A DNA stretch of 64,000 nt from Nitrospiraceae bacterium. GTDB lineage: Bacteria; Nitrospirota; Nitrospiria; Nitrospirales; Nitrospiraceae. The DNA is taken from assembly GCA_919902505.1 (NCBI GenBank), contig CAKKRE010000028.1, positions 10,530-74,529 on the forward strand, given 5' to 3'. The notes below the pieces were generated by a model that saw nothing but the letters and a program-made list of their open reading frames with translations, did not search any database and was not told the DNA's origin. Positions 1 to 64,000 of the stretch are shown here, in pieces; the stretch's first letter is position 1; every line of letters begins with the position of its first letter. The position numbers and the translations under genes are program-made.

Positions 1-307
1 CATCGGGTTTGGTCAGGACCTGATCCGCATCCGTCACCACCACGAGATAGCCCTTGGCCGGCAGCCAGTCCAGATCGGCCAAACATTCTTCGAGGGCATC
101 CCAGTTGTGGCCGAAGTAGTCCGGAAACGAGAAGACCCGGCTGAATTCATCCAGCAGGCCCGCCTTCGTTTTACATTTCTTGCCGGAGATGGTTTTGGTG
201 ACGAAGTGTGCGGGGACGGAGAGAATCTTATCGAGCGCCTCCCCTTCGGCATGCACCAGGAGATGCGCCCAGGGTTTCTTGATCGATTGGAGGGCAATGA
301 GCGACAT
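1..307 (-). CDS. Barstar-family ribonuclease inhibitor (3' end runs off the window)
   Basis: Not in the ORF track. Manual translation from the ATG at 307 gives MSLIALQSIKKPWAHLLVH...KTKAGLLDEFSRVFSFPDYFGHNWDALEECLADLDWLP, the barstar signature. It starts 6 nt after the RNase stop. Confidence 0.9.
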   Translation of the reverse strand, partial: MSLIALQSIKKPWAHLLVHAEGEALDKILSVPAHFVTKTISGKKCKTKAGLLDEFSRVFSFPDYFGHNWDALEECLADLDWLPAKGYLVVVTDADQVLTKPD

Positions 308-313
308 GTAGCC

Positions 314-775
314 TCAATTCATTGGGACAAATGTCCGGTAGTGGTCGGCGGTGTAATAGGATTTGCCGGTGCGTTGATCGATCACGATCCGTTCAGCGCC
401 TCGATTCTTTCCCGGCACCTTGGGACGCACATCGTACTCGCGATAGCGCCCGCGCGGCAGCACGCGTTCGCGATTCTGAAAGGTGCGTCCGCCGACGTAG
501 CCAGGCGGCGGGTCGCCGTGTCGCAACTCAATAGCACTCAGCGTCTCTCGTGCGGCGAGGGGGATGGTTGTCTGGACGCCGCTCGGTGCTGTCCGGGGCC
601 CGGCCCGCACGGTGCCATGCTGTGTCTGCGGCGGCTGGTCAGGAACCGGTGTGAGGATCTGGGGCGGGGCATCGAGACGCGTCTGGCCCGGTTCGGCCGC
701 GAAGGAGGCGCCCAGGGACAGCGCGACTGTGGCGCAGAGCCAAAGGAGAAGCCGTGTGATGCGTCGAATGGACAT
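314..775 (-). CDS. Secreted guanyl-specific ribonuclease (barnase/RNase Sa/N1-T1 family)
   Basis: Signal peptide, Pro-rich linker, then GGRTFQNRERVLP..YREYDV..RGAERIV..YYTADHYRTF with the catalytic Glu, Arg and His. Confidence 0.9.
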   Translation of the reverse strand: MSIRRITRLLLWLCATVALSLGASFAAEPGQTRLDAPPQILTPVPDQPPQTQHGTVRAGPRTAPSGVQTTIPLAARETLSAIELRHGDPPPGYVGGRTFQNRERVLPRGRYREYDVRPKVPGKNRGAERIVIDQRTGKSYYTADHYRTFVPMN

Positions 776-861
776 CGTGATTCGCGACCGGTAGCATCAA
801 CAGAGACGACCCTAACATGTCACATGGGAGGGGTCAACGTGCTACGCCGTCCGATCCTCTC

Positions 862-1030
862 GCCCGGCGGGGCTTTTCTCGTTCGGCCTCCTCGCCGGAC
901 TGCTATGGATGGCGGTATCAAGAACCGGCCGGCTCACCAACTCGCCGGCGCGCACAGACGTGGCGCGATTTATTCATCGCGCCGTGCGCCCTGCGAGAAG
1001 CCCCGGCGGGCTTCGGTCTCGAACGCCTCG
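862..1030. repeat. Intergenic multi-hairpin palindromic element
   Basis: Imperfect inverted repeat 862-881 (gcccggcggggcttttctcg) / 994-1011 (cgagaagccccggcgggc); inner hairpin ggcgcgat..atcgcgcc at 962-983; 1005-1020 is identical to 33366-33381. Confidence 0.6.
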
Positions 1031-1055
1031 CAACGGCATTCACGAATCATCCGAG

Positions 1056-3395
1056 CTAGACCCTTTCGGGGGCCAACTCCGTCCCGTGCATGCGGGTAAA
1101 CAATTCCCAGTCGAACGGTTTGGGCGCGACGGCATGTAGAGGAATCGTTTCGAGCCGGTTGGAATCGTGATACGCCACCATGCACCCGACGATCGTGTCC
1201 GGTTGTTCGACGAGCCGACGGACGGTTTCGTATGCGAGATGTTGCGCGATCATTTTATCTTCCGGCGTCGGGGGAGCACCTCTGAGCGTATGCCCCAGGA
1301 TCGTCGCCTTCGTGGCCGTGGCCAATGCATAATGACCGGACGTCTCTCGACGTGGCGGCCAGGTTGCGATGGTGTTGGCCACATAATCCACCAGCCCATG
1401 GACGCCGCCTTCTTTGTGATGCCGGTGCGGGGTCCGTTCCGCCACGATAAAGATGTGGCTCTTGTTGGGCACCCCCAAGGTACGCTTCAACGTGCCCAGG
1501 ACAATCTCCTCAATGTAGGCATCCGGGTCGGGGTGTTCGTTCACGAGGATCCCTTCCGCTCGGGCCTGATACGCGCAGGCCAGGGCCAGGTGGCCCGACC
1601 CGGCGCCCATGACTTCTACGAAAAAGATGCTGCCCATGGCCGCGCTGGTCGCCTTGAGGGATTCAATGGATTGATTCGCCAGCGCGATGGCCGAATGAAA
1701 GCCCAGTGAGGTCGTGCCGGCGATGTTGTTGTCGATGGTGCCGGGAATGCCGACGACCTGCACCCCGTAGGTCTCGTGAATCGCCCGGGCGCCGCGCAGG
1801 CTGCCGTCGCCTCCCAGCACTACGAGCGCCGAGTCTGCGAGATAGGGCGCAAGGGACCGCATGGCGGCCCGTTGGACCTCCTCGTCTTTGAAATCTTCGA
1901 AACGGCTGCTGCCGATGGGGCTACTGGCATGGCTGCCCATGCCGCGTGTGTCTTCTTCCGTGACGGGATCGATCCAGTTGTTTGCCAGCCCCAGAAAGCC
2001 GTGCCGGACGAACAAGACCTCCAAGCCGAAGCGGTTCCCGGTCACGCGCAATTCTTTCAACGCCGCCCCGCCGCCGCCGAAATCACCGCCCGACACGAGA
2101 GCCAGGAGGCGCTTGATGCGTTGGGGCTTGAGTGTGACGCGTTGGCTCCGCTCCCGCTCGACCGTGACCCAGGCTTCGCGGGCGACCCGTTCGCTTTCAA
2201 TCAGGCCGACGGCCGTGGAGTAGCCGGACAGTTTGCCGTTCTCCAGCGTGAGGAGGACGACATTGTCCTGTCCCTCCTTGTATTCGCCGAATTCGGAAAA
2301 CGCTTCGCGGAACGGACGCGGGTCCAGATAGATCCGCAACGCGCGCAGAGTCGAACTGTGGGTATAGAGGCAGAGCACTTCTCCGGGGTGGGCACGGCCC
2401 AGCCGGTGCAGGCCGTCGATCACATCGATATAGAGGTCGAAGAACGAATGCCCGCCCGGATAACTATAGAAGGGATGTTTGATGAGCCGCTTGGCGGTTT
2501 TCGCATCGACACCGAAGGCCTGCGCCGCCGAGTCGATCTCCGCCTGCTTTTCCATACCGGTGACCCAGCCGAAATCCTGTGACTCCAACGTGGCCTCGAC
2601 ATGGGGATGGACGGCATCGGCCCGATCGGGAGTCAGTGCTTTCGTGATACGCCGGCAGAGTTGTTCCGTGTTCGGACTGTGGCTGATGAGGTGAAGGAAC
2701 GTGCGCGGATCCAGATAGTTGCGCAACTGCAGATAGCCCAGTTGTTGTCCGACGACGCCCACCATGCGAGCCAGCGCCGTGCCGACGGCCTCTGCCCTGG
2801 GTATCCCGCGTTCGGCATCCAGGACATTGGCCAGCCGCCGGCCCACTCGATGGGTCTTGCTCTCCACTTCCGAGACGCCATGGCGCATCGTGAGAAACAG
2901 CGTGCGGTCGCCGAGGTCGCGGGGAAGCAGCCAGAACCGGTCATCACCCAGATCCAGCACAATGCGGCCCTCGGCCAACTGTGGGGTCAACTGAGCGCGC
3001 GGCACGATGGCGACCGGGCGGCGATGCGCAGGCTTCTGCGTGGCGCCGATCGGGGATCGATACAACGGGGCGAGTTCTCCGCGCGCGAGCAGCAGATTCC
3101 ATGCGGCGAAGAAGACCAGCGGGTCGCCTCCGCAGGCGTCGGTTATGACTGCCTGGCGTGCGGTGCGATAGGCCTCGGCGCTGGGCAGACCGGCCTGCGT
3201 CTGCTGGATGAAGGTTCTGATCCGGCCGGTCGCCTCCTCGGCGCGCGGTAGCCGGTCGGAAGCAGGCGGGGGGGAAGGCGGCAGCACGAACCTGTCGCTC
3301 GATGTGCGTTGCGCGAGGGCCTCACCGTAGGCCAGTAAGCCTTGCATCGTGACAAAGTCCAACTGTTCGGTTGACTGACTGTCCGAAGCGCGCAT
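1056..3395 (-). CDS. pfkA: Fusion of a histidine-phosphatase (PGM-like) domain and a divergent PfkA-family 6-phosphofructokinase domain
   Basis: N-terminal half has MRHG, QDFGW, PGGHSF and YTHSSTLRAL; C-terminal half has SGGD, GSSRF, GGDGS, PGTIDNN, VEVMG and GHTLRG. Confidence 0.85.
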   Translation of the reverse strand: MRASDSQSTEQLDFVTMQGLLAYGEALAQRTSSDRFVLPPSPPPASDRLPRAEEATGRIRTFIQQTQAGLPSAEAYRTARQAVITDACGGDPLVFFAAWNLLLARGELAPLYRSPIGATQKPAHRRPVAIVPRAQLTPQLAEGRIVLDLGDDRFWLLPRDLGDRTLFLTMRHGVSEVESKTHRVGRRLANVLDAERGIPRAEAVGTALARMVGVVGQQLGYLQLRNYLDPRTFLHLISHSPNTEQLCRRITKALTPDRADAVHPHVEATLESQDFGWVTGMEKQAEIDSAAQAFGVDAKTAKRLIKHPFYSYPGGHSFFDLYIDVIDGLHRLGRAHPGEVLCLYTHSSTLRALRIYLDPRPFREAFSEFGEYKEGQDNVVLLTLENGKLSGYSTAVGLIESERVAREAWVTVERERSQRVTLKPQRIKRLLALVSGGDFGGGGAALKELRVTGNRFGLEVLFVRHGFLGLANNWIDPVTEEDTRGMGSHASSPIGSSRFEDFKDEEVQRAAMRSLAPYLADSALVVLGGDGSLRGARAIHETYGVQVVGIPGTIDNNIAGTTSLGFHSAIALANQSIESLKATSAAMGSIFFVEVMGAGSGHLALACAYQARAEGILVNEHPDPDAYIEEIVLGTLKRTLGVPNKSHIFIVAERTPHRHHKEGGVHGLVDYVANTIATWPPRRETSGHYALATATKATILGHTLRGAPPTPEDKMIAQHLAYETVRRLVEQPDTIVGCMVAYHDSNRLETIPLHAVAPKPFDWELFTRMHGTELAPERV

Positions 3396-3581
3396 GCGTG
3401 GCCTCGTGTGCTGGTTCGTGAGTGCGGTCTAATCGAAAAGTATCTGGATGTTCTTTTGCGGCATGGTGACGGGTTTGTTAGAATGACTCGTTGCCGACCT
3501 AATCACGGATGCATCGAGCCTCACCGTTCACGTACAAGATGGTGTGCCGGGCCGATCTTGTCAAGACAGAAGAACAGCGCC

Positions 3582-5033
3582 ATGCGAAAAGCGAAAATCG
3601 TCTGCACCATCGGTCCGGCGAGCGATGGCGCCGTCGTGCTCGACCAGCTCATTCGAAGCGGCATGGATGCGGCCCGTTTGAATTTTTCCCATGGCACGCA
3701 CGACTCGCATGGGCGGGCGATCAAGACGATTCGCGACACGGCCGATCGTCACGGGGTGGCGATTGCGATCATTCAGGATCTGCAAGGGCCGCGCATTCGC
3801 GTCGGCGAAATCGACGGCGCGCTGGAGCTCATCGCCGGTCAGCGCGTTCGACTGAGGACGATGTCCTTACGATCCGGCGGGCAGATCGGTGCCAGGACGG
3901 TGATCGCCGCGGGTACGGTGCAGGATATCCCCGTCACCTATCAGGCACTGACCAGGGACATTCGGCCCGGGGCCAAAATACTGATCGACGATGGACTGGT
4001 GGAATTGACGGCGGATCGAATCGTCGATGGTGCGGTAGAGTGTACCGTGGTGGCAGGCGGACGTGTGACGTCTCATAAGGGGATGAATCTGCCCGGCACG
4101 GTCGTGAGCGCTCCGACCCTGACGGAGAAAGACCGGGAAGATGTGCGGTTCGGCGTGGCGCAGGGCGTGGACTATATCGCATTATCCTTTGTCCGTGGAG
4201 CGCAGGACATCATGGCCGCCAAGGAATTGATTGCCGAATGCGGCGGCGACGTGCCGGTGATCGCCAAGATCGAGCGGCAGGAGGCCGTCACGGACTTGGA
4301 GGCCATTCTCGTTCACGCCGACGGGGTCATGGTGGCGCGGGGCGACTTGGGCGTCGAGTTGGGGCCGGAAGCCGTGCCGGTGCTGCAGAAGCGCATCATC
4401 GCGACGGCGAATCGCCAACGACGGCTGGTGATCACCGCGACGCAGATGCTCGAGTCCATGACGCAACATCTGCGGCCGACCAGGGCGGAAGCGTCGGATG
4501 TGGCCAATGCCGTGTTCGATGGCACCGATGCCGTGATGCTCTCCGCCGAAACGGCCGTCGGACAGTACCCGGTGGAAGTCGTGCAGGTGATGGATCGGAT
4601 CATACGGGCGGCCGAAGTCGAAACAGGGCCCTGTTTTGTCCGTCGCTCGCAGGGCGAGCAGGGGCAGGATTCCATTCCGGAAGCCATCTCGCTCTCGGCC
4701 TACTCGGCTGCCGCGACGATCGGTGCGAGTGCGATCGTGGCCTTCAGTGAACGGGGAACGACGGCCCGGCTGGTTTCCAAGCAACGCCCGGTCGCGCCGA
4801 TCATCGGATTGACGCCGTTCGAGACGGTCCGCCGGCAGATGGCCTTGTATTGGGGGGTGCTTCCCCACACCGTGCCACAGATTCCGACGACCGATGAGCG
4901 GGTCAACGAAGCTGAGCGGCGCTTGAAGGCTGAAGGACTGGCACGGAGCGGGCAACGCATCGTCATTCTGTCCGGGACCAGAATCGGGCAACCGGGCGGG
5001 ACGAATCTGATGAAATTGCATGAGGTGGCCTAG
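3582..5033 (+). CDS. pyk: Pyruvate kinase
   Basis: MRKAKIVCTIGP, ARLNFSHG, DLQGP, AKIER, MVARGDLG, TQMLESM, PTRAEASDVANAVFDGTDAVMLS; start moved from 3408 to 3582. Confidence 0.97.
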   Translation: MRKAKIVCTIGPASDGAVVLDQLIRSGMDAARLNFSHGTHDSHGRAIKTIRDTADRHGVAIAIIQDLQGPRIRVGEIDGALELIAGQRVRLRTMSLRSGGQIGARTVIAAGTVQDIPVTYQALTRDIRPGAKILIDDGLVELTADRIVDGAVECTVVAGGRVTSHKGMNLPGTVVSAPTLTEKDREDVRFGVAQGVDYIALSFVRGAQDIMAAKELIAECGGDVPVIAKIERQEAVTDLEAILVHADGVMVARGDLGVELGPEAVPVLQKRIIATANRQRRLVITATQMLESMTQHLRPTRAEASDVANAVFDGTDAVMLSAETAVGQYPVEVVQVMDRIIRAAEVETGPCFVRRSQGEQGQDSIPEAISLSAYSAAATIGASAIVAFSERGTTARLVSKQRPVAPIIGLTPFETVRRQMALYWGVLPHTVPQIPTTDERVNEAERRLKAEGLARSGQRIVILSGTRIGQPGGTNLMKLHEVA

Positions 5034-5037
5034 TCGC

Positions 5038-5601
5038 ATGGACATTCCACGGCACAGTGTAATTATCACGTTCATCGCGGCGGTGCTTCTGCTGTCGGCC
5101 TCTGCGATTCCGGGCTTGGCTCAAACCAATGCCGTCTCGCATTCTCCGGCGAAGGTGGTGGAGAAATACTTCGCGCTCGACAACAAGGGGGTGCGGCTCG
5201 ATGCCGGTTCCTTCGAGGCGGTGGCGGGCCTCGTGGATTGGAAGGAAGAGCCGGCCTGGGGCAAAGTCATCGTCATCAACGGCTTCACGGTGCCGGACGA
5301 TTTTCGCCAGTGGGAGATTGTGAACAGGCTGGAGGTGTTGGTGCCGGTGGAGTTTCATGTGTTGGGCGTCATGTATCTGGATACGGCCGGGTTTGTGCCG
5401 GAACCGGGCACGGAGCAGGTGCGTGTCCGCGTGAAGGTGCAGGGGGCACGATGGAAAATCATGGAGCCCATTCTCCCGCCCCATGTCGGCCAGAAGCGGA
5501 TGCTGAATGTGGTCCGGCAGGCCATGCTGGACGAGAAGGACGGAGTGCGCCACGAGTCGTTGGCGGCCTTGCAGGCCGAGTTGCGAAAGGCAAAAGAATG
5601 A
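5038..5601 (+). CDS. Exported hypothetical protein
   Basis: Signal peptide (VIITFIAAVLLLSASA); 4 nt after the pyk stop; stop overlaps the next start (ATGA). Confidence 0.75.
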   Translation: MDIPRHSVIITFIAAVLLLSASAIPGLAQTNAVSHSPAKVVEKYFALDNKGVRLDAGSFEAVAGLVDWKEEPAWGKVIVINGFTVPDDFRQWEIVNRLEVLVPVEFHVLGVMYLDTAGFVPEPGTEQVRVRVKVQGARWKIMEPILPPHVGQKRMLNVVRQAMLDEKDGVRHESLAALQAELRKAKE

Positions 5602-6248
5602 CGAAAAAGGCTGAGATCGATTTGCTCATTTTCGACCTCGACGGCACGTTGATCGAGTCGAAATGGGATATCGCCGACAGCGTCAATCTGACGTTGCGCG
5701 ATCTGGGTGTGCCGGAGCGCCCGCAGGAGGAAATTTTCGGATTCGTCGGCGACGGTGTGAAGAAGCTCTTGCGGCTGGCGGTCGGCGAAGGCAACAAGGA
5801 CTTGTACGATGAAGCGCTCCGGGTCTTTCGCGGACATTATCTGGAACATTGCCTGGATCGCACCTCGTTTTATCCGGGGATCGACCGGGTCCTCGCCCAT
5901 TTCTCCGCCATGCCCAAGGCCGTGGCGACCAATAAGGCGATCGAATATACCCACGTGATTTTGAAGGGCCTCGGCTCGCAACATTTTGTCTATGTGGTCG
6001 GCGGCGACAACGGGTTCGGTCTCAAGCCCGAGCCCGGTATGCTGGTGCATGTGATGGAACAACTCGGCGTCGAGAAGGACCGCACGGTGCTGGTCGGCGA
6101 CAGCACCAACGACATCAACGGCGGTCACAATGCAGGCATCCGGGTCTGTGCGGTGGGCTATGGCATGGGCAACCGTCAGAAGATGGCCGCCTGCCAGCCC
6201 GATTGGTTTATTGAACGACCGGAGGAACTGATGGAGCTTTTCCTATGA
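5598..6248 (+). CDS. HAD-family hydrolase, phosphoglycolate phosphatase-like
   Basis: FDLDGTL motif I, ATNK, KPEP and VGDSTND motifs; start re-chosen at the ATGA overlap. Confidence 0.9.
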   Translation: MTKKAEIDLLIFDLDGTLIESKWDIADSVNLTLRDLGVPERPQEEIFGFVGDGVKKLLRLAVGEGNKDLYDEALRVFRGHYLEHCLDRTSFYPGIDRVLAHFSAMPKAVATNKAIEYTHVILKGLGSQHFVYVVGGDNGFGLKPEPGMLVHVMEQLGVEKDRTVLVGDSTNDINGGHNAGIRVCAVGYGMGNRQKMAACQPDWFIERPEELMELFL

Positions 6249-7810
6249 TCAGCATCACAGGGGCGAGAACAATTGGAGTGCTTATCCTGGCCGCAGTGCT
6301 TGCGGCAGCCGTGCCGGGTCAGGCCGGGTCCCCGAGCCTGGCCGACCGGGTCATCGAGCATAAGCTTGCCAACGGGATGACCGTCTTGATGGTGGAACGG
6401 CACCAGGCCCCGATTGTCAGCGTCAACATGACGTTTGGAGTCGGCGGTGTGAATGAGCAGGTCGGCCAGACCGGCCTGGCGCATCTGTATGAACATATGG
6501 CGTTCAAGGGCACCCGGACGGTCGGCACGCGAGATTACGAGCGCGAGCAAGCCGTCTTGGACGATTTGGCCATGGTCGGCACCGAACTCGACCGGCGTGA
6601 ACGCGAAGAGACGGCTCGCGCGCAGGCTGATGGCAAACCGCCGGTTCCGTCGCAGACGGTCCAGCAACTGCAGCGGCGTTTCAAAGAGCTGCAGGAGAAG
6701 GCGGGCGAGTATGTGGTGGGCAATGAGATGGCGTTGCTCTATCAGCGTCACGGCGGCGTCGGTCTCAATGCTTCGACCGGCAAAGACATCACACGCTACG
6801 TCATCAGTCTGCCGGCGAACCGGTTGCCGCTCTGGGCGGCGCTGGAGTCGGACCGGATGGCGCATCCGGTCCTGCGCGAGTTTTATAAGGAGCGGGGTGT
6901 GGTGATGGAGGAGCGGCGGCTCCGCACCGACGATAGTCCGAACGGCCTGCTCTATGAAACATTCACCTCCACCGCGTTCCAGGCGCATCAATACGGCGTG
7001 CCGACCATCGGCTGGGGATCGGACATCCTGGCCCTCACGCCGGCGGCGACAGAGGCGTTCTTCAAGACCTATTACGGACCGAACAACGCGACGGTGGCGA
7101 TTGTCGGGGACATCAATCCGAAAGAAGTCATTGCGCTGATCGAGCAGACCTTCGGGAAAATTCCGGCTGCGCCGCCCATTCCATCCCTGGTGACGGAGGA
7201 GCCTCCGCAGCGCGGTGAGCGACGCGTCGAAATCGAATTCGATGCCGAACCCGCGTTGGCGATCGGCTACCACAAGCCCACCATCGGTCATCCCGACGAT
7301 TTTGTGTTCGACGTGATCGACGAAGTGTTGACCGAAGGCGTGACGTCCCGGCTTTATAGCACGCTCGTGCGCGACAAGCGGCTGGCGGCCTCAGTGTTGT
7401 CCGATACGAATTATCCCGGCGTCCGCGCCCCGAACCTCTTCGTCATTGCGGCGACCCCGCTCGCGCCCCATACCACGGCGGAGGTGGAGTCGGCGACTTA
7501 CGAGGAACTCGATCGGCTGAAGACCGAGCCGATTTCGGCCAAGGAGTTCGAGCGGGTGCTCAATGGACTCGATGCAGACCTGGTGCGATCGTTGCGTTCC
7601 AATAGCGGATTGGCCTCGCAGCTGGCGTTTTATCACACCGTGGCCGGGACGTGGCGGTATGTGCTGAACGCGCGCGACCGGATTGCGGCCGTCACTCCGG
7701 CTGATGTGCAGCGGGTTGCTGCCCAGTATTTGACGAAGCCGAACCGGACGGTCGGTGTCCTGGTCAAGAAGGCGCAAGACAAGAAAATGGCGGCTGAGGT
7801 GGCCCGATGA
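6245..7810 (+). CDS. M16 (insulinase/pitrilysin) zinc peptidase, catalytic subunit
   Basis: Signal peptide; inverted zinc motif HLYEH (HxxEH); NASTGKDIT; ERGVVMEERR. Confidence 0.92.
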   Translation: MISITGARTIGVLILAAVLAAAVPGQAGSPSLADRVIEHKLANGMTVLMVERHQAPIVSVNMTFGVGGVNEQVGQTGLAHLYEHMAFKGTRTVGTRDYEREQAVLDDLAMVGTELDRREREETARAQADGKPPVPSQTVQQLQRRFKELQEKAGEYVVGNEMALLYQRHGGVGLNASTGKDITRYVISLPANRLPLWAALESDRMAHPVLREFYKERGVVMEERRLRTDDSPNGLLYETFTSTAFQAHQYGVPTIGWGSDILALTPAATEAFFKTYYGPNNATVAIVGDINPKEVIALIEQTFGKIPAAPPIPSLVTEEPPQRGERRVEIEFDAEPALAIGYHKPTIGHPDDFVFDVIDEVLTEGVTSRLYSTLVRDKRLAASVLSDTNYPGVRAPNLFVIAATPLAPHTTAEVESATYEELDRLKTEPISAKEFERVLNGLDADLVRSLRSNSGLASQLAFYHTVAGTWRYVLNARDRIAAVTPADVQRVAAQYLTKPNRTVGVLVKKAQDKKMAAEVAR

Positions 7811-7866
7811 GAAGCGTGAGCCCTGAAGTGTCTCTCGTGAAACGTGAAGATGGCGGAGGACGTCGA

Positions 7867-9315
7867 ATGAGAACAGACAGAGGATGGGTGTCGGTCCTGG
7901 CGATGGTCTTGGCGATCGTCCTGCAGGCGACGGTGGGCTGGGCGGCGGACCTGACGTCGAACGATCCTCGCACAATGCGGTTTCCAACGGTGGAGTTTAA
8001 CCCGCCGGATGCGGAGCGTGTGGTGCTGGACAACGGCATGGTGGTCTATCTACTCGAAGATCACGAACTCCCGTTGGTAACCATCAACGCCACGCTCAGA
8101 ACCGGCAGCTGGCTGGACCCGGCGGACAAGGTTGGACTGGCGGGCATGACCGGGGCGGTGATGCGCACGGGTGGTTCGGCCGGAATGTCGCCCGATGAAG
8201 TCGATGAAGAGCTCGAACAATTGGCTGCGTCGATGTCGATCGGATTTGCGAAAGAGTCCGGGTCGGCGTCTCTCGATGTACTGAAGAAAGATCTGAAGCG
8301 CGGGCTGCAGATTTTCGCCGATCTGTTGCGACGGCCGGCGTTCGAGCAGAGCCGGGTGGAGTTGGCGAAATTGCAGGCGCTGGAAGGCATCAGGCGGCGG
8401 CAGGACAGTCCCGGCTCGATCGTCGGGCGGGAATTTGCCAAGCTGCTCTACGGCCCGACTCATCCGAGCGCCCGTGAAACGTCGGTTCGTTCGATCGATG
8501 GGATCACCCGTGAAGATCTGGTGGCGTTTCATCGACAGACCGTGCATCCCAACGGCATCATCCTCGGCGTGACCGGCGATTTCGAGAAGGCCGACATGCT
8601 GGCTCTGTTGCGTGATGCGTTCGGCGATTGGGCCAAAGGCAGCGTGCCCCCAGTGACGATTCCCGCGGTGTCCGGGACCGATGCCAACACCGGCCTCGTG
8701 CGGTTCGTGAACAAAGACACGTCGCAGACGCACCTGCGGGTGGGGCATCTGACCATCAAGGAGACCGACCCCGACTATGTGGCGGTCGCGATTGCCAATG
8801 ACATTCTGGGCGGCAGTTCGTTCCGCAGCCGGCTCTTCAACGACGTGCGGACGCAGCGCGGCCTGGCCTATTCCGTCGGCAGCGGTCTTCGGGCCAGTGT
8901 GTACGATGAAGGCGTCTGGCTGATGCGTGCCGAAACCAAGCTGTCCTCGACTCAAGAGGTGGTGAATCGCTTCGTGGCCAACATGGAACGGATGCGCAAT
9001 GAACCGGTGACCGACACCGAATTGGAAGAAGCGAAGGAAGCCTATGTGAACTCGTTTGTGTTCTCGTTCACCAGCGCGTCGAGTATTGTGGGGCGCTTGA
9101 TGGATCTTGAATACGACGGGTTGCCGAAAGATTGGCTGCAGCAGATCCGCGACAGGGTAGTGAAGCTGACGAAAGAGGATATTCAACGGGCGGCGAAGGC
9201 CCATTTTAATCCCGAGCGGTTGCGGATTTTGGCCGTCGGGTCCGGCGAGGCCCTGTCGAAAGTGCTGGGCAGTTTCGGCGAGGTGAAGGAAATTACGCTG
9301 GTACCGGAGAGTTGA
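7867..9315 (+). CDS. M16 peptidase-like non-catalytic partner subunit
   Basis: M16 fold motifs (ILGGSSFRSRLFNDVRTQRGLAYSV) with no HxxEH; tandem with the catalytic subunit. Confidence 0.88.
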   Translation: MRTDRGWVSVLAMVLAIVLQATVGWAADLTSNDPRTMRFPTVEFNPPDAERVVLDNGMVVYLLEDHELPLVTINATLRTGSWLDPADKVGLAGMTGAVMRTGGSAGMSPDEVDEELEQLAASMSIGFAKESGSASLDVLKKDLKRGLQIFADLLRRPAFEQSRVELAKLQALEGIRRRQDSPGSIVGREFAKLLYGPTHPSARETSVRSIDGITREDLVAFHRQTVHPNGIILGVTGDFEKADMLALLRDAFGDWAKGSVPPVTIPAVSGTDANTGLVRFVNKDTSQTHLRVGHLTIKETDPDYVAVAIANDILGGSSFRSRLFNDVRTQRGLAYSVGSGLRASVYDEGVWLMRAETKLSSTQEVVNRFVANMERMRNEPVTDTELEEAKEAYVNSFVFSFTSASSIVGRLMDLEYDGLPKDWLQQIRDRVVKLTKEDIQRAAKAHFNPERLRILAVGSGEALSKVLGSFGEVKEITLVPES

Positions 9316-9318
9316 GGG

Positions 9319-9412
9319 GCAGGCAGATCGAGTGGCTCTTTGCTCGCGCAGCGCGCGGCCTATGAAGGCCCTCGTTGGACGCGCGTAGTCAGAGCCACCA
9401 CGACCTGCCTGC
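9319..9412. repeat. Intergenic palindromic element
   Basis: Imperfect arms gcaggcagatcgagtggctct (9319-9339) / agagccaccacgacctgcctgc (9391-9412) enclosing GC-rich inner stems, directly after a stop codon. Confidence 0.6.
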
Positions 9413-9640
9413 TGGAGTGGCGAGGTGTAAGACGGTGTTCGTTCGACGCCTGCCTCGAAGTCTCAGGGGTGGTGGTCGGAAGCGTTGAATCTAGGAGCCT
9501 GTCCGACATTAGGAAACACGAAAATTTCGACGCGCACATTTGGCTCAGGATCAACGATCTCGCTTCGGTCAATATGATTTCATCCCCCCAAATCGGTCCT
9601 TTTCGGCAATGTCGGACAGGCTCCTAGGCCGGAGATTCCC

Positions 9641-10477
9641 ATGCCTCTTGAAGACGAACTCAGCGACATTTTGAAGAAGGCTCGCATGGGGCAGCAGCGC
9701 TTGGTGGCCGATGTGGCGCGTGTGAGTGGCTTGTCTGAAGTCGAAGTGAGTGAGCTAGAGCGGGGGCAATCGCCACGGAGTCGCGAACAGGTCCAGGCTG
9801 TTGCCAAGGCGCTTGGGCTGAGGGCGGAACCGCTGGCGCAGGTGGTGGATGGTTGGACCCCTGAGGCGTTCCCTTCGTCTCTGCCACATGTGGAGACCGT
9901 GTTTGGGTCGATCGGCGGGTATGAGGTCAAGGGCTATGTCGTACATGATCGAGGAGAAGCCGTCGTCATCGATACGGCCTACAACGCAAGCGGGCTGCTG
10001 GCGGTTCTCGTCGGGCGGAATCTGCGCCTGCGGGCGATTTGTCTGACGCATGGTCACTCCGATCATGCCGAGGGAATTGAGGCGATCCTGAAGGCCCACC
10101 CGGTGCCGGTCTATCTTGGTCCTGACGATTTGGATCTCCTCGGTTGGTGCCCGCCACAGGAGCTGTTACACGTGCCGCAGCGTGGCGAGACGCTGCAAGT
10201 CGGCGGGCTGACCCTGCGTTTTATGCCCACACCGGGCCATACGCCGGGTGGAATCTGTTATCGCATTGAGCAGGCCGGTGCTCCGATCTGTTTTGTGGGT
10301 GATACGCTGTTTGCCGGCTCCATCGGTCGCTCCAATCCAGCCGGGCTCTACCAGACTCATCTGCAATCGGTTCGCGAGCGGGTGCTCACGCTTGCTCCTG
10401 ACACATTGCTGTTTCCCGGGCATGGACCGGCCACGACAGTTCGTGAAGAATTGCTCCACAATCCGTTCTACTCCTAG
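9641..10477 (+). CDS. XRE-type HTH fused to a metallo-beta-lactamase-fold hydrolase (glyoxalase II-like)
   Basis: N-terminal HTH (LKKARMGQQRLVADVARVSGLSEVEVSELERG); THGHSDH, TPGHTPG, GDTLF and PGHG motifs. Confidence 0.9.
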   Translation: MPLEDELSDILKKARMGQQRLVADVARVSGLSEVEVSELERGQSPRSREQVQAVAKALGLRAEPLAQVVDGWTPEAFPSSLPHVETVFGSIGGYEVKGYVVHDRGEAVVIDTAYNASGLLAVLVGRNLRLRAICLTHGHSDHAEGIEAILKAHPVPVYLGPDDLDLLGWCPPQELLHVPQRGETLQVGGLTLRFMPTPGHTPGGICYRIEQAGAPICFVGDTLFAGSIGRSNPAGLYQTHLQSVRERVLTLAPDTLLFPGHGPATTVREELLHNPFYS

Positions 10478-10492
10478 GGCTGGAGGCCTGGC

Positions 10493-11449
10493 ATGAACCG
10501 TGACGACTCGGAGCAGCCGCGGCCTCCTGACGAACCGATTCCCCTCTCGTCCGAGGAGAACGACGAGGACGAGTGGGAGGAGGAACGTCCGCGGTTCTCT
10601 GCATGGATGCTTCCGGCGCTCTTGTTCCTGCTCACCGTGTTTACCGTCCTCTGGGCCGGGGCCTACCAAACCAACACGAATCCACTCGTCGGCCCGTGGA
10701 ACTTTCTCGTCGATGACCCCGGCTCGTTGTGGCGGGGTGTTCCGTTTGCCGCCACTCTGCTGGGCATCCTGGTGACGCATGAGCTCGGTCACTATGTGTT
10801 GTCGCGCATTCATGGCGTGCCGACATCGTTGCCGCTCTTCGTGCCGGGGTTGCCGCATTTCGTCGGCACGTTCGGCGCCATCATCCGCATGCGGGCGCCG
10901 TTGACAGATCGCCGGGCCCTGTTCGATATCGGCGTAGCGGGGCCGATTGCCGGGTTTGTGGTGGCGGTGATCGCGCTGGTGATCGGCCTCCGGCTTTCGA
11001 CGGTGGTGCCGATTCAAACCAGTTATGGCATGCATCTCGGCGAGCCGCTCCTCCTTCAGTTCGCATCGTGGGTGGTGATCGGTCCGCTTTCTCCCACCGC
11101 AGATGTGATACTTCATCCGATTGGGTTTGCCGCCTGGTTCGGGCTCTTCATCACGTCGCTCAACCTGCTTCCGCTCGGTCAGCTCGACGGGGGCCACGTC
11201 GCCTATGCGTTATTGGGAGAGCGGCAACGCAGCGTGGCGGTCGCCCTCGTGCCGATCCTCATGGTCTTCGGCTGGTTGGGCTGGAAGGGTTGGTTCTTGT
11301 GGGTGGGGCTTGCCGGCATGATGGGACTGGCCCATCCACCGGTGCAGAATCCCCATCGTGAACTAGGGGGAATCCGTGTGCTGGTGGGTTGGATTGCTCT
11401 GGCGATCTTTGTCCTGACTTTCTCCTGGGAGCCGTTTATTTTGCGGTAG
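10493..11449 (+). CDS. Site-2 protease (peptidase M50)
   Basis: HELGH in a transmembrane context, GVAGP, NLLPLGQLDGG; acidic N-terminal tail. Confidence 0.93.
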   Translation: MNRDDSEQPRPPDEPIPLSSEENDEDEWEEERPRFSAWMLPALLFLLTVFTVLWAGAYQTNTNPLVGPWNFLVDDPGSLWRGVPFAATLLGILVTHELGHYVLSRIHGVPTSLPLFVPGLPHFVGTFGAIIRMRAPLTDRRALFDIGVAGPIAGFVVAVIALVIGLRLSTVVPIQTSYGMHLGEPLLLQFASWVVIGPLSPTADVILHPIGFAAWFGLFITSLNLLPLGQLDGGHVAYALLGERQRSVAVALVPILMVFGWLGWKGWFLWVGLAGMMGLAHPPVQNPHRELGGIRVLVGWIALAIFVLTFSWEPFILR

Positions 11450-11452
11450 CCG

Positions 11453-12199
11453 ATGCAGTGCCAAAAATGCGGATGGGAACAGGGCGACGAACAGGTTGAG
11501 TGTGCTCGATGCGGAGTGATTTTCGCGAAGCTCGTCAAAGCGTCACGGCCCGGTTCAATCGCTAGGCCGCGTCCACTGGTTCAGGACTCGGCCTGGTTCA
11601 GACTCGCCGGGGACTGGCTGCTCACGACGGAGGAGTCCGTCAATCCGTTCCACTTCGCCGGGCGGGTGCTGGTGTTTTTCGTGCTCGTCCTGTGGGGCTG
11701 GCGCTTCATGACCACGCCGCTCGACACGAACTATACGGGCGAATCGTTTTTGCATTTGGTCAATCTGCCGTTCCATGAAGCGGGTCATCTGCTCTTCATG
11801 CCCTTCGGGCGATTCATGACGATCCTCGGTGGCAGTCTCGGACAGATCCTCATGCCGCTGGTGTGCCTGGGCACCTTTCTCCTCAAGACCCGCGATCCGT
11901 TCGGTGGATCAGTCGCCCTGTGGTGGACGGCCGAGAACTTCATGGACGTCGCGCCCTACATCAACGATGCCCGCGCGATGGATCTCCTGCTGCTCGGTGG
12001 GTTCACCGGCAAGGAAGTCGATGCGCACGACTGGAACAATCTCCTCACCATGCTCGGCTGGTTGCAGTATGACCATGGTCTGGCGAAGCTGTCGTACGGC
12101 ATCGGGACGGTGTCGATGCTGCTTGCGCTCGCCTGGGGCGCGATACTCCTGCATCGACAATACCGGCTAGCCACTCGCGTCCTCCCGCGCCCTCCTTGA
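11453..12199 (+). CDS. Zinc-ribbon membrane protein with an HExxH motif (M50B-like)
   Basis: CQKC..CARC at the N-terminus; FHEAGH in a hydrophobic helix; several TM segments. Confidence 0.75.
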   Translation: MQCQKCGWEQGDEQVECARCGVIFAKLVKASRPGSIARPRPLVQDSAWFRLAGDWLLTTEESVNPFHFAGRVLVFFVLVLWGWRFMTTPLDTNYTGESFLHLVNLPFHEAGHLLFMPFGRFMTILGGSLGQILMPLVCLGTFLLKTRDPFGGSVALWWTAENFMDVAPYINDARAMDLLLLGGFTGKEVDAHDWNNLLTMLGWLQYDHGLAKLSYGIGTVSMLLALAWGAILLHRQYRLATRVLPRPP

Positions 12200-12232
12200 A
12201 AAGATCCGGCACATCGGGCAGACTGCCGGACT

Positions 12233-12715
12233 ATGCGTACCTTGGCGTCGCTCTGCCGCATCGCTGCAGTTCCGATCTTGCTTGGCGTCGGTCTCATGGC
12301 GGGTCAGGTCCATGCCGACGAGGGCGCGTCGCGGTTCGTCTTGATGCTGGACGGCGAAGCGGTGAAAGATTCGGCGAGTGGGCTGGTGTGGGAGCGCGAA
12401 CCGGATTACCTGTTTGACGTATGGGATCGCTCAGTCGCCCGATGCGCCACGAAAACCGTCGGCGGGCAGCAGGGCTGGCGCGCCCCGAGCATCGACGAAA
12501 TCAAAACGCTGGTCGATCCCGAGCAGCAAGATCCTTCGTTGCCCGCGGGGCACCCATTTCGCAATATCCGCTCCGGCATCTACTGGACGGCCACAGCCCA
12601 TCCCAAGGATGACATCGTGGCCTGGCAACAAAGTTTCTTCTCCGGACAGGCTGTGACCGATCAGAAATCCGGCATGCGTCGTCTCTGGTGTGTGCTGGGT
12701 GACGCGCGCAAGTAA
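12233..12715 (+). CDS. Exported DUF1566 (Lcl C-terminal) domain protein
   Basis: Signal peptide; VKDSASGLVWE, GWRAPSIDEIKTL, YWTAT and RLWCV pattern. Confidence 0.85.
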   Translation: MRTLASLCRIAAVPILLGVGLMAGQVHADEGASRFVLMLDGEAVKDSASGLVWEREPDYLFDVWDRSVARCATKTVGGQQGWRAPSIDEIKTLVDPEQQDPSLPAGHPFRNIRSGIYWTATAHPKDDIVAWQQSFFSGQAVTDQKSGMRRLWCVLGDARK

Positions 12716-13052
12716 CCGGTCCGATATCGCCGAGGGCCACTTCCCCTGCCCTCGCGCGATCCACTTTGCCTGAAAAGTTCTCCATTCTTGGATCCAGGAG
12801 ATACTGTTCGGCTGCACGTACTTATTTCCCCGCCTGGGAAAGGTGGTCGCTGTTATCCCGAATTACGGATTCGTGTCGCCGGAACGATTGCTGACTTGCG
12901 TGTTCCGGAATCATCCTCGATCCGCACGTGCGACCACCTCGGCGGGTGCATAGGGCGGCCCCTTCCGGCCCAAAATATCGAAACCGGTGTCGTACGTTGG
13001 TTGTGAAGTGAGGTGGTTCACGGTCGGGATGCCAATCCTGATATCCGTTCGT

Positions 13053-13067
13053 GTGCAATTTTTGCAG
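13053..13067. promoter_or_regulatory. Candidate enhancer-binding-protein site TGCA-N5-TGCA
   Basis: gTGCAattttTGCAg, about 120 bp upstream of the -24 element at 13175; same motif as 18637 and 18681. Confidence 0.55.
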
Positions 13068-13173
13068 CACGATATCCTGGATCTCCGCAGGATCAGTGCG
13101 ACGGCGATGCAATCGAGCCATCTTAACTGTCCAATTGCTTATAGATCCAATAGATTTCCTAACCTGGACAGTA

Positions 13174-13189
13174 AGGCATACGAGTTGCT
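13174..13189 (+). promoter_or_regulatory. Sigma-54 (-24/-12) promoter candidate
   Basis: AGGCATACGAGTTGCT: GG-N10-GC with GGCA and TTGCT; 65 bp upstream of the ORF at 13254. Confidence 0.65.
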
Positions 13190-13253
13190 TAGGTCAGCAG
13201 CGGAATAGTCGCATCCTTTAAATATGAGCGGATCGGAATAGGAATGTGAAGTT

Positions 13254-13442
13254 ATGGAACCGACGGATCATCCTTGTGAGCGGTGTGCTCGAACCGACGG
13301 GCGGCTCATTTTCGACCAGTGGAGCAAACTGCTGCTCTGCGAAAATTGCTTCGAGCGCATGAGGCGGCAGCAGGCATGGTCTCTTCTGCGTGAGGCTGAG
13401 ATGCCTGAGGGGACAAGCTGGGTCATCCCCAGGCATGAATGA
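13254..13442 (+). CDS. Small Cys4 zinc-finger protein (copy 1)
   Basis: CERC-x17-CENC; paralog immediately downstream. Confidence 0.65.
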   Translation: MEPTDHPCERCARTDGRLIFDQWSKLLLCENCFERMRRQQAWSLLREAEMPEGTSWVIPRHE

Positions 13443-13454
13443 ACTAAGGAGGGA

Positions 13455-13649
13455 ATGAAAGTGGAGGAGTCTTCTGTGATCTCGAAAGATCGACAATCCG
13501 CCGCGATCATGCATTGCGAGCGCTGTGCCAGGCGCTCTGTCCAACTATGCTTCGACGACACCAGCCGGCAAGAGAGCTGCTCCGAATGCCTGAATCGTTT
13601 GACCACGCGAAGAGGATTTATCACCAGGCCGGCGAAGCCAAGGCAGTAA
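13455..13649 (+). CDS. Small Cys4 zinc-finger protein (copy 2)
   Basis: CERC-x17-CSEC; AAGGAGG RBS before the ATG; shares CERCAR and LxFD with copy 1. Confidence 0.65.
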   Translation: MKVEESSVISKDRQSAAIMHCERCARRSVQLCFDDTSRQESCSECLNRLTTRRGFITRPAKPRQ

Positions 13650-13756
13650 GGATCCCCCATGGCTCGCTCCTCTCTCCTGCTCGCGACGGGGCTGTCCCTC
13701 ATCACGCCGGACCTGTGCGGCGCGATCCGGGACGGCGTGCTCCCTGAGAGACTCTT

Positions 13757-15436
13757 ATGCCCGGTCGCTATTTAGAACTGAAGCCGGTTCGCAGCACCCT
13801 GTGGGGGGAGGTTTCCCGGCTTGCGCTGGTGATCGGCCTCGAACAGCGCGTCCTCATGCTTATCGTCTCCTACGCCTTGGCCATCGCTCTCTTCTCCCTG
13901 GTCGTTCCCCTGACCGTGCAGGAACTCGTCAGCACCTTTGCCTTTTCGATCGAGCCGGTCATGATTGTCACCCTCACGCTGATCATTCTGATCGGACTCC
14001 TCTTCATCGGTTTCTTCCGGGTCTTTCAGACGAGCGCGACGGAAATACTCTTTCAGCGGCTCTACACCCGTATTGCTATCGCCATGACGGAGCACCTGCC
14101 CCGGGTACGGGAAGAAGTGTTCGTGCCCAGCTACGCGAACTACTTTGGAGAAGCGGAATTATTGCCGCGCGCCGTGGTGGTCGTGCTGGTGGACCTGATC
14201 AATGTTTTCATCTCAGGTGCTACGGGGCTGGTGATTCTCGTCGTCTATCATCCGTATTTCCTTGTGTACGACGCCTTCCTGCTCGGTGGATTTGCGCTGG
14301 TGCAATTCACCTCCGGGCAAGGAGGGGTTCGAGCGACGCAGACGGTCTCACAACACCATTACGATCTCATGACCTGGATGCAGGATATCGCGCAGAATCG
14401 CCTTCATTTCAAGGCCACCCAGAGCGCCCCGTTACTGCTGAATAAAACCGACCGCTTGTTGGAGTCTTACCTTACGGCGCGAAGGGCTCGCTCAGGGGTA
14501 CTGACCTGGCGCCAGTACATCAGCACGGTGATCTGGGAGGCGATTTGCCATAGCGGCATGATCGGCATGGGCGGATGGCTGCTGTCGATCGGGCAGATCA
14601 CGCTCGGTCAGTTCGTCGCGGCCGAAGTCATCGTCGGCACGCTCCTTCTGAACCTCGATACGGTGACGCGTCGAATCTATGCCGTGACCTATATCGTGAC
14701 GTCTTTCGATGAGCTGACGCGGGTCTTCTCTCTTCCGAAAGATGATCTGAGGGAGGAGGCGTCATTCTCGCGGTTGCCCGATCCCGCCATCCACGGTCTT
14801 CATGTGACCTGCAAAGATGCGGGCTTTGCCTATCCCAACTCCCCACCGATCATTGAGGGATTCAATTTGGAGGTGGCTTCCGGGGAAAAGGTGGCGGTCA
14901 TTTCTCAAACCAGCACGGGCAAATCCACCCTCGCTCTCTTGCTGGCCGGTCTCTCTCGCCCGACCACCGGGGTGGTTCGATTCAACGATGTGGATTTGCG
15001 CGATATGACCATGGACGATATCAATGCCGCTCGAGCGCTGGTTCTCGATTCGCATCTGACGTTGTTCGGAGGGACGCTGGAGGAAAATATCTCACTCGGA
15101 CGGCCGTCGGTCCGGTTCGAAGACCTCCGCTGGGCGCTGAGGTTCGCGGAATTAGATGAGGACGCCGATAGATTGCCGCAGGGCCTGGAAACTCCGACTC
15201 TGGCAGGGGGGAAGCTCTTCACGAAGAGTCAGATTCTTCGCATTCTGGTCGCCCGCGCGATCGTCACGAGGCCGCAATTGCTCATCTTCGACGGGACGCT
15301 CCATAACATGGCGCCGGATCTGAGGCAGATTCTGCTGCGGCGACTCTGTTCAAAAGAGGAAGCGTGGTCGGTGATCTTCGTCACCAATGACCCTTCCATC
15401 GGAGAATATGTCGATCGCCGTGTCATGCTGGGGTGA
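13757..15436 (+). CDS. ABC exporter-type half transporter (TMD+NBD) with degenerate ATPase motifs
   Basis: Multi-TM N-terminal half with GQITLGQFVAAE; Walker A SQTSTGKST, signature FTKSQ, Walker B LLIFDG. Confidence 0.85.
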   Translation: MPGRYLELKPVRSTLWGEVSRLALVIGLEQRVLMLIVSYALAIALFSLVVPLTVQELVSTFAFSIEPVMIVTLTLIILIGLLFIGFFRVFQTSATEILFQRLYTRIAIAMTEHLPRVREEVFVPSYANYFGEAELLPRAVVVVLVDLINVFISGATGLVILVVYHPYFLVYDAFLLGGFALVQFTSGQGGVRATQTVSQHHYDLMTWMQDIAQNRLHFKATQSAPLLLNKTDRLLESYLTARRARSGVLTWRQYISTVIWEAICHSGMIGMGGWLLSIGQITLGQFVAAEVIVGTLLLNLDTVTRRIYAVTYIVTSFDELTRVFSLPKDDLREEASFSRLPDPAIHGLHVTCKDAGFAYPNSPPIIEGFNLEVASGEKVAVISQTSTGKSTLALLLAGLSRPTTGVVRFNDVDLRDMTMDDINAARALVLDSHLTLFGGTLEENISLGRPSVRFEDLRWALRFAELDEDADRLPQGLETPTLAGGKLFTKSQILRILVARAIVTRPQLLIFDGTLHNMAPDLRQILLRRLCSKEEAWSVIFVTNDPSIGEYVDRRVMLG

Positions 15437-15545
15437 GTGTAGGCGGGCGTTGGATGTGTCCCGGCACACAGAGCGTTCGGCTATACAGCCTCAGTCCTGC
15501 GTGGTAGCATGAAACCCTGCTCGAATCTTCCTGTAGGACGCAGGT

Positions 15546-16943
15546 ATGTTTAGACCTATTTCTGAAGCCGCTCTCCTCCGAAGGGCTCCCTATCGGTTGA
15601 TCGCGGCGGTGCTGTTGATTTTGGCCTTGGTCGTTTCCGTCATCCTGCTCTTCAGTTTGGAACAGGAGAAACTTCTCCTTCAGGGCGTTATTCAAGGCAA
15701 GACGGCTCCGACGGAGTTGTTTCCAGCGCTCTGGCAGTCGCGCCGCGACTTGACGCTGGTGGCGCTCCTCGTTTTTCTGGTGAGTGCGATCGGGATCACC
15801 GCGGTCATCACGTTTCTGCACTATGACAGCACCATACGAACCCTCGAAGAAGTGAAGGGGCTGGCGCGCAACATCCTCGAGAGCATTCCAACCGGTGTCC
15901 TGACGCTGAACCGCAGCGGCATGATTACGGCCGTCAATCCCTCGGCTGAGGCCGTGTTGAAACGTGCGTCGCTCGACTTGCTGGGCCACTCGTACGAATC
16001 CGTCTTTACGGAGGGCGATACCATCCGCGGGGCGCTTGATGCAGCGCTGCGGATCCATCGGCACATGAGTCAGAAAGACTTGCCCTATGAAAGCCGCGAT
16101 CGAACCCTGCACACCATCCGCGTCAGTACGGCCGAGTTGACCGGAGACGATGGACGGCCCGCCGGCGTCATTCTCCAGGCACAGGACGTCACGGAATGGC
16201 TGGCTCTTGAACGGAGAGTCCGGGTTGCGGAAAAACTGGCGGCTCTTCACACGCTATCCGCCGGGGTGGCGCACGAGTTGCGCAATCCGTTGAGCGCGAT
16301 CGATTTGAATTTGCATCTCCTTGAGGAAGAATTCAACGAGCAGGGGGGGGCGGCGAAGCAGGCCGCTCATTACCTCCGCGTGTTGAATGCCGAATGCCGC
16401 CGCCTGTCGGTGATTCTCGATAACTTCATGAAGTTCGCGCGACCCGGCTCCCTGGGTCTCCATGCGGTGGATTTGCCCGCCTTGATCGAACACATCGTGG
16501 CGCTCATGCGGTTCGAAGCGGAGGAGCGTAAGATTCAACTTGAGCCACGGGTGAGCAAGGACATGTCCCCGGTGCTGGGTGATGAGACGCAAATCAGCCA
16601 GGTCTTGGTGAACATCGTCGTCAACGCGTTCCATGCCATGCCGAATGGTGGGCGGTGCTGTATCGCTACGGAAGAACGCCCGGGGGAAGGGAAGCGCTGG
16701 GTAGAGATTGTCGTGAGCGACACGGGTATCGGTATTGAACAGGAAGACCTGCCGCGACTGTTTGAGCCCTTCTATACGACCAAGTCGGGTGGAACCGGGC
16801 TCGGCCTCGCGATCGCCTACCGGATTATGCAGGATCATGGCGGGACCATTCATGTGACAAGTGTGCCTGGAAACGGGACCCAGGTGGTCATGCAATTTCC
16901 TGTTGCTGTCGATCATCAGCAGGCGGTTGCGGTGGGATTATGA
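15546..16943 (+). CDS. Sensor histidine kinase (2 TM, PAS, HisKA, HATPase)
   Basis: H-box AHELRNPL, N-box NIVVNAFHAM, DTGIG, FEPFYTTK, GTGLGL; PAS starting at NILESIPTGV. Confidence 0.95.
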   Translation: MFRPISEAALLRRAPYRLIAAVLLILALVVSVILLFSLEQEKLLLQGVIQGKTAPTELFPALWQSRRDLTLVALLVFLVSAIGITAVITFLHYDSTIRTLEEVKGLARNILESIPTGVLTLNRSGMITAVNPSAEAVLKRASLDLLGHSYESVFTEGDTIRGALDAALRIHRHMSQKDLPYESRDRTLHTIRVSTAELTGDDGRPAGVILQAQDVTEWLALERRVRVAEKLAALHTLSAGVAHELRNPLSAIDLNLHLLEEEFNEQGGAAKQAAHYLRVLNAECRRLSVILDNFMKFARPGSLGLHAVDLPALIEHIVALMRFEAEERKIQLEPRVSKDMSPVLGDETQISQVLVNIVVNAFHAMPNGGRCCIATEERPGEGKRWVEIVVSDTGIGIEQEDLPRLFEPFYTTKSGGTGLGLAIAYRIMQDHGGTIHVTSVPGNGTQVVMQFPVAVDHQQAVAVGL

Positions 16944-18298
16944 CGCAAGGGGCGCATATTCTCGTCGTAGACGATGAGGTCAATATCCGGGGCGCGTTAG
17001 TGACGCTCCTTGAAAAGAAAGGCCACCATGTGCGCGGGGCAGGGACAGGAGAAGAAGCGCTGGAGGAGCTTGATGCCGCCGCGGCTGATCTGGTGATGAC
17101 CGACCTCAAGATGCCCGGGATCGGCGGAATGGAGTTCCTTCGTCGTCTGAAGGAGAAGTGGCCGGAGACGGAAGTCGTGGTCATGACGGCGTATGGATCG
17201 ATCGATACGGCAGTGGAGGCCATGCGATGCGGCGCGTACGACTATCTCACCAAACCCATCGATCGCGAGCGGTTTCCCATCGTGGTCGAGAAAGCGCTGG
17301 ATCGCCATGCGCTGGCGACGGAGAACAAACAGCTCAGGAGCCGCCTGGACACACGCACACGCTTCGATCAGATGGTCGGTGACAGCGAGCCGATGCGGCA
17401 CGTTTACAACATGGTTGAGATGGTGGCCGAGAGCGATGTCACGGTGTTACTGACGGGGGAAAGCGGTACCGGAAAGGAACTTGTCGCCCGGGCGATCCAT
17501 CATAGGAGTGCCCGGGCGAATGGACCGTTTGTCACGCTGAACTGCGGAGCGTTACCAGAGAACCTGTTTGAAAGTGAACTGTTCGGCTACGACAAAGGGG
17601 CGTTTACCGGAGCGATGACCACGAAGCTGGGGCGATTCGAACTCGCCCATGAGGGAACGCTGCTTCTGGATGAAGTCGGCGAACTATCGTTAAAATCGCA
17701 GGTGGATTTCCTTCGTGTCTTGGAGACGAAGGAATTCAGACGCCTGGGCGGAACCAAAGTGATCAAGGTTGATACCAGGATCATTGCCGCCACGAATCGC
17801 AATCTCGAAGCAGCCGTCAAGCAGGGTGACTTTCGCGAAGACCTCTACTATCGATTGAACGTCGTCCCGATCCACCTCCCGCCGCTGCGCGAGCGTGCGG
17901 AAGATATCCCGCTGCTCGTGAACCGGTTTCTGATCGCCTTCTCGACCCAGTATCGCCGCGAGCCAAAGGAGGTGTCACGCGACGCCATGCGGTTGCTCCG
18001 CCTCTATGCCTGGCCCGGGAATATTCGCCAGCTCCGAAATCTCATGGAGCGGCTGGTGGTGACCGTGAAGGATGCAACCATTCAATCGGAACACCTCCCC
18101 GGGGACATTCAGGCCAGCAAGGAGGATGCTCGCACGATGCTCGTGACGCTGGGGACGCCCCTGGAACAGATCGAACGGGATGTCATCCAACGGACATTGG
18201 CCGAAGTGACGAATCATCGAGAGAAAGCGGCCAAACTCCTCGGCATCAGCCTCCGTGCATTGCAGTATAAAATCAAGGAGTACGGCATCCGCGAATAA
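16940..18298 (+). CDS. Sigma-54-dependent response regulator (NtrC/AtoC family)
   Basis: REC domain (VVDDE, TDLKMP), GESGTGKE, ELFG..GAFTGA, C-terminal Fis-type HTH; 4-nt overlap with the kinase. Confidence 0.96.
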   Translation: MTQGAHILVVDDEVNIRGALVTLLEKKGHHVRGAGTGEEALEELDAAAADLVMTDLKMPGIGGMEFLRRLKEKWPETEVVVMTAYGSIDTAVEAMRCGAYDYLTKPIDRERFPIVVEKALDRHALATENKQLRSRLDTRTRFDQMVGDSEPMRHVYNMVEMVAESDVTVLLTGESGTGKELVARAIHHRSARANGPFVTLNCGALPENLFESELFGYDKGAFTGAMTTKLGRFELAHEGTLLLDEVGELSLKSQVDFLRVLETKEFRRLGGTKVIKVDTRIIAATNRNLEAAVKQGDFREDLYYRLNVVPIHLPPLRERAEDIPLLVNRFLIAFSTQYRREPKEVSRDAMRLLRLYAWPGNIRQLRNLMERLVVTVKDATIQSEHLPGDIQASKEDARTMLVTLGTPLEQIERDVIQRTLAEVTNHREKAAKLLGISLRALQYKIKEYGIRE

Positions 18299-18349
18299 CG
18301 TGTGCCTTGGCGCGACCATACAGCCAGAACCGAACGAGGTTCCATGCCG

Positions 18350-18545
18350 CTAGCCCGCATTATTCATGACGGTTCGTCACGAAATCGCTGAGGCGCGTCG
18401 CGAGACCGGCGCGCGGAGTCCGGAGGCCCCGACGCGTACTCGTGCAGTACGTGGAGGGTCCGATGGGCGAGCCCGCCGGCCGAAGGCTCGTCGCAGCAGC
18501 GGATCAGCGGTTGCAGTAGAAGCGCTCATGAATAATGCGGGCTAG
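18350..18545. mobile_element. MITE-like element with perfect 20-bp terminal inverted repeats
   Basis: ctagcccgcattattcatga (18350-18369) / tcatgaataatgcgggctag (18526-18545); CTAG at both ends; no transposase; inner hairpin cgtactcgtgcagtacg at 18435-18451. Confidence 0.8.
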
Positions 18546-18636
18546 ACGGTAGGCTCAGGCCGCCCACAGTGGGAGTCTGGACCGTGAAACGGCTCGCGCG
18601 CAGGATTGTCGGCCGGGTTTGATGTCACTTGTCCCT

Positions 18637-18695
18637 CTGCAAGAAATGCAGTCGTCGAATCGCTGAAAATCGGAATCTCGCTGCAGAATTTGCAG
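18637..18695. promoter_or_regulatory. Tandem palindromic enhancer sites CTGCA-N5-TGCAG
   Basis: ctgcaagaaatgcag (18637-18651) and ctgcagaatttgcag (18681-18695), 44 bp apart, about 110-155 bp upstream of the -24 element. Confidence 0.7.
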
Positions 18696-18790
18696 AGGCC
18701 TCTCCCCCACGTTTGTAGGAACACTCACGCCAATACTCTAAGTCCTCGATTTGTTGCGCATCGCGCGCATCGATCTCCTGACTTACTTTT

Positions 18791-18806
18791 TGGCATTCCC
18801 CCTGCA
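18791..18806 (+). promoter_or_regulatory. Sigma-54 (-24/-12) promoter
   Basis: TGGCATTCCCCCTGCA: GG-N10-GC; downstream of a sigma-54 activator gene and of the tandem palindromes. Confidence 0.7.
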
Positions 18807-18971
18807 ATAGCCTCGATCTGTCACGACCGGCCTCTCCATGATGTGCGCAGGATGACTACGCTGTCCGCGCATGGAGAACCGCCGTATCAGCTCGGCCCGC
18901 CCTTCTTTCGAATGGGTGGGTGGTGCAACCGCCTGTGGGCAGCTTGATCAGACTACGGAAAGGAACGGCAC

Positions 18972-19661
18972 ATGGAGTCAATGGGAAAGATGACGTTGGA
19001 ACGAGTAATCGATGTGGGCCCTGCCGGTTTTCATCCTCCATCGGCGATGGAACTGGGTGTCACACATCCTGATTCTGGATCCGGACTGCTCTATGGCCGC
19101 CATGCCCAGCAAGATGAGGTGATCGCAGAGTCCGCAAGGCAATTGTTCACCAGGAAGAATCCGACGATCTTCCCGGGGCCGTTGTACTTATGGGCCTGGC
19201 ATCCGGAATGGATCGCCAAGGGACACGCTCTGTTGAGGCTTGCCGCCGAGATCCCCGGAGTCATGATCATTCCGATGCCGGACTATCGACCTAAGTATCC
19301 AAAAATCGATCCAGAAGAGGTCATCAATCCGAATCATCCGAACCTGACGATTTGGGGAAACAAGATCGAGGTGGCTCTGTTCATCGGCATTCACTGTCAC
19401 TACGCCAACCTGGCGCTACGCATGGTGCGGGCGGGAACGAATTGCCTCACCGTGGCCTTCTGCCACGACATCCATGAAGACGCCATGCTCAGTGTGCAGG
19501 ATCTCGATGTGAAGCAGATGGATCACATCATTGATATTTTTCGAACGGTTCGGAAGGAACTCGGAATCGAGATGCCGAAAAACGGGCAGACCGTCCGTTT
19601 GACCGAGACGCAGATGCGCGCAAACCATGGGGTCGAGCGAGTGAATCCATGGCCAGCCTGA
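18972..19661 (+). CDS. CO_dh/ACDS-epsilon family protein, ForD/PorD-like subunit of five-subunit 2-oxoacid:ferredoxin oxidoreductase (copy 1)
   Basis: KNPTIFPGPL.LWAW, PDYRPKYPKI, INPNHPNLTI, GIHCH; paralog at 22185; family assignment is from recall, not a search. Confidence 0.7.
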   Translation: MESMGKMTLERVIDVGPAGFHPPSAMELGVTHPDSGSGLLYGRHAQQDEVIAESARQLFTRKNPTIFPGPLYLWAWHPEWIAKGHALLRLAAEIPGVMIIPMPDYRPKYPKIDPEEVINPNHPNLTIWGNKIEVALFIGIHCHYANLALRMVRAGTNCLTVAFCHDIHEDAMLSVQDLDVKQMDHIIDIFRTVRKELGIEMPKNGQTVRLTETQMRANHGVERVNPWPA

Positions 19662-19718
19662 TGGGGAGTGTCAGACTTAGGCGGAAAGGCAGCGAGCCAA
19701 CAGTGCAGGAATCCGAGC

Positions 19719-20009
19719 ATGCCGATGAACATTGAGAATCCTGAGAAACCACCCGCGCTTAGGCACTATGTACCAAGCGAGGAATGGATTGCGCGAATCA
19801 GTCGCCTGCAAGATACGCTGACCGTGTGCCCAGCGGATATTCCGGCACGGTGCGAATTAGCAACGCTCCTGGAAAAGCTGGAGCAACCGGAAGAGGCCTT
19901 GGTTCATTGGCAAGTCGTGCTTGCCTGCGATCCCAACAGTCTCAACGCGCGTGAAGGAGTGGCTCGCTGTCGTCTTCAGGCAGGCCGTCCGCTACAGTCC
20001 CGTACGTGA
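19719..20009 (+). CDS. Small TPR-like protein
   Basis: ARCELATLLEKLEQPEEALVHWQVVLACDPNSLNAREGVARC fits a TPR helix pair. Confidence 0.6.
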   Translation: MPMNIENPEKPPALRHYVPSEEWIARISRLQDTLTVCPADIPARCELATLLEKLEQPEEALVHWQVVLACDPNSLNAREGVARCRLQAGRPLQSRT

Positions 20010-20427
20010 GAGTGCGCATGCCTACTCTCTGGGGTTGTTTCGATCAAGTCGAAACAAGCCTTCCGGGGACTTGTTGGATCCTGCTCAGGTCTCTGTTGCT
20101 CGGGGCACGGCGATCCCATCCGGGCCTATCTCGGAGAGCAGGCCCTCATCGCGAGAGGACCGGAACGGGTAGAGCTTTCACGCGTGAAGGTGGGGGAATT
20201 TGTAGAAGTCACCTATCACCGGGGGCACGCTGGTTTTCATGGAGGCCGACACCATTGATGTCCGTCCCGACTAGGACGTTGCGCCCGAAGAAAGTGAGGA
20301 AGGCTAAGTTTGGGTTTGCGAGCGCCAAGACACATGGGAGGCCGGCACGATGAGACGACAAGGAAATCGAGGCCAACAGCGGTCTGGGGAACGCGACGTA
20401 CGCAGTCAAACAGGGAGACGTAAGCAT

Positions 20428-20706
20428 ATGGTGAAGGACAGGAACATCGTGGTTGTGCGGTATCCACGAGGTGCGACCGCTCTCATCTGGCTTGATCCGG
20501 CCAGTCGAGCGGTTGTAACCAGCCATGCCGGGTTGAGTGCTCTGCTTCACCAGGGAGTGAGGGACTGGGGCGGCCGCCTGGTATTTCCCGAAAGCGGCCA
20601 AGACTTCTTAAGGGCGGTTTATGATCGCCTCTTCATCAATGGCTGCGCCGTCCAATGGATGAGTGCGTCGGCTACCGTCGATGTTCAACGAAGTTACCGT
20701 GTCTAG
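20428..20706 (+). CDS. Hypothetical protein
   Basis: ATG after a GGGAG-like RBS; protein-like composition; in line with the operon. Confidence 0.55.
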   Translation: MVKDRNIVVVRYPRGATALIWLDPASRAVVTSHAGLSALLHQGVRDWGGRLVFPESGQDFLRAVYDRLFINGCAVQWMSASATVDVQRSYRV

Positions 20707-20722
20707 CGCGGATCAAGTCGAT

Positions 20723-22159
20723 ATGGCTCCCTTCACATCCTGGCTTCCTTCTCCTTCCACGCAAGACTTCGATCTGGTCGTCAAAGTTGCAGGATCGGGT
20801 GCGTCACCGCTCCATCAGGATTGGCTGCCTCTTGCGCATATCCTGATCGATCATGGATTGACGGTGATGGCCCAACATCAGCGTCTGAACGGCCACTCCG
20901 GCGACTTTGTGCTGCATCTTCGCATGGCCGTTCAACCATTCCATTCAATGGGACATGGATGCGACGTCCTCGTCCACGTGGGGGACCATGCGCCGGAATT
21001 TTGGCGCTTCGATCTCCAGCCAGGAAGCGTGCTTCTCTGGGAACCTCCAGTGGAACGACCGCTCTATCCCGTCGTTCCCGAGGGAGTGATTACGTACCCG
21101 CTGCCTCTTTCGGATCTCTCTGCCCCTTACGGCGAGGGGGTGTCCGGAAAGGGACTCGCCGCGCTGGGAGTTCTGTTGTGCTTGCTCGGATGCCCTCAGG
21201 AGACTCTTCATCGTGTCGCCCGGCTGTTGGCGGCGCCAAGATCGTTCGCCGCCGGAATTGAATTCGCCCACTATGAGATTGCGAAACGCGATGCGTATTG
21301 TCTTCCGCTTTCCGCAGACGACCGTGGCCAAGGTCGGATCCTGCTGGCACCGGAACAGGCGACGATGCTCGGGTTCGCCATCAGTTTCTGCGAATGCGGA
21401 ACGGGTTGTGATCGTGAGTTGCTCCAGTCACCGGCAGAGTGGATGCGCAGACACCTGGGGATTGCCGGGGGCATGGTATCGGTGCTGCAGAGCGAGAGGC
21501 ACCCCGATGTGCAAGTGTTTCGAGGACCTCAAGAAAAGGTGGTGGCCCTCTTGGGTGGGGATGACCGCGCGATAATGTCCTGCCTTGCCGGGTCGCGAAT
21601 CCTCGTGGCCGCCGACGTCATGGATGTCGTGAAGCTCTTGATTGAGGCCCACGATCTGATCCGAAAAGGACTGAGCGGGAGCGTCGTGGTCTTGGTCGAT
21701 GACGTCGTCGCCAGGCGCCATCAAAGCGTCGATCTCAGTGCCTTGATCGAGATGGTCCGGCCGAGAGGGGCTGATGTACGAGGTGCGATCATGACAGTTC
21801 AATCCGATTTGCCGGTTAGGCCGGCTGATCGGGACCAAGAGGCTGGGGCGGACGTGGGCTTTTTCTCCTGGGGGGCAGATCAAGGGGTAGTTCGAGACGC
21901 AGTGGGGCTCTGTCGACAATTTGGCCTCAACGTAGCTGGCTTGTATCCGAAAGTCGTTGTGCCGCTGCCGCAAGCGGAATTGGAGATGTTTGCCAGAACC
22001 GTCAAGCGCATGGTCCTGGTCGAATCGAGCCGGAGGCATGGGTATGCTGAGCGGATACGGGCGGCATGCTCGTTCCGGCCTACGGTACTCACATCGCTGC
22101 CCGGAAAGTCGCTCACACCGATGGATATTTTTCTTCGAGAAGGGTTGGGGGCCGTATGA
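20723..22159 (+). CDS. Degenerate KorA-type 2-oxoacid:ferredoxin oxidoreductase alpha(+gamma)-like protein
   Basis: Gamma-like N-terminus (LVVKVAGSG..GCDVLV) and PFOR-II C-terminus (ADVGFFSWGADQGVVRDAV..VVPLP..VLVE); YPITP, EDEIAA and TSGPG are absent. Confidence 0.7.
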   Translation: MAPFTSWLPSPSTQDFDLVVKVAGSGASPLHQDWLPLAHILIDHGLTVMAQHQRLNGHSGDFVLHLRMAVQPFHSMGHGCDVLVHVGDHAPEFWRFDLQPGSVLLWEPPVERPLYPVVPEGVITYPLPLSDLSAPYGEGVSGKGLAALGVLLCLLGCPQETLHRVARLLAAPRSFAAGIEFAHYEIAKRDAYCLPLSADDRGQGRILLAPEQATMLGFAISFCECGTGCDRELLQSPAEWMRRHLGIAGGMVSVLQSERHPDVQVFRGPQEKVVALLGGDDRAIMSCLAGSRILVAADVMDVVKLLIEAHDLIRKGLSGSVVVLVDDVVARRHQSVDLSALIEMVRPRGADVRGAIMTVQSDLPVRPADRDQEAGADVGFFSWGADQGVVRDAVGLCRQFGLNVAGLYPKVVVPLPQAELEMFARTVKRMVLVESSRRHGYAERIRAACSFRPTVLTSLPGKSLTPMDIFLREGLGAV

Positions 22160-22184
22160 ACCACGATGGAAAGGAGTTGAAGTG

Positions 22185-22763
22185 ATGGAACCGTACGAGA
22201 TGACCATTGGACCTGAAGGGTATCTGCCTCCGTCTGTTTCCGAAAGGGGCGTCGTTGGTCCCTCGAAGGGGGAGGGGCTTGTCATGGGAAAACGGGTGCC
22301 GGAGCAGCAGGCGATCGATGAAGTGGCGCGCCGACTACTTGCGGCCAAGAACCCCACGATCTTCCCGGGTCCGTTGGTTCTTTGGGCCTGGAATGAACAG
22401 GCGATGCGCGAGTCCAAAGTGGTCAAAGCGTTGGCGGAAGCGGTTCCGGCGAAGCTTATCCCGATGGCCGATTACCGGCCGAAGTATCCGAAGATCGAGG
22501 CGGAGCGGGAGATCAATCCGAACCATCCGAATCTGACGATCTGGAAAAACAAGATCGATGTCTGCTTATTTGTGGGTGTACATTGTCATCAATCCAATAT
22601 TGCGCTGAAGATCATTCGTGGCGGCACGGACTGCTACACCATCGCGCTCTGCACCTTTAGCGGCGACGATGAGGCGCACATCACGATCAGGGACTTGACC
22701 GTTGATACCATTCAGCGCATTGTGGATTCAGTCCATCGGCAGAAAAATTCACGGTCCTCATAG
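22185..22763 (+). CDS. CO_dh-family ForD/PorD-like protein (copy 2)
   Basis: AAGGAG RBS at 22171; GPEGYLPPS, KNPTIFPGPLVLWAW, DYRPKYPKI, INPNHPNLTIW, GVHCH. Confidence 0.72.
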   Translation: MEPYEMTIGPEGYLPPSVSERGVVGPSKGEGLVMGKRVPEQQAIDEVARRLLAAKNPTIFPGPLVLWAWNEQAMRESKVVKALAEAVPAKLIPMADYRPKYPKIEAEREINPNHPNLTIWKNKIDVCLFVGVHCHQSNIALKIIRGGTDCYTIALCTFSGDDEAHITIRDLTVDTIQRIVDSVHRQKNSRSS

Positions 22764-22815
22764 GGACGCTGGAGGATTGTCTCTGATGGCTACCTTCGTC
22801 AAGAGAGGATATGTC

Positions 22816-23745
22816 ATGCGATATGTACTTGCCGCAATTGTCGGGGTGATGGTTGCAATGGGCTCATCCGCCTGGGCCTATGAGGAAATCACGGTTGCAG
22901 AGGGTGGGACCCTGAGGGGCATCGTAACGCTCGAAGGGACTGTCCCCAAGCCGAAAGGGTACAACCTCACGACCTTGCCGGACCAATTCTATTGCGGGCG
23001 CATTTCGGACGGACAAGGCTGGCGCATTTTGCAGCCGTTCCAGGTCGGACCGGCGAGCGAGTTTCGCGACGTCGTGGTCTATCTGGAAGGCATCGACAAG
23101 GGCAAACCCTTCCCTGAAGGGGGCGTGCCGCACATCGAAGCGAAAGACTGCCTGTTCGAACCGTTCACCACCATCGTGCGGGACGATCAATCGGTGACGG
23201 TGGTCAACATGGACCCCGTCATGCACGACATTCAAGCCTATGAAACGTCGCATTTGGGCGCGCGCGTGTTGTTCAACGTGCCGCTGCCGATGAATCCGCA
23301 GCATCCGCGCAACCTCAAGGATCGCAGCGATGCCGGGATGTATCACAAACACATGGCCGGCCCGCCGATGAAGCAATTGGTGAATCTCAGCAAGGGCCGG
23401 CGGATTTTCGTCATGCAATGCGGCTTCCACGCGTACATGGAGAGCTGGGGGGTGGCCGTCACCAACCCGTACTTTGCCAAGACGGACGAGCAGGGCCGGT
23501 TCACCCTGACCGATGTGCCGGCGGGTACCTATAAGCTGGTCGTCTGGCACCCCTATGTCCGTACCGCGACCGAACAGACCGTCACGATCGGCCCGAAAGG
23601 GACGGTGGAGGCCCATGTCGTGGTCCCGGCCCCGATCGGGCGGCTCTATGCCAACGAGGTGATGGAGCATCCGTACAATCGCTACAACGTGCTCGAAGAA
23701 ACAAAGCGAGAAATCGATCCGATGATCCACAAGCAGGAGCATTGA
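22816..23745 (+). CDS. Exported protein with cupredoxin-like and carboxypeptidase-regulatory-like domains
   Basis: Signal peptide; MHDIQ and CGFHAYM; C-terminal TDEQGRFTLTDVPAGTYKLVVWHPY. Confidence 0.75.
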   Translation: MRYVLAAIVGVMVAMGSSAWAYEEITVAEGGTLRGIVTLEGTVPKPKGYNLTTLPDQFYCGRISDGQGWRILQPFQVGPASEFRDVVVYLEGIDKGKPFPEGGVPHIEAKDCLFEPFTTIVRDDQSVTVVNMDPVMHDIQAYETSHLGARVLFNVPLPMNPQHPRNLKDRSDAGMYHKHMAGPPMKQLVNLSKGRRIFVMQCGFHAYMESWGVAVTNPYFAKTDEQGRFTLTDVPAGTYKLVVWHPYVRTATEQTVTIGPKGTVEAHVVVPAPIGRLYANEVMEHPYNRYNVLEETKREIDPMIHKQEH

Positions 23746-24371
23746 AGCGGGAGTGAGAGGGTGTGAAGCGCCTAATACTATCTCGTGGAGCAGGATTGCT
23801 GATAAGCGATGCGTGTGTGGTGTAGGCGAGGATCTCGAGAGAGGGAGCTTGTCAAAACCAGAAACTGCGAATCGCCAGATCGATGGGTTAGCCATTCTGC
23901 TGCATTGAGCTTCCTCCATGCCGTCATTACACTGACCTTTTCTCCAGCGTCTGCATGCGGCTGAATCTGACATCTGAAATGTTGCCGGAACTGGCCCATC
24001 TAACGGTCGGAATCCTCGCCTTGTATCATCCAATCGGTAGTCTCTTGCAGGCCTATACCGGCAAGGCGATTGTGCCACTGGTGCCGTCCCCTTTTCCGTC
24101 ATGAAAAGAGCATGAGGGGGCCGGTTCGATTGGAGCCGGCATGGTCCCACGGGGGAACCTGAGTTTGCATGAAATGGTTGCATGGGTTCTGCTCTATGTC
24201 CGTTGTGCACGGTCGCTTTTCGGATAGCAGTTGATGTGTCACACCGTATGTTTTAAGGTTCCTGGAGGCTGTCAAGATTCTCCGGTTCACATCTCGAAGA
24301 CCAGGGGGGAGTGATAGAATGCATTCTGTGTCTGGTTGTGGAGGGGCCTCCTTGAGGTTCTTGCTGCAACG

Positions 24372-26399
24372 ATGACCGTTCTACTCGTCGGCCTACTGGC
24401 GATCTACATAGCCGGCGTCATCCTTCCTCCATGTTTTCCTGGGAAAGCGAGGATTCAGAACCTCGTCGCACATGGGCTTGCGGCGGCGGCAGGTTTCGTC
24501 GGTATCGTCCTCGGTGTTGCGGGCCTCCTCTCAACGGCGCCTCTGACCCTCTCGCTTGCTTCCAACATTCCCCATCTCAGCTTCGCAATCCGTCTGGACC
24601 CGCTGGCGGCGTTCTTCGTGCTGACTATCTCGCTGGTGGGGCTGGCCGCGTCGATCTATGCGTCCGGCTACGTCGTCGAATTCTCGGGCCGAGTATCGGT
24701 GGGATTGTTGGGCTCCCTCCTCAACGGGTTTTTGCTCTCCATGACCCTGGTGGTCCTGGCCGACAACGGGTTCTTCTTCCTGATCCTCTGGGAAGTCATG
24801 TCCCTGTTGTCCTATGTGCTGGTTGTGACGGAGCATGAGAAGCCCGGCGTCCGGGAGGCGGGGTTGTTCTATCTCATCATGACGCACGTCGGTACCGCGT
24901 TCATCATCCTCACGTTTTTGATCTTTTTCCAGGAAACCGGCTCATTTTCCTTCGAGGCGTTTCGCCACCCCGACCAGCAGCTTCCTGAGGGATTGCGATC
25001 GATCGCGTTTTTCACGGCCTTGATCGGATTCGGCGCGAAGGCCGGCATCGTTCCACTGCACGTGTGGCTCCCCTATGCGCATCCCGCCGCCCCGTCCCAC
25101 ATCTCGGCCCTAATGTCGGGGGTCATGATCAAGACCGCCATCTACGGGTTGATCCGGATGTACTTCGATTTCATGGGCGGGGAATTCCCCTGGTGGTGGG
25201 GCTTCACGTTGTTGGTCGCCGGCACGGTGTCGGCGCTCCTGGGTGTCATGTACGCCTTGATGGAACATGACCTGAAGAGCCTGCTCGCCTTTCACAGTGT
25301 GGAAAACATCGGCATCATTCTGCTGGGGATCGGCGCAGGCATGATCTTCCACACCTATGGCTTGCATGAACTGGCGGCGCTCGGATTACTGGCGGGCCTG
25401 TACCATACCATCAACCACGCGGCGTTTAAGGCGTTGCTGTTTCTGGGCGCCGGGGCGCTGCAGTTCTCCACCCATACGAGACACATCGAGGAGTACGGCG
25501 GCTTGCTCCGGCGCATGCCCTGGACGGGCGCCTTTTTTCTGATCGGCGCCGTCTCCATCGCCGCGCTTCCGCCCACCAATGGGTTCGTCAGTGAGTGGCT
25601 GGTCTTTCAGAGTTTGTTTCTCAGCTTCCAGCTGCCCACTCTGTTTCTCAAGTTGATGTTGCCGATTGCCGCCGCGATGTTGGCGTTGACGGGCGCGCTG
25701 GCGCTGGCGTGTTTTGCGAAGGCGTTCGGGATGTCGTTTCTGGCGCAGCCGCGCAGCGTCCATGCCCGCCATGCGACGGAAGTCCCCTGGTCGATGCGGG
25801 TTGGGATGGGCTTCTTGGCAGGGCTCTGCATGGTGCTGGGGCTGGCGCCCATGCTGGTCGTTCCGTTGTTGGATCGGGTCACGACTCCATTGACCGGTGC
25901 GGCCATCAGTTCACAGGTGCTGGCGCTCGACGGCTGGGTGGTGGCGCCGGTGACGGTGGAGTTTTCGAGCATCTCGACGCCGGTGCTCGCCATGCTCCTG
26001 GTCGGGGCGGGAGCGTTGGGGCTGCTGATCGCCCGACTCTGCGGGAAGGGGCTGCGCGCGCGCTATTACAAGACCTGGGGTTGCGGGCTGAATCTGACGC
26101 CTCGCATGGAATACACCGCGACCGGCTTCGCGCAACCGGTCAAGCAGGTCTTTGAAACCATCTACCAGCCGACGGTGAAGCTGGAGCAGGAGTTTCTGGA
26201 GCAATCGAAGTACTTCATCAAGCATCAGCGGTTCGAGTCGCACATCGAGCCGGTCTTCGAGAAGTACCTCTACCGGCCGGTGGTGGCATGGCTGTTGGCG
26301 GCAGCCGACCGGCTGCGCATCATTCAGGCCGGCAGTCTCCATCTGTATCTCACCTACATTTTTGTGACGCTGGTGCTGTTGTTGTTATGGGCGGGGTAG
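24372..26399 (+). CDS. hyfB: Hydrogenase-4 component B-like antiporter subunit (Ehr complex)
   Basis: Many TM helices; WEVMS, KAGIVPLHVWLPYAHPAAP, ENIGII, GGLLRRMP; alternative start at 24336. Confidence 0.9.
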   Translation: MTVLLVGLLAIYIAGVILPPCFPGKARIQNLVAHGLAAAAGFVGIVLGVAGLLSTAPLTLSLASNIPHLSFAIRLDPLAAFFVLTISLVGLAASIYASGYVVEFSGRVSVGLLGSLLNGFLLSMTLVVLADNGFFFLILWEVMSLLSYVLVVTEHEKPGVREAGLFYLIMTHVGTAFIILTFLIFFQETGSFSFEAFRHPDQQLPEGLRSIAFFTALIGFGAKAGIVPLHVWLPYAHPAAPSHISALMSGVMIKTAIYGLIRMYFDFMGGEFPWWWGFTLLVAGTVSALLGVMYALMEHDLKSLLAFHSVENIGIILLGIGAGMIFHTYGLHELAALGLLAGLYHTINHAAFKALLFLGAGALQFSTHTRHIEEYGGLLRRMPWTGAFFLIGAVSIAALPPTNGFVSEWLVFQSLFLSFQLPTLFLKLMLPIAAAMLALTGALALACFAKAFGMSFLAQPRSVHARHATEVPWSMRVGMGFLAGLCMVLGLAPMLVVPLLDRVTTPLTGAAISSQVLALDGWVVAPVTVEFSSISTPVLAMLLVGAGALGLLIARLCGKGLRARYYKTWGCGLNLTPRMEYTATGFAQPVKQVFETIYQPTVKLEQEFLEQSKYFIKHQRFESHIEPVFEKYLYRPVVAWLLAAADRLRIIQAGSLHLYLTYIFVTLVLLLLWAG

Positions 26400-26463
26400 G
26401 GCGAGGCAGCGGGCTGTGCGTAGGGGTTGTGCCTGGTCGTTCGATCACTGAGTGACGGGAGCT

Positions 26464-27420
26464 ATGCAGTCGATCATCCACATCGTGCTGGTCGTCGTTC
26501 AGCTTGCGCTGTTGTTGACCCTCTCTCCGTTTGTCGTCGGCCTCATCCGAAAGGTCAAAGCACGTCTACAGTGCCGCCGCGGGGCGAGTCTCTTTCAGCC
26601 CTACGCCGATCTGGCCAAGTTGTTCCGGAAGCAGCCCGTCATCTCTTCGACGACCTCCTGGATTTTTACCGCGGCGCCATACATTGTCTTTGCCTCGACC
26701 GTTGCGGCGGGACTGCTGATACCGGTGTTCGTCTCTCACACCCCGCTCAATTTCGCGGGGAACATCATTGCGCTCGTCTATCTGCTGGCGTTGGGAACGT
26801 TCTTCCTGATCCTGGCGGGGCTCGATGCAGGATCGGCGTTCGGGGGGATGGGCAGCAGCCGCGAGGCGATCGTCGCGACGCTGGCCGAGCCGGCCATGAT
26901 GCTGTCCATCCTTTCTATCGCGCTGACCGCCGGCTCCACGAATTTGAGCACCATCGTGCATCAGTCCGCGTTGATGGAAGGGGTCGTCGTGGCTCCGCCC
27001 GCCCATTTGATGGCGCTGGCCGCCTTGTTCATCGTGACGCTGGCGGAAACCGGTCGTGTCCCGGTGGACAATCCCGCCACGCACCTGGAATTGACGATGA
27101 TCCACGAGGCCATGCTGCTCGAGTATTCCGGCCGCTACCTGGCGTTGATGGAGTGGGCGGCCGGCATCAAGTTGCTGGTGTTCCTGACCTTGATCGTGAA
27201 TGTCTTTGCGCCCTGGGGTATCGCCACGAGCCTGGCGCCGTCAGCCATCGCCGTCGGTCTTCTGGTGTATCTCGGGAAAGTGGCTGCGCTGGCTTTTGTG
27301 ATCGGCGTGATCGAATCGATGTTCGCGAAGCTGCGATTGTTCCGGGTGCCGGAAATGCTGGGCGCGGCGTTCATCCTGTCGCTGCTCGCGCTGGTCTTCT
27401 TCTATACGCTGAAAGGGTAA
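26464..27420 (+). CDS. hyfC: HyfC/NuoH-like membrane subunit
   Basis: RKVKARLQCRRG..QPYADLAKL, GSSRE, ETGRVPVD, EYSG. Confidence 0.9.
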   Translation: MQSIIHIVLVVVQLALLLTLSPFVVGLIRKVKARLQCRRGASLFQPYADLAKLFRKQPVISSTTSWIFTAAPYIVFASTVAAGLLIPVFVSHTPLNFAGNIIALVYLLALGTFFLILAGLDAGSAFGGMGSSREAIVATLAEPAMMLSILSIALTAGSTNLSTIVHQSALMEGVVVAPPAHLMALAALFIVTLAETGRVPVDNPATHLELTMIHEAMLLEYSGRYLALMEWAAGIKLLVFLTLIVNVFAPWGIATSLAPSAIAVGLLVYLGKVAALAFVIGVIESMFAKLRLFRVPEMLGAAFILSLLALVFFYTLKG

Positions 27421-27424
27421 CGCG

Positions 27425-28090
27425 GTGTCGGCTTCCACCCAATTGGGCTCACAACTCGTCGATCTCTGCTCGGTCCTGCTGCTGCTCTGTTGTTTTGCCA
27501 TCGTGGCGCAGCGTCGATTGTCGGCCTGTGTGGATCTCTTTGCGCTGCAGTCCGCGTTTCTGGCGGCGACCGCCGCGCTCGTCGCGTTTCTGACCGGACA
27601 TAAGCACATTTATTTCGCGGCGGCCCTGACGATCGTCATCAAAGTGATCGTGCTGCCACGCATTCTGCGGAAGGTCATCGAGCGTCTGAATGTCTCCCGT
27701 GAGCTGGGGATGAATATCAATATTCCGGCGGGCCTGCTGATCTGCGGCGCGCTGGTGATCGTCGCCTTCTTTATCACGCAGCCCATCATTCCGCTCGGCT
27801 ACCTGCTGACGCGCGATTCTCTGGCCATTGCGCTGGCCATTATTTTGATCGGATTTTTCACCATGATCGCCCGCCAGAAGGCGATCACGCAGATGGTCGG
27901 CTTCCTGGTCATGGAGAACGGAGTGTTCCTGGGAGCCACGGCGGCCGCGTACGGCATGCCGCTGATCGTTGAATTGGGCGTCTTCTTCGATGTGTTGGTG
28001 GCCGGGTTGATCGTCGGCATTTACACGCATCGGCTGCAGGATACGTTCGATAGCGTGGACACCAGCACGCTGACGGTGCTGAAGGAATGA
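27425..28090 (+). CDS. hyfE: HyfE-like membrane subunit
   Basis: GFLVMENG, PLIVELGVFFD; position in the operon. Confidence 0.88.
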   Translation: MSASTQLGSQLVDLCSVLLLLCCFAIVAQRRLSACVDLFALQSAFLAATAALVAFLTGHKHIYFAAALTIVIKVIVLPRILRKVIERLNVSRELGMNINIPAGLLICGALVIVAFFITQPIIPLGYLLTRDSLAIALAIILIGFFTMIARQKAITQMVGFLVMENGVFLGATAAAYGMPLIVELGVFFDVLVAGLIVGIYTHRLQDTFDSVDTSTLTVLKE

Positions 28091-28127
28091 GGCGGTCGAT
28101 GACGCATGTCCGGCGAGTAGGTGCTGT

Positions 28128-29660
28128 ATGTGGTCGGTGATCGTCCTGCTGACAGGGCCGGTACTTGCCGGTCTGCTCAGTCTGGTGATCCACCGCGCCC
28201 GGGTCCTGCACGTCGTCAACTTTTCGACGATGCTGGCGTTGGCCGTTGCCGAGACGGCGCTGACGAGGCAGGTGCTGGCCGAGGGATCGGTGACGACATT
28301 GGGCGGCTTTGTCTACGTGGACGCGCTCTCGGACTTTATTCTGGTGATCATCACGGCCATCGGCCTGTCCTGTTCCCTCTACATGTGGTCCTACATGGAC
28401 GATCGGGTCGCCCGGGGCGTCATCGCGCCGAAGCGTCTCGGTCACTTCTTTTTTCTCTTCCATATGTTCCTGTTTGCGATGGTCGCCGCGACGATGGCGA
28501 ACAGTCTGGGCGTGCAGTGGGTGGCGCTGGAGGGGACCACCCTGGCGACGACCTTCTTGATCGCGTTTTTCCGCAGGCGGGAGTCCCTCGAAGCCGGTTG
28601 GAAATATCTGATCCTCTGTTCGGTGGGCATCGCCCTCGCGCTCTTCGGCGTGGTGCTCACCTATTACTCCTCTGTGCGGGTCCTTGGCGATGCGAGCTCG
28701 GCGCTCAATATGACCGCGCTGATCGGCGTGGCCAACCAATTGGACCCCAATGTGCTCAAGCTGGCGTTTATTTTCATGCTCGTCGGTTATGGCACGAAAG
28801 TGGGCCTGGTTCCCATGCATACCTGGTTGCCCGATGCTTACAGCGAAGCGCCGGCGCCGATTGCGGCGATGTTGGCCGGGGTGTTGGAAACGGTGGCGGT
28901 CTATACCGTGTTGCGCAGCAAGGCGCTGGTGGACCAGGCGCTTCCCCCGGAGTTCACCGGCAATCTGCTGCTCACCTTCGGGTTGCTCTCGTTCATCGTG
29001 GCCTCTCTGTTCATCCTGATTCAGCACAACTACAAGCGGCTGTTTGCCTATTCGAGTATCGAACATATGGGGCTGGCCATGATCGGTTTTGGAGTCGGCG
29101 GGATGATCGGCACCTTTGGCGGCCTCTTTCACCTGCTCAATCACGCCGTGGCCAAAGCGCTGGCCTTTTTCGTCGCGGGCAATATCCATCGGCGATTCGA
29201 CACCTTGGAAATCGACGGGGTGCGAGGGCTGGCGCGTGCGCAGCCGATTACCGCCGTGGCGATTCTCGTGGCGGGTTGCGCGTTGGTCGGCTTACCTCCC
29301 TTCTCGCCGTTCGTCAGTGAGTTGCTGATCGTGTCGGCGGTGGCCGCGCAAGACTTTTCATCCGATACGATGCATGTCGGACGGTTTGTGACAATGACGA
29401 TCTCGGATGAGATGCGCAGCCTCGGCATCGTCGCGCTGTTTCTATTTTTCGCCGTGGTGTTGTTCGGTGGGTTTATGTTTCGCGTCGGGGCCATGGTGTG
29501 GGGCACTCCCCCGGCCGGTATCGCCCAGGGAGAGTCGTGGACCGCCGGCCATGTGTCGCTGATGATCATGATCGTCGCGTTGTTGGGGCTTGGGTTCGTT
29601 CTTCCTGAGCCGATTCAGATGCTGCTCACCAGGGCCGTCAACGTGATTGTGGTGAGGTGA
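28128..29660 (+). CDS. hyfF: HyfF-like antiporter subunit
   Basis: WVALEGTTL, EAGWKY, GTKVGLVPMHTWLPDAYSEAP, KRLFAYSSIEH. Confidence 0.9.
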   Translation: MWSVIVLLTGPVLAGLLSLVIHRARVLHVVNFSTMLALAVAETALTRQVLAEGSVTTLGGFVYVDALSDFILVIITAIGLSCSLYMWSYMDDRVARGVIAPKRLGHFFFLFHMFLFAMVAATMANSLGVQWVALEGTTLATTFLIAFFRRRESLEAGWKYLILCSVGIALALFGVVLTYYSSVRVLGDASSALNMTALIGVANQLDPNVLKLAFIFMLVGYGTKVGLVPMHTWLPDAYSEAPAPIAAMLAGVLETVAVYTVLRSKALVDQALPPEFTGNLLLTFGLLSFIVASLFILIQHNYKRLFAYSSIEHMGLAMIGFGVGGMIGTFGGLFHLLNHAVAKALAFFVAGNIHRRFDTLEIDGVRGLARAQPITAVAILVAGCALVGLPPFSPFVSELLIVSAVAAQDFSSDTMHVGRFVTMTISDEMRSLGIVALFLFFAVVLFGGFMFRVGAMVWGTPPAGIAQGESWTAGHVSLMIMIVALLGLGFVLPEPIQMLLTRAVNVIVVR

Positions 29661-29664
29661 CCGT

Positions 29665-31257
29665 ATGATCGACGCACGTCCGGCGGTCGAGCAGGTGCAG
29701 GCGGCGTTTACGCAGGCCATCACGGAGGTGTGCGCCGTTCACGGCGTCCCGATGCTCAGGGTGAAGAAGCAGGATCTGCCGACGATCGCCCATTTTCTGC
29801 ATACGAACCCGGGTTTGCGAGGATCGCTGTCGCTGCTCTGGGCGGTCGATCATCGCCCTCGCGAAGCGCGCTACGAACTCTGCTATCTCTTCACGTTGGC
29901 GGAACGCAAAGACTGGCTGCTGCTCGCGACGGATCTCTATGGCGATGAGCGGGAATTTCCCTCGATCACTCCTCACCTTCATGCGGCGAAATGGTACGAA
30001 CGGGAGATTCGGGATCTGTTCGGACTGATTCCGGTCGGCCATCCCGATCTGCGTCGGCTCGTTCGTCATGAACATTGGCCGAAGGGGTCCCACCCGCTGA
30101 AAAAAGATTTTCCCTGGGATCGGGTGTTAGGACGGGTGCAAGGGGAGTATGCCTTCCGGAAAATTCACGGTGAGGGGGTCTTCGAGGTTCCCGTCGGTCC
30201 CATCCATGCGGGCATCATTGAACCGGGCCATTTCCGGTTTTCGGTGGCCGGAGAGCCCATCATGCAGCTCGAAGTGCGTCATTTCTGGACACATCGCGGC
30301 GTTGAGAAATTGTTCGAGCAGCAGCGGTTGACCGAAGCGGTACCGTTGTCCGAACGCGTCTCCGGCGATACGAGCGTCGGCCATAGCCTGGCCTATTGCC
30401 AGGCCGTCGAGACGTTGCAGGGCGTGGAGGTCTCGCCCCGTGCCCGATATCTGCGCACGCTGTTTCTGGAGTTGGAGCGGTTGCACAACCACATCGGCGA
30501 TGTGGGAGCCATCTGCAATGACACCGCCTATGCCCTGGCCCATGCCCACTGCGGCCGGATGAAAGAGCAGCTCATGCAGCTCAACGATCGCTTGACCGGG
30601 TCGCGTTTTCTGCGTGGCGTCAATTGCGTCGGCGGAGTGGCGCTCGATCTGTCCGGCCTGCAGCTCGCGCAGGTGGAGGTGGAACTGAATACCCTTGAGC
30701 AGGATTTTTCGGCGATTGAAAAGATTGTGTTTGCGAACGCGTCGCTCACGGAACGGCTGGAGAACACAGGCATCCTTACGGAAGGGATCGCCTGGGATCA
30801 TGCGGTGATCGGTGTGGTAGGCCGGGCCTCCGGTATCGATCGAGATCTGCGTCGCGACCGGCCCTTTGCTGCGTACGACGTGCTGCAGCCGAAGGTCGCC
30901 CTCTACCGCTATGGGGATGTGCGCGCCAGGATGCGGGTGCGCCTGGATGAGATCCATGAGTCGATTCGTCTCATTCGCGAGGTCCGCCGCGGTCTCCCAC
31001 TGGGCCGGCTCGTGACCCGGCCGATGCACGAAGCACAGTCGGGTGTATGGGCGCTGTCGGCGGTCGAAGGATGGCGAGGCGAGATCCTCTATGTCGTCAT
31101 GGTCGGAGAAGCAGGGCGGATTCATCGCTGCAAAGTGCGCGATCCGTCCTTCGTGAATTGGCCGGCAATCCAATGGGCCGCACTCGGCAATATCGTGCCG
31201 GACTTTCCGTTGATCAATAAGAGTTTCAATTTGTCGTACGCGGGGAACGATCTGTGA
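29665..31257 (+). CDS. hyfG: HyfG-like large subunit (NuoC+NuoD fusion) lacking NiFe ligands (Ehr)
   Basis: WYEREIRDLFG, GPIHAGIIEPGHF, ELERL, EGWRGE; the L1 position reads ERVSGD (no Cys) and the C-terminus SFNLSYAGNDL has no DPCxxC. Confidence 0.9.
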   Translation: MIDARPAVEQVQAAFTQAITEVCAVHGVPMLRVKKQDLPTIAHFLHTNPGLRGSLSLLWAVDHRPREARYELCYLFTLAERKDWLLLATDLYGDEREFPSITPHLHAAKWYEREIRDLFGLIPVGHPDLRRLVRHEHWPKGSHPLKKDFPWDRVLGRVQGEYAFRKIHGEGVFEVPVGPIHAGIIEPGHFRFSVAGEPIMQLEVRHFWTHRGVEKLFEQQRLTEAVPLSERVSGDTSVGHSLAYCQAVETLQGVEVSPRARYLRTLFLELERLHNHIGDVGAICNDTAYALAHAHCGRMKEQLMQLNDRLTGSRFLRGVNCVGGVALDLSGLQLAQVEVELNTLEQDFSAIEKIVFANASLTERLENTGILTEGIAWDHAVIGVVGRASGIDRDLRRDRPFAAYDVLQPKVALYRYGDVRARMRVRLDEIHESIRLIREVRRGLPLGRLVTRPMHEAQSGVWALSAVEGWRGEILYVVMVGEAGRIHRCKVRDPSFVNWPAIQWAALGNIVPDFPLINKSFNLSYAGNDL

Positions 31258-31334
31258 GAAACAGGCATTCAGCAATCCGCCCTCAGCAGCCGGCTCTGAG
31301 CTGAGAACTGATCGCTGATGGCTAAGGAGGCGCC

Positions 31335-31856
31335 ATGTTTCGAATCCTCAAAAAAAGTCTTCAGACCGGTGTCGTCACGGGGCAACATCCTGCCGGAGGC
31401 GCACCTTCGGAGCCGGTCAGCCAGGACGCCATCGAAAAGGCCAAGCCGTTCCGGCGCTCGATGACGATCCGTGAAGTCGATACGGGTTCCTGTAACGCCT
31501 GCGAGATGGAAATGAATGCGCTGGCCAATCCGGTCTACGACGTGGAGCGGTTCGGAGTCCATATTGCCGCATCGCCTCGCCATGCCGATGCCCTGGTCGT
31601 CACCGGGCCGGTGACCGTCAATATGGAACGAGCGCTGAAGGATGTGTACAAGGCAACGCCAGACCCCAAGATCGTCATCGCGGTGGGAGACTGTGCCGTG
31701 ACCTGCGGCATGTTCAAGGGAAGTTATGCGGTGACGGGTCCGGTGGATCGGCATATCCCCGTCGATGTGCGTATTCCTGGTTGCCCCCCGCGCCCGGCCG
31801 AAATCCTCGCGGTGCTAGCGAAGCTTCGCCAGGATGATCCTGACGCAGATACATGA
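31335..31856 (+). CDS. hyfI: HyfI/NuoB-like Fe-S small subunit
   Basis: TGSCNACE, SPRHADAL, GDCA, PGCPP; AAGGAGG RBS. Confidence 0.92.
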   Translation: MFRILKKSLQTGVVTGQHPAGGAPSEPVSQDAIEKAKPFRRSMTIREVDTGSCNACEMEMNALANPVYDVERFGVHIAASPRHADALVVTGPVTVNMERALKDVYKATPDPKIVIAVGDCAVTCGMFKGSYAVTGPVDRHIPVDVRIPGCPPRPAEILAVLAKLRQDDPDADT

Positions 31857-31992
31857 CGATTCGACGCCATGTCAGCCTCCACTTTTCCTTTTCATTCTCT
31901 CTTCAATTCGGCTTTAATCTTGTCCTGATTCCAGGCCACTAGAAGTGTCGGTGTAATTCGCGCATGAGGCTCTGCCGAACGGTGAGCAGGAC

Positions 31993-33225
31993 ATGAGGTT
32001 CGGTCGATATCTGCATCCAATTGCCCGTACGGGTCTGTCGAAGGCCCCGCGCTATTGGGCCGTCCGTATCGTGTGGCTGATCATATCCTGGGCATTGCTG
32101 GTGCCGGCTGCTGCGGCCGACCCCGGCTCCGTACCGACTGTCACGACGGGAAGCGGCGCCGAAGCGAGCCTCTGGCATTACGGGGCCTACCTTGACGTCG
32201 GCTATGTCGTCAATCTCAACTTTCCGGAAAATCATCTGTGGCGGAACCGTGCGACGGCGGCGCGGCACAATGAGTTTGCGCCCAATATGGCCTTGGCTTA
32301 TGTTCGGAAAGACGCGAAGGAATCATCGCGTTGGGGCATGGAACTCGGTGTGCAAGGTGGCTACGACTCCGAACGCTTTGCGTTTTTACAGGGTGAGCGT
32401 GCGGTCGGCGGGGCTGATACACTGCGGCACATTCATCGCGCAAATGTGTCCTATCTGGCTCCGGTCGGCAATGGCCTGACGATTACCGCCGGGTTGTTCA
32501 ACAGTCTGATCGGCTACGAGTCGCTCTATGCGAAGGACAATGTGAACTATACCCGGTCATGGATCGCCGATAACACGCCCTACATGATGTTCGGCATCAA
32601 TGCGAAGTATCCGGTCAATGACCGTCTTACCGTGGCCGCGTTCGTGATCAATCGATATTTTCATCTCGCCTATACCAACGACCAACCGAGTTATGGGGGG
32701 CAGTGGGCCTACAAAGCGACCCCGCAACTCACCCTGACCCAGACAGTCTACGGAGGGCCGGATCAGACCAACACGGCACTGCAATTCTGGCGTTTCTACG
32801 CGAATCACATCGTCGAATGGAAAGGGGACAGCCTGACGCTTGCGGCTTCGTACGATATCGGAACTGAGAATATCGCCGACCGGCCCGGACACCCACGCGC
32901 ATTTGTGACCGGTGGGAACATCGTCGCGCGGTGGCAAGTCACTGGTCCTTGGGCTCTCGCGGTCCGGCCGGAGTTCTATTGGGACCGGAACGGCCGTTGG
33001 ACCGGCTCGGAGCAATTCGTCAAGGCCGTGACCTCAACGATCGAATATCGAATTCCCTACAAGTGGACCAACACGACGCTGCGGCTTGAACATCGATGGG
33101 ACGAATCGACCGGGGCGGGCGGGGGATTCTTCAGGCGTGGGGAGATCCAGCCTGGTGTGCTGAGCCTGACGCCGAATCAGCATCTGGTATTGCTGGGCAT
33201 TCTCTGGACCTTCGACAGTCCGTGA
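31993..33225 (+). CDS. Outer-membrane beta-barrel porin-like protein
   Basis: Signal peptide, amphipathic aromatic-rich strands, C-terminal LWTFDSP; motif IGYESLYAKDNVNYTRS. Confidence 0.8.
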   Translation: MRFGRYLHPIARTGLSKAPRYWAVRIVWLIISWALLVPAAAADPGSVPTVTTGSGAEASLWHYGAYLDVGYVVNLNFPENHLWRNRATAARHNEFAPNMALAYVRKDAKESSRWGMELGVQGGYDSERFAFLQGERAVGGADTLRHIHRANVSYLAPVGNGLTITAGLFNSLIGYESLYAKDNVNYTRSWIADNTPYMMFGINAKYPVNDRLTVAAFVINRYFHLAYTNDQPSYGGQWAYKATPQLTLTQTVYGGPDQTNTALQFWRFYANHIVEWKGDSLTLAASYDIGTENIADRPGHPRAFVTGGNIVARWQVTGPWALAVRPEFYWDRNGRWTGSEQFVKAVTSTIEYRIPYKWTNTTLRLEHRWDESTGAGGGFFRRGEIQPGVLSLTPNQHLVLLGILWTFDSP

Positions 33226-33227
33226 CT

Positions 33228-33347
33228 GGGCGCTGAACATGGCTTCGGGTTTCGTTCTCGCTTCGCTCAAGCCTTCGACGTACTGCCGGGAGTACGCCTC
33301 AGCCTCTCGCTTACTGCGGCCTTGCCCGACAGCCATGTTGAGCGCCC
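33228..33347. repeat. About 120-bp palindromic element, same family as 62541-62665
   Basis: 17-bp closing stem with 1 mismatch (gggcgctgaacatggct / agccatgttgagcgccc); core hairpin cgtactgccgggagtacg at 33279-33296. Confidence 0.8.
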
Positions 33348-33446
33348 GAGAGACCAAGGTTCCGCGGCGGGCTTCGGTCTCACCTGCCTCGCTACGATGC
33401 GCAGAAAGCATCCGGGTCACAACCGAAATGAGGAGCGGTAGAAGCC

Positions 33447-34178
33447 TTACTTAATCGCTCTCTGCTTTTCCCTCAAGAGCCGGAGCATTTCGGTGAGTTC
33501 TTTGCCGAACCGTTCGAGCGCCACGTCCTTGGCTTCGGCCACTGCGGTCTTGTCCTCAAGCGATGGCGCCGGGCCCATGAGCGTCGTTTCCCCTTCCGCT
33601 GTTTGGGTGCCGTACAGATAACCTGTCCGGACATCCCATAACGTACCCTCCATCATGAACAATGCATGGCTTTCGGTGCCGTGGGCGAAGTAGGCGCCGA
33701 TGCCGGTGGCGTACCAGGCGGCATGACTATTGTTATATCGCTCGACGGCGGAGGCCCCATCGATGATCAGAAGCGCATCGGCGTTGTAGCGGGCGGCGGC
33801 CAGGCGAATGTCACGGAGTGTGGTCCCCTGGACCGTGGAGTTGGCGAGCAGGAAACTCTGTTGAAGAATGCCCTCTTCCTGTACCGGCGCGAGCGCACGC
33901 TGCACTCGGTCAGTGTCCGCGCCGACCCAGTCCACTCGTTGCAGCGCCGGCCGGCTCGGAAAGTCCCTGTGTTTGAAAAAGACGGCCAAGCGATAGGGGG
34001 TGGGCAGGCCTGATTGCATCGCCATGGTGGCTGCAATATCCCGGTCGGTGACCACCTCGGGGTGATCGTGAAACGATTCCTGCAGAAGCTGCCGGTTCAG
34101 ACCTCGGGCTCCGGTGCAGGCAGCGACCATGATTGGCAACAGAAGGAGGAAAAGAATGCGCAGAGGAACGGTTCTCAT
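33447..34178 (-). CDS. Hypothetical lipoprotein
   Basis: Hydrophobic leader ending in the lipobox VAAC. Confidence 0.75.
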   Translation of the reverse strand: MRTVPLRILFLLLLPIMVAACTGARGLNRQLLQESFHDHPEVVTDRDIAATMAMQSGLPTPYRLAVFFKHRDFPSRPALQRVDWVGADTDRVQRALAPVQEEGILQQSFLLANSTVQGTTLRDIRLAAARYNADALLIIDGASAVERYNNSHAAWYATGIGAYFAHGTESHALFMMEGTLWDVRTGYLYGTQTAEGETTLMGPAPSLEDKTAVAEAKDVALERFGKELTEMLRLLREKQRAIK

Positions 34179-34185
34179 ACAACTC

Positions 34186-35142
34186 CTATGACGATGTCGA
34201 GGCAATGGGCCTGGTCGGATCGATCTGCGACAGATCTTCCAATGCCAGCATCAAGGCATGGGTGCCGGATCGGCCATGGCCGAGCGTCTGAACCTTTTCA
34301 TATAATTGATGCGCGAGTGTGAGTCCGGGCAAGGTGAGCTGTCGCCGTCGAGCCTCTTCCAGCGCAATGCCCATGTCTTTGATGAAATGTTCGACGAAGA
34401 AACCGGGATCGAAATTGCGGGCTAGAATTCGAGGCGCCAGATTGTCGAGTGTCCAACAGGCGGCAGCGCCGCCGCGAATGGATTGCAACATTCGATCGAG
34501 GTCCAGCCCCGCCTTATAGCCATACAGCAGACTCTCGCACACGCCGATCATGGTGCCGGCGATCACGATTTGATTGCAGAGCTTCGTGTGTTGTCCCGTA
34601 CCTGCATCGCCCTGGTGCACGATTTTCCTGCCGAGGCATTCCAGCAGGGGCATGATGGCATGAACCGCTTTGGTGGCCCCTCCGACCATGATGGAGAGTG
34701 TGGCGTTTCGCGCACCGACATCGCCTCCGGAGACCGGCGCGTCCACGGCAAAGGCCCCGCGCGATTGAGCCGCCAGGGCGATCTCCTGCGCGAGCGACGG
34801 TTCCGTGGTGGTCATATCGATGAGCACCATACCGGGCCTTGCGCCTGCCAATACCCCCTGCTCACCGAAGTACACTTCTCGCACATCCCGGGGGAATCCC
34901 ACCATCGTGATGACCACGTCTGTCTGTTCCGCCACGGCGCGAGGTGAGTCCGCCCACGTGGCGCCCTTGGCGAGAATCGGAGAGGCTTTGCCGCGATTTC
35001 TGGTGTAGAGCGTGAGTCGATAATGGGCAGCCTGGAGATGCTGACACATGGGTGTCCCCATCACGCCGGTGCCGATCCAGCCGACGTGTGTCTCAGTGGG
35101 AGTCACGGGGCGGGGAGATTCTTCAGGGAGAGGATGCGCCAT
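34186..35142 (-). CDS. NAD(P)-dependent 3-hydroxyisobutyrate dehydrogenase / tartronate-semialdehyde reductase family
   Basis: GWIGTGVMG, DAPVSGG, catalytic Lys in TKLCNQ, PGFFVEHFIKDM. Confidence 0.92.
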   Translation of the reverse strand: MAHPLPEESPRPVTPTETHVGWIGTGVMGTPMCQHLQAAHYRLTLYTRNRGKASPILAKGATWADSPRAVAEQTDVVITMVGFPRDVREVYFGEQGVLAGARPGMVLIDMTTTEPSLAQEIALAAQSRGAFAVDAPVSGGDVGARNATLSIMVGGATKAVHAIMPLLECLGRKIVHQGDAGTGQHTKLCNQIVIAGTMIGVCESLLYGYKAGLDLDRMLQSIRGGAAACWTLDNLAPRILARNFDPGFFVEHFIKDMGIALEEARRRQLTLPGLTLAHQLYEKVQTLGHGRSGTHALMLALEDLSQIDPTRPIASTSS

Positions 35143-35145
35143 GAG

Positions 35146-35589
35146 TTATTCCACCAGCGGCGTAATCCGGTTCGCGATTGCTTGCACGACGCCCTCTTGA
35201 TCCATCGCGATCTTTCCACCTTTGAAGCTCAAGGCATAACCTCCATGGCTCGGGGCCTGGACCGTGGCGTCCACCGCCACGCGCGCCCCGTCTTCCACGT
35301 CGGGGTCTTTCACCATCGGTACCCCGCACAGCCCCGGCACGGCGACGGGCAACGTGGCCGTGTCATCTTCCAGGCTGAAAAGGTAGCCGCCATAACAGGT
35401 CGAGCCGGCGGGGATCTCATAGGGATCGAGCGGCTGGACGTTGCGTACCGTCCCCCGCAGGGTGATCTGACGCAAGTGGAACAGAGCGGGATCGGCCAGC
35501 ACCTCTTGCACGGTCACAGCTTCCTGAGCGGCGACCATGCCGGTATGTGGGACGAGGAAGATCGTCATGCAAGAGAGTAGCCTCGCCAT
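35146..35589 (-). CDS. Exported hypothetical protein (possible OB fold)
   Basis: Signal peptide; ITLRGTVRNV strand pattern; two Cys. Confidence 0.6.
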   Translation of the reverse strand: MARLLSCMTIFLVPHTGMVAAQEAVTVQEVLADPALFHLRQITLRGTVRNVQPLDPYEIPAGSTCYGGYLFSLEDDTATLPVAVPGLCGVPMVKDPDVEDGARVAVDATVQAPSHGGYALSFKGGKIAMDQEGVVQAIANRITPLVE

Positions 35590-35722
35590 GAGGCTGCTCC
35601 GGGTCTGGGGAAAATCGTGGATCATCGAGAGCATTCTACCATTCTTTGTTTCGATCATCGCCCTCATAGGCTTTCGTTCTGCGAGTCGATATAATCGCCG
35701 GCGATCACAGGGAGGCACAGCG

Positions 35723-37093
35723 ATGAGCGACTTGCAGCGACAGTTAGATATCTACATCAAGGACGCTCGCCCGCGCTACGAAGACATGCTCGGGCAGGCC
35801 GTCGAAATTCCCTCTATCAGCATGGATCCTCACCATGCGCCGGATGTGCGACGGATGGCGGAGTTGGCGGCGCAATATCTGCGGGCTGCCGGCGCGGAGG
35901 CCCACATCGTCGAGACCCCGGGCTATCCGGTTGTGTCAGGTGGATGGACGGTCGATCCGAGTTACCCGACCGTCACCGTCTACAATCACATGGATGTTCA
36001 GCCGGCGCAGGAGCCGGAATGGAAACAGGCCCCCTTCGCGTTTCAGAACGAGAGCGGCATCTACCGCGGGCGCGGGGCGACGGACGACAAGGGCCCGGCG
36101 TTGGCGGCCTTGTTCGGCGCGCGCTATGCGATCGAGCAGGGGGTGCCCATCAACGTGCGATTCTTGTGGGAACTGGAAGAGGAAAACGGCAGTCCGAGTT
36201 TTGCGGCGGCTATCAGGAATCGCGCGGCAATCCCACGTCCGGACTCGGTGGTGATTTCGGATACGATCTGGCTGTCGAAGAATCAGCCCGCGATGCCCTA
36301 TGGGCTACGCGGTTTGCTCGGCGCGCGCCTCGTCCTGCGGACCGGCTCCAAGGACGCCCATTCGGGTGTGACCGGCGGAGCGGCGCGTAATCCGCTGGCC
36401 GAGTTGATGGACATTGTCCATGCCTGCGTGGATGCCAAGACCGGTAAGGTGAAGATTCCGGGCTTCTATGAAGATGTGGTCGAGCCGACAAAGGCAGAGA
36501 TCAAGAGTTTCCTGCAGTCGGGATTTCAAGTCAATCGTTTCAAGCAAGCCTATGGATTCAAGACGCTTCGCACCCAGGATCCGGCAGATGTCATGCGACG
36601 TATTTGGGCCGCGCCGACGTTTGAAGTGCACGGTCTCGTCGGCGGCTACCACGGACCGGGGGTGAAAACGGTGGTGCCGGGGCATGGGGAGCTGAAGGTC
36701 AGTATGCGGCTGGTGCCGAACCAGACTCCGGAGAAGGCTTTTGCGCTGCTCAAGAAACATGTCGCCAAGTTGAATCCGGATGTGAAGGTCGAGCGCGAGG
36801 GGATGCTGCATCCGTTCAGAGGCGTGTTTGACGGGCCGTACGTCGATGCGGTGAAGCGAGCGGTGAAGGCGGGATTCGGCAAGGAGCCGGCCTTTATCCG
36901 CGAAGGCGGCTCGATCGGCGCGGTGGTGACGATGCAGAAAGCCTGGAACGTTCCGATTCTGTTCATGGGCCTGAGCCTGCCCGAGCACGGCTACCATGCG
37001 CCGAACGAGTATTTCGACTGGGGTCAGGCCTCAGGCGGCATGAAAGCCTTCGTGCATTATTTGGGAGAGCTGGCGAAGATGGGAAAGAGGTAA
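35723..37093 (+). CDS. M20/M25/M40 metallo-dipeptidase
   Basis: GGAGG RBS; YNHMDVQPA, GRGATDDKG, ELEEE, GGSIG, HAPNE. Confidence 0.93.
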   Translation: MSDLQRQLDIYIKDARPRYEDMLGQAVEIPSISMDPHHAPDVRRMAELAAQYLRAAGAEAHIVETPGYPVVSGGWTVDPSYPTVTVYNHMDVQPAQEPEWKQAPFAFQNESGIYRGRGATDDKGPALAALFGARYAIEQGVPINVRFLWELEEENGSPSFAAAIRNRAAIPRPDSVVISDTIWLSKNQPAMPYGLRGLLGARLVLRTGSKDAHSGVTGGAARNPLAELMDIVHACVDAKTGKVKIPGFYEDVVEPTKAEIKSFLQSGFQVNRFKQAYGFKTLRTQDPADVMRRIWAAPTFEVHGLVGGYHGPGVKTVVPGHGELKVSMRLVPNQTPEKAFALLKKHVAKLNPDVKVEREGMLHPFRGVFDGPYVDAVKRAVKAGFGKEPAFIREGGSIGAVVTMQKAWNVPILFMGLSLPEHGYHAPNEYFDWGQASGGMKAFVHYLGELAKMGKR

Positions 37094-37123
37094 GCGAGAA
37101 ACGGACTCAGTTGGAGGATATCG

Positions 37124-39019
37124 CTATAGCACTTGTGTGCCAATGGCTATCACGCGGCGTGCCAACTTACGTGAGACGCGGGTCTTAATGACGACGTAGG
37201 TGGTGCCGGGGTATGTGATGTCGTTCGTCAGGGTATTCATGAGCTTTTCTTCGTCCCAAAGCAATCCTTTGGTGGTGACAGCCAACACATGTACAGGTTG
37301 TGACGGTAGGTGTTCGACTTGTTTCTGAGCGATCCAGGCGTGTTTGACCTTCGTGATTGACTGGAGTTGCAGCCGGAGAGCTTGAAGGGCTTCGATGGAG
37401 AGGGTAGACGAGATGAGCGGATCTTTTGCCGACACAGAGCGTCGCTCCTGCCGAGCGAGCGCTTCTTGGTCCAGCTGGTGCTCCCCTCGCAAACGCCATT
37501 GTTCTGCCAATGCCTTGTCTCCACGACAGAGCGCATAGCCATAGGCCAATTCACAGGCGGGAAGATTCAACTCAAACTGCTGCGTCGCTCGGTTCAAGTG
37601 GTGTAACCCTGCTTCGTCTTCGCGTTGGACTAGGATCCTTCTGATCGCTAGGTCGGCGGCCAGGTCATCGGGGTATTTCTGCTGATAGGTACGATAGATC
37701 GGGAGCGGATCAGTCAGAGCCTCATACTGCTCAGTGAGGCTGGCGAGACTCCAGAACTCCCCCTGTGAGAGCTGCTCCGGTTGTTGCTGGCGAAGCTCGG
37801 TGAGTTTGTTTCGTGATTCGCGAATGTGGTCACAGCGCTGCTTCCATGCCTCCCGATTTTCTTCAATCCACTGTGCGTCAAACTCTAAGAGAATCTTTTC
37901 CACATGTTTCCCCAACCACTTCTCCGCGGCCGTGATTTTGGGGGTGATAGGCTCAGGGAGGGTGACTTTCAGTGCAGCCAATCGGTCTCGCAGTGCCGGA
38001 TGGGTGTCAGCATACCCTGTTTCTACAGCAACCGCGTTTCCGAAGATCTCCTGCCATCGGGCATTGTCGATCGCCTGGTGTTGGATAAACTGGGCCAGTC
38101 CGGTGACTGGATGGGATGGAGGTAATGGCGTTTCTTTTGTTTGCTCCATCAAGGGTGTCCAGTACTCTCTATCTATGACGGCTTGTCGGACATCGAGACT
38201 GACAAGAGCAGATGCGGAAATGCGGGGGGATGTGAGTTTGGCGGAAATCGCATCGGCCTCATATTCGTTGGCGCGTGCCAGGGCGAAGGAGTATGCATGG
38301 AAGTATGGTGCGTACCAGTCGAAAAATTTGGCCAAGATTCTTCCGCCCCAATGATCGGCTTGATCAAAGGCACCCATGACGCGATACCACGCAATCCGAA
38401 CGCGATAGATCCAGCCGCGAAATCGACTGTGATTTCCCGAGAGGTGCCCAAGTTCGTGTGCGATCACCGCGCGCGCCTGTTCGGGAGAGAGGGCGAGCAG
38501 GAGTGGAAGGCCCAAGATCAGGGTGTTGCGATACCACCCGAACACTCCGAGACGCGGCGTCTGGACGATGGCAGCATTCAGTTCATTGGTGAGCAGGATG
38601 CGGTGAATTCTGGGTGTGCAAAGCGGTTTCCGAAGACCATCCGCTTCTATGAATAGTTGCGGAACCTCGGCTCGCGTGACTTGGTAGCCTGTTGGGTCCT
38701 CCAACCGAACCCATAGGGCTCGTACGATCACACAGGCGAGAAGGAAGAAGCCGAAGAGTAGTTTGCCTTTGATGAGAATCCACCAGGCATGCCCCTTGGT
38801 CGCCAGCCAGAGGAGGGCAACGCCGATGCCAAAGAGCAAGATGGCCATGCCAAAGAGCACGATATAACCAAGGATGGCAAGGAGGGCGAGCTTGGTCTCG
38901 TACCAGCCTGGGTTCGCCACCAGGTGGTGTTCCGCACGTCTAACGAGCTCCTCAAGTTGTCGGCGGCGTTGTGTGACGGTCATCCCCTGATGCTCATGTG
39001 ACTCTACGAAGTCTAGCAT
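37124..39019 (-). CDS. M48-family membrane zinc protease with a C-terminal extension
   Basis: Two N-terminal TM segments; NAAIVQ, AHELGH, EYEADA, THPALRDRL. Confidence 0.9.
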   Translation of the reverse strand: MLDFVESHEHQGMTVTQRRRQLEELVRRAEHHLVANPGWYETKLALLAILGYIVLFGMAILLFGIGVALLWLATKGHAWWILIKGKLLFGFFLLACVIVRALWVRLEDPTGYQVTRAEVPQLFIEADGLRKPLCTPRIHRILLTNELNAAIVQTPRLGVFGWYRNTLILGLPLLLALSPEQARAVIAHELGHLSGNHSRFRGWIYRVRIAWYRVMGAFDQADHWGGRILAKFFDWYAPYFHAYSFALARANEYEADAISAKLTSPRISASALVSLDVRQAVIDREYWTPLMEQTKETPLPPSHPVTGLAQFIQHQAIDNARWQEIFGNAVAVETGYADTHPALRDRLAALKVTLPEPITPKITAAEKWLGKHVEKILLEFDAQWIEENREAWKQRCDHIRESRNKLTELRQQQPEQLSQGEFWSLASLTEQYEALTDPLPIYRTYQQKYPDDLAADLAIRRILVQREDEAGLHHLNRATQQFELNLPACELAYGYALCRGDKALAEQWRLRGEHQLDQEALARQERRSVSAKDPLISSTLSIEALQALRLQLQSITKVKHAWIAQKQVEHLPSQPVHVLAVTTKGLLWDEEKLMNTLTNDITYPGTTYVVIKTRVSRKLARRVIAIGTQVL

Positions 39020-39142
39020 CGGCTGAAACTAGCCTGTAATCTGCTGAAAACACAGAGCTATTTTATGGTCTGGCGTACGGCGGAGGCGTAATGTGACTGG
39101 TGAGAGAACGGAAGCAGTCGGACTGGCGCAGGGATCAATGCT

Positions 39143-40122
39143 CTATTTAAGCGACTGCATATCGATCACAAAGCGATAGCGTACGTCGCCGCGGACAAGA
39201 CGGTCGTAGGCGGCGTTGATCTGTTGGATGGGAATGACTTCCACATCGGCGCCGAACTTGTGTTTGCCGCAGAAGTCGAGCATTTCCTGGGTCTCCTCGA
39301 TCCCGCCGATCAACGATCCGGCCAGTCGCCGCCGGCGCATGATCAAGGGAAAGGCGTAGAGCTGCGCGGGCTTATCAGGAGCCCCGACCAGAATCATAGT
39401 GCCGTCGGTTTTCAGCAATTCCAGATAGGCATTCAGATCATGGGTGCTGAGACGGTGTCCAGGATGAAGTCGAACTGTTTGGTGAGTTGGGTCAGGGTCT
39501 CCGGTTTCTTGGTGGAGTAATAGGCTTGTGCGCCCAGCCGTTTCGCATCGGCCTGTTTCTTGTCGGAGTGGCTCAGCGCGGTGACGTGGGCGCCGAGTGC
39601 GGTGCCGATCTTGACGGCCATGTGCCCGAGACCACCCAGCCCGACTACGGCGAGCCGATGTTTCTTACCCACCCGCCAATGCCGCAACGGGGAGTAGGTG
39701 GTGATGCCGGCGCACAAGAGTGGCGCCGCCTCCTCAGGTCGCAACCGTTTGGGAATCCGCACGATGTAGCGTTGATCGACGACGACCTTGGTGGAGTATC
39801 CGCCGTAGGTCGGTGTCACTCCGTCTCGCTCTTTGCCGTTATAGGTGAAGGCGAGATGGCCGTCGCAATATTGCCCCAGACCTTGCTTGCAGGCCGGACA
39901 TGCCCGGCAGGAATCGACGAAGCAGCCGACCCCCACCGTTTGGCCGACTGTGAATTGTTTGACGGAAGCGCCGACCGTTTCAACCGTGCCGACGATTTCA
40001 TGTCCGGGCACCATGGGAAAGAGCGATCCACCCCATTCGTCCCGTGCCTGGTGCACATCCGAATGGCAAATCCCGCAGTACTGGATCTTGATCAGCACAT
40101 CCTGCCGGCCCACCTCGCTTCG
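39143..40122 (-). pseudogene. Zinc-dependent NADP alcohol dehydrogenase (cinnamyl-ADH/YahK-like), 5'-truncated and frameshifted
   Basis: CGICHSD, GHEIVG, CxxCxxC, CAGIT, GLGGLGH; split into 39433-40113 and 39143-39418 by one missing C; no start codon or RBS before EVGRQDV. Confidence 0.85.
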
Positions 40123-40587
40123 TTATGGTGTCGGGGCCGGCTGATGTGTGTCAGGTTCGAGTGTGATGCCGAATGTCGATGGGTCTTGTTCCCACGCACC
40201 CGGCGCAATTAGGCCGAGTAAGGGGAGGAGGAATATCGCTCCACCGACGACGTCGACAATTCCCATGCTACTGAGTTTTCGGCCCGTCATGCGGGACTGG
40301 GACTTGTATCCAGGCTTTTGTACTTCGACGGCAAGGTCTCCCCGCCGGGGGACCTGATACTGCAAGGGAGTCGCTCCCGCAGCCGTGCCGTTGATGAGGA
40401 CCTGCGCACCCGGTGGGTCAGAGATGACCGTGAGCTGTTGTGAGTTGCCTCCGAAAATCGAGCAGCCGGTGAGGGTCAGATGGGAGGCGATGACGAGTGC
40501 GACAGTGGCACACCGGTAGGCGTGAACCGTTCTGGATGTGATAGGCATAGACTCCTCCCTGGAGATGATGGGCGACATGGTTAGCAT
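40123..40587 (-). CDS. PEGA-domain exported protein or lipoprotein
   Basis: LTGC lipobox-like; SDPPGAQVLING..GATP..KPGY PEGA pattern. Confidence 0.8.
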   Translation of the reverse strand: MLTMSPIISREESMPITSRTVHAYRCATVALVIASHLTLTGCSIFGGNSQQLTVISDPPGAQVLINGTAAGATPLQYQVPRRGDLAVEVQKPGYKSQSRMTGRKLSSMGIVDVVGGAIFLLPLLGLIAPGAWEQDPSTFGITLEPDTHQPAPTP

Positions 40588-40626
40588 AGGACACGCAGGT
40601 TGAGAAGGCGGAGAAGGCTGGAGTGC

Positions 40627-40663
40627 GCGGGGCGTTGGAGTCAGGAGTACCCCAACGCCCCGC
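40627..40663. other. 12-bp GC-rich hairpin just downstream of the 580-aa gene
   Basis: gcggggcgttgg / ccaacgccccgc; no U-tract, so it is not called a terminator. Confidence 0.4.
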
Positions 40664-40674
40664 TCCCTGTGTTG

Positions 40675-42417
40675 TCAGGCGTGGGGGGCGGCGGCGGTTG
40701 CCAGGATCGGTTGGAACATCGGATCGGCGTCCAGCACGGCTTTGAGCAGTTCCGAGTGCAGGAAGTACCGCCACACCTCATCCGACTTGCCCGGCACCTC
40801 ATCGAACCATCTCTTGGCTTCCGTGAGGTGCTGGAGCATTTTGGCCTTGTCCCCGTAGTTCGGCAAAAAGATCATGGTGTAGGCCATCGCATATTCGGCC
40901 AGAAACTTATCGAGTGGAAGTTCGGCCTGTGCCAAGGCGGCCTCGGCATCGGTATAGGCCCGAGGCGTCTCGGTATCGTGCAGGATCCGGTTCCAGGAGA
41001 CCTTGTTGATGCGGGACCAAGCCAGCTGTAGTAGAGCTTCGGACTTGGGCGTTCTCCGGTGCTCGGGAATGTCTTTCACGAGCGCTTCGAACGTTTCGAC
41101 CATGGGAATCTGGTCGTTATTCCATCGGTAGGCGATACCAAGCCGAAACCGGTTGTCGAGCTGTTCCGGTTTGATCGAAGCCAGCGTTTGAAGTGCCGGT
41201 ATGAGACGGTAGAGATAATCTGCCGGGGTCGGTTGCGACAGGCCGCCCATTTCCATTCCGTTGGAGAGGTCCATGCGGGCCCCTTGCGCGTAGATATTCC
41301 AGTAAAATTCGTCCAGCACGATGCCCAGGCTAGGATCTTTCACGGGCACCTGATGGCTGTTCCGCGCCTCCCGCAACAGCACGCTGTAGAGGTGGCGGGT
41401 CAACACCGTCAGGGCGTCGGGCTGCTTCGGATCGATGAGCAAGACGCGGTTGAGTAAGGCCACCCGGTCGCGCAGATCGGGAAAGATGGCGGCGCGCGCC
41501 GCAGCGGCTGTCAACGTGCCGGGTTGATCGTCCGGTCCCCACCAGGCTAGGGACTCAGGCAGGGCGCGACTTGTTTCGGTGGCAAACGGAATCTTATCGG
41601 CCATCATGCCCGGGGCCTCCGGCTGGGAGGCGACCGGAAGATTGAACACGGCGGTATCGCCGGGAAATCCATGTTGCTTCAGCCCGGTGAAGACGACCCA
41701 CTGGGTGGTGACGGATTTTAATGCGCGCCGCGGGCGCTTGATCGTATTGGTCCATTTGACGTTGCCGGGGGCATAGGTGACCGGCGATGTCAGGGGGTCC
41801 TGATATTGCACAGACAACTGGACCAGCGTCGTCGGGACGCCAAGGACTTTCCCGGTGCGTGCCAGTCGGAACGAGCCGGATGGAATGGTGTGGCTGCCGA
41901 CGACGGTCACGTGAAGGCCGCTCCCGGGGGGTGAGGTGCCCAGCACGTCGGCCACGAAGGTCGAGGCCGGCGCTCTTGGTAGATCGTCGCCAAAGAAGAC
42001 CAGCGGACCGGTGCTCGGCCAAATGATATCCATGGCAATGTCCGACCGCTTCAGCATCGGCGCATAGGATTCGGTCAGGGTTTGCCAGCAGGAATCGTAG
42101 GAGGGGTCATTGGCCGGCGCGAATTGTTTCACCTTCGTGGGGGAGGCGACGAGGTAACGGTATTGGCAGGCAAAGTCCAATTGTCCGGCCGTGACGCGAT
42201 CGCCCTGCGCGATGGCTTCGGCATATCGGACGGCGGTCTGTACCGCCGGTGTCTGTTTAGCGGAGGCGGTCGGGCGATGTCCCTTCCCGCCGGTAGCCGG
42301 CGCCGACTCGGCCGTCCCGGCCCAGAGACCGAGAGAGACCGCGAGGGCCACGATGGCAATGGTCTGTCGTCGATGGAACAGGTTCCCGCGAATCATGCGA
42401 ACGACCTCCGGTGGCAA
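40675..42417 (-). CDS. Large exported hypothetical protein with a helical/TPR-like C-terminus
   Basis: 580-aa ORF, signal peptide, Ala/Leu-rich helical C-terminal half. Confidence 0.75.
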   Translation of the reverse strand: MPPEVVRMIRGNLFHRRQTIAIVALAVSLGLWAGTAESAPATGGKGHRPTASAKQTPAVQTAVRYAEAIAQGDRVTAGQLDFACQYRYLVASPTKVKQFAPANDPSYDSCWQTLTESYAPMLKRSDIAMDIIWPSTGPLVFFGDDLPRAPASTFVADVLGTSPPGSGLHVTVVGSHTIPSGSFRLARTGKVLGVPTTLVQLSVQYQDPLTSPVTYAPGNVKWTNTIKRPRRALKSVTTQWVVFTGLKQHGFPGDTAVFNLPVASQPEAPGMMADKIPFATETSRALPESLAWWGPDDQPGTLTAAAARAAIFPDLRDRVALLNRVLLIDPKQPDALTVLTRHLYSVLLREARNSHQVPVKDPSLGIVLDEFYWNIYAQGARMDLSNGMEMGGLSQPTPADYLYRLIPALQTLASIKPEQLDNRFRLGIAYRWNNDQIPMVETFEALVKDIPEHRRTPKSEALLQLAWSRINKVSWNRILHDTETPRAYTDAEAALAQAELPLDKFLAEYAMAYTMIFLPNYGDKAKMLQHLTEAKRWFDEVPGKSDEVWRYFLHSELLKAVLDADPMFQPILATAAAPHA

Positions 42418-42483
42418 TAAAAGAATGTCACTGTACCACGTGGCTCTTTTCAGGTGAAAGGGGCGTGCGGAGGCGATGCACGA

Positions 42484-42969
42484 TTACGGACCCGGGGGAG
42501 GGGGTGTGAGCGGCCGGCTAAACCGGACCAAGGAGCGGATGTATTGGAGGACGGCCTGTTGGTCCTCGGTGGGCAGTACGTCCTGCCAGGCCGGCATGGC
42601 CGTACGTGGTTTTCCTTGGGCGATCGTGCGGAGCAATTCTTTATCCGTTTTGGCCGAGGTGGCAGCCGAGACGAGATTGCCCGGTCGAGGGGAAAGGAAC
42701 GGAGCCTTGACGCCGTCGCCCTTGCCGGCTGTGCCATGGCACTCCATGCAATGCTCACGATAGATGGCTTGCCCGTGGTCGAGTGTTTCTGAAGGCTGGG
42801 CGAGCAGGACGCCGGTTCCACCGCAGGTCAATAGAAGGGCGAGCAGGAGGCGGTCTGAAATCGAAGACAAATATCGTTGCGGCGGGCACAGCCCCTGATC
42901 GCTCAACGACTCGTCTCTCGCCCCCTCTGTCGGTTGTTCCCCGGCCGGTGTGATCATCGGGCCAGTCAC
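42484..42969 (-). CDS. Monoheme cytochrome c
   Basis: CMECH heme motif, distal Met in TAMPAW, hydrophobic leader. Confidence 0.9.
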   Translation of the reverse strand: MTGPMITPAGEQPTEGARDESLSDQGLCPPQRYLSSISDRLLLALLLTCGGTGVLLAQPSETLDHGQAIYREHCMECHGTAGKGDGVKAPFLSPRPGNLVSAATSAKTDKELLRTIAQGKPRTAMPAWQDVLPTEDQQAVLQYIRSLVRFSRPLTPPPPGP

Positions 42970-42976
42970 GATTGGG

Positions 42977-43276
42977 TTACGCCGTTGCCGCAGCCTTCAA
43001 AATCTGTCGGCGGAGGTTCGCACGATCGTTTTTGGAGAGTGCCTGGGAAGGACGGTTGCGGCAGAGCTGCACGGTTTGGCGCAAGGAGTCGAGAAACACT
43101 TCGCAATTCGGACAATCGCCGAGGTGGGCGCGAATTTCCTGACAAACGTCACCGGAAAGCTCGTCGTCCAGATAGGCAGACAGCCGTTCGAGCACTTTGA
43201 CGCAATTTCGTTTACCGTGACCCTGGTGAAGGGCGGGCTTGCGGGTGCCTGGATATGTGCGTACGCGATCAGCCAT
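42977..43276 (-). CDS. Soluble zinc-binding anti-sigma factor (zf-HC2/ZAS)
   Basis: C..LSAYLDDEL..HLGDCPNC (HxxxCxxC); directly after the ECF sigma gene. Confidence 0.9.
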   Translation of the reverse strand: MADRVRTYPGTRKPALHQGHGKRNCVKVLERLSAYLDDELSGDVCQEIRAHLGDCPNCEVFLDSLRQTVQLCRNRPSQALSKNDRANLRRQILKAAATA

Positions 43277-43304
43277 GGCGGTGCTTCTTCTTGACTATAC
43301 CAAA

Positions 43305-43937
43305 CTATCGGTGCCCGGTGGTAATGTCCGGGTGAAATTCTGCTGCCAATCCTTTGCCGCTGAGTTCCTTGCGGACAAAGAGGCGGGCTCGATGCAGCCT
43401 CGATTTGATGGCCCGTTCGTTGAGTCCCAGAATGCTGCCCACTTCTTTGGCGCTCAATCCTTCCATGTCGCGGAGCACCAACACCATCCGGTATTTGCGC
43501 GGCAACTTTGCGATGGCGCGATCGAGTATCTGTCGCAGTTCTTTATTTTCAAGCGCCTCTTGAGGGCTGAGGCCCTCCATCGGGACTTGTAGGGAAAACT
43601 CGCCTTCCGAGGTCGGGACGAATTCGGTCAACGACAACTCGCGTTCCGGCTCGCCTTTGCGTTTGCGCCGCATACGTTGACAGGCATGGGAAGCGATAGC
43701 GTACAGCCAGGTCGAGACCTGTGCGTCGCCACGAAATCGGTCGTACGCGCGATAGGCATTCAGAAACGTTTCCTGGACCAGATCTTTGGCCGCCTCAGCT
43801 TCACCGCAGAGCCGATAGGCAAAGCGGTACATCACGTCGACGTGATCACGATACAGCTGATCGAATGGAGCGGAGGTGGAGGGGGAGACGCCGCGCCCGT
43901 CGGGGATTTCCGGCCGACTGTTCTTCCGTGATGCCAT
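43305..43937 (-). CDS. ECF sigma-70 family factor
   Basis: AKDLVQETF, STWLYAIA, LVLRDMEGLS, KSRLHRAR. Confidence 0.95.
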   Translation of the reverse strand: MASRKNSRPEIPDGRGVSPSTSAPFDQLYRDHVDVMYRFAYRLCGEAEAAKDLVQETFLNAYRAYDRFRGDAQVSTWLYAIASHACQRMRRKRKGEPERELSLTEFVPTSEGEFSLQVPMEGLSPQEALENKELRQILDRAIAKLPRKYRMVLVLRDMEGLSAKEVGSILGLNERAIKSRLHRARLFVRKELSGKGLAAEFHPDITTGHR

Positions 43938-43948
43938 ACGCGGGAGCG

Positions 43949-43977
43949 AGTCTACGGGCGGCGTGGGGCACTGTCAA
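43949..43977 (-). promoter_or_regulatory. Sigma-70 promoter of the ECF sigma gene
   Basis: TTGACA-N17-TAGACT on the minus strand; -10 ends 11 nt before the ATG. Confidence 0.75.
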
Positions 43978-44013
43978 GGAGCGCCTCGGCTGACGTGGCG
44001 TACCGGGTGGGGG

Positions 44014-45048
44014 TCAGTTCACACGGCGGATCTCGACGAGTTCGCCCTTTTGATTCAGTTCGACAATGATCGGCAACCCTTCCTTTACGGTTGCCAGGGC
44101 AGACGGTTTTGTCGTCAGCGGAATGGACTGGGATCCCTCGGGGCCTTGCATGGTCAGAGCGTCGCGCCCGTCGGCACCATAGGTGAGTGGGCCGGAGAGG
44201 AATCGGCGTGACGGTGTGGAAAGTCCGTCCTGGTACAAGTCAATGGCCACATGCCGATCCTGAATCCATACCGACATCTCCTGCCCGACTTTGGCGTTCC
44301 GCACGCCGGTCTTTCCGCTCACGGTCACGATGCCCAGCGGGGTCTTGAGGAACACATAGTTCGATTTGAGTTTTGAGACCGTGCCATTCAACAGGAGCTG
44401 CAACGGTGACGGTGTGCGGGGAAGTTGATTGACCTGCAGATCGAACTGCACGTCGTGCAGACCCTTGATGGTACCGGCCCCATCCACTTCGATGGTCACG
44501 GGTTGATGATCCTGGCGTCCGGCGATTTTGGCTTGAAATGCGCCGAGAGCGAAGGATTGTTCGCCATCGGGCGTCCAGAACGTCACCGCGGTTTTCTCGG
44601 GAGACGTAAAATTGGGCATGCCGCTGACATACCGATGGACCAGTTTGTCGACACCTCTCTCGCGGATGTCGATGACACTGGTCGTGCCATGGACCCAGAG
44701 GGTGATTTTTTGCGAGGGCTTGATGTCGCGAAGGGTGGTTTTCGAACTGAGCGAAAGTGGTCCGATCGGGGTTTGGAGGAACACGATGCCGGGTTTCGAC
44801 CGCCAGATCGCGCCGGAGATCTGAACCGAGGGGGACACCGGTGCGGGGGCTGCGGCAGGGGTAGTGTCAGCGGCAGCGGTCGGTTCCGGATCGTCTTGGC
44901 CCACTGGGTCGGTGAATTCAGGGAGCGGGGGCGGTTCGACGAGTGGCTCGGCTGGGTCTGCCCAACTGGGTGGGGTCAGGACAAGACAGGTGCCCAGCTG
45001 GATCGAAAGCATGAGGAGTCGATAGGCGGAAAATACAGAATACGTCAT
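44014..45048 (-). CDS. Exported protein with an internal tandem duplication of a beta-rich domain
   Basis: Signal/Pro-rich N-terminus; VFLQTPIG..SKT..W..ID vs VFLKTPLG..GKT..W..ID. Confidence 0.75.
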   Translation of the reverse strand: MTYSVFSAYRLLMLSIQLGTCLVLTPPSWADPAEPLVEPPPLPEFTDPVGQDDPEPTAAADTTPAAAPAPVSPSVQISGAIWRSKPGIVFLQTPIGPLSLSSKTTLRDIKPSQKITLWVHGTTSVIDIRERGVDKLVHRYVSGMPNFTSPEKTAVTFWTPDGEQSFALGAFQAKIAGRQDHQPVTIEVDGAGTIKGLHDVQFDLQVNQLPRTPSPLQLLLNGTVSKLKSNYVFLKTPLGIVTVSGKTGVRNAKVGQEMSVWIQDRHVAIDLYQDGLSTPSRRFLSGPLTYGADGRDALTMQGPEGSQSIPLTTKPSALATVKEGLPIIVELNQKGELVEIRRVN

Positions 45049-45258
45049 AGTGTTCACAGAACCGTCGTGATCGGAGTGGTGTGACGCCGATTGAGTGGAG
45101 CAGAAACCGGCCATCGCTCGTGCGGGGTCGGTTCCTACTGGATCGCGTGTGGCGTACAACGTCTCCTGTGCGAATAACATGCTGATCCGCATGAGTCAAG
45201 CTGAAAGCCGTTCGAGACCGGCGAATCGCCTGAGGTCGTGTGTCGCGCAGACTGAATG

Positions 45259-45654
45259 TTACCGGGGGGAGGGGCCTGACTGGTGATGGACTGTCAGGAC
45301 GACACGTGACTGCTGGCGTCTGGCTTGGTCTGGAATGCCGAATCCCCGGAGGTGCACCGTGCCGCCGCCCCATGGGGCGAGGCGGGTGATTTCGAATTGG
45401 CTCCAGTCTTCAGCCGCGATGTGTTTCTCTAAATTGGTCAGAACGTCATGAAACAGGTCCAGCAACGGATGACGGAGTGGTGTGGTCGCGGAGGCCTGCA
45501 ACCGGCGCGGCTCGTTCGTGAAAGGGCGCGCGAACTCGCGTGCCCGGTCGTTGGTGTGGAGAATTCGACCGTCCATGGAAAGAACGATGAGGCCGGCCTC
45601 GGCCGACGAGGTCGATGCAGCGGGGGCGGCGAGGTCTGGTTGCCCGATGAACAT
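45259..45654 (-). CDS. Small stand-alone PAS-like protein
   Basis: AGGAG RBS; GLIVLSMDGRILHTNDRA is a PAS N-terminal pattern. Confidence 0.6.
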   Translation of the reverse strand: MFIGQPDLAAPAASTSSAEAGLIVLSMDGRILHTNDRAREFARPFTNEPRRLQASATTPLRHPLLDLFHDVLTNLEKHIAAEDWSQFEITRLAPWGGGTVHLRGFGIPDQARRQQSRVVLTVHHQSGPSPR

Positions 45655-45738
45655 GGAGATGGGCTCCTCTCTGCGATGGCTGTCCCTCGTCGGGTCAGCG
45701 CGCTCGGTTGTCGCTGGCATTCGAATGCTGAAGGGAAA

Positions 45739-45754
45739 AGCAAGATGCGAGCCA
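45739..45754 (-). promoter_or_regulatory. Sigma-54 promoter candidate
   Basis: TGGCTCGCATCTTGCT on the minus strand, GG-N10-GC, about 85 bp upstream of the 45654 start. Confidence 0.6.
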
Positions 45755-45880
45755 CTGCGTTGAAGTACGAGAAAGGAGTAAAACTACGAAATGTTCAAGG
45801 AATCGTGAGCGGTGAAACGAAGGGGGCGAAGGGAACTGTCGCCGATTGTGTCGAATGCGTCGCGCCCCGGCAAGGCTGCC

Positions 45881-47257
45881 TCATTTTTTTCTGGTCATTA
45901 GTCGAATGGGCGTGCCGGAGAAATGATATTCCTTCCTGATCTGGTTTTCGAGGAAGCGGAGGTAGGCCGGGGTCATATTGTCGGGATGTCCCACAAAGAG
46001 TGCGAATGCAGGAGGGCGTGTCGCAACTTGCGTCATGAAGGCGGATTTGCTCGCTTTGGCCGGTTTTCCTTTTCTGACCGGCAGCGGATGTTCTTCCAAC
46101 AGACCCTGGAAGAATTGATTCAGGGGGCCGGTGGGAACCCGTTTGCAAAATGAGAAATAGACCTGGTCGATCAAGGCAAACAAGCCGCGCAGAAAATCCT
46201 GCTCCAGCGCCGAAATGAACAGCACCGGCGCCCAGGCGAGGAACGGGAAGCGACGTTCAAGGTCTTGTTTGTAGGCCTCGCGTGCGTGCACGTCATCGGT
46301 CTTGAGGTCCCACTTGTTGACGATGAGAATGCAGGCGCGTCCCTGCTTGAGGACGAGGCCCGCAATTTTGGTGTCCTGCTCGGTGACGCCTTCTTCCGCA
46401 TCCAGCAGCAACACGGCGATGTCCGATCGGCCGATGGCGCGCAGGGATCGGGCGACGCTGTAGCCCTCGATGCCCCGTTCCACACGACCACGTCGGCGGA
46501 TGCCGGCCGTATCGGTCAGTACGTACTGCCGGTCCTTGAATGTCGCGACCGAGTCGACGGGGTCGCGGGTCGTGCCCGGCACATCACTGACGACGACGCG
46601 TGCTTCGCCGAGGACCGAGTTGACCAAGGTGGATTTGCCGACATTCGGACGCCCGACGATGGCGATGCGGGGCGTGTCGCTCGTGGCTTCTTCGTCGAGG
46701 GGCTCGGCCATGTGCGAGAAGAGATCGTCCAGCAACTCGGCGACGCCGATGCCATGTTCGGCCGACAAGGGATACAGTTGCTCCTGCCCGAGTTGATAGA
46801 AATCGGCGACCAGCGGGTCGGCCTTCGGGGTATCGATTTTGTTGATCACGTAGTAGACGGGTTTATCGGAGCCGCGCAGGGTGTGCACGACTTCTTCATC
46901 GGCCGGCGTCAGGCCTGAGCGGGCATCCAGAACCAGGACGAGGATATCCGCCTCGGCGATGGCGAGTTGGGATTGTTGTCGGATCAGGGACAACATGCCT
47001 TCGCTGGCTGTGGGGTCCAGTCCTCCCGTATCCACCAAACGGAAGCGGCGATTGCGATAGGTGGAGTCGGCGTAGTTGCGATCCCTCGTCACGCCCGGCA
47101 CATCGTCCACGATGGCCGCCCGCGTGCCGAGGATGCGGTTGAAGAGCGTCGATTTCCCGACATTGGGCCGACCGATGAGGGCGATAATGGGCAGCCGGCC
47201 GCCCTCAAGGGTGAAGAGCGGGGCCACAGGACCGCGCGTTTGTTTGGTGCGTGACAT
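45881..47257 (-). CDS. der: Ribosome biogenesis GTPase Der (EngA)
   Basis: Two G domains (GRPNVGKS twice, DTGG/DTAG, NKID/NKWD) and a KH-like C-terminus. Confidence 0.97.
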   Translation of the reverse strand: MSRTKQTRGPVAPLFTLEGGRLPIIALIGRPNVGKSTLFNRILGTRAAIVDDVPGVTRDRNYADSTYRNRRFRLVDTGGLDPTASEGMLSLIRQQSQLAIAEADILVLVLDARSGLTPADEEVVHTLRGSDKPVYYVINKIDTPKADPLVADFYQLGQEQLYPLSAEHGIGVAELLDDLFSHMAEPLDEEATSDTPRIAIVGRPNVGKSTLVNSVLGEARVVVSDVPGTTRDPVDSVATFKDRQYVLTDTAGIRRRGRVERGIEGYSVARSLRAIGRSDIAVLLLDAEEGVTEQDTKIAGLVLKQGRACILIVNKWDLKTDDVHAREAYKQDLERRFPFLAWAPVLFISALEQDFLRGLFALIDQVYFSFCKRVPTGPLNQFFQGLLEEHPLPVRKGKPAKASKSAFMTQVATRPPAFALFVGHPDNMTPAYLRFLENQIRKEYHFSGTPIRLMTRKK

Positions 47258-47335
47258 GGTGCGCGACGGTAGCATAGAGATTTCACGGAACACAATGACT
47301 CGTCTTGTCGCGCCCGTCTCCGGTATACTGGCCGA

Positions 47336-48022
47336 ATGCTCTCACACCGCTCAGGCGCCGTCCCGCAGGCTGTCGATTGGAGTCGGATCGACGATGTGTT
47401 GCTCGACATGGACGGCACGTTACTCGACCGTCATTTCGACAACTTTTTCTTCGAGGAAGAACTGCCGAGGCGGTATGCGGCGAAGCATGCGCTGACCTTC
47501 GAGGCCGCCCGGGATAGCTTGATGGCCATGTATCGTTCTGTCGAAGGGGAATTGGCCTGGACGGATTTACACTATTGGTCGGAACGGGTAGACATCGATG
47601 TGGTGGCGATGCATCGCGAACTCGACCACATGATCGGGTTTCTTCCCGATGCCGAGGAGTTTCTCTCATCCTTGCGTCGATTGGGGAAGCGCGTGACGAT
47701 CCTGACGAACGCGCATCGGGCAGGAGTGGATGTGAAAACCGCCAAGACGGGGCTGGATCGGCATGTCGATCGTATCGTGGATGCCTTCGAGGTGGGGTGG
47801 CTCAAGATGCGATCGGAGTATTGGCCGACTTGCCGGCAATTGGTCGGATTCGATCCTGCGCGGGCGCTCTACATCGACGACGATGAGCAATGTCTGGCGG
47901 CGGCGGAAGATTTCGGGATCGGTCGGATTTTTCACCGCTCCAGGTCGAGCTCTCAGGCTTCAGCGGTTCCCTCCGCGCGGTTTACCTCCATCGAACATTT
48001 CCACGCAATCCTGCCCGGTTAA
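47336..48022 (+). CDS. HAD hydrolase, YrfG-like GMP/IMP nucleotidase
   Basis: WSRIDDVLLDMDGTLLDRHFD, LTNAH, YIDD. Confidence 0.85.
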   Translation: MLSHRSGAVPQAVDWSRIDDVLLDMDGTLLDRHFDNFFFEEELPRRYAAKHALTFEAARDSLMAMYRSVEGELAWTDLHYWSERVDIDVVAMHRELDHMIGFLPDAEEFLSSLRRLGKRVTILTNAHRAGVDVKTAKTGLDRHVDRIVDAFEVGWLKMRSEYWPTCRQLVGFDPARALYIDDDEQCLAAAEDFGIGRIFHRSRSSSQASAVPSARFTSIEHFHAILPG

Positions 48023-48068
48023 CCCGTTTGTCGCGCATCCGGTCTCTCTGCGCAATCCATCACGTGTC

Positions 48069-51000
48069 CTATTTGGCGGGATCGAGCAACTCGCGGAGTT
48101 TCTGCGCCAATTCAGTGGGGAGAAAGGGCTTCTGAATGAAGCCGGTGCCCGGTTCCGCGAGAAACGTCGGTAACACGCTCCCCTCGGCATATCCCGACAT
48201 AAAGAGAACCCGAAGCTCGGGCCATTGCCGACGCAGGTGCTCAGCCAAGGCCGGTCCTGTCATCTGCGGCATCACGACGTCCGTGAGCAGAATATGAATG
48301 GGGGTGCGGGCGGCGGCGACCAGGCGGAGCGCTTCCTGTCCGCTGGAGGCTTCCAGCAGGGTATAGCCGTAATCGGACAGGGCCTGGGTGAGCAGCAACC
48401 GGACGGCAGGCTGATCCTCGACAAGCAGGATGGTCTCCCGCCCGCAGTGTGGACGGGATGGGAGTGTCGGCGCGGCAGCGAGCGGCGGCGCCTCCACCAG
48501 TGGAAAGTAGAGGTCGAAGGTTGACCCCTCGCCGGGTGTGCTGTCGGCAAAGATGAACCCCTGGCTTTGTTTGACGATGCCATAGACCGTGGCCAATCCG
48601 AGTCCGGTTCCTTTGCCTTCTTCTTTGGTGGTGAAGAAGGGTTCGAAAATATGAGACAGGGTCGTGCTGTCCATGCCCTGCCCGGAGTCGCGGATCGACA
48701 GGTGCGCATAGGCTCCCGGGAGTAATGCGGGATGGGGCACGGGGCTGTCCGGTGCGATCAGCAGGGCCTGCGTCGCCATCGTGAGTGTTCCGCCGGCAGG
48801 CATGGCATCCTTGGCGTTCACGGCCAGATTCAGCACCACCTGATCGATCTGTCCCCTGTCTGCGCGAATGGTACAGGGCCGCGAGTCGAGATTTCTGATC
48901 AGACTGATGTCTTCGCCGATCAACCGTTCGATCATGGAGCTGATCGACGAGAGCGCCTCATTGAGGTCGAAGACCTGGAACGTCAACACTTGGCGCCGGC
49001 TGAAGGCCAGGAGTTGCCTGGTCAAGGCCGCCGCCCGCTGGCCGGCGGTCAGGATCTCCGTCAGCGAGCGACGAAGCGGATCCTCGGCCCGCACCTGGTC
49101 CAGCAGGAGCGTGGCGCACCCATTGATGACGGTGAGCAGGTTGTTGAAATCGTGGGCCACGCCGCCGGCCAAGCGGCCGATTCCTTCCATCTTGTGGGCC
49201 TGCCGGAGCTGGTCTTCGAGTTGTTTGTGCTTCGTGATATCGACGAAGAATCCGATGGAGCCGACCGCCTGGCCGGTCGGACCCTGGAGCAGGCTGCCCC
49301 ACATGTTCACATCCACCAGGGCTCCGTCCTTTTTCTGGCGGCGCAGTTCCAGATTGCGCGGCGCGGCGCCGCTCATCACCGCCGTCCACAATTCTTCCGA
49401 CACCTCTTCCTGTCCGGGAGGCACATAGGGGAGTTCCTTGCCCAGCACCTCGTCTTTGGTCCAGCCGAAGAGGGCGGTAGCGGCGGCATTCCAGGTGGTG
49501 ACGAGGCCCGCTTGGTCCAATTCGATCATCGCCAGGGGGGACTCTTCGATGATGGTCTGCAGATGGGCGGTTGTCCGGCGCAACTCGCCGGTGCGTTCAC
49601 GGACATGTTGCTCCAGCGCTTCTTGGGCTTGACGACGGTCCGACGCCTCCAGGGTCAGGGTCGCCATGGCGGCCAGGGACGCGGCGAACGTTTGTTCCTC
49701 TGTGGTCCAGACTCTGGCCGGACCGATGTGTTCGAGGCATAACACGCCGACCACGCGACCATGCCTGCGGATTGGGGCGTCCAACATGGCCACGATGCCA
49801 AGCGGGGTAAGGTATGACGGAGTCAATTCACTCGTGCGGGGATCGGTCTGTGCGTCATGCGCGGCCAATGAGTAGGGTTCGGTTTCGAGCGCATGCAGGT
49901 ACGCCGGGTATTCAACGGTCGAGAGAGTCGTTCCCTGTAGATGGTGTTTGGGGGTAGCTTCGAACAGATCCTGCAGGATCAATGCGGACTGATTCTCGTC
50001 AAAGAGCCAGATGCCGGCTCGTTCGACGGCAAACGTGCTCACCGCATATTCGGTCATGACCGGGAAGGCTTGCTGCGGGTGTCCGCTATGGATGGCCGGA
50101 TCTTCCGCCAATTCATGCAGCACGGCTTGTTGCGTTTCCAGTTTTCCCAGGCGGAGCCGTTCTATTTCTTCGCGTTGTTTCCGGTCCGTGATGTCTTCCG
50201 AAATACCCAGCAGATAGCGCGGCATGCCGGCCTGGTCGTAGAGGGGCAGCTTCTTGGTGTGGAGCCACCGGAGGCCATGATCTTTGGTCTGAATCGGTTC
50301 GGCCGGAATGTCCATCATCGTGCCGCCGGTCAGGACCTCGCGGTCTCTGGCGGTAAAGAATTCCGCCTGCTCAAGAGGGAAGAAATCGAAGTCGTTTTTC
50401 CCCAGCAGCGCTTCTCGCGGCAGGCCGATCAGTTCTTCGCCCGCTTTGTTGAGTTGGACAAAGCGCAACTCCTGGGCATCTTTCAGGAACACCATGTGGG
50501 GAATATGCTCGACGATGGATTCCAGGAGTTGGCGCGTCTGGGTCAGCGCATCCTCGATACCTTTCTGCGCGGTGACGTTCTCGCACACGATGATGATGTC
50601 GAACTCTCTGTCCGGGTTGCGCACGGCCCGGGCGGCTTCTCTCACCCAGAGCAGGCTCCCGTCCTTGCGCATCTTCCGGAAATTCCAGCGGAGGACTTCT
50701 CCCGGTCGACGGAGACAGTCGACAAAATGTTGCTGCATGCTGCCGTGATCATCCGGGTGAACGATTCCCGCCACTGGTTGACCGATCAGCTCGTGGGTCT
50801 CATAGCCCAATTCGGCGGCGGTGGTGGTATTGACCGTCAGCAATGTACCCCGGGCGTCGACGGTCAGCAGCATTTCGGGGCTGCTCTCGAACAGCGCACG
50901 GTATCGCTCCTGGCTGACGCGTAACGCTTCTTCGGTCTGTTTCCGAACGGAAATGTCGCGTACCACGGCCTGGAACCCGATGACCTCCTGGTCGCGTTGC

Positions 51001-52037
51001 AGCAGCTGCACATTCTGCCCGACCCACAGGGTCTGTTGCGTGTGGGTGATCAGGGGAAATTCACAATAGGTGCTGGCCGTCTTCCGGAGAAATTGCCGGA
51101 GGTAGAAGCGTTCCGTCGGGCGGCGGTAATCGGGATGAACGAAATCCAGCGCACGATGGCCGAGCATCTCCGTCTCGTGATACCCCAGGAGCCGGATGAC
51201 CGCGGGATTGATGAACGTAAAACGGCCGCTCCGGTCTGTCCGATAGATGATGTCCTGGGCATACTCCATGATGAAGCGATGGTGTTCGGTCTTGACGGTG
51301 AGGAGCAGTTCCATCTGCTCCCCTTCCTGCAATTGCCCGGTGAGTTGATCCACCAGTTGAGCGTTGTGATATTTCAGCCGGAGGGTTTCCAGGACGGTGT
51401 TGGAGGTCCGGTACGCCGTGTAGACCATGAGCAGCGAGAAGAGCATGGTGCAGATCGCCATCGGCTGGGCTTGCTCATGGTCGAGGGCGAAGAGTCGCAA
51501 GATGAGTGGCGTCAACATCGGAAGGGAAAAAGACAGAAAGGCGTCGAAGCGAGCGGCGAGGGTGGAAGCGGCGCCGGCCGTAATGCCTGCGAGTACAAAG
51601 GCCAGAAAGACCTGGTGGACCGGTGAGGATTCCGGAAACAGCAACAGGGCTGAGGCGCCCCAGCCGAGACCTGCGAGTGTCGTGCCGACCAGAAACGCTC
51701 GGTCCCAGCGTTCGATGTTGGCGGGGCCCGGCTTGTTGGCCATGAACGATCGGGCGAGCCCGTATCGGCCTGCCGCGAGGATCAGATGGTACACCAGCCA
51801 GACCAGCAGCCGGTCGTGCGGGACGACATGCCAATTGACCGCGATCAGGGCGAGTGCGCAGCCGAGTCCGGCCACCAGCGCGGCCGGCATCGCCCCATAG
51901 AGGAGCGTCACCCGTTGCAAGGCGATGCTGCTGTCCCGGGCTGAATCTATGGGTTTGGATAATGGAGAGGTCGACGGAGGCTCTCTGTCGGGGAACGACT
52001 GCGAGGAGGACATTCGGGTCACTCCCGTCTGCTGCAT
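48069..52037 (-). CDS. Hybrid sensor kinase (multi-TM, 3 PAS, GAF, PAS, HisKA, HATPase, REC)
   Basis: GGVAHDFNNLL H-box, NLAVNAKDAM, FEPFFTTK..GTGLGL, C-terminal REC (LVED, TDVVMP, KPF). Confidence 0.95.
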   Translation of the reverse strand: MQQTGVTRMSSSQSFPDREPPSTSPLSKPIDSARDSSIALQRVTLLYGAMPAALVAGLGCALALIAVNWHVVPHDRLLVWLVYHLILAAGRYGLARSFMANKPGPANIERWDRAFLVGTTLAGLGWGASALLLFPESSPVHQVFLAFVLAGITAGAASTLAARFDAFLSFSLPMLTPLILRLFALDHEQAQPMAICTMLFSLLMVYTAYRTSNTVLETLRLKYHNAQLVDQLTGQLQEGEQMELLLTVKTEHHRFIMEYAQDIIYRTDRSGRFTFINPAVIRLLGYHETEMLGHRALDFVHPDYRRPTERFYLRQFLRKTASTYCEFPLITHTQQTLWVGQNVQLLQRDQEVIGFQAVVRDISVRKQTEEALRVSQERYRALFESSPEMLLTVDARGTLLTVNTTTAAELGYETHELIGQPVAGIVHPDDHGSMQQHFVDCLRRPGEVLRWNFRKMRKDGSLLWVREAARAVRNPDREFDIIIVCENVTAQKGIEDALTQTRQLLESIVEHIPHMVFLKDAQELRFVQLNKAGEELIGLPREALLGKNDFDFFPLEQAEFFTARDREVLTGGTMMDIPAEPIQTKDHGLRWLHTKKLPLYDQAGMPRYLLGISEDITDRKQREEIERLRLGKLETQQAVLHELAEDPAIHSGHPQQAFPVMTEYAVSTFAVERAGIWLFDENQSALILQDLFEATPKHHLQGTTLSTVEYPAYLHALETEPYSLAAHDAQTDPRTSELTPSYLTPLGIVAMLDAPIRRHGRVVGVLCLEHIGPARVWTTEEQTFAASLAAMATLTLEASDRRQAQEALEQHVRERTGELRRTTAHLQTIIEESPLAMIELDQAGLVTTWNAAATALFGWTKDEVLGKELPYVPPGQEEVSEELWTAVMSGAAPRNLELRRQKKDGALVDVNMWGSLLQGPTGQAVGSIGFFVDITKHKQLEDQLRQAHKMEGIGRLAGGVAHDFNNLLTVINGCATLLLDQVRAEDPLRRSLTEILTAGQRAAALTRQLLAFSRRQVLTFQVFDLNEALSSISSMIERLIGEDISLIRNLDSRPCTIRADRGQIDQVVLNLAVNAKDAMPAGGTLTMATQALLIAPDSPVPHPALLPGAYAHLSIRDSGQGMDSTTLSHIFEPFFTTKEEGKGTGLGLATVYGIVKQSQGFIFADSTPGEGSTFDLYFPLVEAPPLAAAPTLPSRPHCGRETILLVEDQPAVRLLLTQALSDYGYTLLEASSGQEALRLVAAARTPIHILLTDVVMPQMTGPALAEHLRRQWPELRVLFMSGYAEGSVLPTFLAEPGTGFIQKPFLPTELAQKLRELLDPAK

Positions 52038-52172
52038 GGACGAATGCGACGATAGTGCATGCTACGGTGCAGTCTACAAAATTGCCGATGGGGATACAAT
52101 TTCCCTGTTTCATGTCGCGCACGGTTCGGCTGGTTCCGAAAGCGGTGTGAGGCGAAGGTCGTGACGACTGGG

Positions 52173-52829
52173 TCAGGTTTCGAGGCTGGAATGCAGGGAC
52201 GGTTGTCCGGTGACGCGGGCGGTGCCGCGATACATTTCCCCGCCGATTCTCGGGACGCCGGGGAGGCAATAACGATCAAGTTGTTCCAGCCGCAGGCCTG
52301 CGTCCAGTACCAGTCGATCGATGCGGCGATTGAGATGGCAGCCGCAGGCCAGGAGGTGTTGCAGCGGGTTGAGTCGATCCTGCCACCGGGCGATGAAGGG
52401 ATTGTCGCTGCGGCCATGCTCCAGGAACAGGAAGCGGCCATCCGGCTTCAGCACCCGGCGAATGTCGCGTAGCGCCCTCGCCGGATCCGGAATCGTGCAA
52501 AGGGTGAAGGTGCTGACCGCGTAGTCGAAGCTGGCATCGTCATAGGGCAATCGTTCGGCGCTGACATGCTGAATGTGAACGGGGAACGAAGCCTGTGCCA
52601 CCCGCACGGCGACTCGATCCGGCAAGAGTGGGGCGGGATCGACGGTGTGCAGAGCGGTCACGGTTGTGGGGTAGTGCGGCAGGTTCAATCCGGTTCCGAA
52701 CCCGATTTCCAGGACGACTCCATGTACCGGCGTCAGCAGGAGCCGGCGTTCGGTCTGAAACCGTTCGCCCCTGAGCACCCAGTCCATGAGTCGCGGAAAG
52801 ATGTAGGTGGCGTACATCGGTGTTGGCAA
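52173..52829 (-). CDS. Class I SAM-dependent methyltransferase
   Basis: VLEIGFGTG, LPYDDASFD, LCTIPD, LKPDGRFLFLEHG. Confidence 0.92.
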   Translation of the reverse strand: MPTPMYATYIFPRLMDWVLRGERFQTERRLLLTPVHGVVLEIGFGTGLNLPHYPTTVTALHTVDPAPLLPDRVAVRVAQASFPVHIQHVSAERLPYDDASFDYAVSTFTLCTIPDPARALRDIRRVLKPDGRFLFLEHGRSDNPFIARWQDRLNPLQHLLACGCHLNRRIDRLVLDAGLRLEQLDRYCLPGVPRIGGEMYRGTARVTGQPSLHSSLET

Positions 52830-53043
52830 AAGTCTGTGAGGTCGTGCGCGGTCGATCTTCGGCGACCGGTTGTTCCGGCATTTGAACAGGACTCGATTCC
52901 GGGATCAAGTGAGGGGGGATCCTTCGCGGTCGAATCGGTCACTGTTTGTCCCGTCTCGTCCTTGTCGCTCCGTGCGGCGTGTGCTAGAGTCGTCCGTTCT
53001 TTCATCGAACACGAACGATTGCCTCGCATATGACGATACCACA

Positions 53044-55479
53044 ATGAGCAAGACGTACGATCATCAGGCCCTCGAATCGAAGTGGCAGACCTATTGGGAG
53101 ACGCATCGCCCGTTTCGGGCGTTGGACGATCATTCCAAGCCCAAGTTCTATTGCCTCGATATGTTCCCATACCCGTCCGGGTCGGGTCTGCACGTCGGGC
53201 ACTTGGAAGGGTACACCGCTACGGATATCGTATCCCGCTATAAACGGATGTGCGGCTTCAACGTGTTGCATCCCATGGGGTGGGATGCGTTCGGGTTGCC
53301 CGCGGAACAGTATGCGGTGAAAACCGGCGTGCATCCTGCCATCACCACGGCGCAGAACATTGCGACCTTTAAACGGCAGATGAAGCGAGTCGGGTTGTCT
53401 TACGATTGGGAACGCGAGCTCAGCACGACCGACCAGGACTACTATCGTTGGACCCAGTGGATTTTTCTGAAGCTGTTCGAACGGGGCCTTGCCTACGTAG
53501 CGGAAGTGCCGGTGAACTGGTGCCCTGCCTTGGGGACCGTGCTGGCCAACGAAGAAATCGTAGACGGCAAAAGCGAGGTCGGCGGGTTCGATGTCATTCG
53601 CAAGCCGATGCGGCAGTGGGTGTTGAAGATCACTGCCTATGCGGAGCGATTGCTCGAAGATCTAACCTTGGTCGAATGGCCGACCAGCACGCTCGAGATG
53701 CAAAAGAATTGGATTGGCCGGTCGGTCGGCGCCGAAGTCGATTTTCCCTTGGCCGACACGACGGGCAATCTGCGCGTGTTTACGACCCGCCCCGACACGC
53801 TCTTCGGTGCGACCTATATGGTATTGGCGCCGGAACATCCGCTCGTCGACGTGGTGGCGGCGCCGGAGCAGCGTGAGCAGGTGACGGCCTACCGCGATGC
53901 GGCGTCCCGCAAGAGCGATCTGCAGCGTCAGGAACTGGATAAGGTCAAGACCGGTGTCTTTACCGGCGGGTATGCCGTCAATCCGGTGAACCAGGAGCGC
54001 CTGCCGATCTGGATCGCCGACTATGTGCTTATGAGTTACGGCACCGGCGCGATTATGGCGGTGCCGGCCCATGACGAACGTGACTGGGCCTTCGCGACGC
54101 AATATCACCTGCCGATCCGGGAAGTCATTCAAGGTGGGCAGGTGGACCAGGCGGCCTTCGTCGAGACGGACCGGGGACGCGTCGTCAACTCCACCACGCC
54201 CGATGGGTCGTTCTCAATTGATGGACTGCGACCGAGCGAAGCGATCCCAAAAATAACCGCCTGGCTCGAAACCAAGGGCAGGGGCAAGAAGACGATCAAT
54301 TACAAACTCCGGGACTGGCTCTTTGCCCGGCAGCGTTATTGGGGCGAGCCATTTCCTATCGTGTGGGTCGACGGTGAGCCCCGTCCCTTGCCCGAGGAGC
54401 AATTGCCGCTCCCATTGCCTGAGACCAAGAATTTCAAACCGTCCGGCAGCGGCGAAAGCCCCTTGGCGAATCTCCACGATTGGCTGGAGACGACGGATCC
54501 TGTGACCGGAAAACCGGCGCGACGCGAGACGAACACCATGCCGCAATGGGCCGGGTCCTGCTGGTATTACCTGCGGTTCATCGATCCGAAGAATGCCCTG
54601 CAGGTGGTCGATCCGGCGAAGGAGCGCTACTGGATGCCGGTGGACCTCTACATCGGCGGCAGCGAACACGCGGTGCTGCATCTGTTGTATAGCCGGTTCT
54701 GGCACAAGGTGTTGTTCGACGCCGGGGTGGTCAGCACGCCGGAACCGTTTAAGAAGCTGGTGCACCAGGGCATTGTGTTGGGCGAAGACAATCAGAAGAT
54801 GTCGAAGTCGCGTGGCAACGTGGTGAACCCGGACGAGATGATCGACCAGTTCGGGGCCGATGCGGTGCGGCTCTATGAAATGTTCATGGGCCCGCTCGAA
54901 TCCATGAAGCCCTGGAGTACCCGTGGCGTGGAAGGCATCACGCGATTTCTCGATCGTGTCTGGCGATTGATGATCGGCGACGACGGTGCGTTGAGTCCGG
55001 CGGTTTCGGATGCCGAGCCGACAACCGAGCAGCTGCGGCTGCTCCATTACACCATTAAAAAAGTGACCGACGATATCGAGGCCCTGCGATTCAACACCGC
55101 GATCTCGCAGATGATGGTGTTTACGAACGACATGACGAAGCTGGAGCAGCGGCCGCGCCGTCTACTGGAACCGTTTGTGTTGTTGCTCTTGCCGTTTGCG
55201 CCGCATCTGAGTGAGGAGTTGTGGGAACGTCTCGGTCAACAACCGAGCGCCGGCCAGCAAGCATGGCCGCAATTCGATCCCGCGTTGGTGGTCAGCGATC
55301 GGTTGACGATCCCGATCCAGGTCAACGGAAAGCTCCGGGGAAAACTCGATGTCGACGCCGGGGCGTCACGCGAGCAGCTGGAGCCTCTGGCTAAAAAAGA
55401 AGTGGCCGAATGGCTGCAGGGGAAAGAGCCGAAGAAGGTCATTTACGTCGAGAAGAAATTGATCAACTTCGTGGTGTGA
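53044..55479 (+). CDS. leuS: Leucine--tRNA ligase
   Basis: [15 protein letters not shown] (HIGH motif), KMSKS, RQRYWG; start moved from 52870. Confidence 0.98.
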
Positions 55480-55483
55480 TGCC

Positions 55484-56119
55484 GTGCACCGGTACCTGTC
55501 AGCTTGTATTATATGTCTTCTGGCGATGACCATCACCGGCTGTGGCTATCAGTTCCGGGTGCAAGGCGCTGGGCCCACGGTCGGGGGTGCGCCGGAGGCG
55601 GAGACGAAGCGGCCACATGCGCCACGACTGGCCATCCTTCCTATTGCGAACAGCACCTACGAAGCGAATTTTGAAGTCAAGCTGGCGAACTACCTGCGTC
55701 GGGAATTCTCGGCCGGCGCGGGGGCGGAAATCGTGGGCCCCTCGGCGGGTGCCGACCTCTACATGTCCGGACAGATCATGCAGATTCTGTTGCCCACCCT
55801 TAGTTTCGACCAGACCACGACGTTTGAAAGCCGGGTGGAAATGCTCGTGAGTGTGAGGATCGAAGAGGCCAAAACGAAAAAGGTCGTCTGGTACCAGGTC
55901 GCGAAGGGAACCTCTGAGTTTTTTCTGACCCAGGATCTGCAATTCAACCGGGTGCTGCAGAATCGGGCGTTGGAGCAGGCGGGTCGGTTCGTTGCGGAAG
56001 ATCTCGCCTCACGATTCCTGCTCTTTCTGGATACGGGCGAGTTAGAGAAGGCGTTGCAGCGTCCGGTGAAGGCCGAGGCCGCTCCGGCCGGCGGAGCCCC
56101 GCCTGCCTTGGCGCGCTGA
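55484..56119 (+). CDS. lptE: LptE-family lipoprotein
   Basis: ITGCGYQFR lipobox; conserved leuS-lptE-holA order. Confidence 0.8.
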   Translation: MHRYLSACIICLLAMTITGCGYQFRVQGAGPTVGGAPEAETKRPHAPRLAILPIANSTYEANFEVKLANYLRREFSAGAGAEIVGPSAGADLYMSGQIMQILLPTLSFDQTTTFESRVEMLVSVRIEEAKTKKVVWYQVAKGTSEFFLTQDLQFNRVLQNRALEQAGRFVAEDLASRFLLFLDTGELEKALQRPVKAEAAPAGGAPPALAR

Positions 56120-56140
56120 CGAGATGGGAGCTCTCCACGA

Positions 56141-57250
56141 ATGAGTGCCTCAGTCATGAGTATGGAACTGCCACAGTCCCTCGCGCGTAGCGGGGTGGCG
56201 CCGCTCTATGCCGTGGTGGGCGAGGAAGACTATCTCCGGGACCAGTCCGTTGCCGCGTTGAAGGCCGCGGCCCTGGGATCGGCGGCGGACAGCGGCTTCA
56301 ATCACGATATCTTTCACGGGGATGACTGCTCGGTTGAGGATGTGTTGGCTTGCGCGGCGGAGATTCCGGTGTTCGCCGAACGCCGCGTGGTGGTCTATAA
56401 ATCTGTCGAAAAGCTCCCGGCCCGGGAAGGCGAAAAACTTCTCCCCTATTTCGCGGCTCCCAACGACACGACGACGTTGATCGTGGTGGGTGCCAAGCTG
56501 GACGGGCGGATGAAATGGACCCAAGCCTTGACGAAGCGGGCGGTGACGGTCAATTGCGCCCCGTTGCGCGACGCGCAGCTCTCGACATGGATCCGCCAGG
56601 AGGCGGCGGCATTGGGAGTGCGCATCCACGAGGAGGCGACGCAGTTACTCAAGGAGGTGGGGAACGAGTCACTCTACGCGGTGAAACGGGAGTTGGAGAA
56701 GCTTGCCGCCTATGTGCCGCCAGACCGAACCGTGCAATCGGTGGATGTCGAGGCGCTGAGGGGGACCGAGTCCGGTGCATCGGTGTTCGATCTCATGAAC
56801 GCCATCGGGGTGCATGATCATGGACGGGCATTACGAATCCTTGCCAGAAACCTGGAAAATGGAGAGGCTCCGCTCCGGATTCTCGGCGCCCTGGTGTGGC
56901 AATACCGACGGCTGTGGAAAATGAAAGAGCAGGTCAAGTCAAGCGGTCGGGAAGGCGAGGCCGCCAGGACGCTACGGATGGACCCCTCACGAGTGCGTGG
57001 TTTCCTGGCGCAATTTTCAGACGCGCAGCTGACGCAGACGTTTCAGTGGTTTTTGGAAACCGACTCGAAGCTCAAAGGCGGGAGTGGAAGTGCCCCCGTG
57101 CGTGTGATGGAGGATTTGTTGTTTCGGCTCTGCGGGCAGCCGCCGAAACCAGCATCACCGGTGGAGCCTGTGCATCCAACACCACCGGTCCCGCGCCCAT
57201 CAGGTTCGAGACCGGTGTCGAATGTCAGAACCGTTACGCGGAAGCGGTGA
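56141..57250 (+). CDS. holA: DNA polymerase III delta subunit
   Basis: LYAVVGEEDYL, PVFAERRVV, ELEKLAAY, SVFDL; synteny. Confidence 0.92.
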   Translation: MSASVMSMELPQSLARSGVAPLYAVVGEEDYLRDQSVAALKAAALGSAADSGFNHDIFHGDDCSVEDVLACAAEIPVFAERRVVVYKSVEKLPAREGEKLLPYFAAPNDTTTLIVVGAKLDGRMKWTQALTKRAVTVNCAPLRDAQLSTWIRQEAAALGVRIHEEATQLLKEVGNESLYAVKRELEKLAAYVPPDRTVQSVDVEALRGTESGASVFDLMNAIGVHDHGRALRILARNLENGEAPLRILGALVWQYRRLWKMKEQVKSSGREGEAARTLRMDPSRVRGFLAQFSDAQLTQTFQWFLETDSKLKGGSGSAPVRVMEDLLFRLCGQPPKPASPVEPVHPTPPVPRPSGSRPVSNVRTVTRKR

Positions 57251-57509
57251 TCGCGTTCACGCGTACGGTGAGCCGGGAGACGCGGCGCGAGGCCGTGTTG
57301 GGCTTTAAGACACCCTTAGTCACCGCTTTGCTCAACGCTGACGTGGCTTCCCGAAGGGTGGCCTTGGCTTCATCCGGCTTCTTGGCCGCGATCGCATCCT
57401 GAACCTTGCGGAGGATGCTCCGGACCGAGCTGATGGTGGAGCGGTTGCGCAAACGACGCTTCTCAGATTGACGGGCACGGCGAATCGTGGATTTGTGGAC
57501 AACAGGCAT
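57234..57509 (-). CDS. rpsT: 30S ribosomal protein S20
   Basis: HKSTIRRARQSEKRRLRNRS..KGVLKPNTASRRVSRL. Confidence 0.97.
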   Translation of the reverse strand: MPVVHKSTIRRARQSEKRRLRNRSTISSVRSILRKVQDAIAAKKPDEAKATLREATSALSKAVTKGVLKPNTASRRVSRLTVRVNAITASA

Positions 57510-57623
57510 ACGGATTCTCCTACGTTCAAAGCTTGAGCTTGTAACATAGGATGAGAAGAGAGGTCAAGGACACTGAAAGGAGTCAGCCGGGCCTCGAGGC
57601 AACCCGGGGGTAACGGCGTACAC

Positions 57624-58343
57624 ATGATGACACGGATTGATGCACGAGATCGGTTGATTGTCGCGCTGGATGTTTCCTCCGCGGCGGACGCGGATGCGCT
57701 GGTGGCTCGCATGGGAGACCAGGTGCGATTTGTGAAAGTCGGCCTGGAGTTGTACACGGTGGCGGGGCCGGACATCGTCCGGAAGCTGGTGGACCGTGGA
57801 AAGCGGGTGTTCCTCGATCTCAAGTTCCTCGATATTGAAGAAACCGTCCGGCGTGCGACGGCCCGGGTCGCCGCGATGGGTGCCACCTTTCTGACCGTCC
57901 ATGCGAATCGAAAAGCGTTGATTGCGGCGGTGCAGGGACGGGGATCGTCCGATCTCAAACTGCTGGCGGTGACGGTGCTGACCAATTTCGACGGGGAAGA
58001 TTTACGGGAGATGGGCATTCAGCGAAGCGTCCAGGATTTGGTGACGGCGCGGGCCATGCTCGCGGCCGAAGTGGGCTGCGACGGCGTGGTGGCGTCGGGA
58101 GAGGAGCCGCAGGCGATTCGTGCCAAGGTGGGACCGAATCTGGTGATCGTGACCCCCGGGGTCAGGCCGGCGGGAAAAGGGACGGATGATCATGCGCGAG
58201 TGACGACACCGACCCAGACGATTGCAGCCGGGGCCGACTATCTGGTGATCGGTCGTCCTATTCGCGATGCTCAGGATCCTCCTGCCGCCACGGCGGCTAT
58301 CCTCGAAGAAATGCAAGCGGCCTTCGATTGCCGGGGGCGTTGA
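57624..58343 (+). CDS. pyrF: Orotidine-5'-phosphate decarboxylase
   Basis: LIVALD, KVGLEL, DLKFLDI, VTPGVR, VIGRPI. Confidence 0.96.
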   Translation: MMTRIDARDRLIVALDVSSAADADALVARMGDQVRFVKVGLELYTVAGPDIVRKLVDRGKRVFLDLKFLDIEETVRRATARVAAMGATFLTVHANRKALIAAVQGRGSSDLKLLAVTVLTNFDGEDLREMGIQRSVQDLVTARAMLAAEVGCDGVVASGEEPQAIRAKVGPNLVIVTPGVRPAGKGTDDHARVTTPTQTIAAGADYLVIGRPIRDAQDPPAATAAILEEMQAAFDCRGR

Positions 58344-58456
58344 CGGTCAAGTCCCAAGTTGATTTCGTCCATGCGACCGGGGATACAGAATGCGCCGCGA
58401 CTTCGCCCGGCCATTCTACGCAGCAAAAGCTGAGTCAGGGTGAGGTCTCGGGGCGG

Positions 58457-58486
58457 TTGCGACTGTTCTTCGGGGTTTGTTAAGAT
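58457..58486 (+). promoter_or_regulatory. Candidate sigma-70 promoter for tRNA-His
   Basis: TTGCGA-N18-TAAGAT with an extended TGn -10. Confidence 0.45.
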
Positions 58487-58510
58487 GCGCGTTCATCGTT
58501 GACCTTGTGT

Positions 58511-58588
58511 GGTGGGTGTAGCTCAGCTGGTTAGAGCGCCGGATTGTGGATCCGGAGGTCGCGGGTTCGAAACCCGTCACTCACCCCA
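58511..58588 (+). tRNA. tRNA-His(GTG)
   Basis: G-1, acceptor stem GTGGGTG/CACTCAC, anticodon arm CCGGA-TTGTGGA-TCCGG, TTCGA T-loop, C73 discriminator, encoded CCA. Confidence 0.97.
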
Positions 58589-58625
58589 ACGGTTGCGGAC
58601 ACGGATCACTCAAGCGGGTAGCCAA

Positions 58626-59000
58626 ATGACCGGTGGCAACAAACAGGTCGCTCCATTGGCCCCGCGCTCCTCGCCGGCCACGGTCGCCTCTACATTTCAG
58701 TTGCGCTCGTTTCGTCGTTTCCCCGTTCAGTGTTCTGTGTATTACTCCAGCGATGCGCTCCAGGGAACCGGCGTCGCCTGGAACCTCTCCCTCAATGGGT
58801 GGCGCGTTGACGGGACCCATCCGGTTGAGCCGGGTACGGTCGTCACCCTCTGCGTCTTTCTTCCCGATCAGCACCCCACCGTGTTTATAGACCGCGCAGT
58901 CGTGCGGTGGTCGCGTGGGCAGGAATTCGGGATTGAGGTGAATGAGATCAAGGCCGATGAGCATGCTCGCCTCGAACAGTTCGTCACGGCCTTAGTCTGA
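58626..59000 (+). CDS. PilZ-domain protein 1
   Basis: RSFRR (RxxxR) and NLSLNG (NxSxxG); WSRGQEFGIE. Confidence 0.88.
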   Translation: MTGGNKQVAPLAPRSSPATVASTFQLRSFRRFPVQCSVYYSSDALQGTGVAWNLSLNGWRVDGTHPVEPGTVVTLCVFLPDQHPTVFIDRAVVRWSRGQEFGIEVNEIKADEHARLEQFVTALV

Positions 59001-59163
59001 CCGCTGCCCTTCTCCATTTTTCTTTTTCCGATCTGTGAGATTGCGAAGCGGGACTGCCTGCCCTGACGAGAAACTGAATATTCTTGGCCATTCCCAGCGA
59101 GTTGAGTAGACTGAGTCGTCGCGAGGCTGAGACTGCATCGAGCGCTCTCCCTCGCCGGAAATC

Positions 59164-59508
59164 ATGGCTCAGTCACAGACATCTCGTTCCCATTCCCGTG
59201 TGCCCGTCAGCTGCTTCCTCTATTATCTTGGGGAGGGCCTGGTCGGAACCGGCAAGGTGTGCGATCTTTCGGTCAAGGGCTGGCGGATCGACGGGGATAA
59301 ACCGGTCACGGTCGGCATGAAACTCACGTTGCGCGTCTTTTTGCCTGACCAGCCGAAGGCGATTGATGTGGATGGGGTGACGGTTCAGTGGGTGCAAGAC
59401 CGTGTCTTTGGGCTTGAAACCGTCAGGATGAGCGCTACCGCCCAAGCACGCATTCACAAATTTGTGGAGTCAGTGCTCAAGGAGTCGGGATCTTCACGAG
59501 TTGCATGA
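59164..59508 (+). CDS. PilZ-domain protein 2
   Basis: RSHSR and DLSVKG; VQWVQDRVFGL. Confidence 0.9.
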   Translation: MAQSQTSRSHSRVPVSCFLYYLGEGLVGTGKVCDLSVKGWRIDGDKPVTVGMKLTLRVFLPDQPKAIDVDGVTVQWVQDRVFGLETVRMSATAQARIHKFVESVLKESGSSRVA

Positions 59509-59732
59509 TCCCGTGATCGTTCATCGATTATTCGACTCTCCGACCTAGTCTGGGTCCGGTTCGCAGCAGCCGCTCTCGTTTCCGTTCCCTCTTCCTGCCG
59601 GTTCGCCGGCGATACTACGCATCTCTCTGAGCAGGATACAGACGGCCGGGCCGGAGAGCCCCCACCTTTCGGGGACTATCAGGCTATTCGTTGTTTTTCA
59701 TATTCTGCCGAGGCGTTTGCTTGGAGGAATGG

Positions 59733-60098
59733 ATGGAACAACAGAATCGCCCGCGTTTTATCGTCGAGTGTACCGGATCACGTTCCGAAGATGGTTTGTT
59801 GGTGTGGAACGGCCGGATGCTCGATCTCTCGATTCCGGGATGGTCGCGGACTGGACTCAAAGGATTGCAAGCGGGAGACTTACTCCAACTGCATTTGCAT
59901 ATTCCGGGGCAGCCCAGGCCCCTCTCGGTGAGGCTGGCGACGATCCGCTGGGCCAGCGAGTCGAAGCTGGGGGTCGATCCCATTCTTATGGATGCCGATG
60001 ACCAACTCCGTTTGAACGACTTCGTCAGCGCCCATGACACCACTCCTCCGTTCAGTACGGATCGGAAAGAACAGATCGTCATTTCCGACGCCGGATAG
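59733..60098 (+). CDS. PilZ-like protein 3 (partly degenerate)
   Basis: GGAGG RBS; NRPRF (first Arg of RxxxR missing), DLSIPG, IRWASESKLGV. Confidence 0.75.
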   Translation: MEQQNRPRFIVECTGSRSEDGLLVWNGRMLDLSIPGWSRTGLKGLQAGDLLQLHLHIPGQPRPLSVRLATIRWASESKLGVDPILMDADDQLRLNDFVSAHDTTPPFSTDRKEQIVISDAG

Positions 60099-60255
60099 CC
60101 GATTCGAATGCTCCTCTGTTTGTCCTCGCTCTCCTTCCTTACCTGCCGGCTCGTGATTCTGCGTACATGCGCCTTGTGTCATCGAGGCCCGCCGCCTATC
60201 GGACTGCGGTGTTGGTGAAATGTGTGAGCGAGATGCGGAAGGTGTTCAAGTGGCG

Positions 60256-60271
60256 TGGCGGCAGGATTGCT
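60256..60271 (+). promoter_or_regulatory. Sigma-54 promoter candidate
   Basis: TGGCGGCAGGATTGCT, GG-N10-GC, about 127 bp before the glycosyltransferase; overlaps a TTGACA that has no clear -10. Confidence 0.45.
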
Positions 60272-60397
60272 TGACATCATCGAGCAAGATGGTGTCTCTT
60301 AGCGAAGACACATTGTCACACACACCAGCCTTTCGCCGGTCCAGTTCGGTCATGTCATAGATGGTTTGCCAGGGCGGAGGCGTGCGAGACTTGACGT

Positions 60398-61699
60398 ATG
60401 ACGCCTGGCCCCCAACTTCCCGATGCGACCCATACCACCCCGCTGACGCCTGAAACGGAGGCGCAGGTCGACCAATTCGCCCATACGGATATTTTGGTCG
60501 GGATTCCCAGCTTCAACAATGTCGAAACCATCGGGCATGTCGTCAAGGCGGTGAGCGCCGGCCTGGCCAAGTATTTTCCGGAAGCCCGCGCCGTATTGGT
60601 GAATTCGGACGGTGGCTCGACCGACGGGACGCAGCAGGTGGTTTCGCAGGCCGTCGTCGATCTCAAGACCCTCTTCATCGGCGATCAGCAGAGCTCGCTC
60701 CACAAGATCATCACGCCGTATCACGGCATTCCCGGTAAGGGGAGCGCCTTTCGCACGATTTTTGAAATTGCGCGTCGCTTGAAAGCCAAGGCCTGTGCCG
60801 TCGTGGACTCGGATCTGCGGAGCATCACTCCGGAATGGATCGAGTTGTTGGTGAGCCCGGTGTTCGAGCAGGGGTTCGACTACGTCGCGCCCTATTATCT
60901 GCGGCACAAGTATGACGGGACCATCACCAACAGCATCGTCTATCCGCTTACGCGAACCCTCTATGGGCACCGGATCAGACAGCCCATCGGCGGCGATTTC
61001 GGCTTTTCCGGCCAGTTGGCCCAGCACTATCTCGACAAGCATGTGTGGGAATCGGAAGTGGCTAAATTCGGCATCGACATCTGGATGACGACGGAAGCGA
61101 TCGCCAGCGGAGCGCGCGTCTGTCAAAGTTTTCTGGGCGCGAAGATCCACAACCCCAAAGATCCGGCGGCGGACCTGTCGGCGATGTTGGTACAGGTGCT
61201 GGGCGCCGTGTTCGCGTTGATGGAAGATCACTATGCGGTGTGGGGCAAGACGGATGGCTCGAATGCCGTGCCGTTGTTCGGCTTTCAATACGAGGTCGGG
61301 GTCGAGCCGGTCAACGTCAACGTCGATCGGATGATCGGCACCTTTCGGCAGGGCCTGAGCGATCTGGGGACGATCTGGGATCAGATTCTCGCCCCCGGCA
61401 CCAGACAGAGTCTGCGCCCGTTGGGGACCTGTTCAGCGCAAGATTTTCGCATTGCCGACAACCTGTGGGCACGGGTCGTGTATGACGCCGCCGTGGCCTA
61501 CCGCAATCGTGTGTTACCCCTCGATCATGTATTGAAGGCCTTCACTCCTTTATATCTGGGGCGAACCGCTTCGTTTGTGTTGGATACTCAGGGCCTCACA
61601 TCGAGCGAGGCCGAGGGCCGCATCGAAGCCTTGTGCCAGGCGTTTGAAAAGGATAAGTCTTATCTGGTGGCGCGCTGGAATGAGCCACATGCAGGGTAA
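60398..61699 (+). CDS. GT-A glycosyltransferase, glucosylglycerate/mannosylglycerate synthase-like
   Basis: GIPSFNN, NSDGGSTD, PGKGSA, VDSDLRS (DxD), RQPIGGDFG, FGIDIW. Confidence 0.8.
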   Translation: MTPGPQLPDATHTTPLTPETEAQVDQFAHTDILVGIPSFNNVETIGHVVKAVSAGLAKYFPEARAVLVNSDGGSTDGTQQVVSQAVVDLKTLFIGDQQSSLHKIITPYHGIPGKGSAFRTIFEIARRLKAKACAVVDSDLRSITPEWIELLVSPVFEQGFDYVAPYYLRHKYDGTITNSIVYPLTRTLYGHRIRQPIGGDFGFSGQLAQHYLDKHVWESEVAKFGIDIWMTTEAIASGARVCQSFLGAKIHNPKDPAADLSAMLVQVLGAVFALMEDHYAVWGKTDGSNAVPLFGFQYEVGVEPVNVNVDRMIGTFRQGLSDLGTIWDQILAPGTRQSLRPLGTCSAQDFRIADNLWARVVYDAAVAYRNRVLPLDHVLKAFTPLYLGRTASFVLDTQGLTSSEAEGRIEALCQAFEKDKSYLVARWNEPHAG

Positions 61700-61756
61700 T
61701 GCGCGCGACTCGATCCATCTGAAGGCAGGCTGCAGTAGAGGCCGGAGGAGGGAAGT

Positions 61757-62464
61757 ATGAAAGAATTTTTTGAGAAGGGGCTACTCGATCCCCTGGAGTT
61801 GATGGCGCGGCAGGTGCTTGCGGTGTTACCGAGCCTGTTGGCGATGTCGATCATTTTCTTCGCGGGATTGGTGGTCGCGTGGACCGCCAGTCAGACGCTG
61901 GAGCGGTTGCTGCGGGTGGTCGGGCTGGATCGATTGTTCGATCGACTGGGCGTGACGGGCGCATTGCTGCGCGGAGGGGTCAAAACCGATCCGTCACGTC
62001 TGGTGGGGCAAGCGGCCTATTGGCTGGTCATGATTTTCGCGACCGTCGCCGCCCTGGGTGCGCTCAATCTCCAGCCGATCAACGATTTCGCCAAGTCGTT
62101 CCTGGCGTATGTGCCGCATCTCGTGACGGCGGGTCTCATTCTCGTCGCCGGTTGGTTATTATCCAACTTTGTGTCCCAGGCGGTTCTGATCGCCGCCGTC
62201 AACGCAGGGTTGCCTCCGGCACGACTGGTGGCGACCTGCTCGCGATGGGGGATTCAACTGTTGGCGGTCGCCATGGCGCTCGAGCAACTCGGGATTGCCC
62301 AGAATATCGTGGTGGTGGGATTCGGCATTACACTCGGTGGGCTCGTCATGGCCGGGGCGATTGCATTCGGACTGGGCGCCAAGGATTTGGCGAAAGACTA
62401 TCTTGAGCGCGGGCTTTCGATCCGCACGCGGGACGGGACGCCCGATGACTTGCGCCATCTCTAG
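61757..62464 (+). CDS. MscS-associated TM-helix repeat (CmpX-like) membrane protein
   Basis: Two LPS/VPH-type TM hairpin repeats; AIAFGLGAKDLA. Confidence 0.8.
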   Translation: MKEFFEKGLLDPLELMARQVLAVLPSLLAMSIIFFAGLVVAWTASQTLERLLRVVGLDRLFDRLGVTGALLRGGVKTDPSRLVGQAAYWLVMIFATVAALGALNLQPINDFAKSFLAYVPHLVTAGLILVAGWLLSNFVSQAVLIAAVNAGLPPARLVATCSRWGIQLLAVAMALEQLGIAQNIVVVGFGITLGGLVMAGAIAFGLGAKDLAKDYLERGLSIRTRDGTPDDLRHL

Positions 62465-62540
62465 CAGGCTGCGGAAACACTCGATGGGTACGCAATAGAT
62501 TACGATCCACTCATGCGCCGTGTCGATTTGACAATGACCC

Positions 62541-62665
62541 GCAGGATGCGCAAAAAGGCCGTCCAGCAAGGCCGCAGCAAGCGACGAGGCGAATCGTACT
62601 CGCGCAGTACGGTGAGTCTCTGAGCGCCGCGAGAACGCCGCTGGCGGACTTTTCCCGCATCCTGC
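62541..62665. repeat. About 125-bp palindromic element, same family as 33228-33347
   Basis: Closing stem gcaggatgcgcaaaaag / cttttcccgcatcctgc; core hairpin cgtactcgcgcagtacg at 62595-62611; a similar end (ctagcaggctgcggaaa) at 62461. Confidence 0.8.
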
Positions 62666-62715
62666 TAAGGCAACCGCTGTTTCGACCCATAACACATAGA
62701 TGAGAAGGATATGGC

Positions 62716-62937
62716 GTGACCGATAAAATTTCAGACGTCGATGCTGAGGCCAAGGCGCGTCGCTGGCTGGGCGGCGAAGCGGCCGTGCCCCGTTACCCGC
62801 ACCGGCGCCAGAGCCCGTTCGTGTTCAACCGCTCGCTTGTGGGCCTTGTGGCGTTTGCGGCCGGACTGGGGTTTGCCGGTGGACTTCTGGCAGGTCTCCA
62901 GTGTCGGCGTCGTCCTCCTGTCTCTGCGAAGGAGTAA
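62716..62937 (+). CDS. Small single-TM hypothetical protein
   Basis: GTG start after AAGGA; one Gly/Ala-rich hydrophobic helix followed by a basic tail. Confidence 0.45.
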   Translation: MTDKISDVDAEAKARRWLGGEAAVPRYPHRRQSPFVFNRSLVGLVAFAAGLGFAGGLLAGLQCRRRPPVSAKE

Positions 62938-62998
62938 CCATGAGTCGACCATTGCAGCGTTGGTGCCGGGTGGTTCGGGAGTGCCGATCCGCTGATCG

Positions 62999-63829
62999 TC
63001 AAAGGGTCGGCAGCAGATCCATGAGGCTTCGGTTCCATCCGACAGGCCCCACCCCTTCGGCGCGGGTGAGGTGGGGACACTGCACGTCCGGATCGTAGGA
63101 ACCGTCCGGCTTCCGGACGAGGATGGGGTAGTTCACTGCTTCCAGCATGGGAAGGTCGTTCAGACTATCCCCGATGCCCACGGTGATCAGGGCGCGTCCT
63201 TCCTGCTGTGCGCGCCGCTCGTACCAGGCAATGAGTTGCCGGCTCGCAACCCCTTTATCGTTTTCTCCCATCAAATGATAGAACCGGCCTCCTCGGGTAC
63301 AGCGCAAGCCGCGTGTGGCCGCCGCTGCTGACAAGCGGTTCCAGACCATCCCATTCGATTCCACAACAACCGGCTCATCGTATTCCCGTTGGGTGGCCAG
63401 CAGAGTCTCCACAGGAGACAGCCCCGTGAGTTCTGACACCTCTTCGAGAGAGAGATCCCCGAACCCTCGCAATCGACAACCCAGATCCCGACCGATTTCT
63501 TTCAGCGCCGTCCGGAGCCGGACATAGGGGGTGCCGATTTCGACCACCTCGTAGTCCCCGCGGGGTGCGGCCTGCTCCAAAGGAAATGGGAAGTAGCCCT
63601 TGGGGATGAACAACGCCCCGCCGTTTTCGACGATAAAGGGATGGCGATTGTCCAGGCGAAGTCGCAGCGGCTCCATTTCCGATCGGGTCTTACTCGAGAC
63701 CAGGATCAGCGTTGCACCCAGGGTCTGAATGGCCGAGAGGGCGTCCGTGGCTGCCTCGTAGGAATAGGTGGTGGCGTCGAGCAGGGTTCCGTCGAGGTCC
63801 GTAAGGATGAGGATGTGGGCCTTGGTCAA
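62999..63829 (-). CDS. Mannosyl/glucosyl-3-phosphoglycerate phosphatase (HAD IIB, MpgP/YedP-like)
   Basis: TDLDGTLL, SSKTRSE, ENGG, REYDEP, GGRFYH, GDSLND; TTG start with AGGAGG. Confidence 0.9.
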   Translation of the reverse strand: MTKAHILILTDLDGTLLDATTYSYEAATDALSAIQTLGATLILVSSKTRSEMEPLRLRLDNRHPFIVENGGALFIPKGYFPFPLEQAAPRGDYEVVEIGTPYVRLRTALKEIGRDLGCRLRGFGDLSLEEVSELTGLSPVETLLATQREYDEPVVVESNGMVWNRLSAAAATRGLRCTRGGRFYHLMGENDKGVASRQLIAWYERRAQQEGRALITVGIGDSLNDLPMLEAVNYPILVRKPDGSYDPDVQCPHLTRAEGVGPVGWNRSLMDLLPTL

Positions 63830-63892
63830 GGAGTCCTCCTTGAGCACAGTATACGAACCCCCGGATAGGGATAACACATCATTTTCGGGCAG

Positions 63893-64000
63893 TCAGTGCT
63901 CCCGCCTGCCGACGGTGGCTACTTCCAGACTGTGTGTCAGAACCGGCACAGGAGAATCCCTCATCAAGATCGTGCCCAGTAATGCCGAAAAGGATAGACA
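63893..64000 (-). CDS. C-terminal end of an unidentified gene entering from the right
   Basis: Open frame CLSFSALLGTILMRDSPVPVLTHSLEVATVGRREH* ending 64 bp before the phosphatase start. Confidence 0.3.
   Translation of the reverse strand, partial: CLSFSALLGTILMRDSPVPVLTHSLEVATVGRREH

Follow-up and report, generated by a model that had tools for sequence, protein, structure and literature searches.

The window analysed here, a stretch of 64,000 nucleotides from a Nitrospiraceae bacterium, encodes a half transporter (ABCw in the following) which combines the fold of an ABC exporter with a fully degenerate NBD and which precedes the genes for a histidine kinase and its sigma-54 activator (Table 1). 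The explanation we favour, with somewhat better than even confidence, is that ABCw is a pseudo-ATPase half transporter duplicated from a core envelope operon, co-transcribed with zinc-ribbon ORFs and acting as an output of the sigma-54 system. Since a promoter and enhancer architecture is common to the predicted ABCw unit and to the CO_dh/Hyf-like cluster downstream, the kinase-regulator system, judging from sequence, most likely has ABCw as one of its outputs, made along with this cluster. A role as co-sensor of the kinase is possible, but not required.

Table 1. Features of the ABCw locus, with positions counted from the first nucleotide of the window.
Feature	Position	Strand	Remarks
Enhancer-like palindrome TGCAATTTTTGCA (TGCAA-N3-TTGCA)	13054..13066		120 nt upstream of sigma-54 promoter
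Predicted sigma-54-type -24/-12 promoter AGGCATACGAGTTGCT	13174..13189	+	65 nt upstream of zn1
zn1, small zinc-ribbon-like ORF	13254..13442	+	62 aa, Cys4 (CxxC...CxxC); tblastn relatives in ABC-bearing and ABC-less loci
zn2, small Cys4 ORF	13455..13649	+	64 aa; motif CxRCxRR..L..DDL.LQELC..C
ABCw, half transporter	13757..15436	+	559 aa; ABC-exporter fold, fully degenerate NBD; TMD residues ~1-330, NBD ~345-559
Degenerate Walker A SQTSTGKST	14903..14929	+	ABCw residues 383-391
FTKSQ, where LSGGQ signature is expected	15218..15232	+	ABCw residues 488-492
Walker B LLIFDG	15278..15295	+	ABCw residues 508-513; Gly for catalytic Glu
H-loop Asn544	15386-15388	+	His in consensus
Predicted sigma-70-like promoter of kinase-regulator pair	15482..15510	+	TATACA, 17 nt, TAGCAT; conserved upstream of kinase with or without ABCw
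Histidine kinase	15546..16943	+	TM, 31-aa loop, TM, PAS, HisKA, HATPase_c
Regulator, NtrC/AtoC-type sigma-54 activator	16940..18298	+	REC, AAA+, HTH_8
Two enhancer-like palindromes, TGCAAGAAATGCA (18638-18650) and TGCAGAATTTGCA (18682-18694)	18638..18694		
Predicted sigma-54-type promoter TGGCATTCCCCCTGCA	18791..18806	+	ahead of CO_dh/Hyf-like cluster starting at 18972

AlphaFold2 modelled ABCw as a complete six-TM exporter with its NBD (pLDDT 81, pTM 0.76), and Foldseek searches with this model placed the PCAT1 core, TM287/288, HlyB, IrtAB, ComA and PrtD at the top, the matches to PCAT1, TM287/288, HlyB and PrtD extending over the full length with E of about 1e-20. Pfam likewise recognised the NBD, if weakly (ABC_tran, 46.7 bits, above the 25-bit cut-off), whereas ABC_membrane gave no match in ABCw. 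The protein is thus a fused type IV half transporter of T1SS/PCAT-like fold, in which a six-TM domain with short periplasmic loops is followed by the NBD. The best NCBIfam model, TIGR03796, reached 148.7 bits against a cut-off of 853.3, and all the other exporter models likewise stayed below their cut-offs.

The ATPase motifs were located by residue-by-residue alignment to the NBDs of P-glycoprotein. Walker A reads S-QTST-GKST against G-SSGC-GKST and departs from the consensus GxxGxGK[ST]; its G-K-S-T end is the sole part that remains, and the paralogs have SK, AK or QK. The signature LSGGQ is replaced by FTKSQ, and Walker B lacks the hhhhDE pattern, the catalytic Glu being Gly because LLIFDG aligns to LLLDEA. 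Further losses in the same alignment concern the H-loop (His to Asn544), the D-loop (SALD to LHNM) and the Q-loop (Gln to His). The initial annotation had read the Walker A, signature and Walker B (IFDG) motifs in this way and had called the protein probably ATPase-dead; both readings are upheld, and with Walker A, signature, Walker B Glu and H-loop His all lost, hydrolysis by the NBD can almost certainly be discounted. Since the Lys-Ser/Thr of Walker A and the Asp of Walker B are still present, ABCw may nevertheless bind nucleotide without hydrolysing it.

Loss of hydrolysis in one NBD need not make a transporter independent of ATP, as heterodimers with one degenerate site are well known, among them TM287/288, TmrAB, TAP and CFTR (PMC7756269), which share with ABCw the type IV exporter fold and non-consensus NBD motifs. 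ABCw could accordingly pair with a canonical half transporter from elsewhere, one consensus site being kept as in TM287/288 or TmrAB, and the genome does encode other ABC exporters, on contigs C37, C78, C16 and C10. We hold this to be highly improbable. ABCw has lost both the Walker A/B/H-loop half and the signature half, so that both composite sites of any dimer would be crippled. A genome-wide search by tblastn for a canonical partner, a check already suggested by the initial annotation, returned only three close paralogs, all equally degenerate (two in tandem on contig C50, at 12654-14279 and 14468-16033, and one on C36), and exporters of about 25% identity to ABCw, which makes a canonical partner unlikely. 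The one consensus site that still hydrolyses ATP in heterodimers of the TM287/288 type, to which the tandem paralogous subunits on C50 otherwise correspond, cannot form among ABCw and its paralogs, because both halves are lost in all four proteins. The earlier observation that neither HlyD/TolC nor a partner half transporter lies nearby stands for the surroundings of ABCw: the window ORFs scanned (6.2-27.6 kb) included neither an HlyD nor an OEP nor a second half transporter, and tblastn detected no further copy of ABC, HlyD or OEP on the contig. It does not extend to the genome, which holds the three paralogs. ABCw therefore lacks the adjacent HlyD and TolC of type I secretion and tripartite efflux systems; the single HlyD/OEP pair of core type in the genome sits beside the paralogs on C50.

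These paralogs belong to a family in which degeneracy is the rule. In all 116 family proteins examined, those from single-copy core operons included, the P-loop glycines and LSGGQ are lost, and neither the catalytic Glu nor the H-loop His is present. The pseudo-ABC family came to light only in assemblies of Nitrospiraceae/Nitrospirota: the best 120 of 1,435 homologues bearing a source name come, without exception, under the labels Nitrospira or Nitrospirae, and of 327 relatives found in GTDB genomes 78 loci were kept, nearly all from such assemblies. Similarly, when 1.8 billion representatives were searched exhaustively with a profile, about six family clusters came out at 385-851 bits, the next matches being T1SS/PCAT-like ABCs at 367 bits. 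No published description of the family was found in the literature searched. Its usual home, in about 73 of the 78 loci, is an arrangement of HlyD-OEP-ABC(-ABC)-4HB, and this core operon, HlyD-TolC-ABC(-ABC)-4HB, is present in the source genome as well (on C50). Its tandem ABC subunits presumably form a heterodimer.

In the phylogenetic tree, the pseudo-ABC family stands apart from the outgroup on a stem of 1.43. ABCw is nested within the family (support 1.0), with the clade of tandem second subunits as its sister (support 1.0). ABCw also shares with the core, HlyD-TolC-linked copies the family invariants VP[LI][TA]VQELV, [YF]HP[YF]F, hhhh[DEN]G and SNDP. By its phylogenetic position, ABCw arose from the second core subunit by a lineage-specific duplication, and the degeneracy of the NBD, as reconstructed from these comparisons, is family-wide and older than the ABCw copy. 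At conserved family sites the ABCw clade differs by only three conservative clade-specific substitutions, on which ground neofunctionalisation was rejected. The relationship to HlyB-HlyD-TolC and to PCAT/NHLP exporters (PCAT1, ComA, PrtD) is evident from the best matches in sequence (TIGR03796/03797, TIGR03375, TIGR01846) and in fold, and from the HlyD and TolC homologues encoded beside the core paralogs. ABCw differs from these exporters in its scores far below the family cut-offs, in having no C39 or C39-like domain, in the loss of every ATPase motif, and in the lack of an adjacent adaptor, outer-membrane factor or cargo gene.

ABCw was present in 36 of 371 Nitrospiraceae genomes, and every ABCw-bearing genome checked also retains a core copy. 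So sparse a distribution might be expected of a decaying passenger, functionless now and kept only by its position inside a conserved operon, and damaged copies do occur, with an in-frame TGA in one genome (G047), an in-frame TAA in another (G192), only residues 1-350 left in a third (G005) and a deletion scar at the ABCw position in a fourth (G083). There is very little to recommend this reading, however: the frame is intact in 33 of the 36 genomes at protein identities down to 66%, none of the family-invariant residues has been lost, and dN/dS is 0.11-0.15 overall and low in both domains (TMD 0.08-0.15, NBD 0.08-0.19), similar to that of the kinase. ABCw is under purifying selection.

Upstream of ABCw lie two small Cys4 ORFs, zn1 and zn2, neither of which has a significant Pfam match. 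The gene that follows zn2 directly is that of ABCw in ABC-bearing loci and that of the kinase where ABCw is absent; since the zinc-ribbon ORFs are retained in loci without ABCw, they were ruled out as obligatory cargo of the exporter. The predicted sigma-54 promoter ahead of them is conserved as rGGCAY-N5-TTGCT upstream of ABCw in 14 of 15 ABC-bearing loci, and in 12 of the 15 the promoter is preceded, at a distance of 95-135 nt, by the TGCAA-N3-TTGCA motif. One locus (L094) has the sigma-54 motif 139 nt from the ABC start and no zinc-ribbon ORF between, and three ABC-bearing loci (L095, L099, L100) have no enhancer and promoter pair under the pattern used. Downstream of the regulator, paired palindromes at about -160 and -120 are conserved in many loci. 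As sigma-54-like matches throughout the window are at chance level (28 found, 27.6 expected), only enhancer-paired and conserved sites were kept, and it is where these putative sites lie, their pairing with an enhancer and their conservation in other genomes that make the case for them. A generic scan for sigma-70 promoters and terminators yielded nothing above shuffled sequences. Within the 4.24-Mb genome there are only two enhancer and promoter pairs, both flanking the kinase-regulator pair; the core HlyD-TolC operon was not matched by this genome-wide pattern.

Palindromic enhancers that contain TGCA and precede -24/-12 promoters by about 100-160 nt are likewise found in the AtoSC, NtrBC and ZraSR systems, from which the present one differs in its putative targets, i.e. 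small zinc-ribbon ORFs, a pseudo-ABC and a CO_dh/Hyf-like cluster. The conserved candidate promoter and enhancer upstream of ABCw, of the type seen at the downstream cluster, would fit control of the transporter by the two-component system. In a genome with many sigma-54 activators, the adjacent regulator is, by its proximity, the candidate for binding the TGCAA-N3-TTGCA enhancers. Together with the position of ABCw directly upstream of the kinase and on the same strand in all 35 testable genomes (8 genera), with a spacer mostly of about 100-115 nt, these predicted elements support a tie between ABCw and the kinase-regulator system.

Such adjacency would also be predicted by a physical partnership, and the initial annotation had proposed that the inactive exporter provides the sensory input, by analogy with BceAB-BceRS, which senses antimicrobial peptides in Firmicutes. 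ATP-dead ABCw would then contact the short-loop kinase in the membrane and relay its conformational or substrate-bound state, as sensory or feedback input. The annotated components are as described: the kinase has TM helices at about residues 16-36 and 69-91 and a loop of ~31 residues between them (about 30 had been reported), and the domains of its neighbour identify a sigma-54 two-component system. AtoS was the top NCBIfam match of the kinase and AtoC/NtrC that of the regulator, with all scores below the equivalog cut-offs. The loop is not only short but conserved, and here, as in the Bce system, a transporter gene adjoins that of a kinase with minimal extracytoplasmic loop and is probably controlled by the two-component system. 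Membership in the same regulon, as apparent for ABCw, is a feature shared with Bce-type modules (PMC3023708, PMC10314905), and as Bce transporters are both target and co-sensor, target status is compatible with co-sensing. In the core operon, moreover, ABC is likewise followed by a two-TM sensor-like protein (4HB).

In spite of these parallels we consider the co-sensor unlikely. The expected synteny of transporter, kinase and regulator holds in one direction only, for ABCw adjoins the kinase wherever this could be tested, whereas the orthologous kinase-regulator pair occurs without ABCw in about 30 of 47 genomes (about two thirds), its promoter and TM/loop sequence unchanged, and the block of kinase, regulator and CO_dh is also found without it. 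In one congener a clean 1.66-kb deletion removed ABCw, leaving a 166-nt 3' remnant and an intact kinase and regulator; protein-level remnants were not found in ABC-less loci. The kinases of 15 ABC-bearing loci were also set against those of 10 ABC-less ones, by TM helices, by loop and over the full length. No TM or loop residue tracked the presence of ABCw, and over the full length the two groups differed by no more than two conservative I/V exchanges, each within the ATPase domain, so that co-adaptation of the kinase to ABCw was rejected. Nor do clade-specific changes at conserved sites of ABCw mark a new function, and the cytoplasmic PAS domain of the kinase can serve as input. The adjacency itself is weak evidence, because ABCw is trapped between zn2 and the kinase within a conserved block. 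The analogy also has structural limits: in ABCw membrane domain and NBD are fused in one half transporter of type IV, whereas BceB is a 10-TM permease of FtsX/MacB type that carries a large domain on the extracellular side and relies on BceA as its separate ATPase; ATP must be hydrolysed for Bce signalling, whereas the NBD of ABCw is dead; a PAS domain is absent from BceS, and BceR is of OmpR type, in place of the PAS kinase and NtrC-type sigma-54 activator found here; and strict co-occurrence of kinase and transporter, to be expected in a Bce-type module, is not seen here, the kinase being widespread without ABCw. With the degeneracy being family-wide as well, these comparisons lend no support to the idea that the dead NBD arose for, or is indispensable to, sensory input. 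A variant in which the system induces ABCw, which in turn reports envelope or substrate status to the kinase by membrane contact, is improbable too.

A different alternative separates ABCw from both the kinase and the core operon, and sees in it a stand-alone homodimer, an ion-coupled or facilitative transporter or channel for a substrate or cofactor of the CO_dh/Hyf-like cluster, with no link to the core HlyD-TolC or to kinase sensing. No HlyD or OEP is near ABCw, its predicted promoter and enhancer suggest co-regulation with the cluster, and five ionisable residues (E56, D146, H165, H265, E290), which appear to lie in or near TM helices, are invariant or nearly so. SbmA and BacA, peptide transporters with the TMD fold of ABC exporters and no NBD, are driven by the proton-motive force and offer a precedent for such a membrane domain working without ATP, with conserved acidic residues in the TM region. 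SbmA, however, is an importer whose NBD is gone, whereas ABCw keeps its NBD under purifying selection and has core paralogs beside HlyD and TolC. Furthermore, the cluster occurs without ABCw in most genomes, every ABC-bearing genome checked has the core copy too, and the sister clade is the second subunit of what is presumably a heterodimer. We thus give this homodimer only a small chance.

Under the preferred explanation of ABCw as an output, the core pseudo-ABC copies would constitute the inner-membrane part of an HlyD-TolC-ABC(-ABC)-4HB envelope operon, and a duplicate of the second core subunit would have landed between a small zinc-ribbon gene and the sigma-54 two-component pair. The sigma-54 promoter with its TGCAA-N3-TTGCA enhancer would transcribe the zinc-ribbon ORFs and ABCw together, and the adjacent regulator would bind the enhancers of both this unit and the CO_dh/Hyf-like cluster. 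Like, presumably, its core paralogs, ABCw would work without hydrolysing ATP, perhaps as an ion-coupled or gated conduit, possibly paired with a core subunit and using the single HlyD-TolC of the genome. Signalling by the kinase would need no ABCw.

The locus illustrates how a co-sensor hypothesis can be given too much weight when it is judged by conserved adjacency alone. Should ABCw be a feedback co-sensor after all, it would represent Bce-like logic built from a different fold and without ATP in a Gram-negative nitrite oxidiser. The ABCw unit is apparently one of only two transcription units in the genome under a very specific sigma-54 enhancer, and the conditions under which ABCw and the unusual CO_dh/Hyf-like energy cluster are expressed may therefore be traceable via a single regulator. 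Textbook ABC exporters require at least one working ATP site. In the pseudo-ABC family as a whole no such site is left, yet purifying selection maintains the fold, and one must ask from where these proteins, and the core HlyD-TolC ducts, obtain their energy or by what they are gated.

The degenerate ABC-exporter half transporter ABCw is encoded in a 4.24-Mb Nitrospira genome (window: contig C28:10530-74529) whose near relative, Ca. Nitrospira defluvii, harbours an ortholog of 96% identity, and it shares one strand with the histidine kinase and response regulator that follow it. The initial annotation described it as a probably ATPase-dead ABC beside a short-loop kinase and as a possible co-sensor of a sigma-54 two-component system. 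Its account of the active site was borne out when motif positions were fixed by alignment to the nucleotide-binding domains (NBDs) of P-glycoprotein: Walker A is SQTSTGKST, FTKSQ replaces the LSGGQ signature, and Walker B is LLIFDG instead of hhhhDE. The same alignment showed that the H-loop His is replaced by Asn and that the D-loop is likewise gone. Its description of the neighbourhood also held, as neither an HlyD or OEP gene nor a second ABC turned up among the window ORFs scanned or, by tblastn, on the contig, and the next gene encodes a kinase with a short inter-TM loop. Pfam returned a weak ABC_tran match (46.7 bits) and no ABC_membrane, and the top NCBIfam models (NHLP bacteriocin exporters, CydC, type I secretion ABCs) all scored far under their cut-offs. 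The AlphaFold2 model (alignment input of 64 family sequences; pLDDT 81, pTM 0.76) predicts a whole six-TM exporter plus NBD, with PCAT1 core, TM287/288, HlyB, IrtAB, ComA and PrtD as top Foldseek matches (16-21% identity). By fold and ancestry ABCw is one of the T1SS/PCAT-like ABCs, but it fails the catalytic motifs and curated score cut-offs of that family.

Features of the ABCw locus and of the loci compared with it (window positions unless a locus or contig is named)
Feature	Position	Strand	Remarks
Run of genes outside the ABC-kinase block	6245-12715	one strand	two M16 peptidases, 95-aa ORF, HTH-metallo-beta-lactamase fusion, M50 site-2-type protease, 248-aa protein of unknown function, Lcl_C-domain protein; kept only in closest relatives (L003, L004, L091, L092)
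Palindrome TGCAATTTTTGCA	13054-13066	.	120 nt upstream of AGGCATACGAGTTGCT promoter
Sigma-54-type promoter AGGCATACGAGTTGCT	13174-13189	+	predicted; upstream of zn1/zn2
zn1	13254-13442	+	Cys4 zinc-ribbon-like ORF
zn2	13455-13649	+	Cys4 zinc-ribbon-like ORF
ABCw	13757-15436	+	559 aa; ABC-exporter fold
Sigma-70-like promoter TATACA-N17-TAGCAT	15482-15510		predicted from spacer alignment; upstream of kinase
Histidine kinase	15546-16943	+	TM, ~31-aa loop, TM, PAS, HisKA, HATPase_c
Response regulator	16940-18298	+	REC, sigma-54 AAA+, HTH_8
Two palindromes	18638-18650, 18682-18694	.	downstream of regulator, before TGGCATTCCCCCTGCA
Sigma-54-type promoter TGGCATTCCCCCTGCA	18791-18806	+	predicted; ahead of cluster starting at 18972
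Presumed second regulator target	18972-31856		two CO_dh (PF02552) paralogs, TPR protein, 498-aa protein, others
Core operon, window's genome	L001 (G000 contig C50:4001-24000), 7789-15300	-	two tandem dead ABCs
Fourth dead paralog	L002 (G000 contig C36:83001-103000), 9010-10704	-	more divergent; also orphan
ABC remnant	L084, 7726-7891		3' end
ABCw copies with in-frame stops	G047:C134:3141-4793, G192:C100:9028-10656		TGA and TAA
Truncated ABCw copy	G005:C74:14011-15066		matches residues 1-350 only
Two kinase ortholog copies in one genome	G155:C123:2096-3475, G155:C172:26475-27854		ABC beside only one

A partner half transporter was sought in the same genome, and the search recovered three close paralogs, two in tandem on contig C50 (60% and 54% identity) and one on contig C36 (48%), with motifs as eroded as those of ABCw. 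ABCw does not fit the pattern of a heterodimer with one degenerate site (in the sense of PMC7756269), as no consensus site can form. The C36 paralog is neighboured by a GT2 and a PMT/ArnT-like glycosyltransferase. Judged by its motifs, the degeneracy is a property of the whole family and not peculiar to ABCw. Among 116 proteins of the family drawn from the loci, not one has the P-loop glycines, LSGGQ, the H-loop His or the catalytic Glu; they display the patterns hhhh[D/E/N]G and SNDP and retain the Walker A Lys.

The family appears confined to Nitrospiraceae/Nitrospirota. All source names given for the best 120 of 1,435 homologues in a 5.8-billion-protein collection are Nitrospira or Nitrospirae, and the 78 loci kept from a GTDB genome scan (327 relatives) are nearly all from Nitrospiraceae or Nitrospirota assemblies. 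Similarly, a profile search run exhaustively over 1.8 billion representatives gave about six family clusters (851-385 bits), past which the score falls sharply to 367 bits, with ~720-aa T1SS/PCAT-like ABCs that bear an N-terminal extension (P0130-P0182). In these nearest outgroup proteins Walker A persists, but the signature, the H-loop His and the Walker B Glu (DG, DH, DQ, DS, DN) show scattered losses, which suggests that the ATPase site has eroded repeatedly in a wider clade that includes them. Literature searches found no account of this dead-ATPase ABC family, which is apparently undescribed so far.

In about 73 of the 78 loci there is a conserved core operon of HlyD, OEP/TolC, one or two dead ABCs and a two-TM four-helix-bundle protein, flanked by purE on one side and a pseudouridine synthase gene on the other. 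In the window's genome it encodes HlyD (484 aa), OEP/TolC (505 aa), ABCs of 555 and 558 aa and, as its last member, a two-TM 4HB_MCP-like protein (254 aa), and this gene order is conserved across the ~73 Nitrospiraceae loci. Since the core operon of many genomes has a single ABC, the inner-membrane component in those genomes is devoid of any consensus ATP site.

In the maximum-likelihood tree, a stem of 1.43 substitutions per site lies between family and outgroup, and the second subunits encoded by the tandem core operons form the sister group of the ABCw clade (support 1.0), with the longer stem on the ABCw side (0.26 versus 0.07). Only three differences between ABCw and the rest of the family fall at sites conserved in both groups, all of them conservative. 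Purifying selection acts on ABCw (dN/dS 0.11-0.15 overall, 0.08-0.15 in the TMD and 0.08-0.19 in the NBD, on par with the kinase), and for this reason it looks like a working protein with the same role as its core paralogs. It was found in 36 of 371 Nitrospiraceae genomes, representing 8 of 39 genera. Two copies with in-frame stops, one truncated copy and a deletion scar are signs of its continuing loss.

The synteny of ABC and kinase holds in 35 of 35 testable genomes, where the gene immediately after ABCw, in the same orientation, is the orthologous kinase (spacer mostly 100-115 nt); this adjacency is weak evidence, because the ABC sits enclosed in a conserved block. Kinase orthologs (61-97% identity) occur in 47 of 121 sampled genomes, about 30 of which have no ABCw yet retain the kinase, the regulator and the CO_dh/TPR cluster as an unbroken block. 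Of two congeners, one possesses the ABC (L096), whereas the other (L084) is short by exactly 1.66 kb, a deletion which spans the ABC save its final 166 nt, between flanks that are 70-86% identical. The TM helices and loop of the kinase are equally conserved in ABC-bearing and ABC-less loci, and no residue in these segments tracked ABC presence. The predicted sigma-70-like promoter is conserved before the kinase in both kinds of locus; preceded by CGTG, the element is strongly conserved in nearly all of 25 loci compared, from many genera. Given the ABC-less genomes, the kinase's own predicted promoter, the L084 deletion and the equally conserved TM/loop region, these comparisons indicate that the kinase does not require the ABC, and they do not support the idea of an obligatory sensory input.

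The 1-kb "gap" upstream of ABCw contains zn1 and zn2, neither of which matched a Pfam family; zn2 directly precedes the ABC where this is present and the kinase where it is absent. Whether a locus has the ABC or not, this family of ~60-aa ORFs (CxxC-N17-CxxC) is conserved ahead of the kinase, zn1/zn2-like members also occurring in L081, L082, L084, L085, L090, L096, L097, L099 and L100, and some loci carry extra copies (motif CPRC...LLFDS...MVC..CHE.L) in the stretch from the regulator to the CO_dh genes. Of 15 ABC-bearing loci, 14 have an rGGCAY-N5-TTGCT promoter motif ahead of the ABC, and 12 have a TGCAA-N3-TTGCA site 95-135 nt upstream of it; in L094 a distance of 139 nt separates the sigma-54 motif from the ABC start, without an intervening zinc-ribbon ORF. 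The palindromes and predicted sigma-54 promoter after the regulator repeat this architecture and are conserved in many loci, ABC present or not. They precede a cluster that also encodes a hydrogenase-4-like membrane complex (HyfB/HyfF-like, NuoCD-like and NuoB-like subunits) together with a CarboxypepD_reg-like protein, and whose 498-aa protein has a 2-oxoacid:acceptor oxidoreductase alpha-like C-terminus. Genome-wide, on both strands, only two enhancer-promoter pairs were found, namely those before zn1/ABCw and after the regulator, against a chance expectation of about one anywhere in the genome. Most simply, both units would be driven by the activator encoded next to them, which would make ABCw an output of the kinase-regulator system; the zinc-ribbon ORFs appear to be its most conserved sigma-54 targets.

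Alternatively, ABCw could be a feedback co-sensor of the kinase. Its constant position beside the kinase and a predicted sigma-54 promoter and enhancer of shared type agree with this part of the initial annotation, but so many kinase-bearing genomes do without the ABC that we consider such a role unlikely. The locus also differs from the Bce module in its defining features: the permease fold is another one, a PAS domain is present in the kinase, the regulator is of the NtrC type, the dependence of Bce on ATP hydrolysis is impossible for ABCw, and the kinase is also found in genomes without the transporter.

We regard ABCw as an orphan, putatively sigma-54-controlled member of the dead-ATPase ABC family. 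As an output, it would be an accessory pseudo-ABC whose expression depends on sigma-54 and the adjacent regulator and coincides with that of the zinc-ribbon proteins and of the CO_dh/Hyf-like cluster; its action would resemble that of its core paralogs, namely an ATP-independent conduit or gate in the membrane. Its descent from the second member of a tandem pair suggests that it may form a dimer with a core subunit and work through the HlyD-TolC of the core operon; every ABC-bearing genome checked retains a core copy, and the window's genome contains a single HlyD/OEP pair of this type. Invariant ionisable residues (E56, D146, H265, E290) and the near-invariant H165 are located in or near predicted TM helices and, if placed in the membrane as modelled, could serve ion coupling, for which SbmA/BacA is a precedent. 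The more surprising issue arises at the level of the family, namely an exporter fold that would work without any ATP site.

What the first reader, a model, noticed from the sequence alone, without database searches (positions are those of the whole stretch)
18791..23745. Candidate new system: sigma-54-controlled cassette of orphan and dead 2-oxoacid:ferredoxin oxidoreductase subunits
One co-oriented run holds ForD/PorD-like copy 1, a TPR protein, a hypothetical, a KorA-like protein with no catalytic core, ForD/PorD-like copy 2 and a putative blue-copper exported protein. There is no TPP-binding beta subunit and no ferredoxin, so it cannot be a working enzyme alone. Five-subunit POR/OGOR enzymes are the carboxylases of the reverse TCA cycle in Nitrospira and Aquificae. 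A signal-induced set of spare small subunits plus a pseudo-alpha could remodel, protect or inhibit those carboxylases, for example under oxygen or redox stress (inference).
Basis: partly seen in the sequence, partly recalled or inferred. Interest (0 to 1): 0.85.

Follow-up and report, generated by a model that had tools for sequence, protein, structure and literature searches.

The report
OFOR-derived accessory genes heading Nitrospira's Ehr operon
The genes are real, conserved and under selection, but they are not a stand-alone cassette: they form the front half of a sigma-54-controlled operon whose back half is the enigmatic hydrogenase-like 'Ehr' membrane complex of Nitrospira, and so may be that complex's missing soluble partner.

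Summary
Window 18791-23745 carries:
- a sigma-54 promoter;
- two PorD/ForD-type delta paralogs (PF02552);
- a TPR protein and small ORFs;
- a KorA-like protein whose TPP-contacting domain is unrecognisable;
- an exported protein with an invariant His/Cys/His/Met motif.

No beta subunit and no ferredoxin is encoded anywhere in the 64 kb.

The genes are not dead. dN/dS is 0.05-0.26, and the two delta paralogs are the most constrained genes of the locus.

In 18 of 21 informative Nitrospiraceae loci the run continues, with no sigma-54 promoter in between, into HyfB-HyfC-HyfE-HyfF-EhrL-EhrS. This is the 'Ehr' complex: no NiFe ligands, the small-subunit [4Fe-4S] ligands kept, no NuoI/HycF-type subunit. 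Its function is called unknown in the literature. An unrelated Nitrospirota MAG has two delta-type genes directly in front of Ehr with no alpha-like gene.

Best reading: an OFOR-derived, non-catalytic soluble module that works with Ehr, perhaps linking it to ferredoxin or to POR/OGOR. One paper saw the adjacency and misread the delta gene as CO dehydrogenase. I rate it a new variant of a known kind. All evidence is genomic, plus weak RNA data.

The parts
15546..16943 (+). PAS sensor histidine kinase with two N-terminal hydrophobic segments
   Evidence: Pfam PAS, HisKA and HATPase_c. It lies upstream of the cassette in all 19 cassette loci where both the regulator and delta copy 1 are held.
16940..18298 (+). 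NtrC-type response regulator and sigma-54 activator (receiver, AAA+ and HTH_8 domains)
   Evidence: Sigma54_activat E 1e-71, Response_reg, HTH_8. 77-94% identical across loci.
18638..18650 (.). Upstream activator site 1, palindrome TGCAAGAAATGCA
   Evidence: TGCA-N5-TGCA is found, usually twice, in 18 of 19 intergenic regions between the regulator and delta copy 1. Background over all fetched sequence is 0.14 per kb.
18682..18694 (.). Upstream activator site 2, palindrome TGCAGAATTTGCA
18791..18806 (+). Sigma-54 (-24/-12) promoter TGGCATTCCCCCTGCA
   Evidence: It is the only match to TGGCAYN5YTGCW in the window; 22 of 100 shuffles gave at least one match. GG-N10-GC elements of the same type occur between the regulator and delta copy 1 in 22 of 27 loci scanned; most of those without one lack the full intergenic region.
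18972..19661 (+). Delta-type OFOR subunit paralog 1 (PorD/ForD family, PF02552). The start codon could be 18972, 18981 or 18990.
   Evidence: PF02552 E 4e-35. 83-97% identical across Nitrospira. dN/dS 0.07. 51% identical to the canonical delta of locus L039.
19719..20009 (+). Small TPR protein of about 96 aa
   Evidence: TPR_17 E 9e-6. Conserved in position. dN/dS 0.23. Homologues sit next to OFOR-type genes in L034.
20018..20237 (+). Conserved small gene (about 92 aa, MPxxWG...), frameshifted in this window
   Evidence: tblastn matches lie in two reading frames. Contigs of related organisms carry extra G residues at 20101 and 20116.
20428..20706 (+). Conserved 92-aa protein of unknown family, overlapping the next gene
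   Evidence: No Pfam or NCBIfam hit. Present in all cassette loci that reach this part of the cassette. dN/dS 0.21.
20699..22159 (+). TPP-less KorA-like 'pseudo-alpha'. Domain III (gamma-like) and domain II are recognisable; domain I is degenerate and carries a near-invariant CxCxxxC motif plus C88.
   Evidence: AF2 pLDDT 82. Foldseek best hit is KorA 6n2n_A, TM 0.70. Sequence similarity is limited to domains III and II. hhalign against canonical alpha aligns only 64 columns of domain II. 166 homologues, those with an organism name nearly all Nitrospira or Nitrospirae. dN/dS 0.26.
22185..22763 (+). Delta-type OFOR subunit paralog 2 (PF02552)
   Evidence: E 2e-40. 82-95% identical across loci. 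dN/dS 0.05, the lowest in the locus.
22816..23745 (+). Exported protein: a split CarboxypepD_reg-like beta-sandwich with an insert of about 170 aa that carries an invariant H/C/H/M motif
   Evidence: Pfam CarboxypepD_reg. Invariant H137, C202, H205, M208, C60 and C112. The fold of the insert is not established.
24336..26399 (+). Ehr antiporter-like subunit (HyfB type)
   Evidence: Proton_antipo_M E 3e-50. It follows the cassette in 18 of 21 informative loci.
26452..27420 (+). Ehr NuoH/HyfC-like subunit
   Evidence: NADHdh E 5e-51.
27425..28090 (+). Ehr small membrane subunit, in the position HyfE occupies
   Evidence: No Pfam hit. Conserved position, 77-83% identity.
28128..29660 (+). Ehr antiporter-like subunit (HyfF type)
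   Evidence: Proton_antipo_M E 4e-57.
29665..31257 (+). EhrL, a fused NuoC/NuoD-like large subunit without NiFe ligands
   Evidence: Aligned to E. coli HycE, RVCGICGFAHS becomes RVSGDTSVGHS and the C-terminal DPCYSC becomes NLSYAG.
31335..31856 (+). EhrS, a NuoB/HycG-like small subunit that keeps the four Cys of the proximal [4Fe-4S] cluster
   Evidence: Alignment to MbhJ, HycG and NdhK shows SCNAC, GDCA and PGCPP conserved.

Best explanation
Window 18791-23745 is the promoter-proximal half of one sigma-54-dependent transcription unit, switched on by the adjacent PAS kinase and NtrC-type regulator. The distal half is the Nitrospira Ehr complex (24336-31856).

Shown:
- Gene identities.
- The promoter and activator sites, and their conservation.
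- Synteny with Ehr.
- Purifying selection.
- Loss of the NiFe ligands in EhrL, retention of the [4Fe-4S] ligands in EhrS, and the absence of any NuoI/HycF-type or ferredoxin gene.

Inferred:
- The two delta-type (PorD/ForD family) proteins, held on the TPP-less KorA-like scaffold, form a non-catalytic soluble module that docks on the cytoplasmic face of Ehr.
- This module replaces the missing electron-wire and partner subunits.
- It connects Ehr's remaining iron-sulfur cluster to a low-potential partner, either ferredoxin or the five-subunit POR/OGOR themselves. Ion-motive force and ferredoxin-level redox chemistry of the reverse TCA cycle would then be coupled under an as yet unknown signal.

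The exported His/Cys/His/Met protein is co-encoded and is probably a periplasmic metal (copper?) protein of the same unit. How it connects is unknown.
For: 1. Synteny. The order kinase, regulator, delta 1, TPR, small ORFs, pseudo-alpha, delta 2, exported protein, HyfB, HyfC, HyfE, HyfF, EhrL, EhrS recurs across Nitrospiraceae. Ehr follows in 18 of 21 informative loci, with gaps between the exported-protein gene and EhrA as short as 26-55 nt.
2. One promoter. The -24/-12 element and paired TGCA-N5-TGCA sites are conserved upstream of delta 1. No sigma-54-like promoter lies between the exported-protein gene and EhrA in 13 of 14 loci; the exception is a weak 8-of-11 match in L032, where a 2.9-kb insertion separates the genes. 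The window has no terminator-like or sigma-70-like site in 18250-24400.
3. Independent lineage. Locus L038 has two delta-type genes directly in front of an Ehr operon, with no alpha-like gene. One of the two groups with canonical deltas in the tree.
4. Ehr lacks what the module could supply. EhrL has no NiFe ligands. EhrS keeps its four cluster Cys. No NuoI/HycF-type or ferredoxin motif exists in the window.
5. Strong constraint. dN/dS is 0.05-0.07 for the deltas and 0.26 for the pseudo-alpha. All family-wide invariant residues of canonical deltas (H114, H133-C134-H135, C150, C156) are kept. The pseudo-alpha has near-invariant Cys residues: C88, C231, C233, C237.
6. RNA-derived contigs. A 4.75-kb contig spans delta 1 to the exported-protein gene. 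A 7.6-kb contig from a transcriptomic run joins a delta-type gene to the Ehr genes. In Ca. N. aciditolerans the NtrC-family regulator, three unannotated genes and hyfBCEF-hycE-mbhJ are all expressed (PMC13109103 supplement).
7. Literature. Ehr is present in about half of Nitrospirales genomes and its function is unknown (PMC12342949). Ehr complexes elsewhere are thought to need a soluble redox partner (PMC6349859).
Against: - There is no physical evidence that the cassette proteins bind Ehr.
- L003 and L007 carry the cassette without Ehr within 9 kb.
- Camejo et al. report comammox genomes that have the hyf-like operon but no adjacent 'CODH' gene (PMC5596200).
- Co-transcription is not proven. 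The window has a 590-nt gap between the exported-protein gene and EhrA. Depth in the compost RNA contigs is uniform over regulators, cassette and Ehr, so carried-over DNA is possible.
- No cofactor has been demonstrated in the deltas or the pseudo-alpha. The Cys/His sites are inferred from conservation only.
- In L034 the same families (TPR protein, exported protein, delta 2-like gene, homologous two-component system) sit with OFOR-type genes and no Ehr within 16 kb. That points toward OFOR rather than Ehr.
Confidence: 0.5

Rival explanations
1. The spare delta subunits and the pseudo-alpha act on the main five-subunit POR/OGOR (remodelling, protection or inhibition, for example under O2 or redox stress). 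Their adjacency to Ehr would then reflect a shared regulon only.
For: - Both deltas are full members of the PorD/ForD family and keep all invariant residues.
- In L034 a two-component system whose regulator is 64% identical to the window's lies upstream of a canonical delta-alpha operon that has its own -24/-12 element.
- Also in L034, a delta 2-type gene is paired with a degenerate beta-like gene (GDG motif lost) behind the same kind of activator sites.
- L003 has the cassette without adjacent Ehr.
Against: - Ehr follows the cassette in 18 of 21 informative loci.
- L038 has delta-delta-Ehr with no alpha- or beta-like gene.
- The pseudo-alpha is of the KorA (fused gamma-alpha) type. It aligns to five-subunit-type alpha only over 64 columns of domain II, so it is unlikely to slot in as an alpha replacement.
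- Nothing here tests binding to PorA/B or ForA/B.
Confidence: 0.2
2. Ehr with the cassette is an ion-translocating device for pH or inorganic-carbon homeostasis rather than a ferredoxin-linked redox enzyme. The OFOR-derived proteins would act as CoA/acyl-CoA or CO2-status sensing or regulatory subunits.
For: - In L038 the delta-delta-Ehr genes directly follow DabB-DabA, a pair known as an energy-coupled inorganic-carbon uptake system (established knowledge), and a P-II gene.
- A SatP/YaaH-type carboxylate channel gene lies between the exported-protein gene and Ehr in L002, and after the exported-protein gene in L003.
- In Ca. N. aciditolerans two unannotated genes upstream of hyfB have 4-5 times higher TPM at pH 3-4.
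- The best-conserved part of the pseudo-alpha is the gamma-like domain, which is the CoA-binding domain in OFORs (established knowledge). In L036 the protein is reduced to that domain plus the C-terminal tail.
Against: - EhrS keeps all four [4Fe-4S] ligands, which suggests redox chemistry.
- The hyf TPM values themselves are nearly equal at both pH values. The fold changes in that dataset are globally shifted upward.
- The Dab adjacency is seen in a single locus.
Confidence: 0.12
3. The PF02552 genes mark a carbon monoxide dehydrogenase that feeds a hydrogenase-4-like complex, giving energy from CO. This was suggested for Ca. N. nitrosa.
For: The Pfam family name, NCBI names such as 'carbon monoxide dehydrogenase beta subunit family protein', and the statement in PMC5596200.
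Against: - No catalytic CooS/CdhA-type subunit is encoded in the window.
- EhrL lacks the NiFe ligands.
- PF02552 proteins of this clade are the delta subunits of five-subunit OFORs (PMC10052474; operons).
Confidence: 0.02
4. The cassette is a decaying remnant of duplicated OFOR genes and has no function.
For: - The TPP-contacting domain of the KorA-like protein is unrecognisable.
- One small ORF is frameshifted in this window.
- In L007 the pseudo-alpha is split into two ORFs.
Against: - dN/dS is 0.05-0.26 for all six intact genes.
- The pseudo-alpha family has 166 members, those listed nearly all full length at about 480 aa.
- The two deltas are 82-97% identical across the family.
Confidence: 0.02

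Closest known systems
Delta subunits (PorD/ForD, CODH/ACS-epsilon-like, PF02552) of the five-subunit POR/OGOR of Hydrogenobacter, Aquifex, Nitrospira and Nitrospina
   Same: Same Pfam family. 42-53% identical to canonical deltas encoded in delta-alpha-beta-gamma-epsilon operons. All family-wide invariant His and Cys residues are kept.
   Different: They are not encoded with TPP-binding beta, gamma or ferredoxin-like epsilon subunits. They form two separate, old paralog clades and are encoded with Ehr. The function of canonical deltas is itself unknown, and no structure exists (PMC10052474; one search found no PDB relative).
KorA alpha subunit of two-subunit 2-oxoglutarate:ferredoxin oxidoreductase (Magnetococcus marinus, PDB 6n2n)
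   Same: The predicted fold matches over the full length (TM 0.70). There is clear sequence similarity in domain III (gamma-like, CoA-binding) and domain II.
   Different: Domain I (the PYR domain, which contacts TPP) is shortened and unrecognisable by Pfam, hmmsearch and hhalign. It carries a CxCxxxC motif instead. There is no KorB partner gene.
Ehr (energy-converting hydrogenase-related) complexes and the proposed FDH-Ehr assemblies; group 4f hydrogenases
   Same: A complex-I-like membrane module, with a large subunit lacking NiFe ligands and a small subunit carrying a [4Fe-4S] cluster. A soluble partner is needed and is encoded next to it (PMC6349859; PMC10284858).
   Different: The co-encoded soluble genes are OFOR-derived, non-catalytic proteins, not a formate dehydrogenase with NuoE/F-like subunits. 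No NuoI/HycF-like subunit is present.
E. coli hyf/hyc formate hydrogenlyase operons
   Same: A group-4-type membrane complex transcribed from a sigma-54 promoter, with soluble partner genes in the same unit (established knowledge). EhrL's closest solved relative is HycE, E 7e-81.
   Different: The activator is a two-component NtrC-type regulator, not a formate-sensing FhlA/HyfR. There is no NiFe site, no FdhF and no HycB/HycF.
ACDS epsilon subunit CdhB of methanogens
   Same: Shares the Pfam family PF02552. It is a small accessory subunit bound to a large redox enzyme.
   Different: It is too distant to be found by phmmer. No CdhA partner is encoded here.

Membership tests
Five-subunit OFOR delta subunit (PorD/ForD, PF02552) | Matches PF02552 above the gathering score | tested here: met
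   121.5 and 138.7 bits against a cut-off of 21.
Five-subunit OFOR delta subunit (PorD/ForD, PF02552) | Keeps the residues invariant in canonical deltas | tested here: met
   H114, H133-C134-H135, C150, C156 and about 35 other positions are conserved in at least 48 of 50 sequences, a set that includes canonical operon deltas.
Five-subunit OFOR delta subunit (PorD/ForD, PF02552) | Encoded in a delta-alpha-beta-gamma-epsilon operon with a TPP-binding beta and a ferredoxin-like epsilon | tested here: not met
   No alpha, beta, gamma or epsilon homologue and no ferredoxin motif in the 64 kb. Canonical operons for comparison.
Five-subunit OFOR delta subunit (PorD/ForD, PF02552) | Co-purifies with POR/OGOR activity | not testable with these tools
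   Needs biochemistry.
OFOR alpha subunit (KorA type) | Overall three-domain fold (III-I-II) | tested here: met
   AF2 pLDDT 82. Foldseek hit 6n2n_A, E 1e-29, TM 0.70.
OFOR alpha subunit (KorA type) | Recognisable PYR/TPP-contacting domain I (PF01855 POR_N) | tested here: not met
   - No POR_N hit at E 0.1 or better.
- None of the 120 listed homologues carries PF01855 in the precomputed Pfam domains.
- The profile search aligns only domains III and II.
- hhalign against canonical alpha aligns only domain II.
OFOR alpha subunit (KorA type) | Reaches the NCBIfam OAFO_sf cut-off | tested here: not met
   56.5 bits against 482.75.
OFOR alpha subunit (KorA type) | Adjacent TPP-binding beta partner | tested here: not met
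Ehr complex (Ech-hydrogenase-related, without NiFe) | Large subunit lacks both CxxC NiFe motifs | tested here: met
   Alignment to HycE.
Ehr complex (Ech-hydrogenase-related, without NiFe) | NuoB-like small subunit plus antiporter-like and NuoH-like membrane subunits | tested here: met
Ehr complex (Ech-hydrogenase-related, without NiFe) | The cassette proteins are physical subunits of the complex | not testable with these tools
   Only linkage is available: 18 of 21 loci and delta-delta-Ehr in L038.
Sigma-54 / bacterial enhancer-binding-protein regulated operon | GG-N10-GC promoter, upstream palindromic activator sites and an adjacent activator gene | tested here: met
Sigma-54 / bacterial enhancer-binding-protein regulated operon | Transcription depends on RpoN and on the regulator | not testable with these tools
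   Needs genetics or in vitro transcription.
Type-1 (blue) copper protein | His...Cys-x2-His-x2-Met ligand set | tested here: met
   H137, C202, H205 and M208 are invariant in 19 sequences.
Type-1 (blue) copper protein | Cupredoxin fold | tested here: inconclusive
   - No cupredoxin family in Pfam.
- No cupredoxin in the profile search against PDB.
- The single-sequence model was unusable, pLDDT 33.
Ni-CODH/ACS | Catalytic CooS/CdhA subunit present | tested here: not met
   None among the ORFs scanned.

The most novel reading that the evidence does not exclude
The two delta-type proteins and the TPP-less alpha scaffold are the missing electron input/output module of Ehr. That would make Ehr an inducible enzyme, coupled to ion-motive force, that reduces ferredoxin or is wired directly to POR/OGOR. 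It would be a second route, besides the hypothesised 2M-type complex I, by which aerobic nitrite oxidisers lift electrons to the potential needed by the reverse TCA cycle. It would also give the first functional assignment for the PorD/ForD delta family.
Probability: 0.2. Interest if true: 0.85.

Novelty: new variant of a known kind. Interest (0 to 1): 0.6.

Why it matters
Two open questions in Nitrospira physiology meet at this locus.
- What does the widespread Ehr complex do? Recent comparative genomics calls its function unknown.
- How do aerobic reverse-TCA autotrophs obtain reduced low-potential ferredoxin?

A third question is the role of the delta subunit that defines the five-subunit (reportedly O2-tolerant) POR/OGOR. 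That is also unknown.

The finding is that Ehr is co-encoded, behind one sigma-54 promoter, with highly constrained delta paralogs and an OFOR-derived scaffold. This gives a concrete, testable partner for Ehr. It also corrects an existing misannotation of these genes as 'CO dehydrogenase'.

If the link is only regulatory, the locus still defines a conserved two-component/sigma-54 regulon tied to carbon-fixation enzymes.

Tried and rejected
- Exact-sequence look-ups of the window's delta 1 and pseudo-alpha found no record.
- The strict sigma-54 consensus TGGCACN5TTGCW with one mismatch missed the promoter. A relaxed pattern and cross-locus conservation were needed.
- phmmer of delta 2 against PDB found nothing, so there is no solved relative.
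- The search of 50%-identity cluster representatives gave 115 clusters, mostly fragments. The cluster look-up added almost no names, so the tree rests on loci whose context I could read.
Profile searches found only the CarboxypepD_reg part.
- Rfam found nothing in 18000-24500.
- I could not read model coordinates, so I could not check whether C88, C231, C233 and C237 of the pseudo-alpha cluster in space.
- The acid 'upregulation' reported for hyfBCEF in PMC13109103 was not taken at face value. The TPM values are nearly equal at both pH values, and the fold changes in that table are globally shifted.
- Rejected readings: CO dehydrogenase (no catalytic subunit) and gene decay (dN/dS).

Full report
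**What is in the window**

On the + strand, 15546-31856 holds a co-oriented run of genes.
- A PAS histidine kinase (15546-16943).
- An NtrC-type sigma-54 activator (16940-18298; Sigma54_activat E 1e-71).
- Six genes of a complex-I/hydrogenase-4-like membrane complex (24336-31856).

The cassette contains the following.
- A PF02552 protein at 18972-19661 (E 4e-35).
- A small TPR protein at 19719-20009.
- A conserved 92-aa ORF at 20428-20706.
- A KorA-like protein at 20699-22159.
- A second PF02552 protein at 22185-22763 (E 2e-40).
- An exported protein at 22816-23745.

Between the TPR gene and the 92-aa ORF lies a second conserved small gene. In this window it is frameshifted at 20018-20237.

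No OFOR alpha, beta, gamma or epsilon homologue occurs anywhere in the 64 kb, and no CxxCxxCxxxCP ferredoxin motif occurs in any frame. The rest of the window is housekeeping: phosphofructokinase, pyruvate kinase, peptidases, LeuRS and the like.

**The two small subunits**

PF02552 is named after the CODH/ACS epsilon subunit. It is also the family of the delta subunit that defines five-subunit POR/OGOR. The function of that subunit is unknown, and no structure exists (PMC10052474).

I found canonical delta-alpha-beta-gamma-epsilon operons in three loci (L039, L040, L041).
- The window's two copies are 51-53% identical to the L039 delta and about 50% identical to each other.
- In a neighbour-joining tree they form two separate, old clades beside the canonical deltas.
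- About 40 positions are conserved in at least 48 of 50 family members, including H114, H133-C134-H135, C150 and C156. Both copies keep all of them.

They are full members of the delta family by sequence, but not by operon context.

**The KorA-like protein**
- It has 166 homologues. Those listed are nearly all about 480 aa long and 47-85% identical, and those with an organism name are almost all Nitrospira or Nitrospirae.
- An AF2 model built on 87 sequences has pLDDT 82. Its best structural match is KorA of Magnetococcus OGOR, over the full length (6n2n_A, E 1e-29, TM 0.70).
- Sequence similarity is limited to domain III (gamma-like) and domain II (E 2e-36 overall).
- Domain I, the PYR domain that contacts TPP, is not recognised by Pfam.
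- hhalign against canonical five-subunit alpha aligns only 64 columns, all in domain II.
- Where KorA has its YPITP-type segment, this family has a near-invariant CxCxxxC (C231, C233, C237). A fourth near-invariant Cys, C88, lies in the gamma-like domain. That these four bind a metal or an iron-sulfur cluster is inference. I could not read the model's coordinates.

**Not dead**

I computed Nei-Gojobori dN/dS over orthologue pairs with dS below 1.5.

| Gene | dN/dS |
|---|---|
| Delta 1 | 0.07 |
| Delta 2 | 0.05 |
| Exported protein | 0.15 |
| 92-aa ORF | 0.21 |
| TPR protein | 0.23 |
| Pseudo-alpha | 0.26 |
| Ehr subunits | 0.06-0.12 |

The deltas are 82-97% identical across the family. That makes them more conserved than the regulator (77-94%) or the Ehr subunits.

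**Sigma-54 control**
It is the only match of its type in the window, although 22 of 100 shuffles also gave at least one match.
- Elements of the same type, YGGCAY-N5-NTGCA, lie between the regulator and delta 1 in 22 of 27 loci scanned. Most of those without one lack the full intergenic region.
- About 100-150 nt upstream, two TGCA-N5-TGCA palindromes occur (18638-18650 and 18682-18694). They are found in 18 of 19 loci, against a background of 0.14 per kb. These are typical activator sites.
- No sigma-70-like promoter or intrinsic terminator is predicted in 18250-24400.

**The boundary is wrong: the unit continues into Ehr**

A scan of one genome per species found the pseudo-alpha in 29 species representatives, all Nitrospira, Nitrospiraceae or Nitrospirae.
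- In these loci and in further contigs the order is kinase, regulator, delta 1, TPR, small ORFs, pseudo-alpha, delta 2, exported protein, HyfB, HyfC, HyfE, HyfF, EhrL, EhrS.
- Of 21 loci with enough downstream sequence, 18 continue into Ehr.
- Gaps between the exported-protein gene and EhrA range from 26 to about 900 nt. A sigma-54-like element lies in that gap in only 1 of 14 loci, a weak match in L032, where a 2.9-kb insertion separates the genes.

The downstream complex matches the 'Ehr' of the Nitrospira literature.
- EhrL aligns best to E. coli HycE (E 7e-81). It has RVSGDTSVGHS where HycE has RVCGICGFAHS, and NLSYAG where HycE has DPCYSC, so both NiFe motifs are gone.
- EhrS keeps the four Cys of the proximal [4Fe-4S] cluster.
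- There is no NuoI/HycF-type subunit.
- Papers describe this complex as present in about half of Nitrospirales genomes, related to group 4f hydrogenases, and of unknown function (PMC12342949, PMC10284858, PMC12542776).

**Independent support and variants**
- L038, a Nitrospirae MAG, has CopC, CopD, DabB, DabA, P-II, delta (211 aa), delta (245 aa) and then the Ehr operon, with no alpha-like gene. The 245-aa copy groups with canonical deltas.
- L036 has one delta. Its pseudo-alpha is reduced to the gamma-like domain plus the invariant C-terminal tail.
- L002 has a SatP/YaaH-type channel gene between the exported-protein gene and Ehr. L003 has one after the exported-protein gene.

Exceptions:
- L003 has the cassette but no Ehr within 9 kb.
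- L007 lacks the regulators, the exported-protein gene and Ehr, and its pseudo-alpha is split in two.
- L034, a low-GC Nitrospirae genome, points the other way. Its regulator is 64% identical to the window's and precedes a canonical delta-alpha operon that has its own -24/-12 element. A TPR gene, a degenerate beta-like gene (GDG motif lost) and a delta 2-like gene sit behind the same kind of activator sites. No Ehr lies within the 16 kb held.

**Expression**
- In compost libraries labelled as transcriptomic, one 4.75-kb contig of a close relative spans 18551-22989, and other contigs cover Ehr. Depth is uniform, so carried-over DNA cannot be excluded.
- In four other RNA-seq runs, homologues of delta 1, delta 2, the exported protein and the Ehr genes are covered. 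One 7.6-kb contig (depth 85) joins a delta-type gene directly to EhrA through HyfF.
- In the supplement of PMC13109103 (Ca. N. aciditolerans), the NtrC-family regulator, three unannotated genes and hyfBCEF-hycE-mbhJ are expressed at TPM 5-130. The hyf TPM values barely differ between pH 3-4 and pH 6-7. Two of the unannotated genes are 4-5 times higher in acid.

**Prior notice**

Camejo et al. (PMC5596200) noted that in Ca. [quoted passage not shown] That reading takes the PF02552 family name literally. No catalytic CODH subunit is present here, and EhrL has no NiFe site. The same paper says two comammox genomes lack that gene at this position. This is a caveat for obligatory coupling.

I found no paper that identifies these genes as OFOR delta or alpha derivatives, or that proposes them as Ehr partners. 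The literature search covers open-access papers only.

**Mechanism**

Shown:
- One conserved sigma-54 regulon and gene order.
- Strong constraint on the genes.
- An Ehr with a retained iron-sulfur cluster but no catalytic site and no electron-wire subunit.
- Delta-type genes in front of Ehr in two independent gene arrangements.

Inferred: the deltas, on the TPP-less alpha scaffold, form a non-catalytic soluble module of Ehr. The module links Ehr to ferredoxin or to POR/OGOR. I give this confidence 0.5 for 'works with Ehr', and about 0.2 for the specific ferredoxin or OFOR-reductase reading.

Other readings:
It is not exclusive of the main model, because an adaptor could bridge both.
- An ion or inorganic-carbon homeostasis role with sensing subunits is a further rival (0.12).
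- The CO dehydrogenase and gene-decay readings are rejected.

**The exported protein**

It has a signal-like N-terminus and invariant H137, C202, H205, M208, C60 and C112. The C-x2-H-x2-M spacing matches type-1 copper sites such as that of amicyanin (from memory). No tool recognised a cupredoxin fold. The copper assignment therefore stays a motif-level lead.

**Verdict**

The finding is real and conserved. It is a new variant of a known kind: an Ehr complex with an OFOR-derived accessory module under two-component/sigma-54 control. Interest is moderate to high, because it makes the function of Ehr and of the delta subunits testable. All evidence is comparative.

Noticed in passing
window 18350-18545: A MITE-like insertion of about 196 bp with perfect 20-bp terminal inverted repeats (CTAGCCCGCATTATTCATGA). 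It lies between the regulator gene and the activator sites. Related contigs lack it (joint 18350 to 18551), and many unrelated contigs in RNA and DNA runs share it (depth 135-1170 against roughly 10-150 in the flanking bins).
   Followed up: partly
window 20018-20237: A small gene (about 92 aa, MPxxWG...) that is conserved between the TPR gene and the 92-aa ORF in most loci is frameshifted here. Related contigs carry extra G residues at 20101 and 20116. It is either a pseudogene or an assembly error in this MAG.
   Followed up: partly
L038 1-17276: Gene order CopC, CopD, DabB (870 aa), DabA (1047 aa), P-II, delta, delta, then the Ehr operon. An inorganic-carbon pump and copper-handling genes sit directly upstream of a delta-delta-Ehr unit that has no alpha-like gene.
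   Followed up: partly
L034 3300-16630: - A homologous kinase and sigma-54 regulator precede a canonical delta-alpha OFOR operon that has its own -24/-12 element at 15085.
- Elsewhere in the locus a TPR gene, a degenerate beta-like gene (GDG motif lost) and a delta 2-like gene form a second sigma-54 unit.
- A homologue of the exported protein lies on the opposite strand.
   Followed up: partly
L002 13192-13830; L003 13505-14143: A GPR1/FUN34/YaaH (SatP-like acetate/succinate channel) gene follows the exported-protein gene. In L002 it lies between that gene and Ehr.
   Followed up: no
L036 7374-7970: In this variant locus the pseudo-alpha is reduced to 198 aa: the gamma-like domain plus the invariant C-terminal LTPxDxxLREGLG tail. 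Only one delta gene is present.
   Followed up: partly
L007 9944-11458: The pseudo-alpha is split into two ORFs (181 and 313 aa) in a locus that also lacks the regulators, the exported-protein gene and Ehr. This is either decay or long-read indel errors.
   Followed up: no
window 13054-13367: A TGCA-N5-TGCA palindrome at 13054 and a small Cys-rich ORF at 13251-13367. Homologues of the ORF recur upstream of the kinase in several loci, and between the regulator and the TPR gene in L036.
   Followed up: no
proteins P0377, P0398, P0389, P0429: Delta-type domains occur fused to the C-terminus of much longer proteins (347-1117 aa). One of them is annotated as PstS in Thermodesulfatator indicus.
   Followed up: no
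window 31993-33225: A BBP2/OmpL-like beta-barrel porin gene directly follows EhrS. In L002 the gene after EhrS is ThiS-like instead.
   Followed up: no

Follow-up and report, generated by a model that had tools for sequence, protein, structure and literature searches.

The window, a 64,000-nt stretch of DNA from a Nitrospiraceae bacterium, carries two copies of a 125-nt hairpin (A and B) and, at 18350, a separate MITE (family C):

18350-18353 and 18542-18545: CTAG duplications of the family C element
18354..18541, plus strand: family C MITE with inverted repeats CCCGCATTATTCATGA; a family separate from A and B
18421..18466, plus strand: central hairpin of the family C element, GACGCGTAC-loop-GTACGTGGAGGG, its sole part resembling the core of A and B
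33226..33350, minus strand: copy A, an old, diverged family member (given as 33228-33347 in the initial annotation)
62541..62665, plus strand: copy B, a 125-nt rod hairpin

The initial annotation had read all three as sharing a conserved core within completely exchanged closing stems. The three sequence blocks that it listed were found in both A (GCAAGGCCGCAGTAAGCGA, CGTACTCCCGGCAGTACG and TGAGCGAAGCGAGAACG) and B (GCAAGGCCGCAGCAAGCGA, CGTACTCGCGCAGTACG and TGAGCGCCGCGAGAACG), where it placed them and in that order. Both copies form a single long rod when folded (-62.1 kcal/mol for A and -65.6 kcal/mol for B; z = -5.7 and -4.9, respectively, against shuffles). Under a covariance model built for the family, A reaches 115 bits and B 120 bits (E ~1e-25); the resemblance between A and B is far above chance. 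The stems of this pair, however, are diverged rather than swapped: the 27-nt 5' arms are identical at 16 of 27 positions (59%, family alignment), and CTCAA.A.GG and CC.T.TTCAG are retained in the arms of both. As for the 18350 element, only the central hairpin (~46 nt) shares the core, matching model positions 42-87 at 20.7 bits in a 501-nt search (marginal genome-wide), whereas the rest of the 196-bp element is unlike A and B. Family C has ~32 full copies in the genome, with direct YTAR duplications (TTAG..TTAG, TTAA..TTAA); other subfamilies of it have GGATG/CATCC in place of GTAC. Adjacency to stop codons holds for all three elements, but the distance varies: the full-length B element begins at a TAG, a TAA precedes the 18350 element by 51 nt, and A, on the opposite strand, has its 3' end 2 nt from the TGA of gene 31993..33225 (plus strand), which converges with the gene at 33447..34205 (minus strand). 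Orthologous copies of A occupy this locus in at least 21 same-genus genomes, and the copy at 33.3 kb is ancient.

Copy B forms the right-hand portion of a 200-nt element with a 4-bp CTAR duplication on its two sides:

62461..62464, plus strand: left target duplication CTAG, whose TAG serves as stop codon for gene 61757..62464
62465..62540, plus strand: left arm of the 200-nt long-form MITE (left inverted repeat and a spacer of ~60 nt)
62465-62482, plus strand: true left inverted repeat of this long-form copy, CAGGCTGCGGAAACACTC
62665..62668, plus strand: right target duplication CTAA, flanking copy B

The left-arm extension is common to 21 genome copies; the family consensus for the first 18 nt of the long form is CAGGCTGCGGAAAAACTC, from which the copy in the window is 1 base off (AAACAC), and the terminal inverted repeats read CAGGCTGCGGAAA.. 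on the left and ..TTTCCGCATCCTG on the right. In B, the right inverted repeat of the MITE forms the 3' arm; the 5' arm is a further, inverted copy of it lying inside the element, with C for G, giving a conserved C.C mismatch. The 125-nt rod consists of the right inverted repeat, this internal inverted copy and the ~85-nt core between them, and the apparently replaced closing stems are transposase-recognition ends. Of the long-form copies, 4 have a left flank of CTAA, and all 4 have CTAA on the right too, a direct and not an inverted repeat. Four close relatives have empty sites at the B locus, with flanks 92 to 98% identical: G169, G179 and G172 with a single CTAA (CTCTAA / GGCAACC) and G168 with a single CTAG (CTCTAG / GCAACC). 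G158 carries the element at the B site with a perfect CTAA/CTAA duplication. Insertion is into YTAR (mostly CTAG or CTAA) with duplication of those 4 bp. Since the CTAR target contains TAA or TAG, insertions adjoin stop codons, and with loss of intragenic insertions copies accumulate there. Many older hairpins have no recognisable left end or duplication, and mosaic and nested copies and one deletion derivative represent ordinary repeat turnover.

Pairing short patterns to find a full-length insertion sequence (IS) in this genome, with ends of B or C type, proved too noisy or empty; the partner IS was reached by starting from DDE transposases and following their relatives into other genomes. 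The matching-ended transposase that the initial annotation anticipated proved to be of IS5 type: the same-genus genome G059 carries a 1316-nt IS5-family IS in which TTAG is followed by the long-form consensus, all 18 terminal nt being identical, and in which the transposase copy has an in-frame TGA. The Pfam domains of the partner transposase are DUF772 (1e-22) and DDE_Tnp_1 (6e-8). Insertion sequences in G193, G231, G201 and G227 carry CAGGATGTTGAAAAAGGCC, CAGGCTGTTGACAAAC and related inverted repeats, which match other arm variants in this genome, and target duplications of the IS relatives are ATAG, TTAG and CTAG/CTAA. This genome yielded no intact, autonomous IS whose ends match exactly; its single IS relative (C6:153007-154391) has CAGTGTGTTGACAAAC, 11/16 identical. 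Of 81 genomes of the taxonomic family, in which the MITE is nearly universal, only 10 have the transposase family. Judged by these sequences, an IS5-family DDE transposase (DUF772 plus DDE_Tnp_1) appears to move the element in trans, recognising the 16- to 20-bp terminal inverted repeats CAGG(A/C)TG..GAAAAA; the closing stems vary between subfamilies as the ends of related ISs vary, both arms having to stay matched. Of the readings offered at the outset, a MITE core within different transposase-specific ends fits best, as arm variants match the repeats of different IS5-family relatives and distant Nitrospirota families have the core in unrelated arms.

The element is non-coding, dispersed and 125 to 200 nt long. 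Collecting copies and building a covariance model, the route sketched in the initial annotation, gave ~120 to 145 copies in the 4.24-Mb Nitrospira genome (145 nhmmer matches and 121 covariance-model matches, only 1 of the 121 within a gene predicted by our home-made caller), and nearly every genome of the taxonomic family has the repeat. The core has the form CAAGGC.. / GGAGGCGTAC-loop-GTACGTTGAGG / ..GAGAACG or CAACG, with purine-rich internal loops that include tandem G.A oppositions. Across 53 copies with a mean identity of 71%, CAAGGCCGCAG, GTAC..GTAC and GAGAAC were invariant or nearly so. The interior is better conserved than the inverted repeats, which a plain MITE model leaves unexplained. 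In distant Nitrospirota families, rods of 123 to 128 nt combine this core with unrelated arms, so that the exchange of arms, overstated for A and B, holds at phylum scale. In a contig search for the core, every named match among those listed was a Nitrospira relative, and a scan of viral contigs gave 0 matches. Literature searches returned no publication describing this Nitrospira repeat family.

Double (compensatory) changes were present in 31/38 pairs among the 53 paralogues, a figure to be read with the caveat, which extends to the shuffle control, that paralogue covariation can mirror subfamily structure. At the orthologous A locus, 11/33 pairs had double changes, compared with 4.3 in shuffles (0/500) and 1 to 3 in slid controls, although gene conversion from other copies could account for part of these changes. 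Paired cells made up 94.4% at this locus, and G.U cells outnumbered A.C cells 35 to 12 there and ~2.6:1 among paralogues. Conservation of the structure through compensation, as first proposed, is supported by both data sets. The contrary outcome then envisaged, decayed ends of one IS without covariation, is right in that the ends are IS ends and wrong in that covariation and core conservation are real.

Orientation of the copies tracks replication, recent copies being random and old ones 80 to 92% one way in two genomes. The top strand lay on the C-rich strand in 86/119 copies in G000 and 88/116 in G059. With copy age, taken as nearest-neighbour identity and thus confounded with subfamily, whose insertion biases could differ, this bias rose from 53% in both genomes to 92% in G000 and 80% in G059, the old copies of the two genomes being partly orthologous and hence non-independent. 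The youngest copies were orientation-random (10/19 and 9/17, respectively), and the family C control showed no bias (18:13). Orientation relative to genes flipped with the replication strand of the genes (38:8 versus 8:15; Fisher P = 1e-4), also when only old copies were counted (20:3 versus 2:7). The better-folding strand is antisense to the flanking genes in 38/46 leading and sense in 15/23 lagging contexts, which argues for replication and not transcription; transcription-driven orientation was rejected on these 2x2 tables. The better fold was on the top strand in 74 of 92 copies (G000) and 80 of 100 (G059), in both orientation classes, and was 5 kcal/mol more stable with RNA parameters; young copies lacked this asymmetry. 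A C-to-T bias, from replication or transcription, was rejected as the source of the top-strand G.T excess because it predicts the opposite strand and because the asymmetry is equal in both orientation classes. Hairpins abutting a stop codon were antisense to that gene in 63/68 cases; this apparent rule (63:5) is accounted for by the fact that the hairpin is only the right-hand portion of a longer element. The 17 long forms are the sense cases.

We favour, with a probability of roughly 0.78, the joint reading that A (old) and B (recent) are members of a Nitrospira-wide family of IS5-moved MITEs whose structured core is kept and whose copies are filtered by orientation. The core would be a cis-acting or host-tolerated structured module, selected while the ends are swapped, and the filter would act after insertion: copies with the better-folding, purine-rich strand on the lagging-strand template would be lost more often, probably by hairpin-driven deletion or cleavage. 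Such preferential loss would leave nearly all old copies with that strand on the leading-strand template. A stronger version, in which the ~85-nt core is a portable, strand-specific module acting as folded single-stranded DNA (less likely RNA), we regard as conceivable but rather doubtful. Repeated rejoining to varied transposon ends throughout Nitrospirota, compensatory evolution in situ and retention on the leading-strand template only are pointers in its direction. If true, it would imply a conserved host factor reading the rod, or a replication-linked role or constraint, and the MITEs would be a natural record of hairpin filtering by fork direction.

That the rod is primarily a functional structured RNA (3'-UTR stabiliser, terminator or small RNA), its mobile features being secondary, is unlikely. 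The strong covariation with G.U intermediates on one strand, the better top-strand fold with RNA parameters, the position of copies directly 3' of stop codons and the retention of A between convergent genes across the genus are all compatible with it, as is a GC-rich inner stem between an A-run and a T-run, resembling a bidirectional terminator; most copies have TTTTT 3' of the inner stem on both strands. A simple consensus terminator scan makes no call on the rods because their stem-loop is too long for it. Searched against Rfam at the gathering score, the window gave only a tRNA, the best subthreshold match being sX12 (18 bits versus a cutoff of 106). The dedicated RNA suggested initially is further argued against by orientation, which follows replication rather than transcription and sets 63 of the 68 stop-abutting hairpins antisense to the adjoining gene, and by the absence of strand asymmetry in young copies.

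Less probable again is that the copies are decaying IS-end derivatives with an unconstrained interior, covariation having arisen from master-copy spread and gene conversion. The arms are indeed IS inverted repeats, subfamily structure can produce covariation among paralogues, and the mosaic, nested and deleted copies are what ordinary turnover yields; but near-invariance of CAAGGCCGCAG, GTAC..GTAC and GAGAAC at 71% mean identity, persistence of the core with unrelated arms in other families of the phylum, double changes with wobble intermediates at one immobile orthologous locus and filtering of orientation with age all speak against decay. A REP/REPIN- or IS200/IS605-like element moved as single-stranded DNA at the fork by a Y1 HUH transposase (RAYT/TnpA), also raised initially, is very improbable: it would suit the replication-strand bias, the conserved internal loops, the strand-specific folding and the presence of four Y1_Tnp genes in the genome (C16:42815, C7:28481, C12:107794 and C79:30792), but the target duplication is direct and 4 bp long with a single copy in empty sites, a DDE insertion sequence has identical termini, recent insertions are orientation-random, the polarity is opposite to the IS608 type (the better-folding strand here being on the leading-strand template), and no family copy adjoins a Y1 gene (nearest ~4 kb off, C12:112102-112221).

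The Nitrospira elements have several counterparts among known repeats. Correia elements (CREE/NEMIS) of Neisseria and ERIC/IRU of enterobacteria are likewise ~100- to 155-bp foldbacks with inverted ends and a TA-containing target, intergenic and often beside genes. Their hairpins are transcribed and can terminate or be processed. They differ in that the target here is YTAR with a 4-bp duplication and not TA, the partner is of the IS5 family, and no IHF-type site was recognised in the Nitrospira element; we know of no report of replication-orientation bias or a phylum-wide core for Correia or ERIC. Integron attC sites are conserved in structure, variable in sequence and recombined as one folded strand, and in sedentary chromosomal integrons the recombinogenic attC strand is reported to lie on the leading-strand template. 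The better-folding Nitrospira strand shares this polarity, and both are imperfect palindromes with a strand-specific fold set by unpaired or mismatched bases, but the Nitrospira copies have no R-box motifs (GTTRRRY) or integrase association and are transposon copies with target duplications. REP/BIME/REPIN sequences with RAYT (PMC3116915, PMC2817692) are similarly abundant intergenic palindromes, mosaic or nested, with compensatory stem evolution. Unlike them, the elements studied here have target duplications, DDE-type ends, a length of 125 to 200 nt and no RAYT gene beside copies. IS1106-related MITEs of Neisseria are an example derived from the IS5 family (PMC11602168). IS5-derived MITEs share with the Nitrospira element its short, non-coding nature, terminal repeats equal to those of IS5-family ISs, the 4-bp YTAR duplication, high copy number and presence/absence polymorphism between strains. 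In contrast to them, conservation here is highest in the interior, which also turns up in other MITE families across the phylum, a third, internal repeat copy makes the right half a 125-nt rod, and old copies are oriented by replichore.

Three features thus go beyond an ordinary MITE: a conserved interior common to unrelated-ended MITE families phylum-wide, compensatory evolution at a single orthologous locus, and insertions that are random when new and 80 to 92% replichore-oriented when old in two genomes. The age-dependent orientation is a direct, testable genomic read-out of orientation-dependent hairpin loss at forks or a sign of a replication-linked function. Nitrospira, key oxidisers of nitrite and complete oxidisers of ammonia, carry 100 or more copies of the element per genome, placed on stop codons, so that annotators should expect spurious small open reading frames and contig breaks at these positions.

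The repeat family to which copies A and B belong is a MITE family, ordinary in kind, whose IS5-family partner has been identified; three unusual traits deserve follow-up, namely, a core more persistent and more widespread than its ends, compensatory evolution in situ, and an age-dependent orientation lock to replication direction. Copies A (33228-33347, minus strand) and B (62541-62665, plus strand) carry, in like order, the blocks GCAAGGCCGCAG(T/C)AAGCGA, CGTACT-loop-CAGTACG, and TGAGCG..GCGAGAACG, as the initial annotation had reported, and each folds as a single long imperfect rod (copy A, -62.1 kcal/mol, z = -5.7; copy B, -65.6 kcal/mol, z = -4.9). They are members of one family, since they scored 115 and 120 bits, respectively, with a covariance model built from 53 diverse copies. 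Mean column identity in the alignment of these copies was only 71%, with CAAGGCCGCAG, GTAC..GTAC, GAGAAC, and TCAAA/TTTCA (nearly) invariant. The terminal stems of A and B had been described as exchanged; because the 5' arms are identical at 16 of 27 positions and both contain CTCAA.A.GG, these stems have diverged rather than been swapped, and intermediate stems exist among the copies. Exchange holds at the phylum scale, where the covariance model finds, in more distant Nitrospirota families, tens of rods of 123 to 128 nt per genome that keep CAAGGC.., GGAGGCGTAC-loop-GTACGTTGAGG, and ..CAACG within unrelated outer arms (for example, TTCTAATTTTAATTCAG... flanked by TAA, and AGAGGCGGTGGAGAT...).

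In the source genome (4.24 Mb, 59% G+C; the window is C28:10530-74529), iterated nhmmer started from B returned 145 loci (95 full length), and the covariance model returned 121 copies. Of 151 genomes of the phylum, 53 were matched by the model, and nearly every genome of the same family reached the scoring cap. When a single genome per species was scanned for the exact pattern, every named match among those listed belonged to a record labeled Nitrospira, Nitrospiraceae, Nitrospirales, or Nitrospirota, N. moscoviensis NSP M-1 and N. lenta among them. The Rfam search gave no family for A, B, or the element at 18350; no publications describing the A/B repeat family were found, and it is apparently unpublished.

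The rod is the right part of a longer unit. Twenty-one recent copies, B among them, share approximately 76 extra bases on the left, and the full 200-nt unit reads CTAG/CAGGCTGCGGAAAAACTC...CCGCATCCTG/CTAR (slashes mark boundaries or junctions). The flanks are direct repeats, a left CTAA going with a right CTAA in 4/4 copies. The site of copy B is represented as follows.

Window 62465-62664, plus strand: long-form element, flanked by CTAG (62461-62464) and CTAA (62665-62668)
G158:C14 (locus L143, in a relative's genome): orthologue of window 62461-62668, with deletion junction ..ACCCGCAGG/CGGACTTTTT..

The G158 element has a perfect CTAA/CTAA duplication and has lost 92 nt of the hairpin interior. 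Three relatives (G169, G179, and G172; flank identity, 92 to 96%) read ...CCATCTCTAA/GGCAACC... without the element, as does G168 (flanks 98% identical) with CTCTAG/GCAACC. Since these orthologous loci are empty sites with a single target copy, the A/B family is a MITE. The site is filled in G158 but empty in G168, whose flanks are closer to the source genome, which implies that insertion occurred independently, that the element was precisely lost, or that strains recombined.

The source genome contains 16 DDE_Tnp_1 and 4 Y1_Tnp matches. A REP/RAYT-like nature, one of the readings proposed in the initial annotation, is not supported, given the 4-bp direct duplication, ends equal to those of IS5-family insertion sequences (ISs), and the neighborhoods of the four Y1 genes, none of which had an adjoining A/B copy. 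The relevant ISs are these.

C6:153007-154391, source genome: single-copy IS, inverted repeat CAGTGTGTTGACAAAC, 4-bp ATAG duplication
G059 (complete genome, same genus): IS with TTAG/CAGGCTGCGGAAAAACTC, 18 nt identical to the consensus long-form terminus (window copy 1 base off)
G193: IS with inverted repeat CAGGATGTTGAAAAAGGCC
G231: IS with inverted repeat CAGGCTGTTGACAAAC
G201, G191, and G227: ISs with inverted repeat CAGG(C/G)TGTTGAAAAAC

The IS on C6 has a transposase open frame of 405 codons with domains DUF772 and DDE_Tnp_1, and the inverted repeats of its relatives from other Nitrospiraceae genomes equal the MITE ends. Every inverted-repeat variant has a corresponding arm variant among the source-genome copies; the outer 16 to 20 bp of the closing stem are thus the transposase-recognition end, changing as the insertion sequences change. 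True MITE ends carry G (TTGAAAAA), whereas the internal 5' arm of the rod carries C (TTCAAAAA), which gives the conserved C.C mismatch of the rod. Distribution of this transposase is patchy, with 10 of 81 genomes from the same bacterial family carrying it, and its G059 copy has an in-frame stop.

Target choice also explains why copies lie just after stop codons: the target contains TAA or TAG, and intragenic insertions are lost (of 121 copies, a single one falls within a predicted gene). For gene 61757..62464, the stop codon is the target TAA in the empty sites (TAG in G168) and the TAG of the left duplication copy in the source genome. Hairpins directly abutting a stop codon are antisense rather than sense to that gene at 63:5, an imbalance explained by the rod being no more than the right-hand portion of the longer element; where the left MITE end sits on the stop codon, the rod is approximately 77 nt off (17 cases). 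A sigma-70-like promoter match (ATGAGA-18-TAAAAT, 62700-62729) closely follows copy B and precedes the plus-strand ORFs that come next (62716.. and 62741..).

That folding is under selection, as had been suggested, is supported both among paralogues, where RNAalifold gave one rod with compensatory double changes in 31 of 38 pairs, and at a single locus. Copy A is old: in 21 or more genomes of the genus, the same pair of convergent genes encloses an orthologue, and flank identity is as low as 76%. The rod is absent from two genomes, and in one it is replaced.

G159:C1:2941700-2943400 (locus L174): rod-replacing DNA of approximately 1.5 kb at the copy A orthologue, between two convergent genes

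Among 20 distinct orthologues, 94.4% of cells were paired, and changes on both sides affected 11 of 33 pairs, compared with 4.3 in shuffles (0/500) and 1 to 3 with partners slid; covariation, the lack of which would have spoken against selection on the fold, is therefore present. Intermediates, on the strand shown, were G.U in 35 cells versus A.C in 12. This strand, the top strand, is purine-rich, the conserved loops put G.A opposite A.G beside the GTAC stem, and it folded better than its complement in 74 of 92 copies in the source genome and 80 of 100 in G059. This asymmetry is absent from the youngest copies and increases with age. Strand-specific mutation was rejected as its cause, since among old copies the top strand folds better irrespective of orientation class (41/45 and 11/11).

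Orientation follows replication. In G059, minus-strand copies outnumber plus-strand copies 46 to 14 in the first 2.33 Mb, and plus-strand copies prevail by 42 to 14 in the remainder; the sign of the GC skew switches within the interval from 2.15 to 2.7 Mb. By local GC skew, 86 of 119 copies in the source genome had the top strand on the C-rich strand (P = 1e-6). The G-rich strand is usually the leading strand, an assignment supported by the 64% of source-genome genes on it (3,558 genes from our own simple caller, covering 82% of the genome). Copies between codirectional genes were antisense to G-rich-strand genes (38:8) and sense to genes on the other strand (15:8; Fisher P = 1e-4), as were old copies (20:3 and 7:2, respectively). 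Because orientation relative to genes flips with the genes' strand, replication direction, not transcription, is the primary variable. With age classes taken from nearest-neighbor identity, and age confounded with subfamily, the bias in the source genome was 10/19 at ≥96% identity versus 22/24 at <80% (Mann-Whitney P = 0.0016); in G059, whose old copies are partly orthologous to these, it was 9/17 versus 66/82 (Fisher P = 0.014). Insertion would thus be unbiased and followed by orientation-dependent loss of copies, the unstable arrangement being, on this view, the one in which the strand that folds better serves as lagging-strand template. In Escherichia coli, long palindromes are known to undergo hairpin cleavage and slippage on that template (SbcCD work). 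The G158 copy, with its interior deletion, is an instance of such loss.

The element at 18350-18545 does carry the central hairpin of A and B (local score, 20.7 bits), and its family's likeness to the A/B family ends there: this 196-bp family, family C, is a distinct MITE that has inverted repeats of its own and a YTAR duplication as in the A/B family. Other subfamilies of it have GGATG/CATCC in place of GTAC in the central hairpin. Three 100% identical copies (on C28, at window 18354-18541, and on C15 and C54) and contig breaks inside its ends indicate recent activity; its orientation is unbiased (18:13), and the source genome yielded no full-length IS bearing its inverted repeats (CCCGCATTATTCATGA). 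C16:8467-8645 and C46:25578-25756 have family C-type ends around a different interior with GCAAGCGAGGCC..GCAGGCGTAC..GTCGAGGAGGCCGAACGAGAAC, which resembles a degenerate A/B-type core.

Twenty-two composite copies in the source genome have gained extra modules while keeping the family arms, a nested, mosaic architecture. Examples, all outside the window, are as follows.

C56:42017-42251, composite copy
C8:8833-9059, composite copy
C6:32165-32401, composite copy
C20:24722-24953, composite copy

One module has a GAGGTTCACGACGCGCGGAATAACGCGCGTCACG hairpin, one lies inside the GTAC loop (..CCCACCCCGAGCCTGCCAAGACAGGCTC..), and one is of the CCTCGTCCGTCGTTCGTGAAACG type. Other small IS5-family ISs (C39:76385-78005, C82:18777-20325, C72:6498-7391, C72:9246-10061, C30:1230-2077, and C23:42834-44009) have inverted repeats that begin right after CTAG or CTAA (GGAGCCTGTCCGA, GGGCGTGTCCTCAA, GGTTCTGTTGACATTC, and GGAAGGTCTGATT), so that YTAR-targeting elements are common in the source genome.
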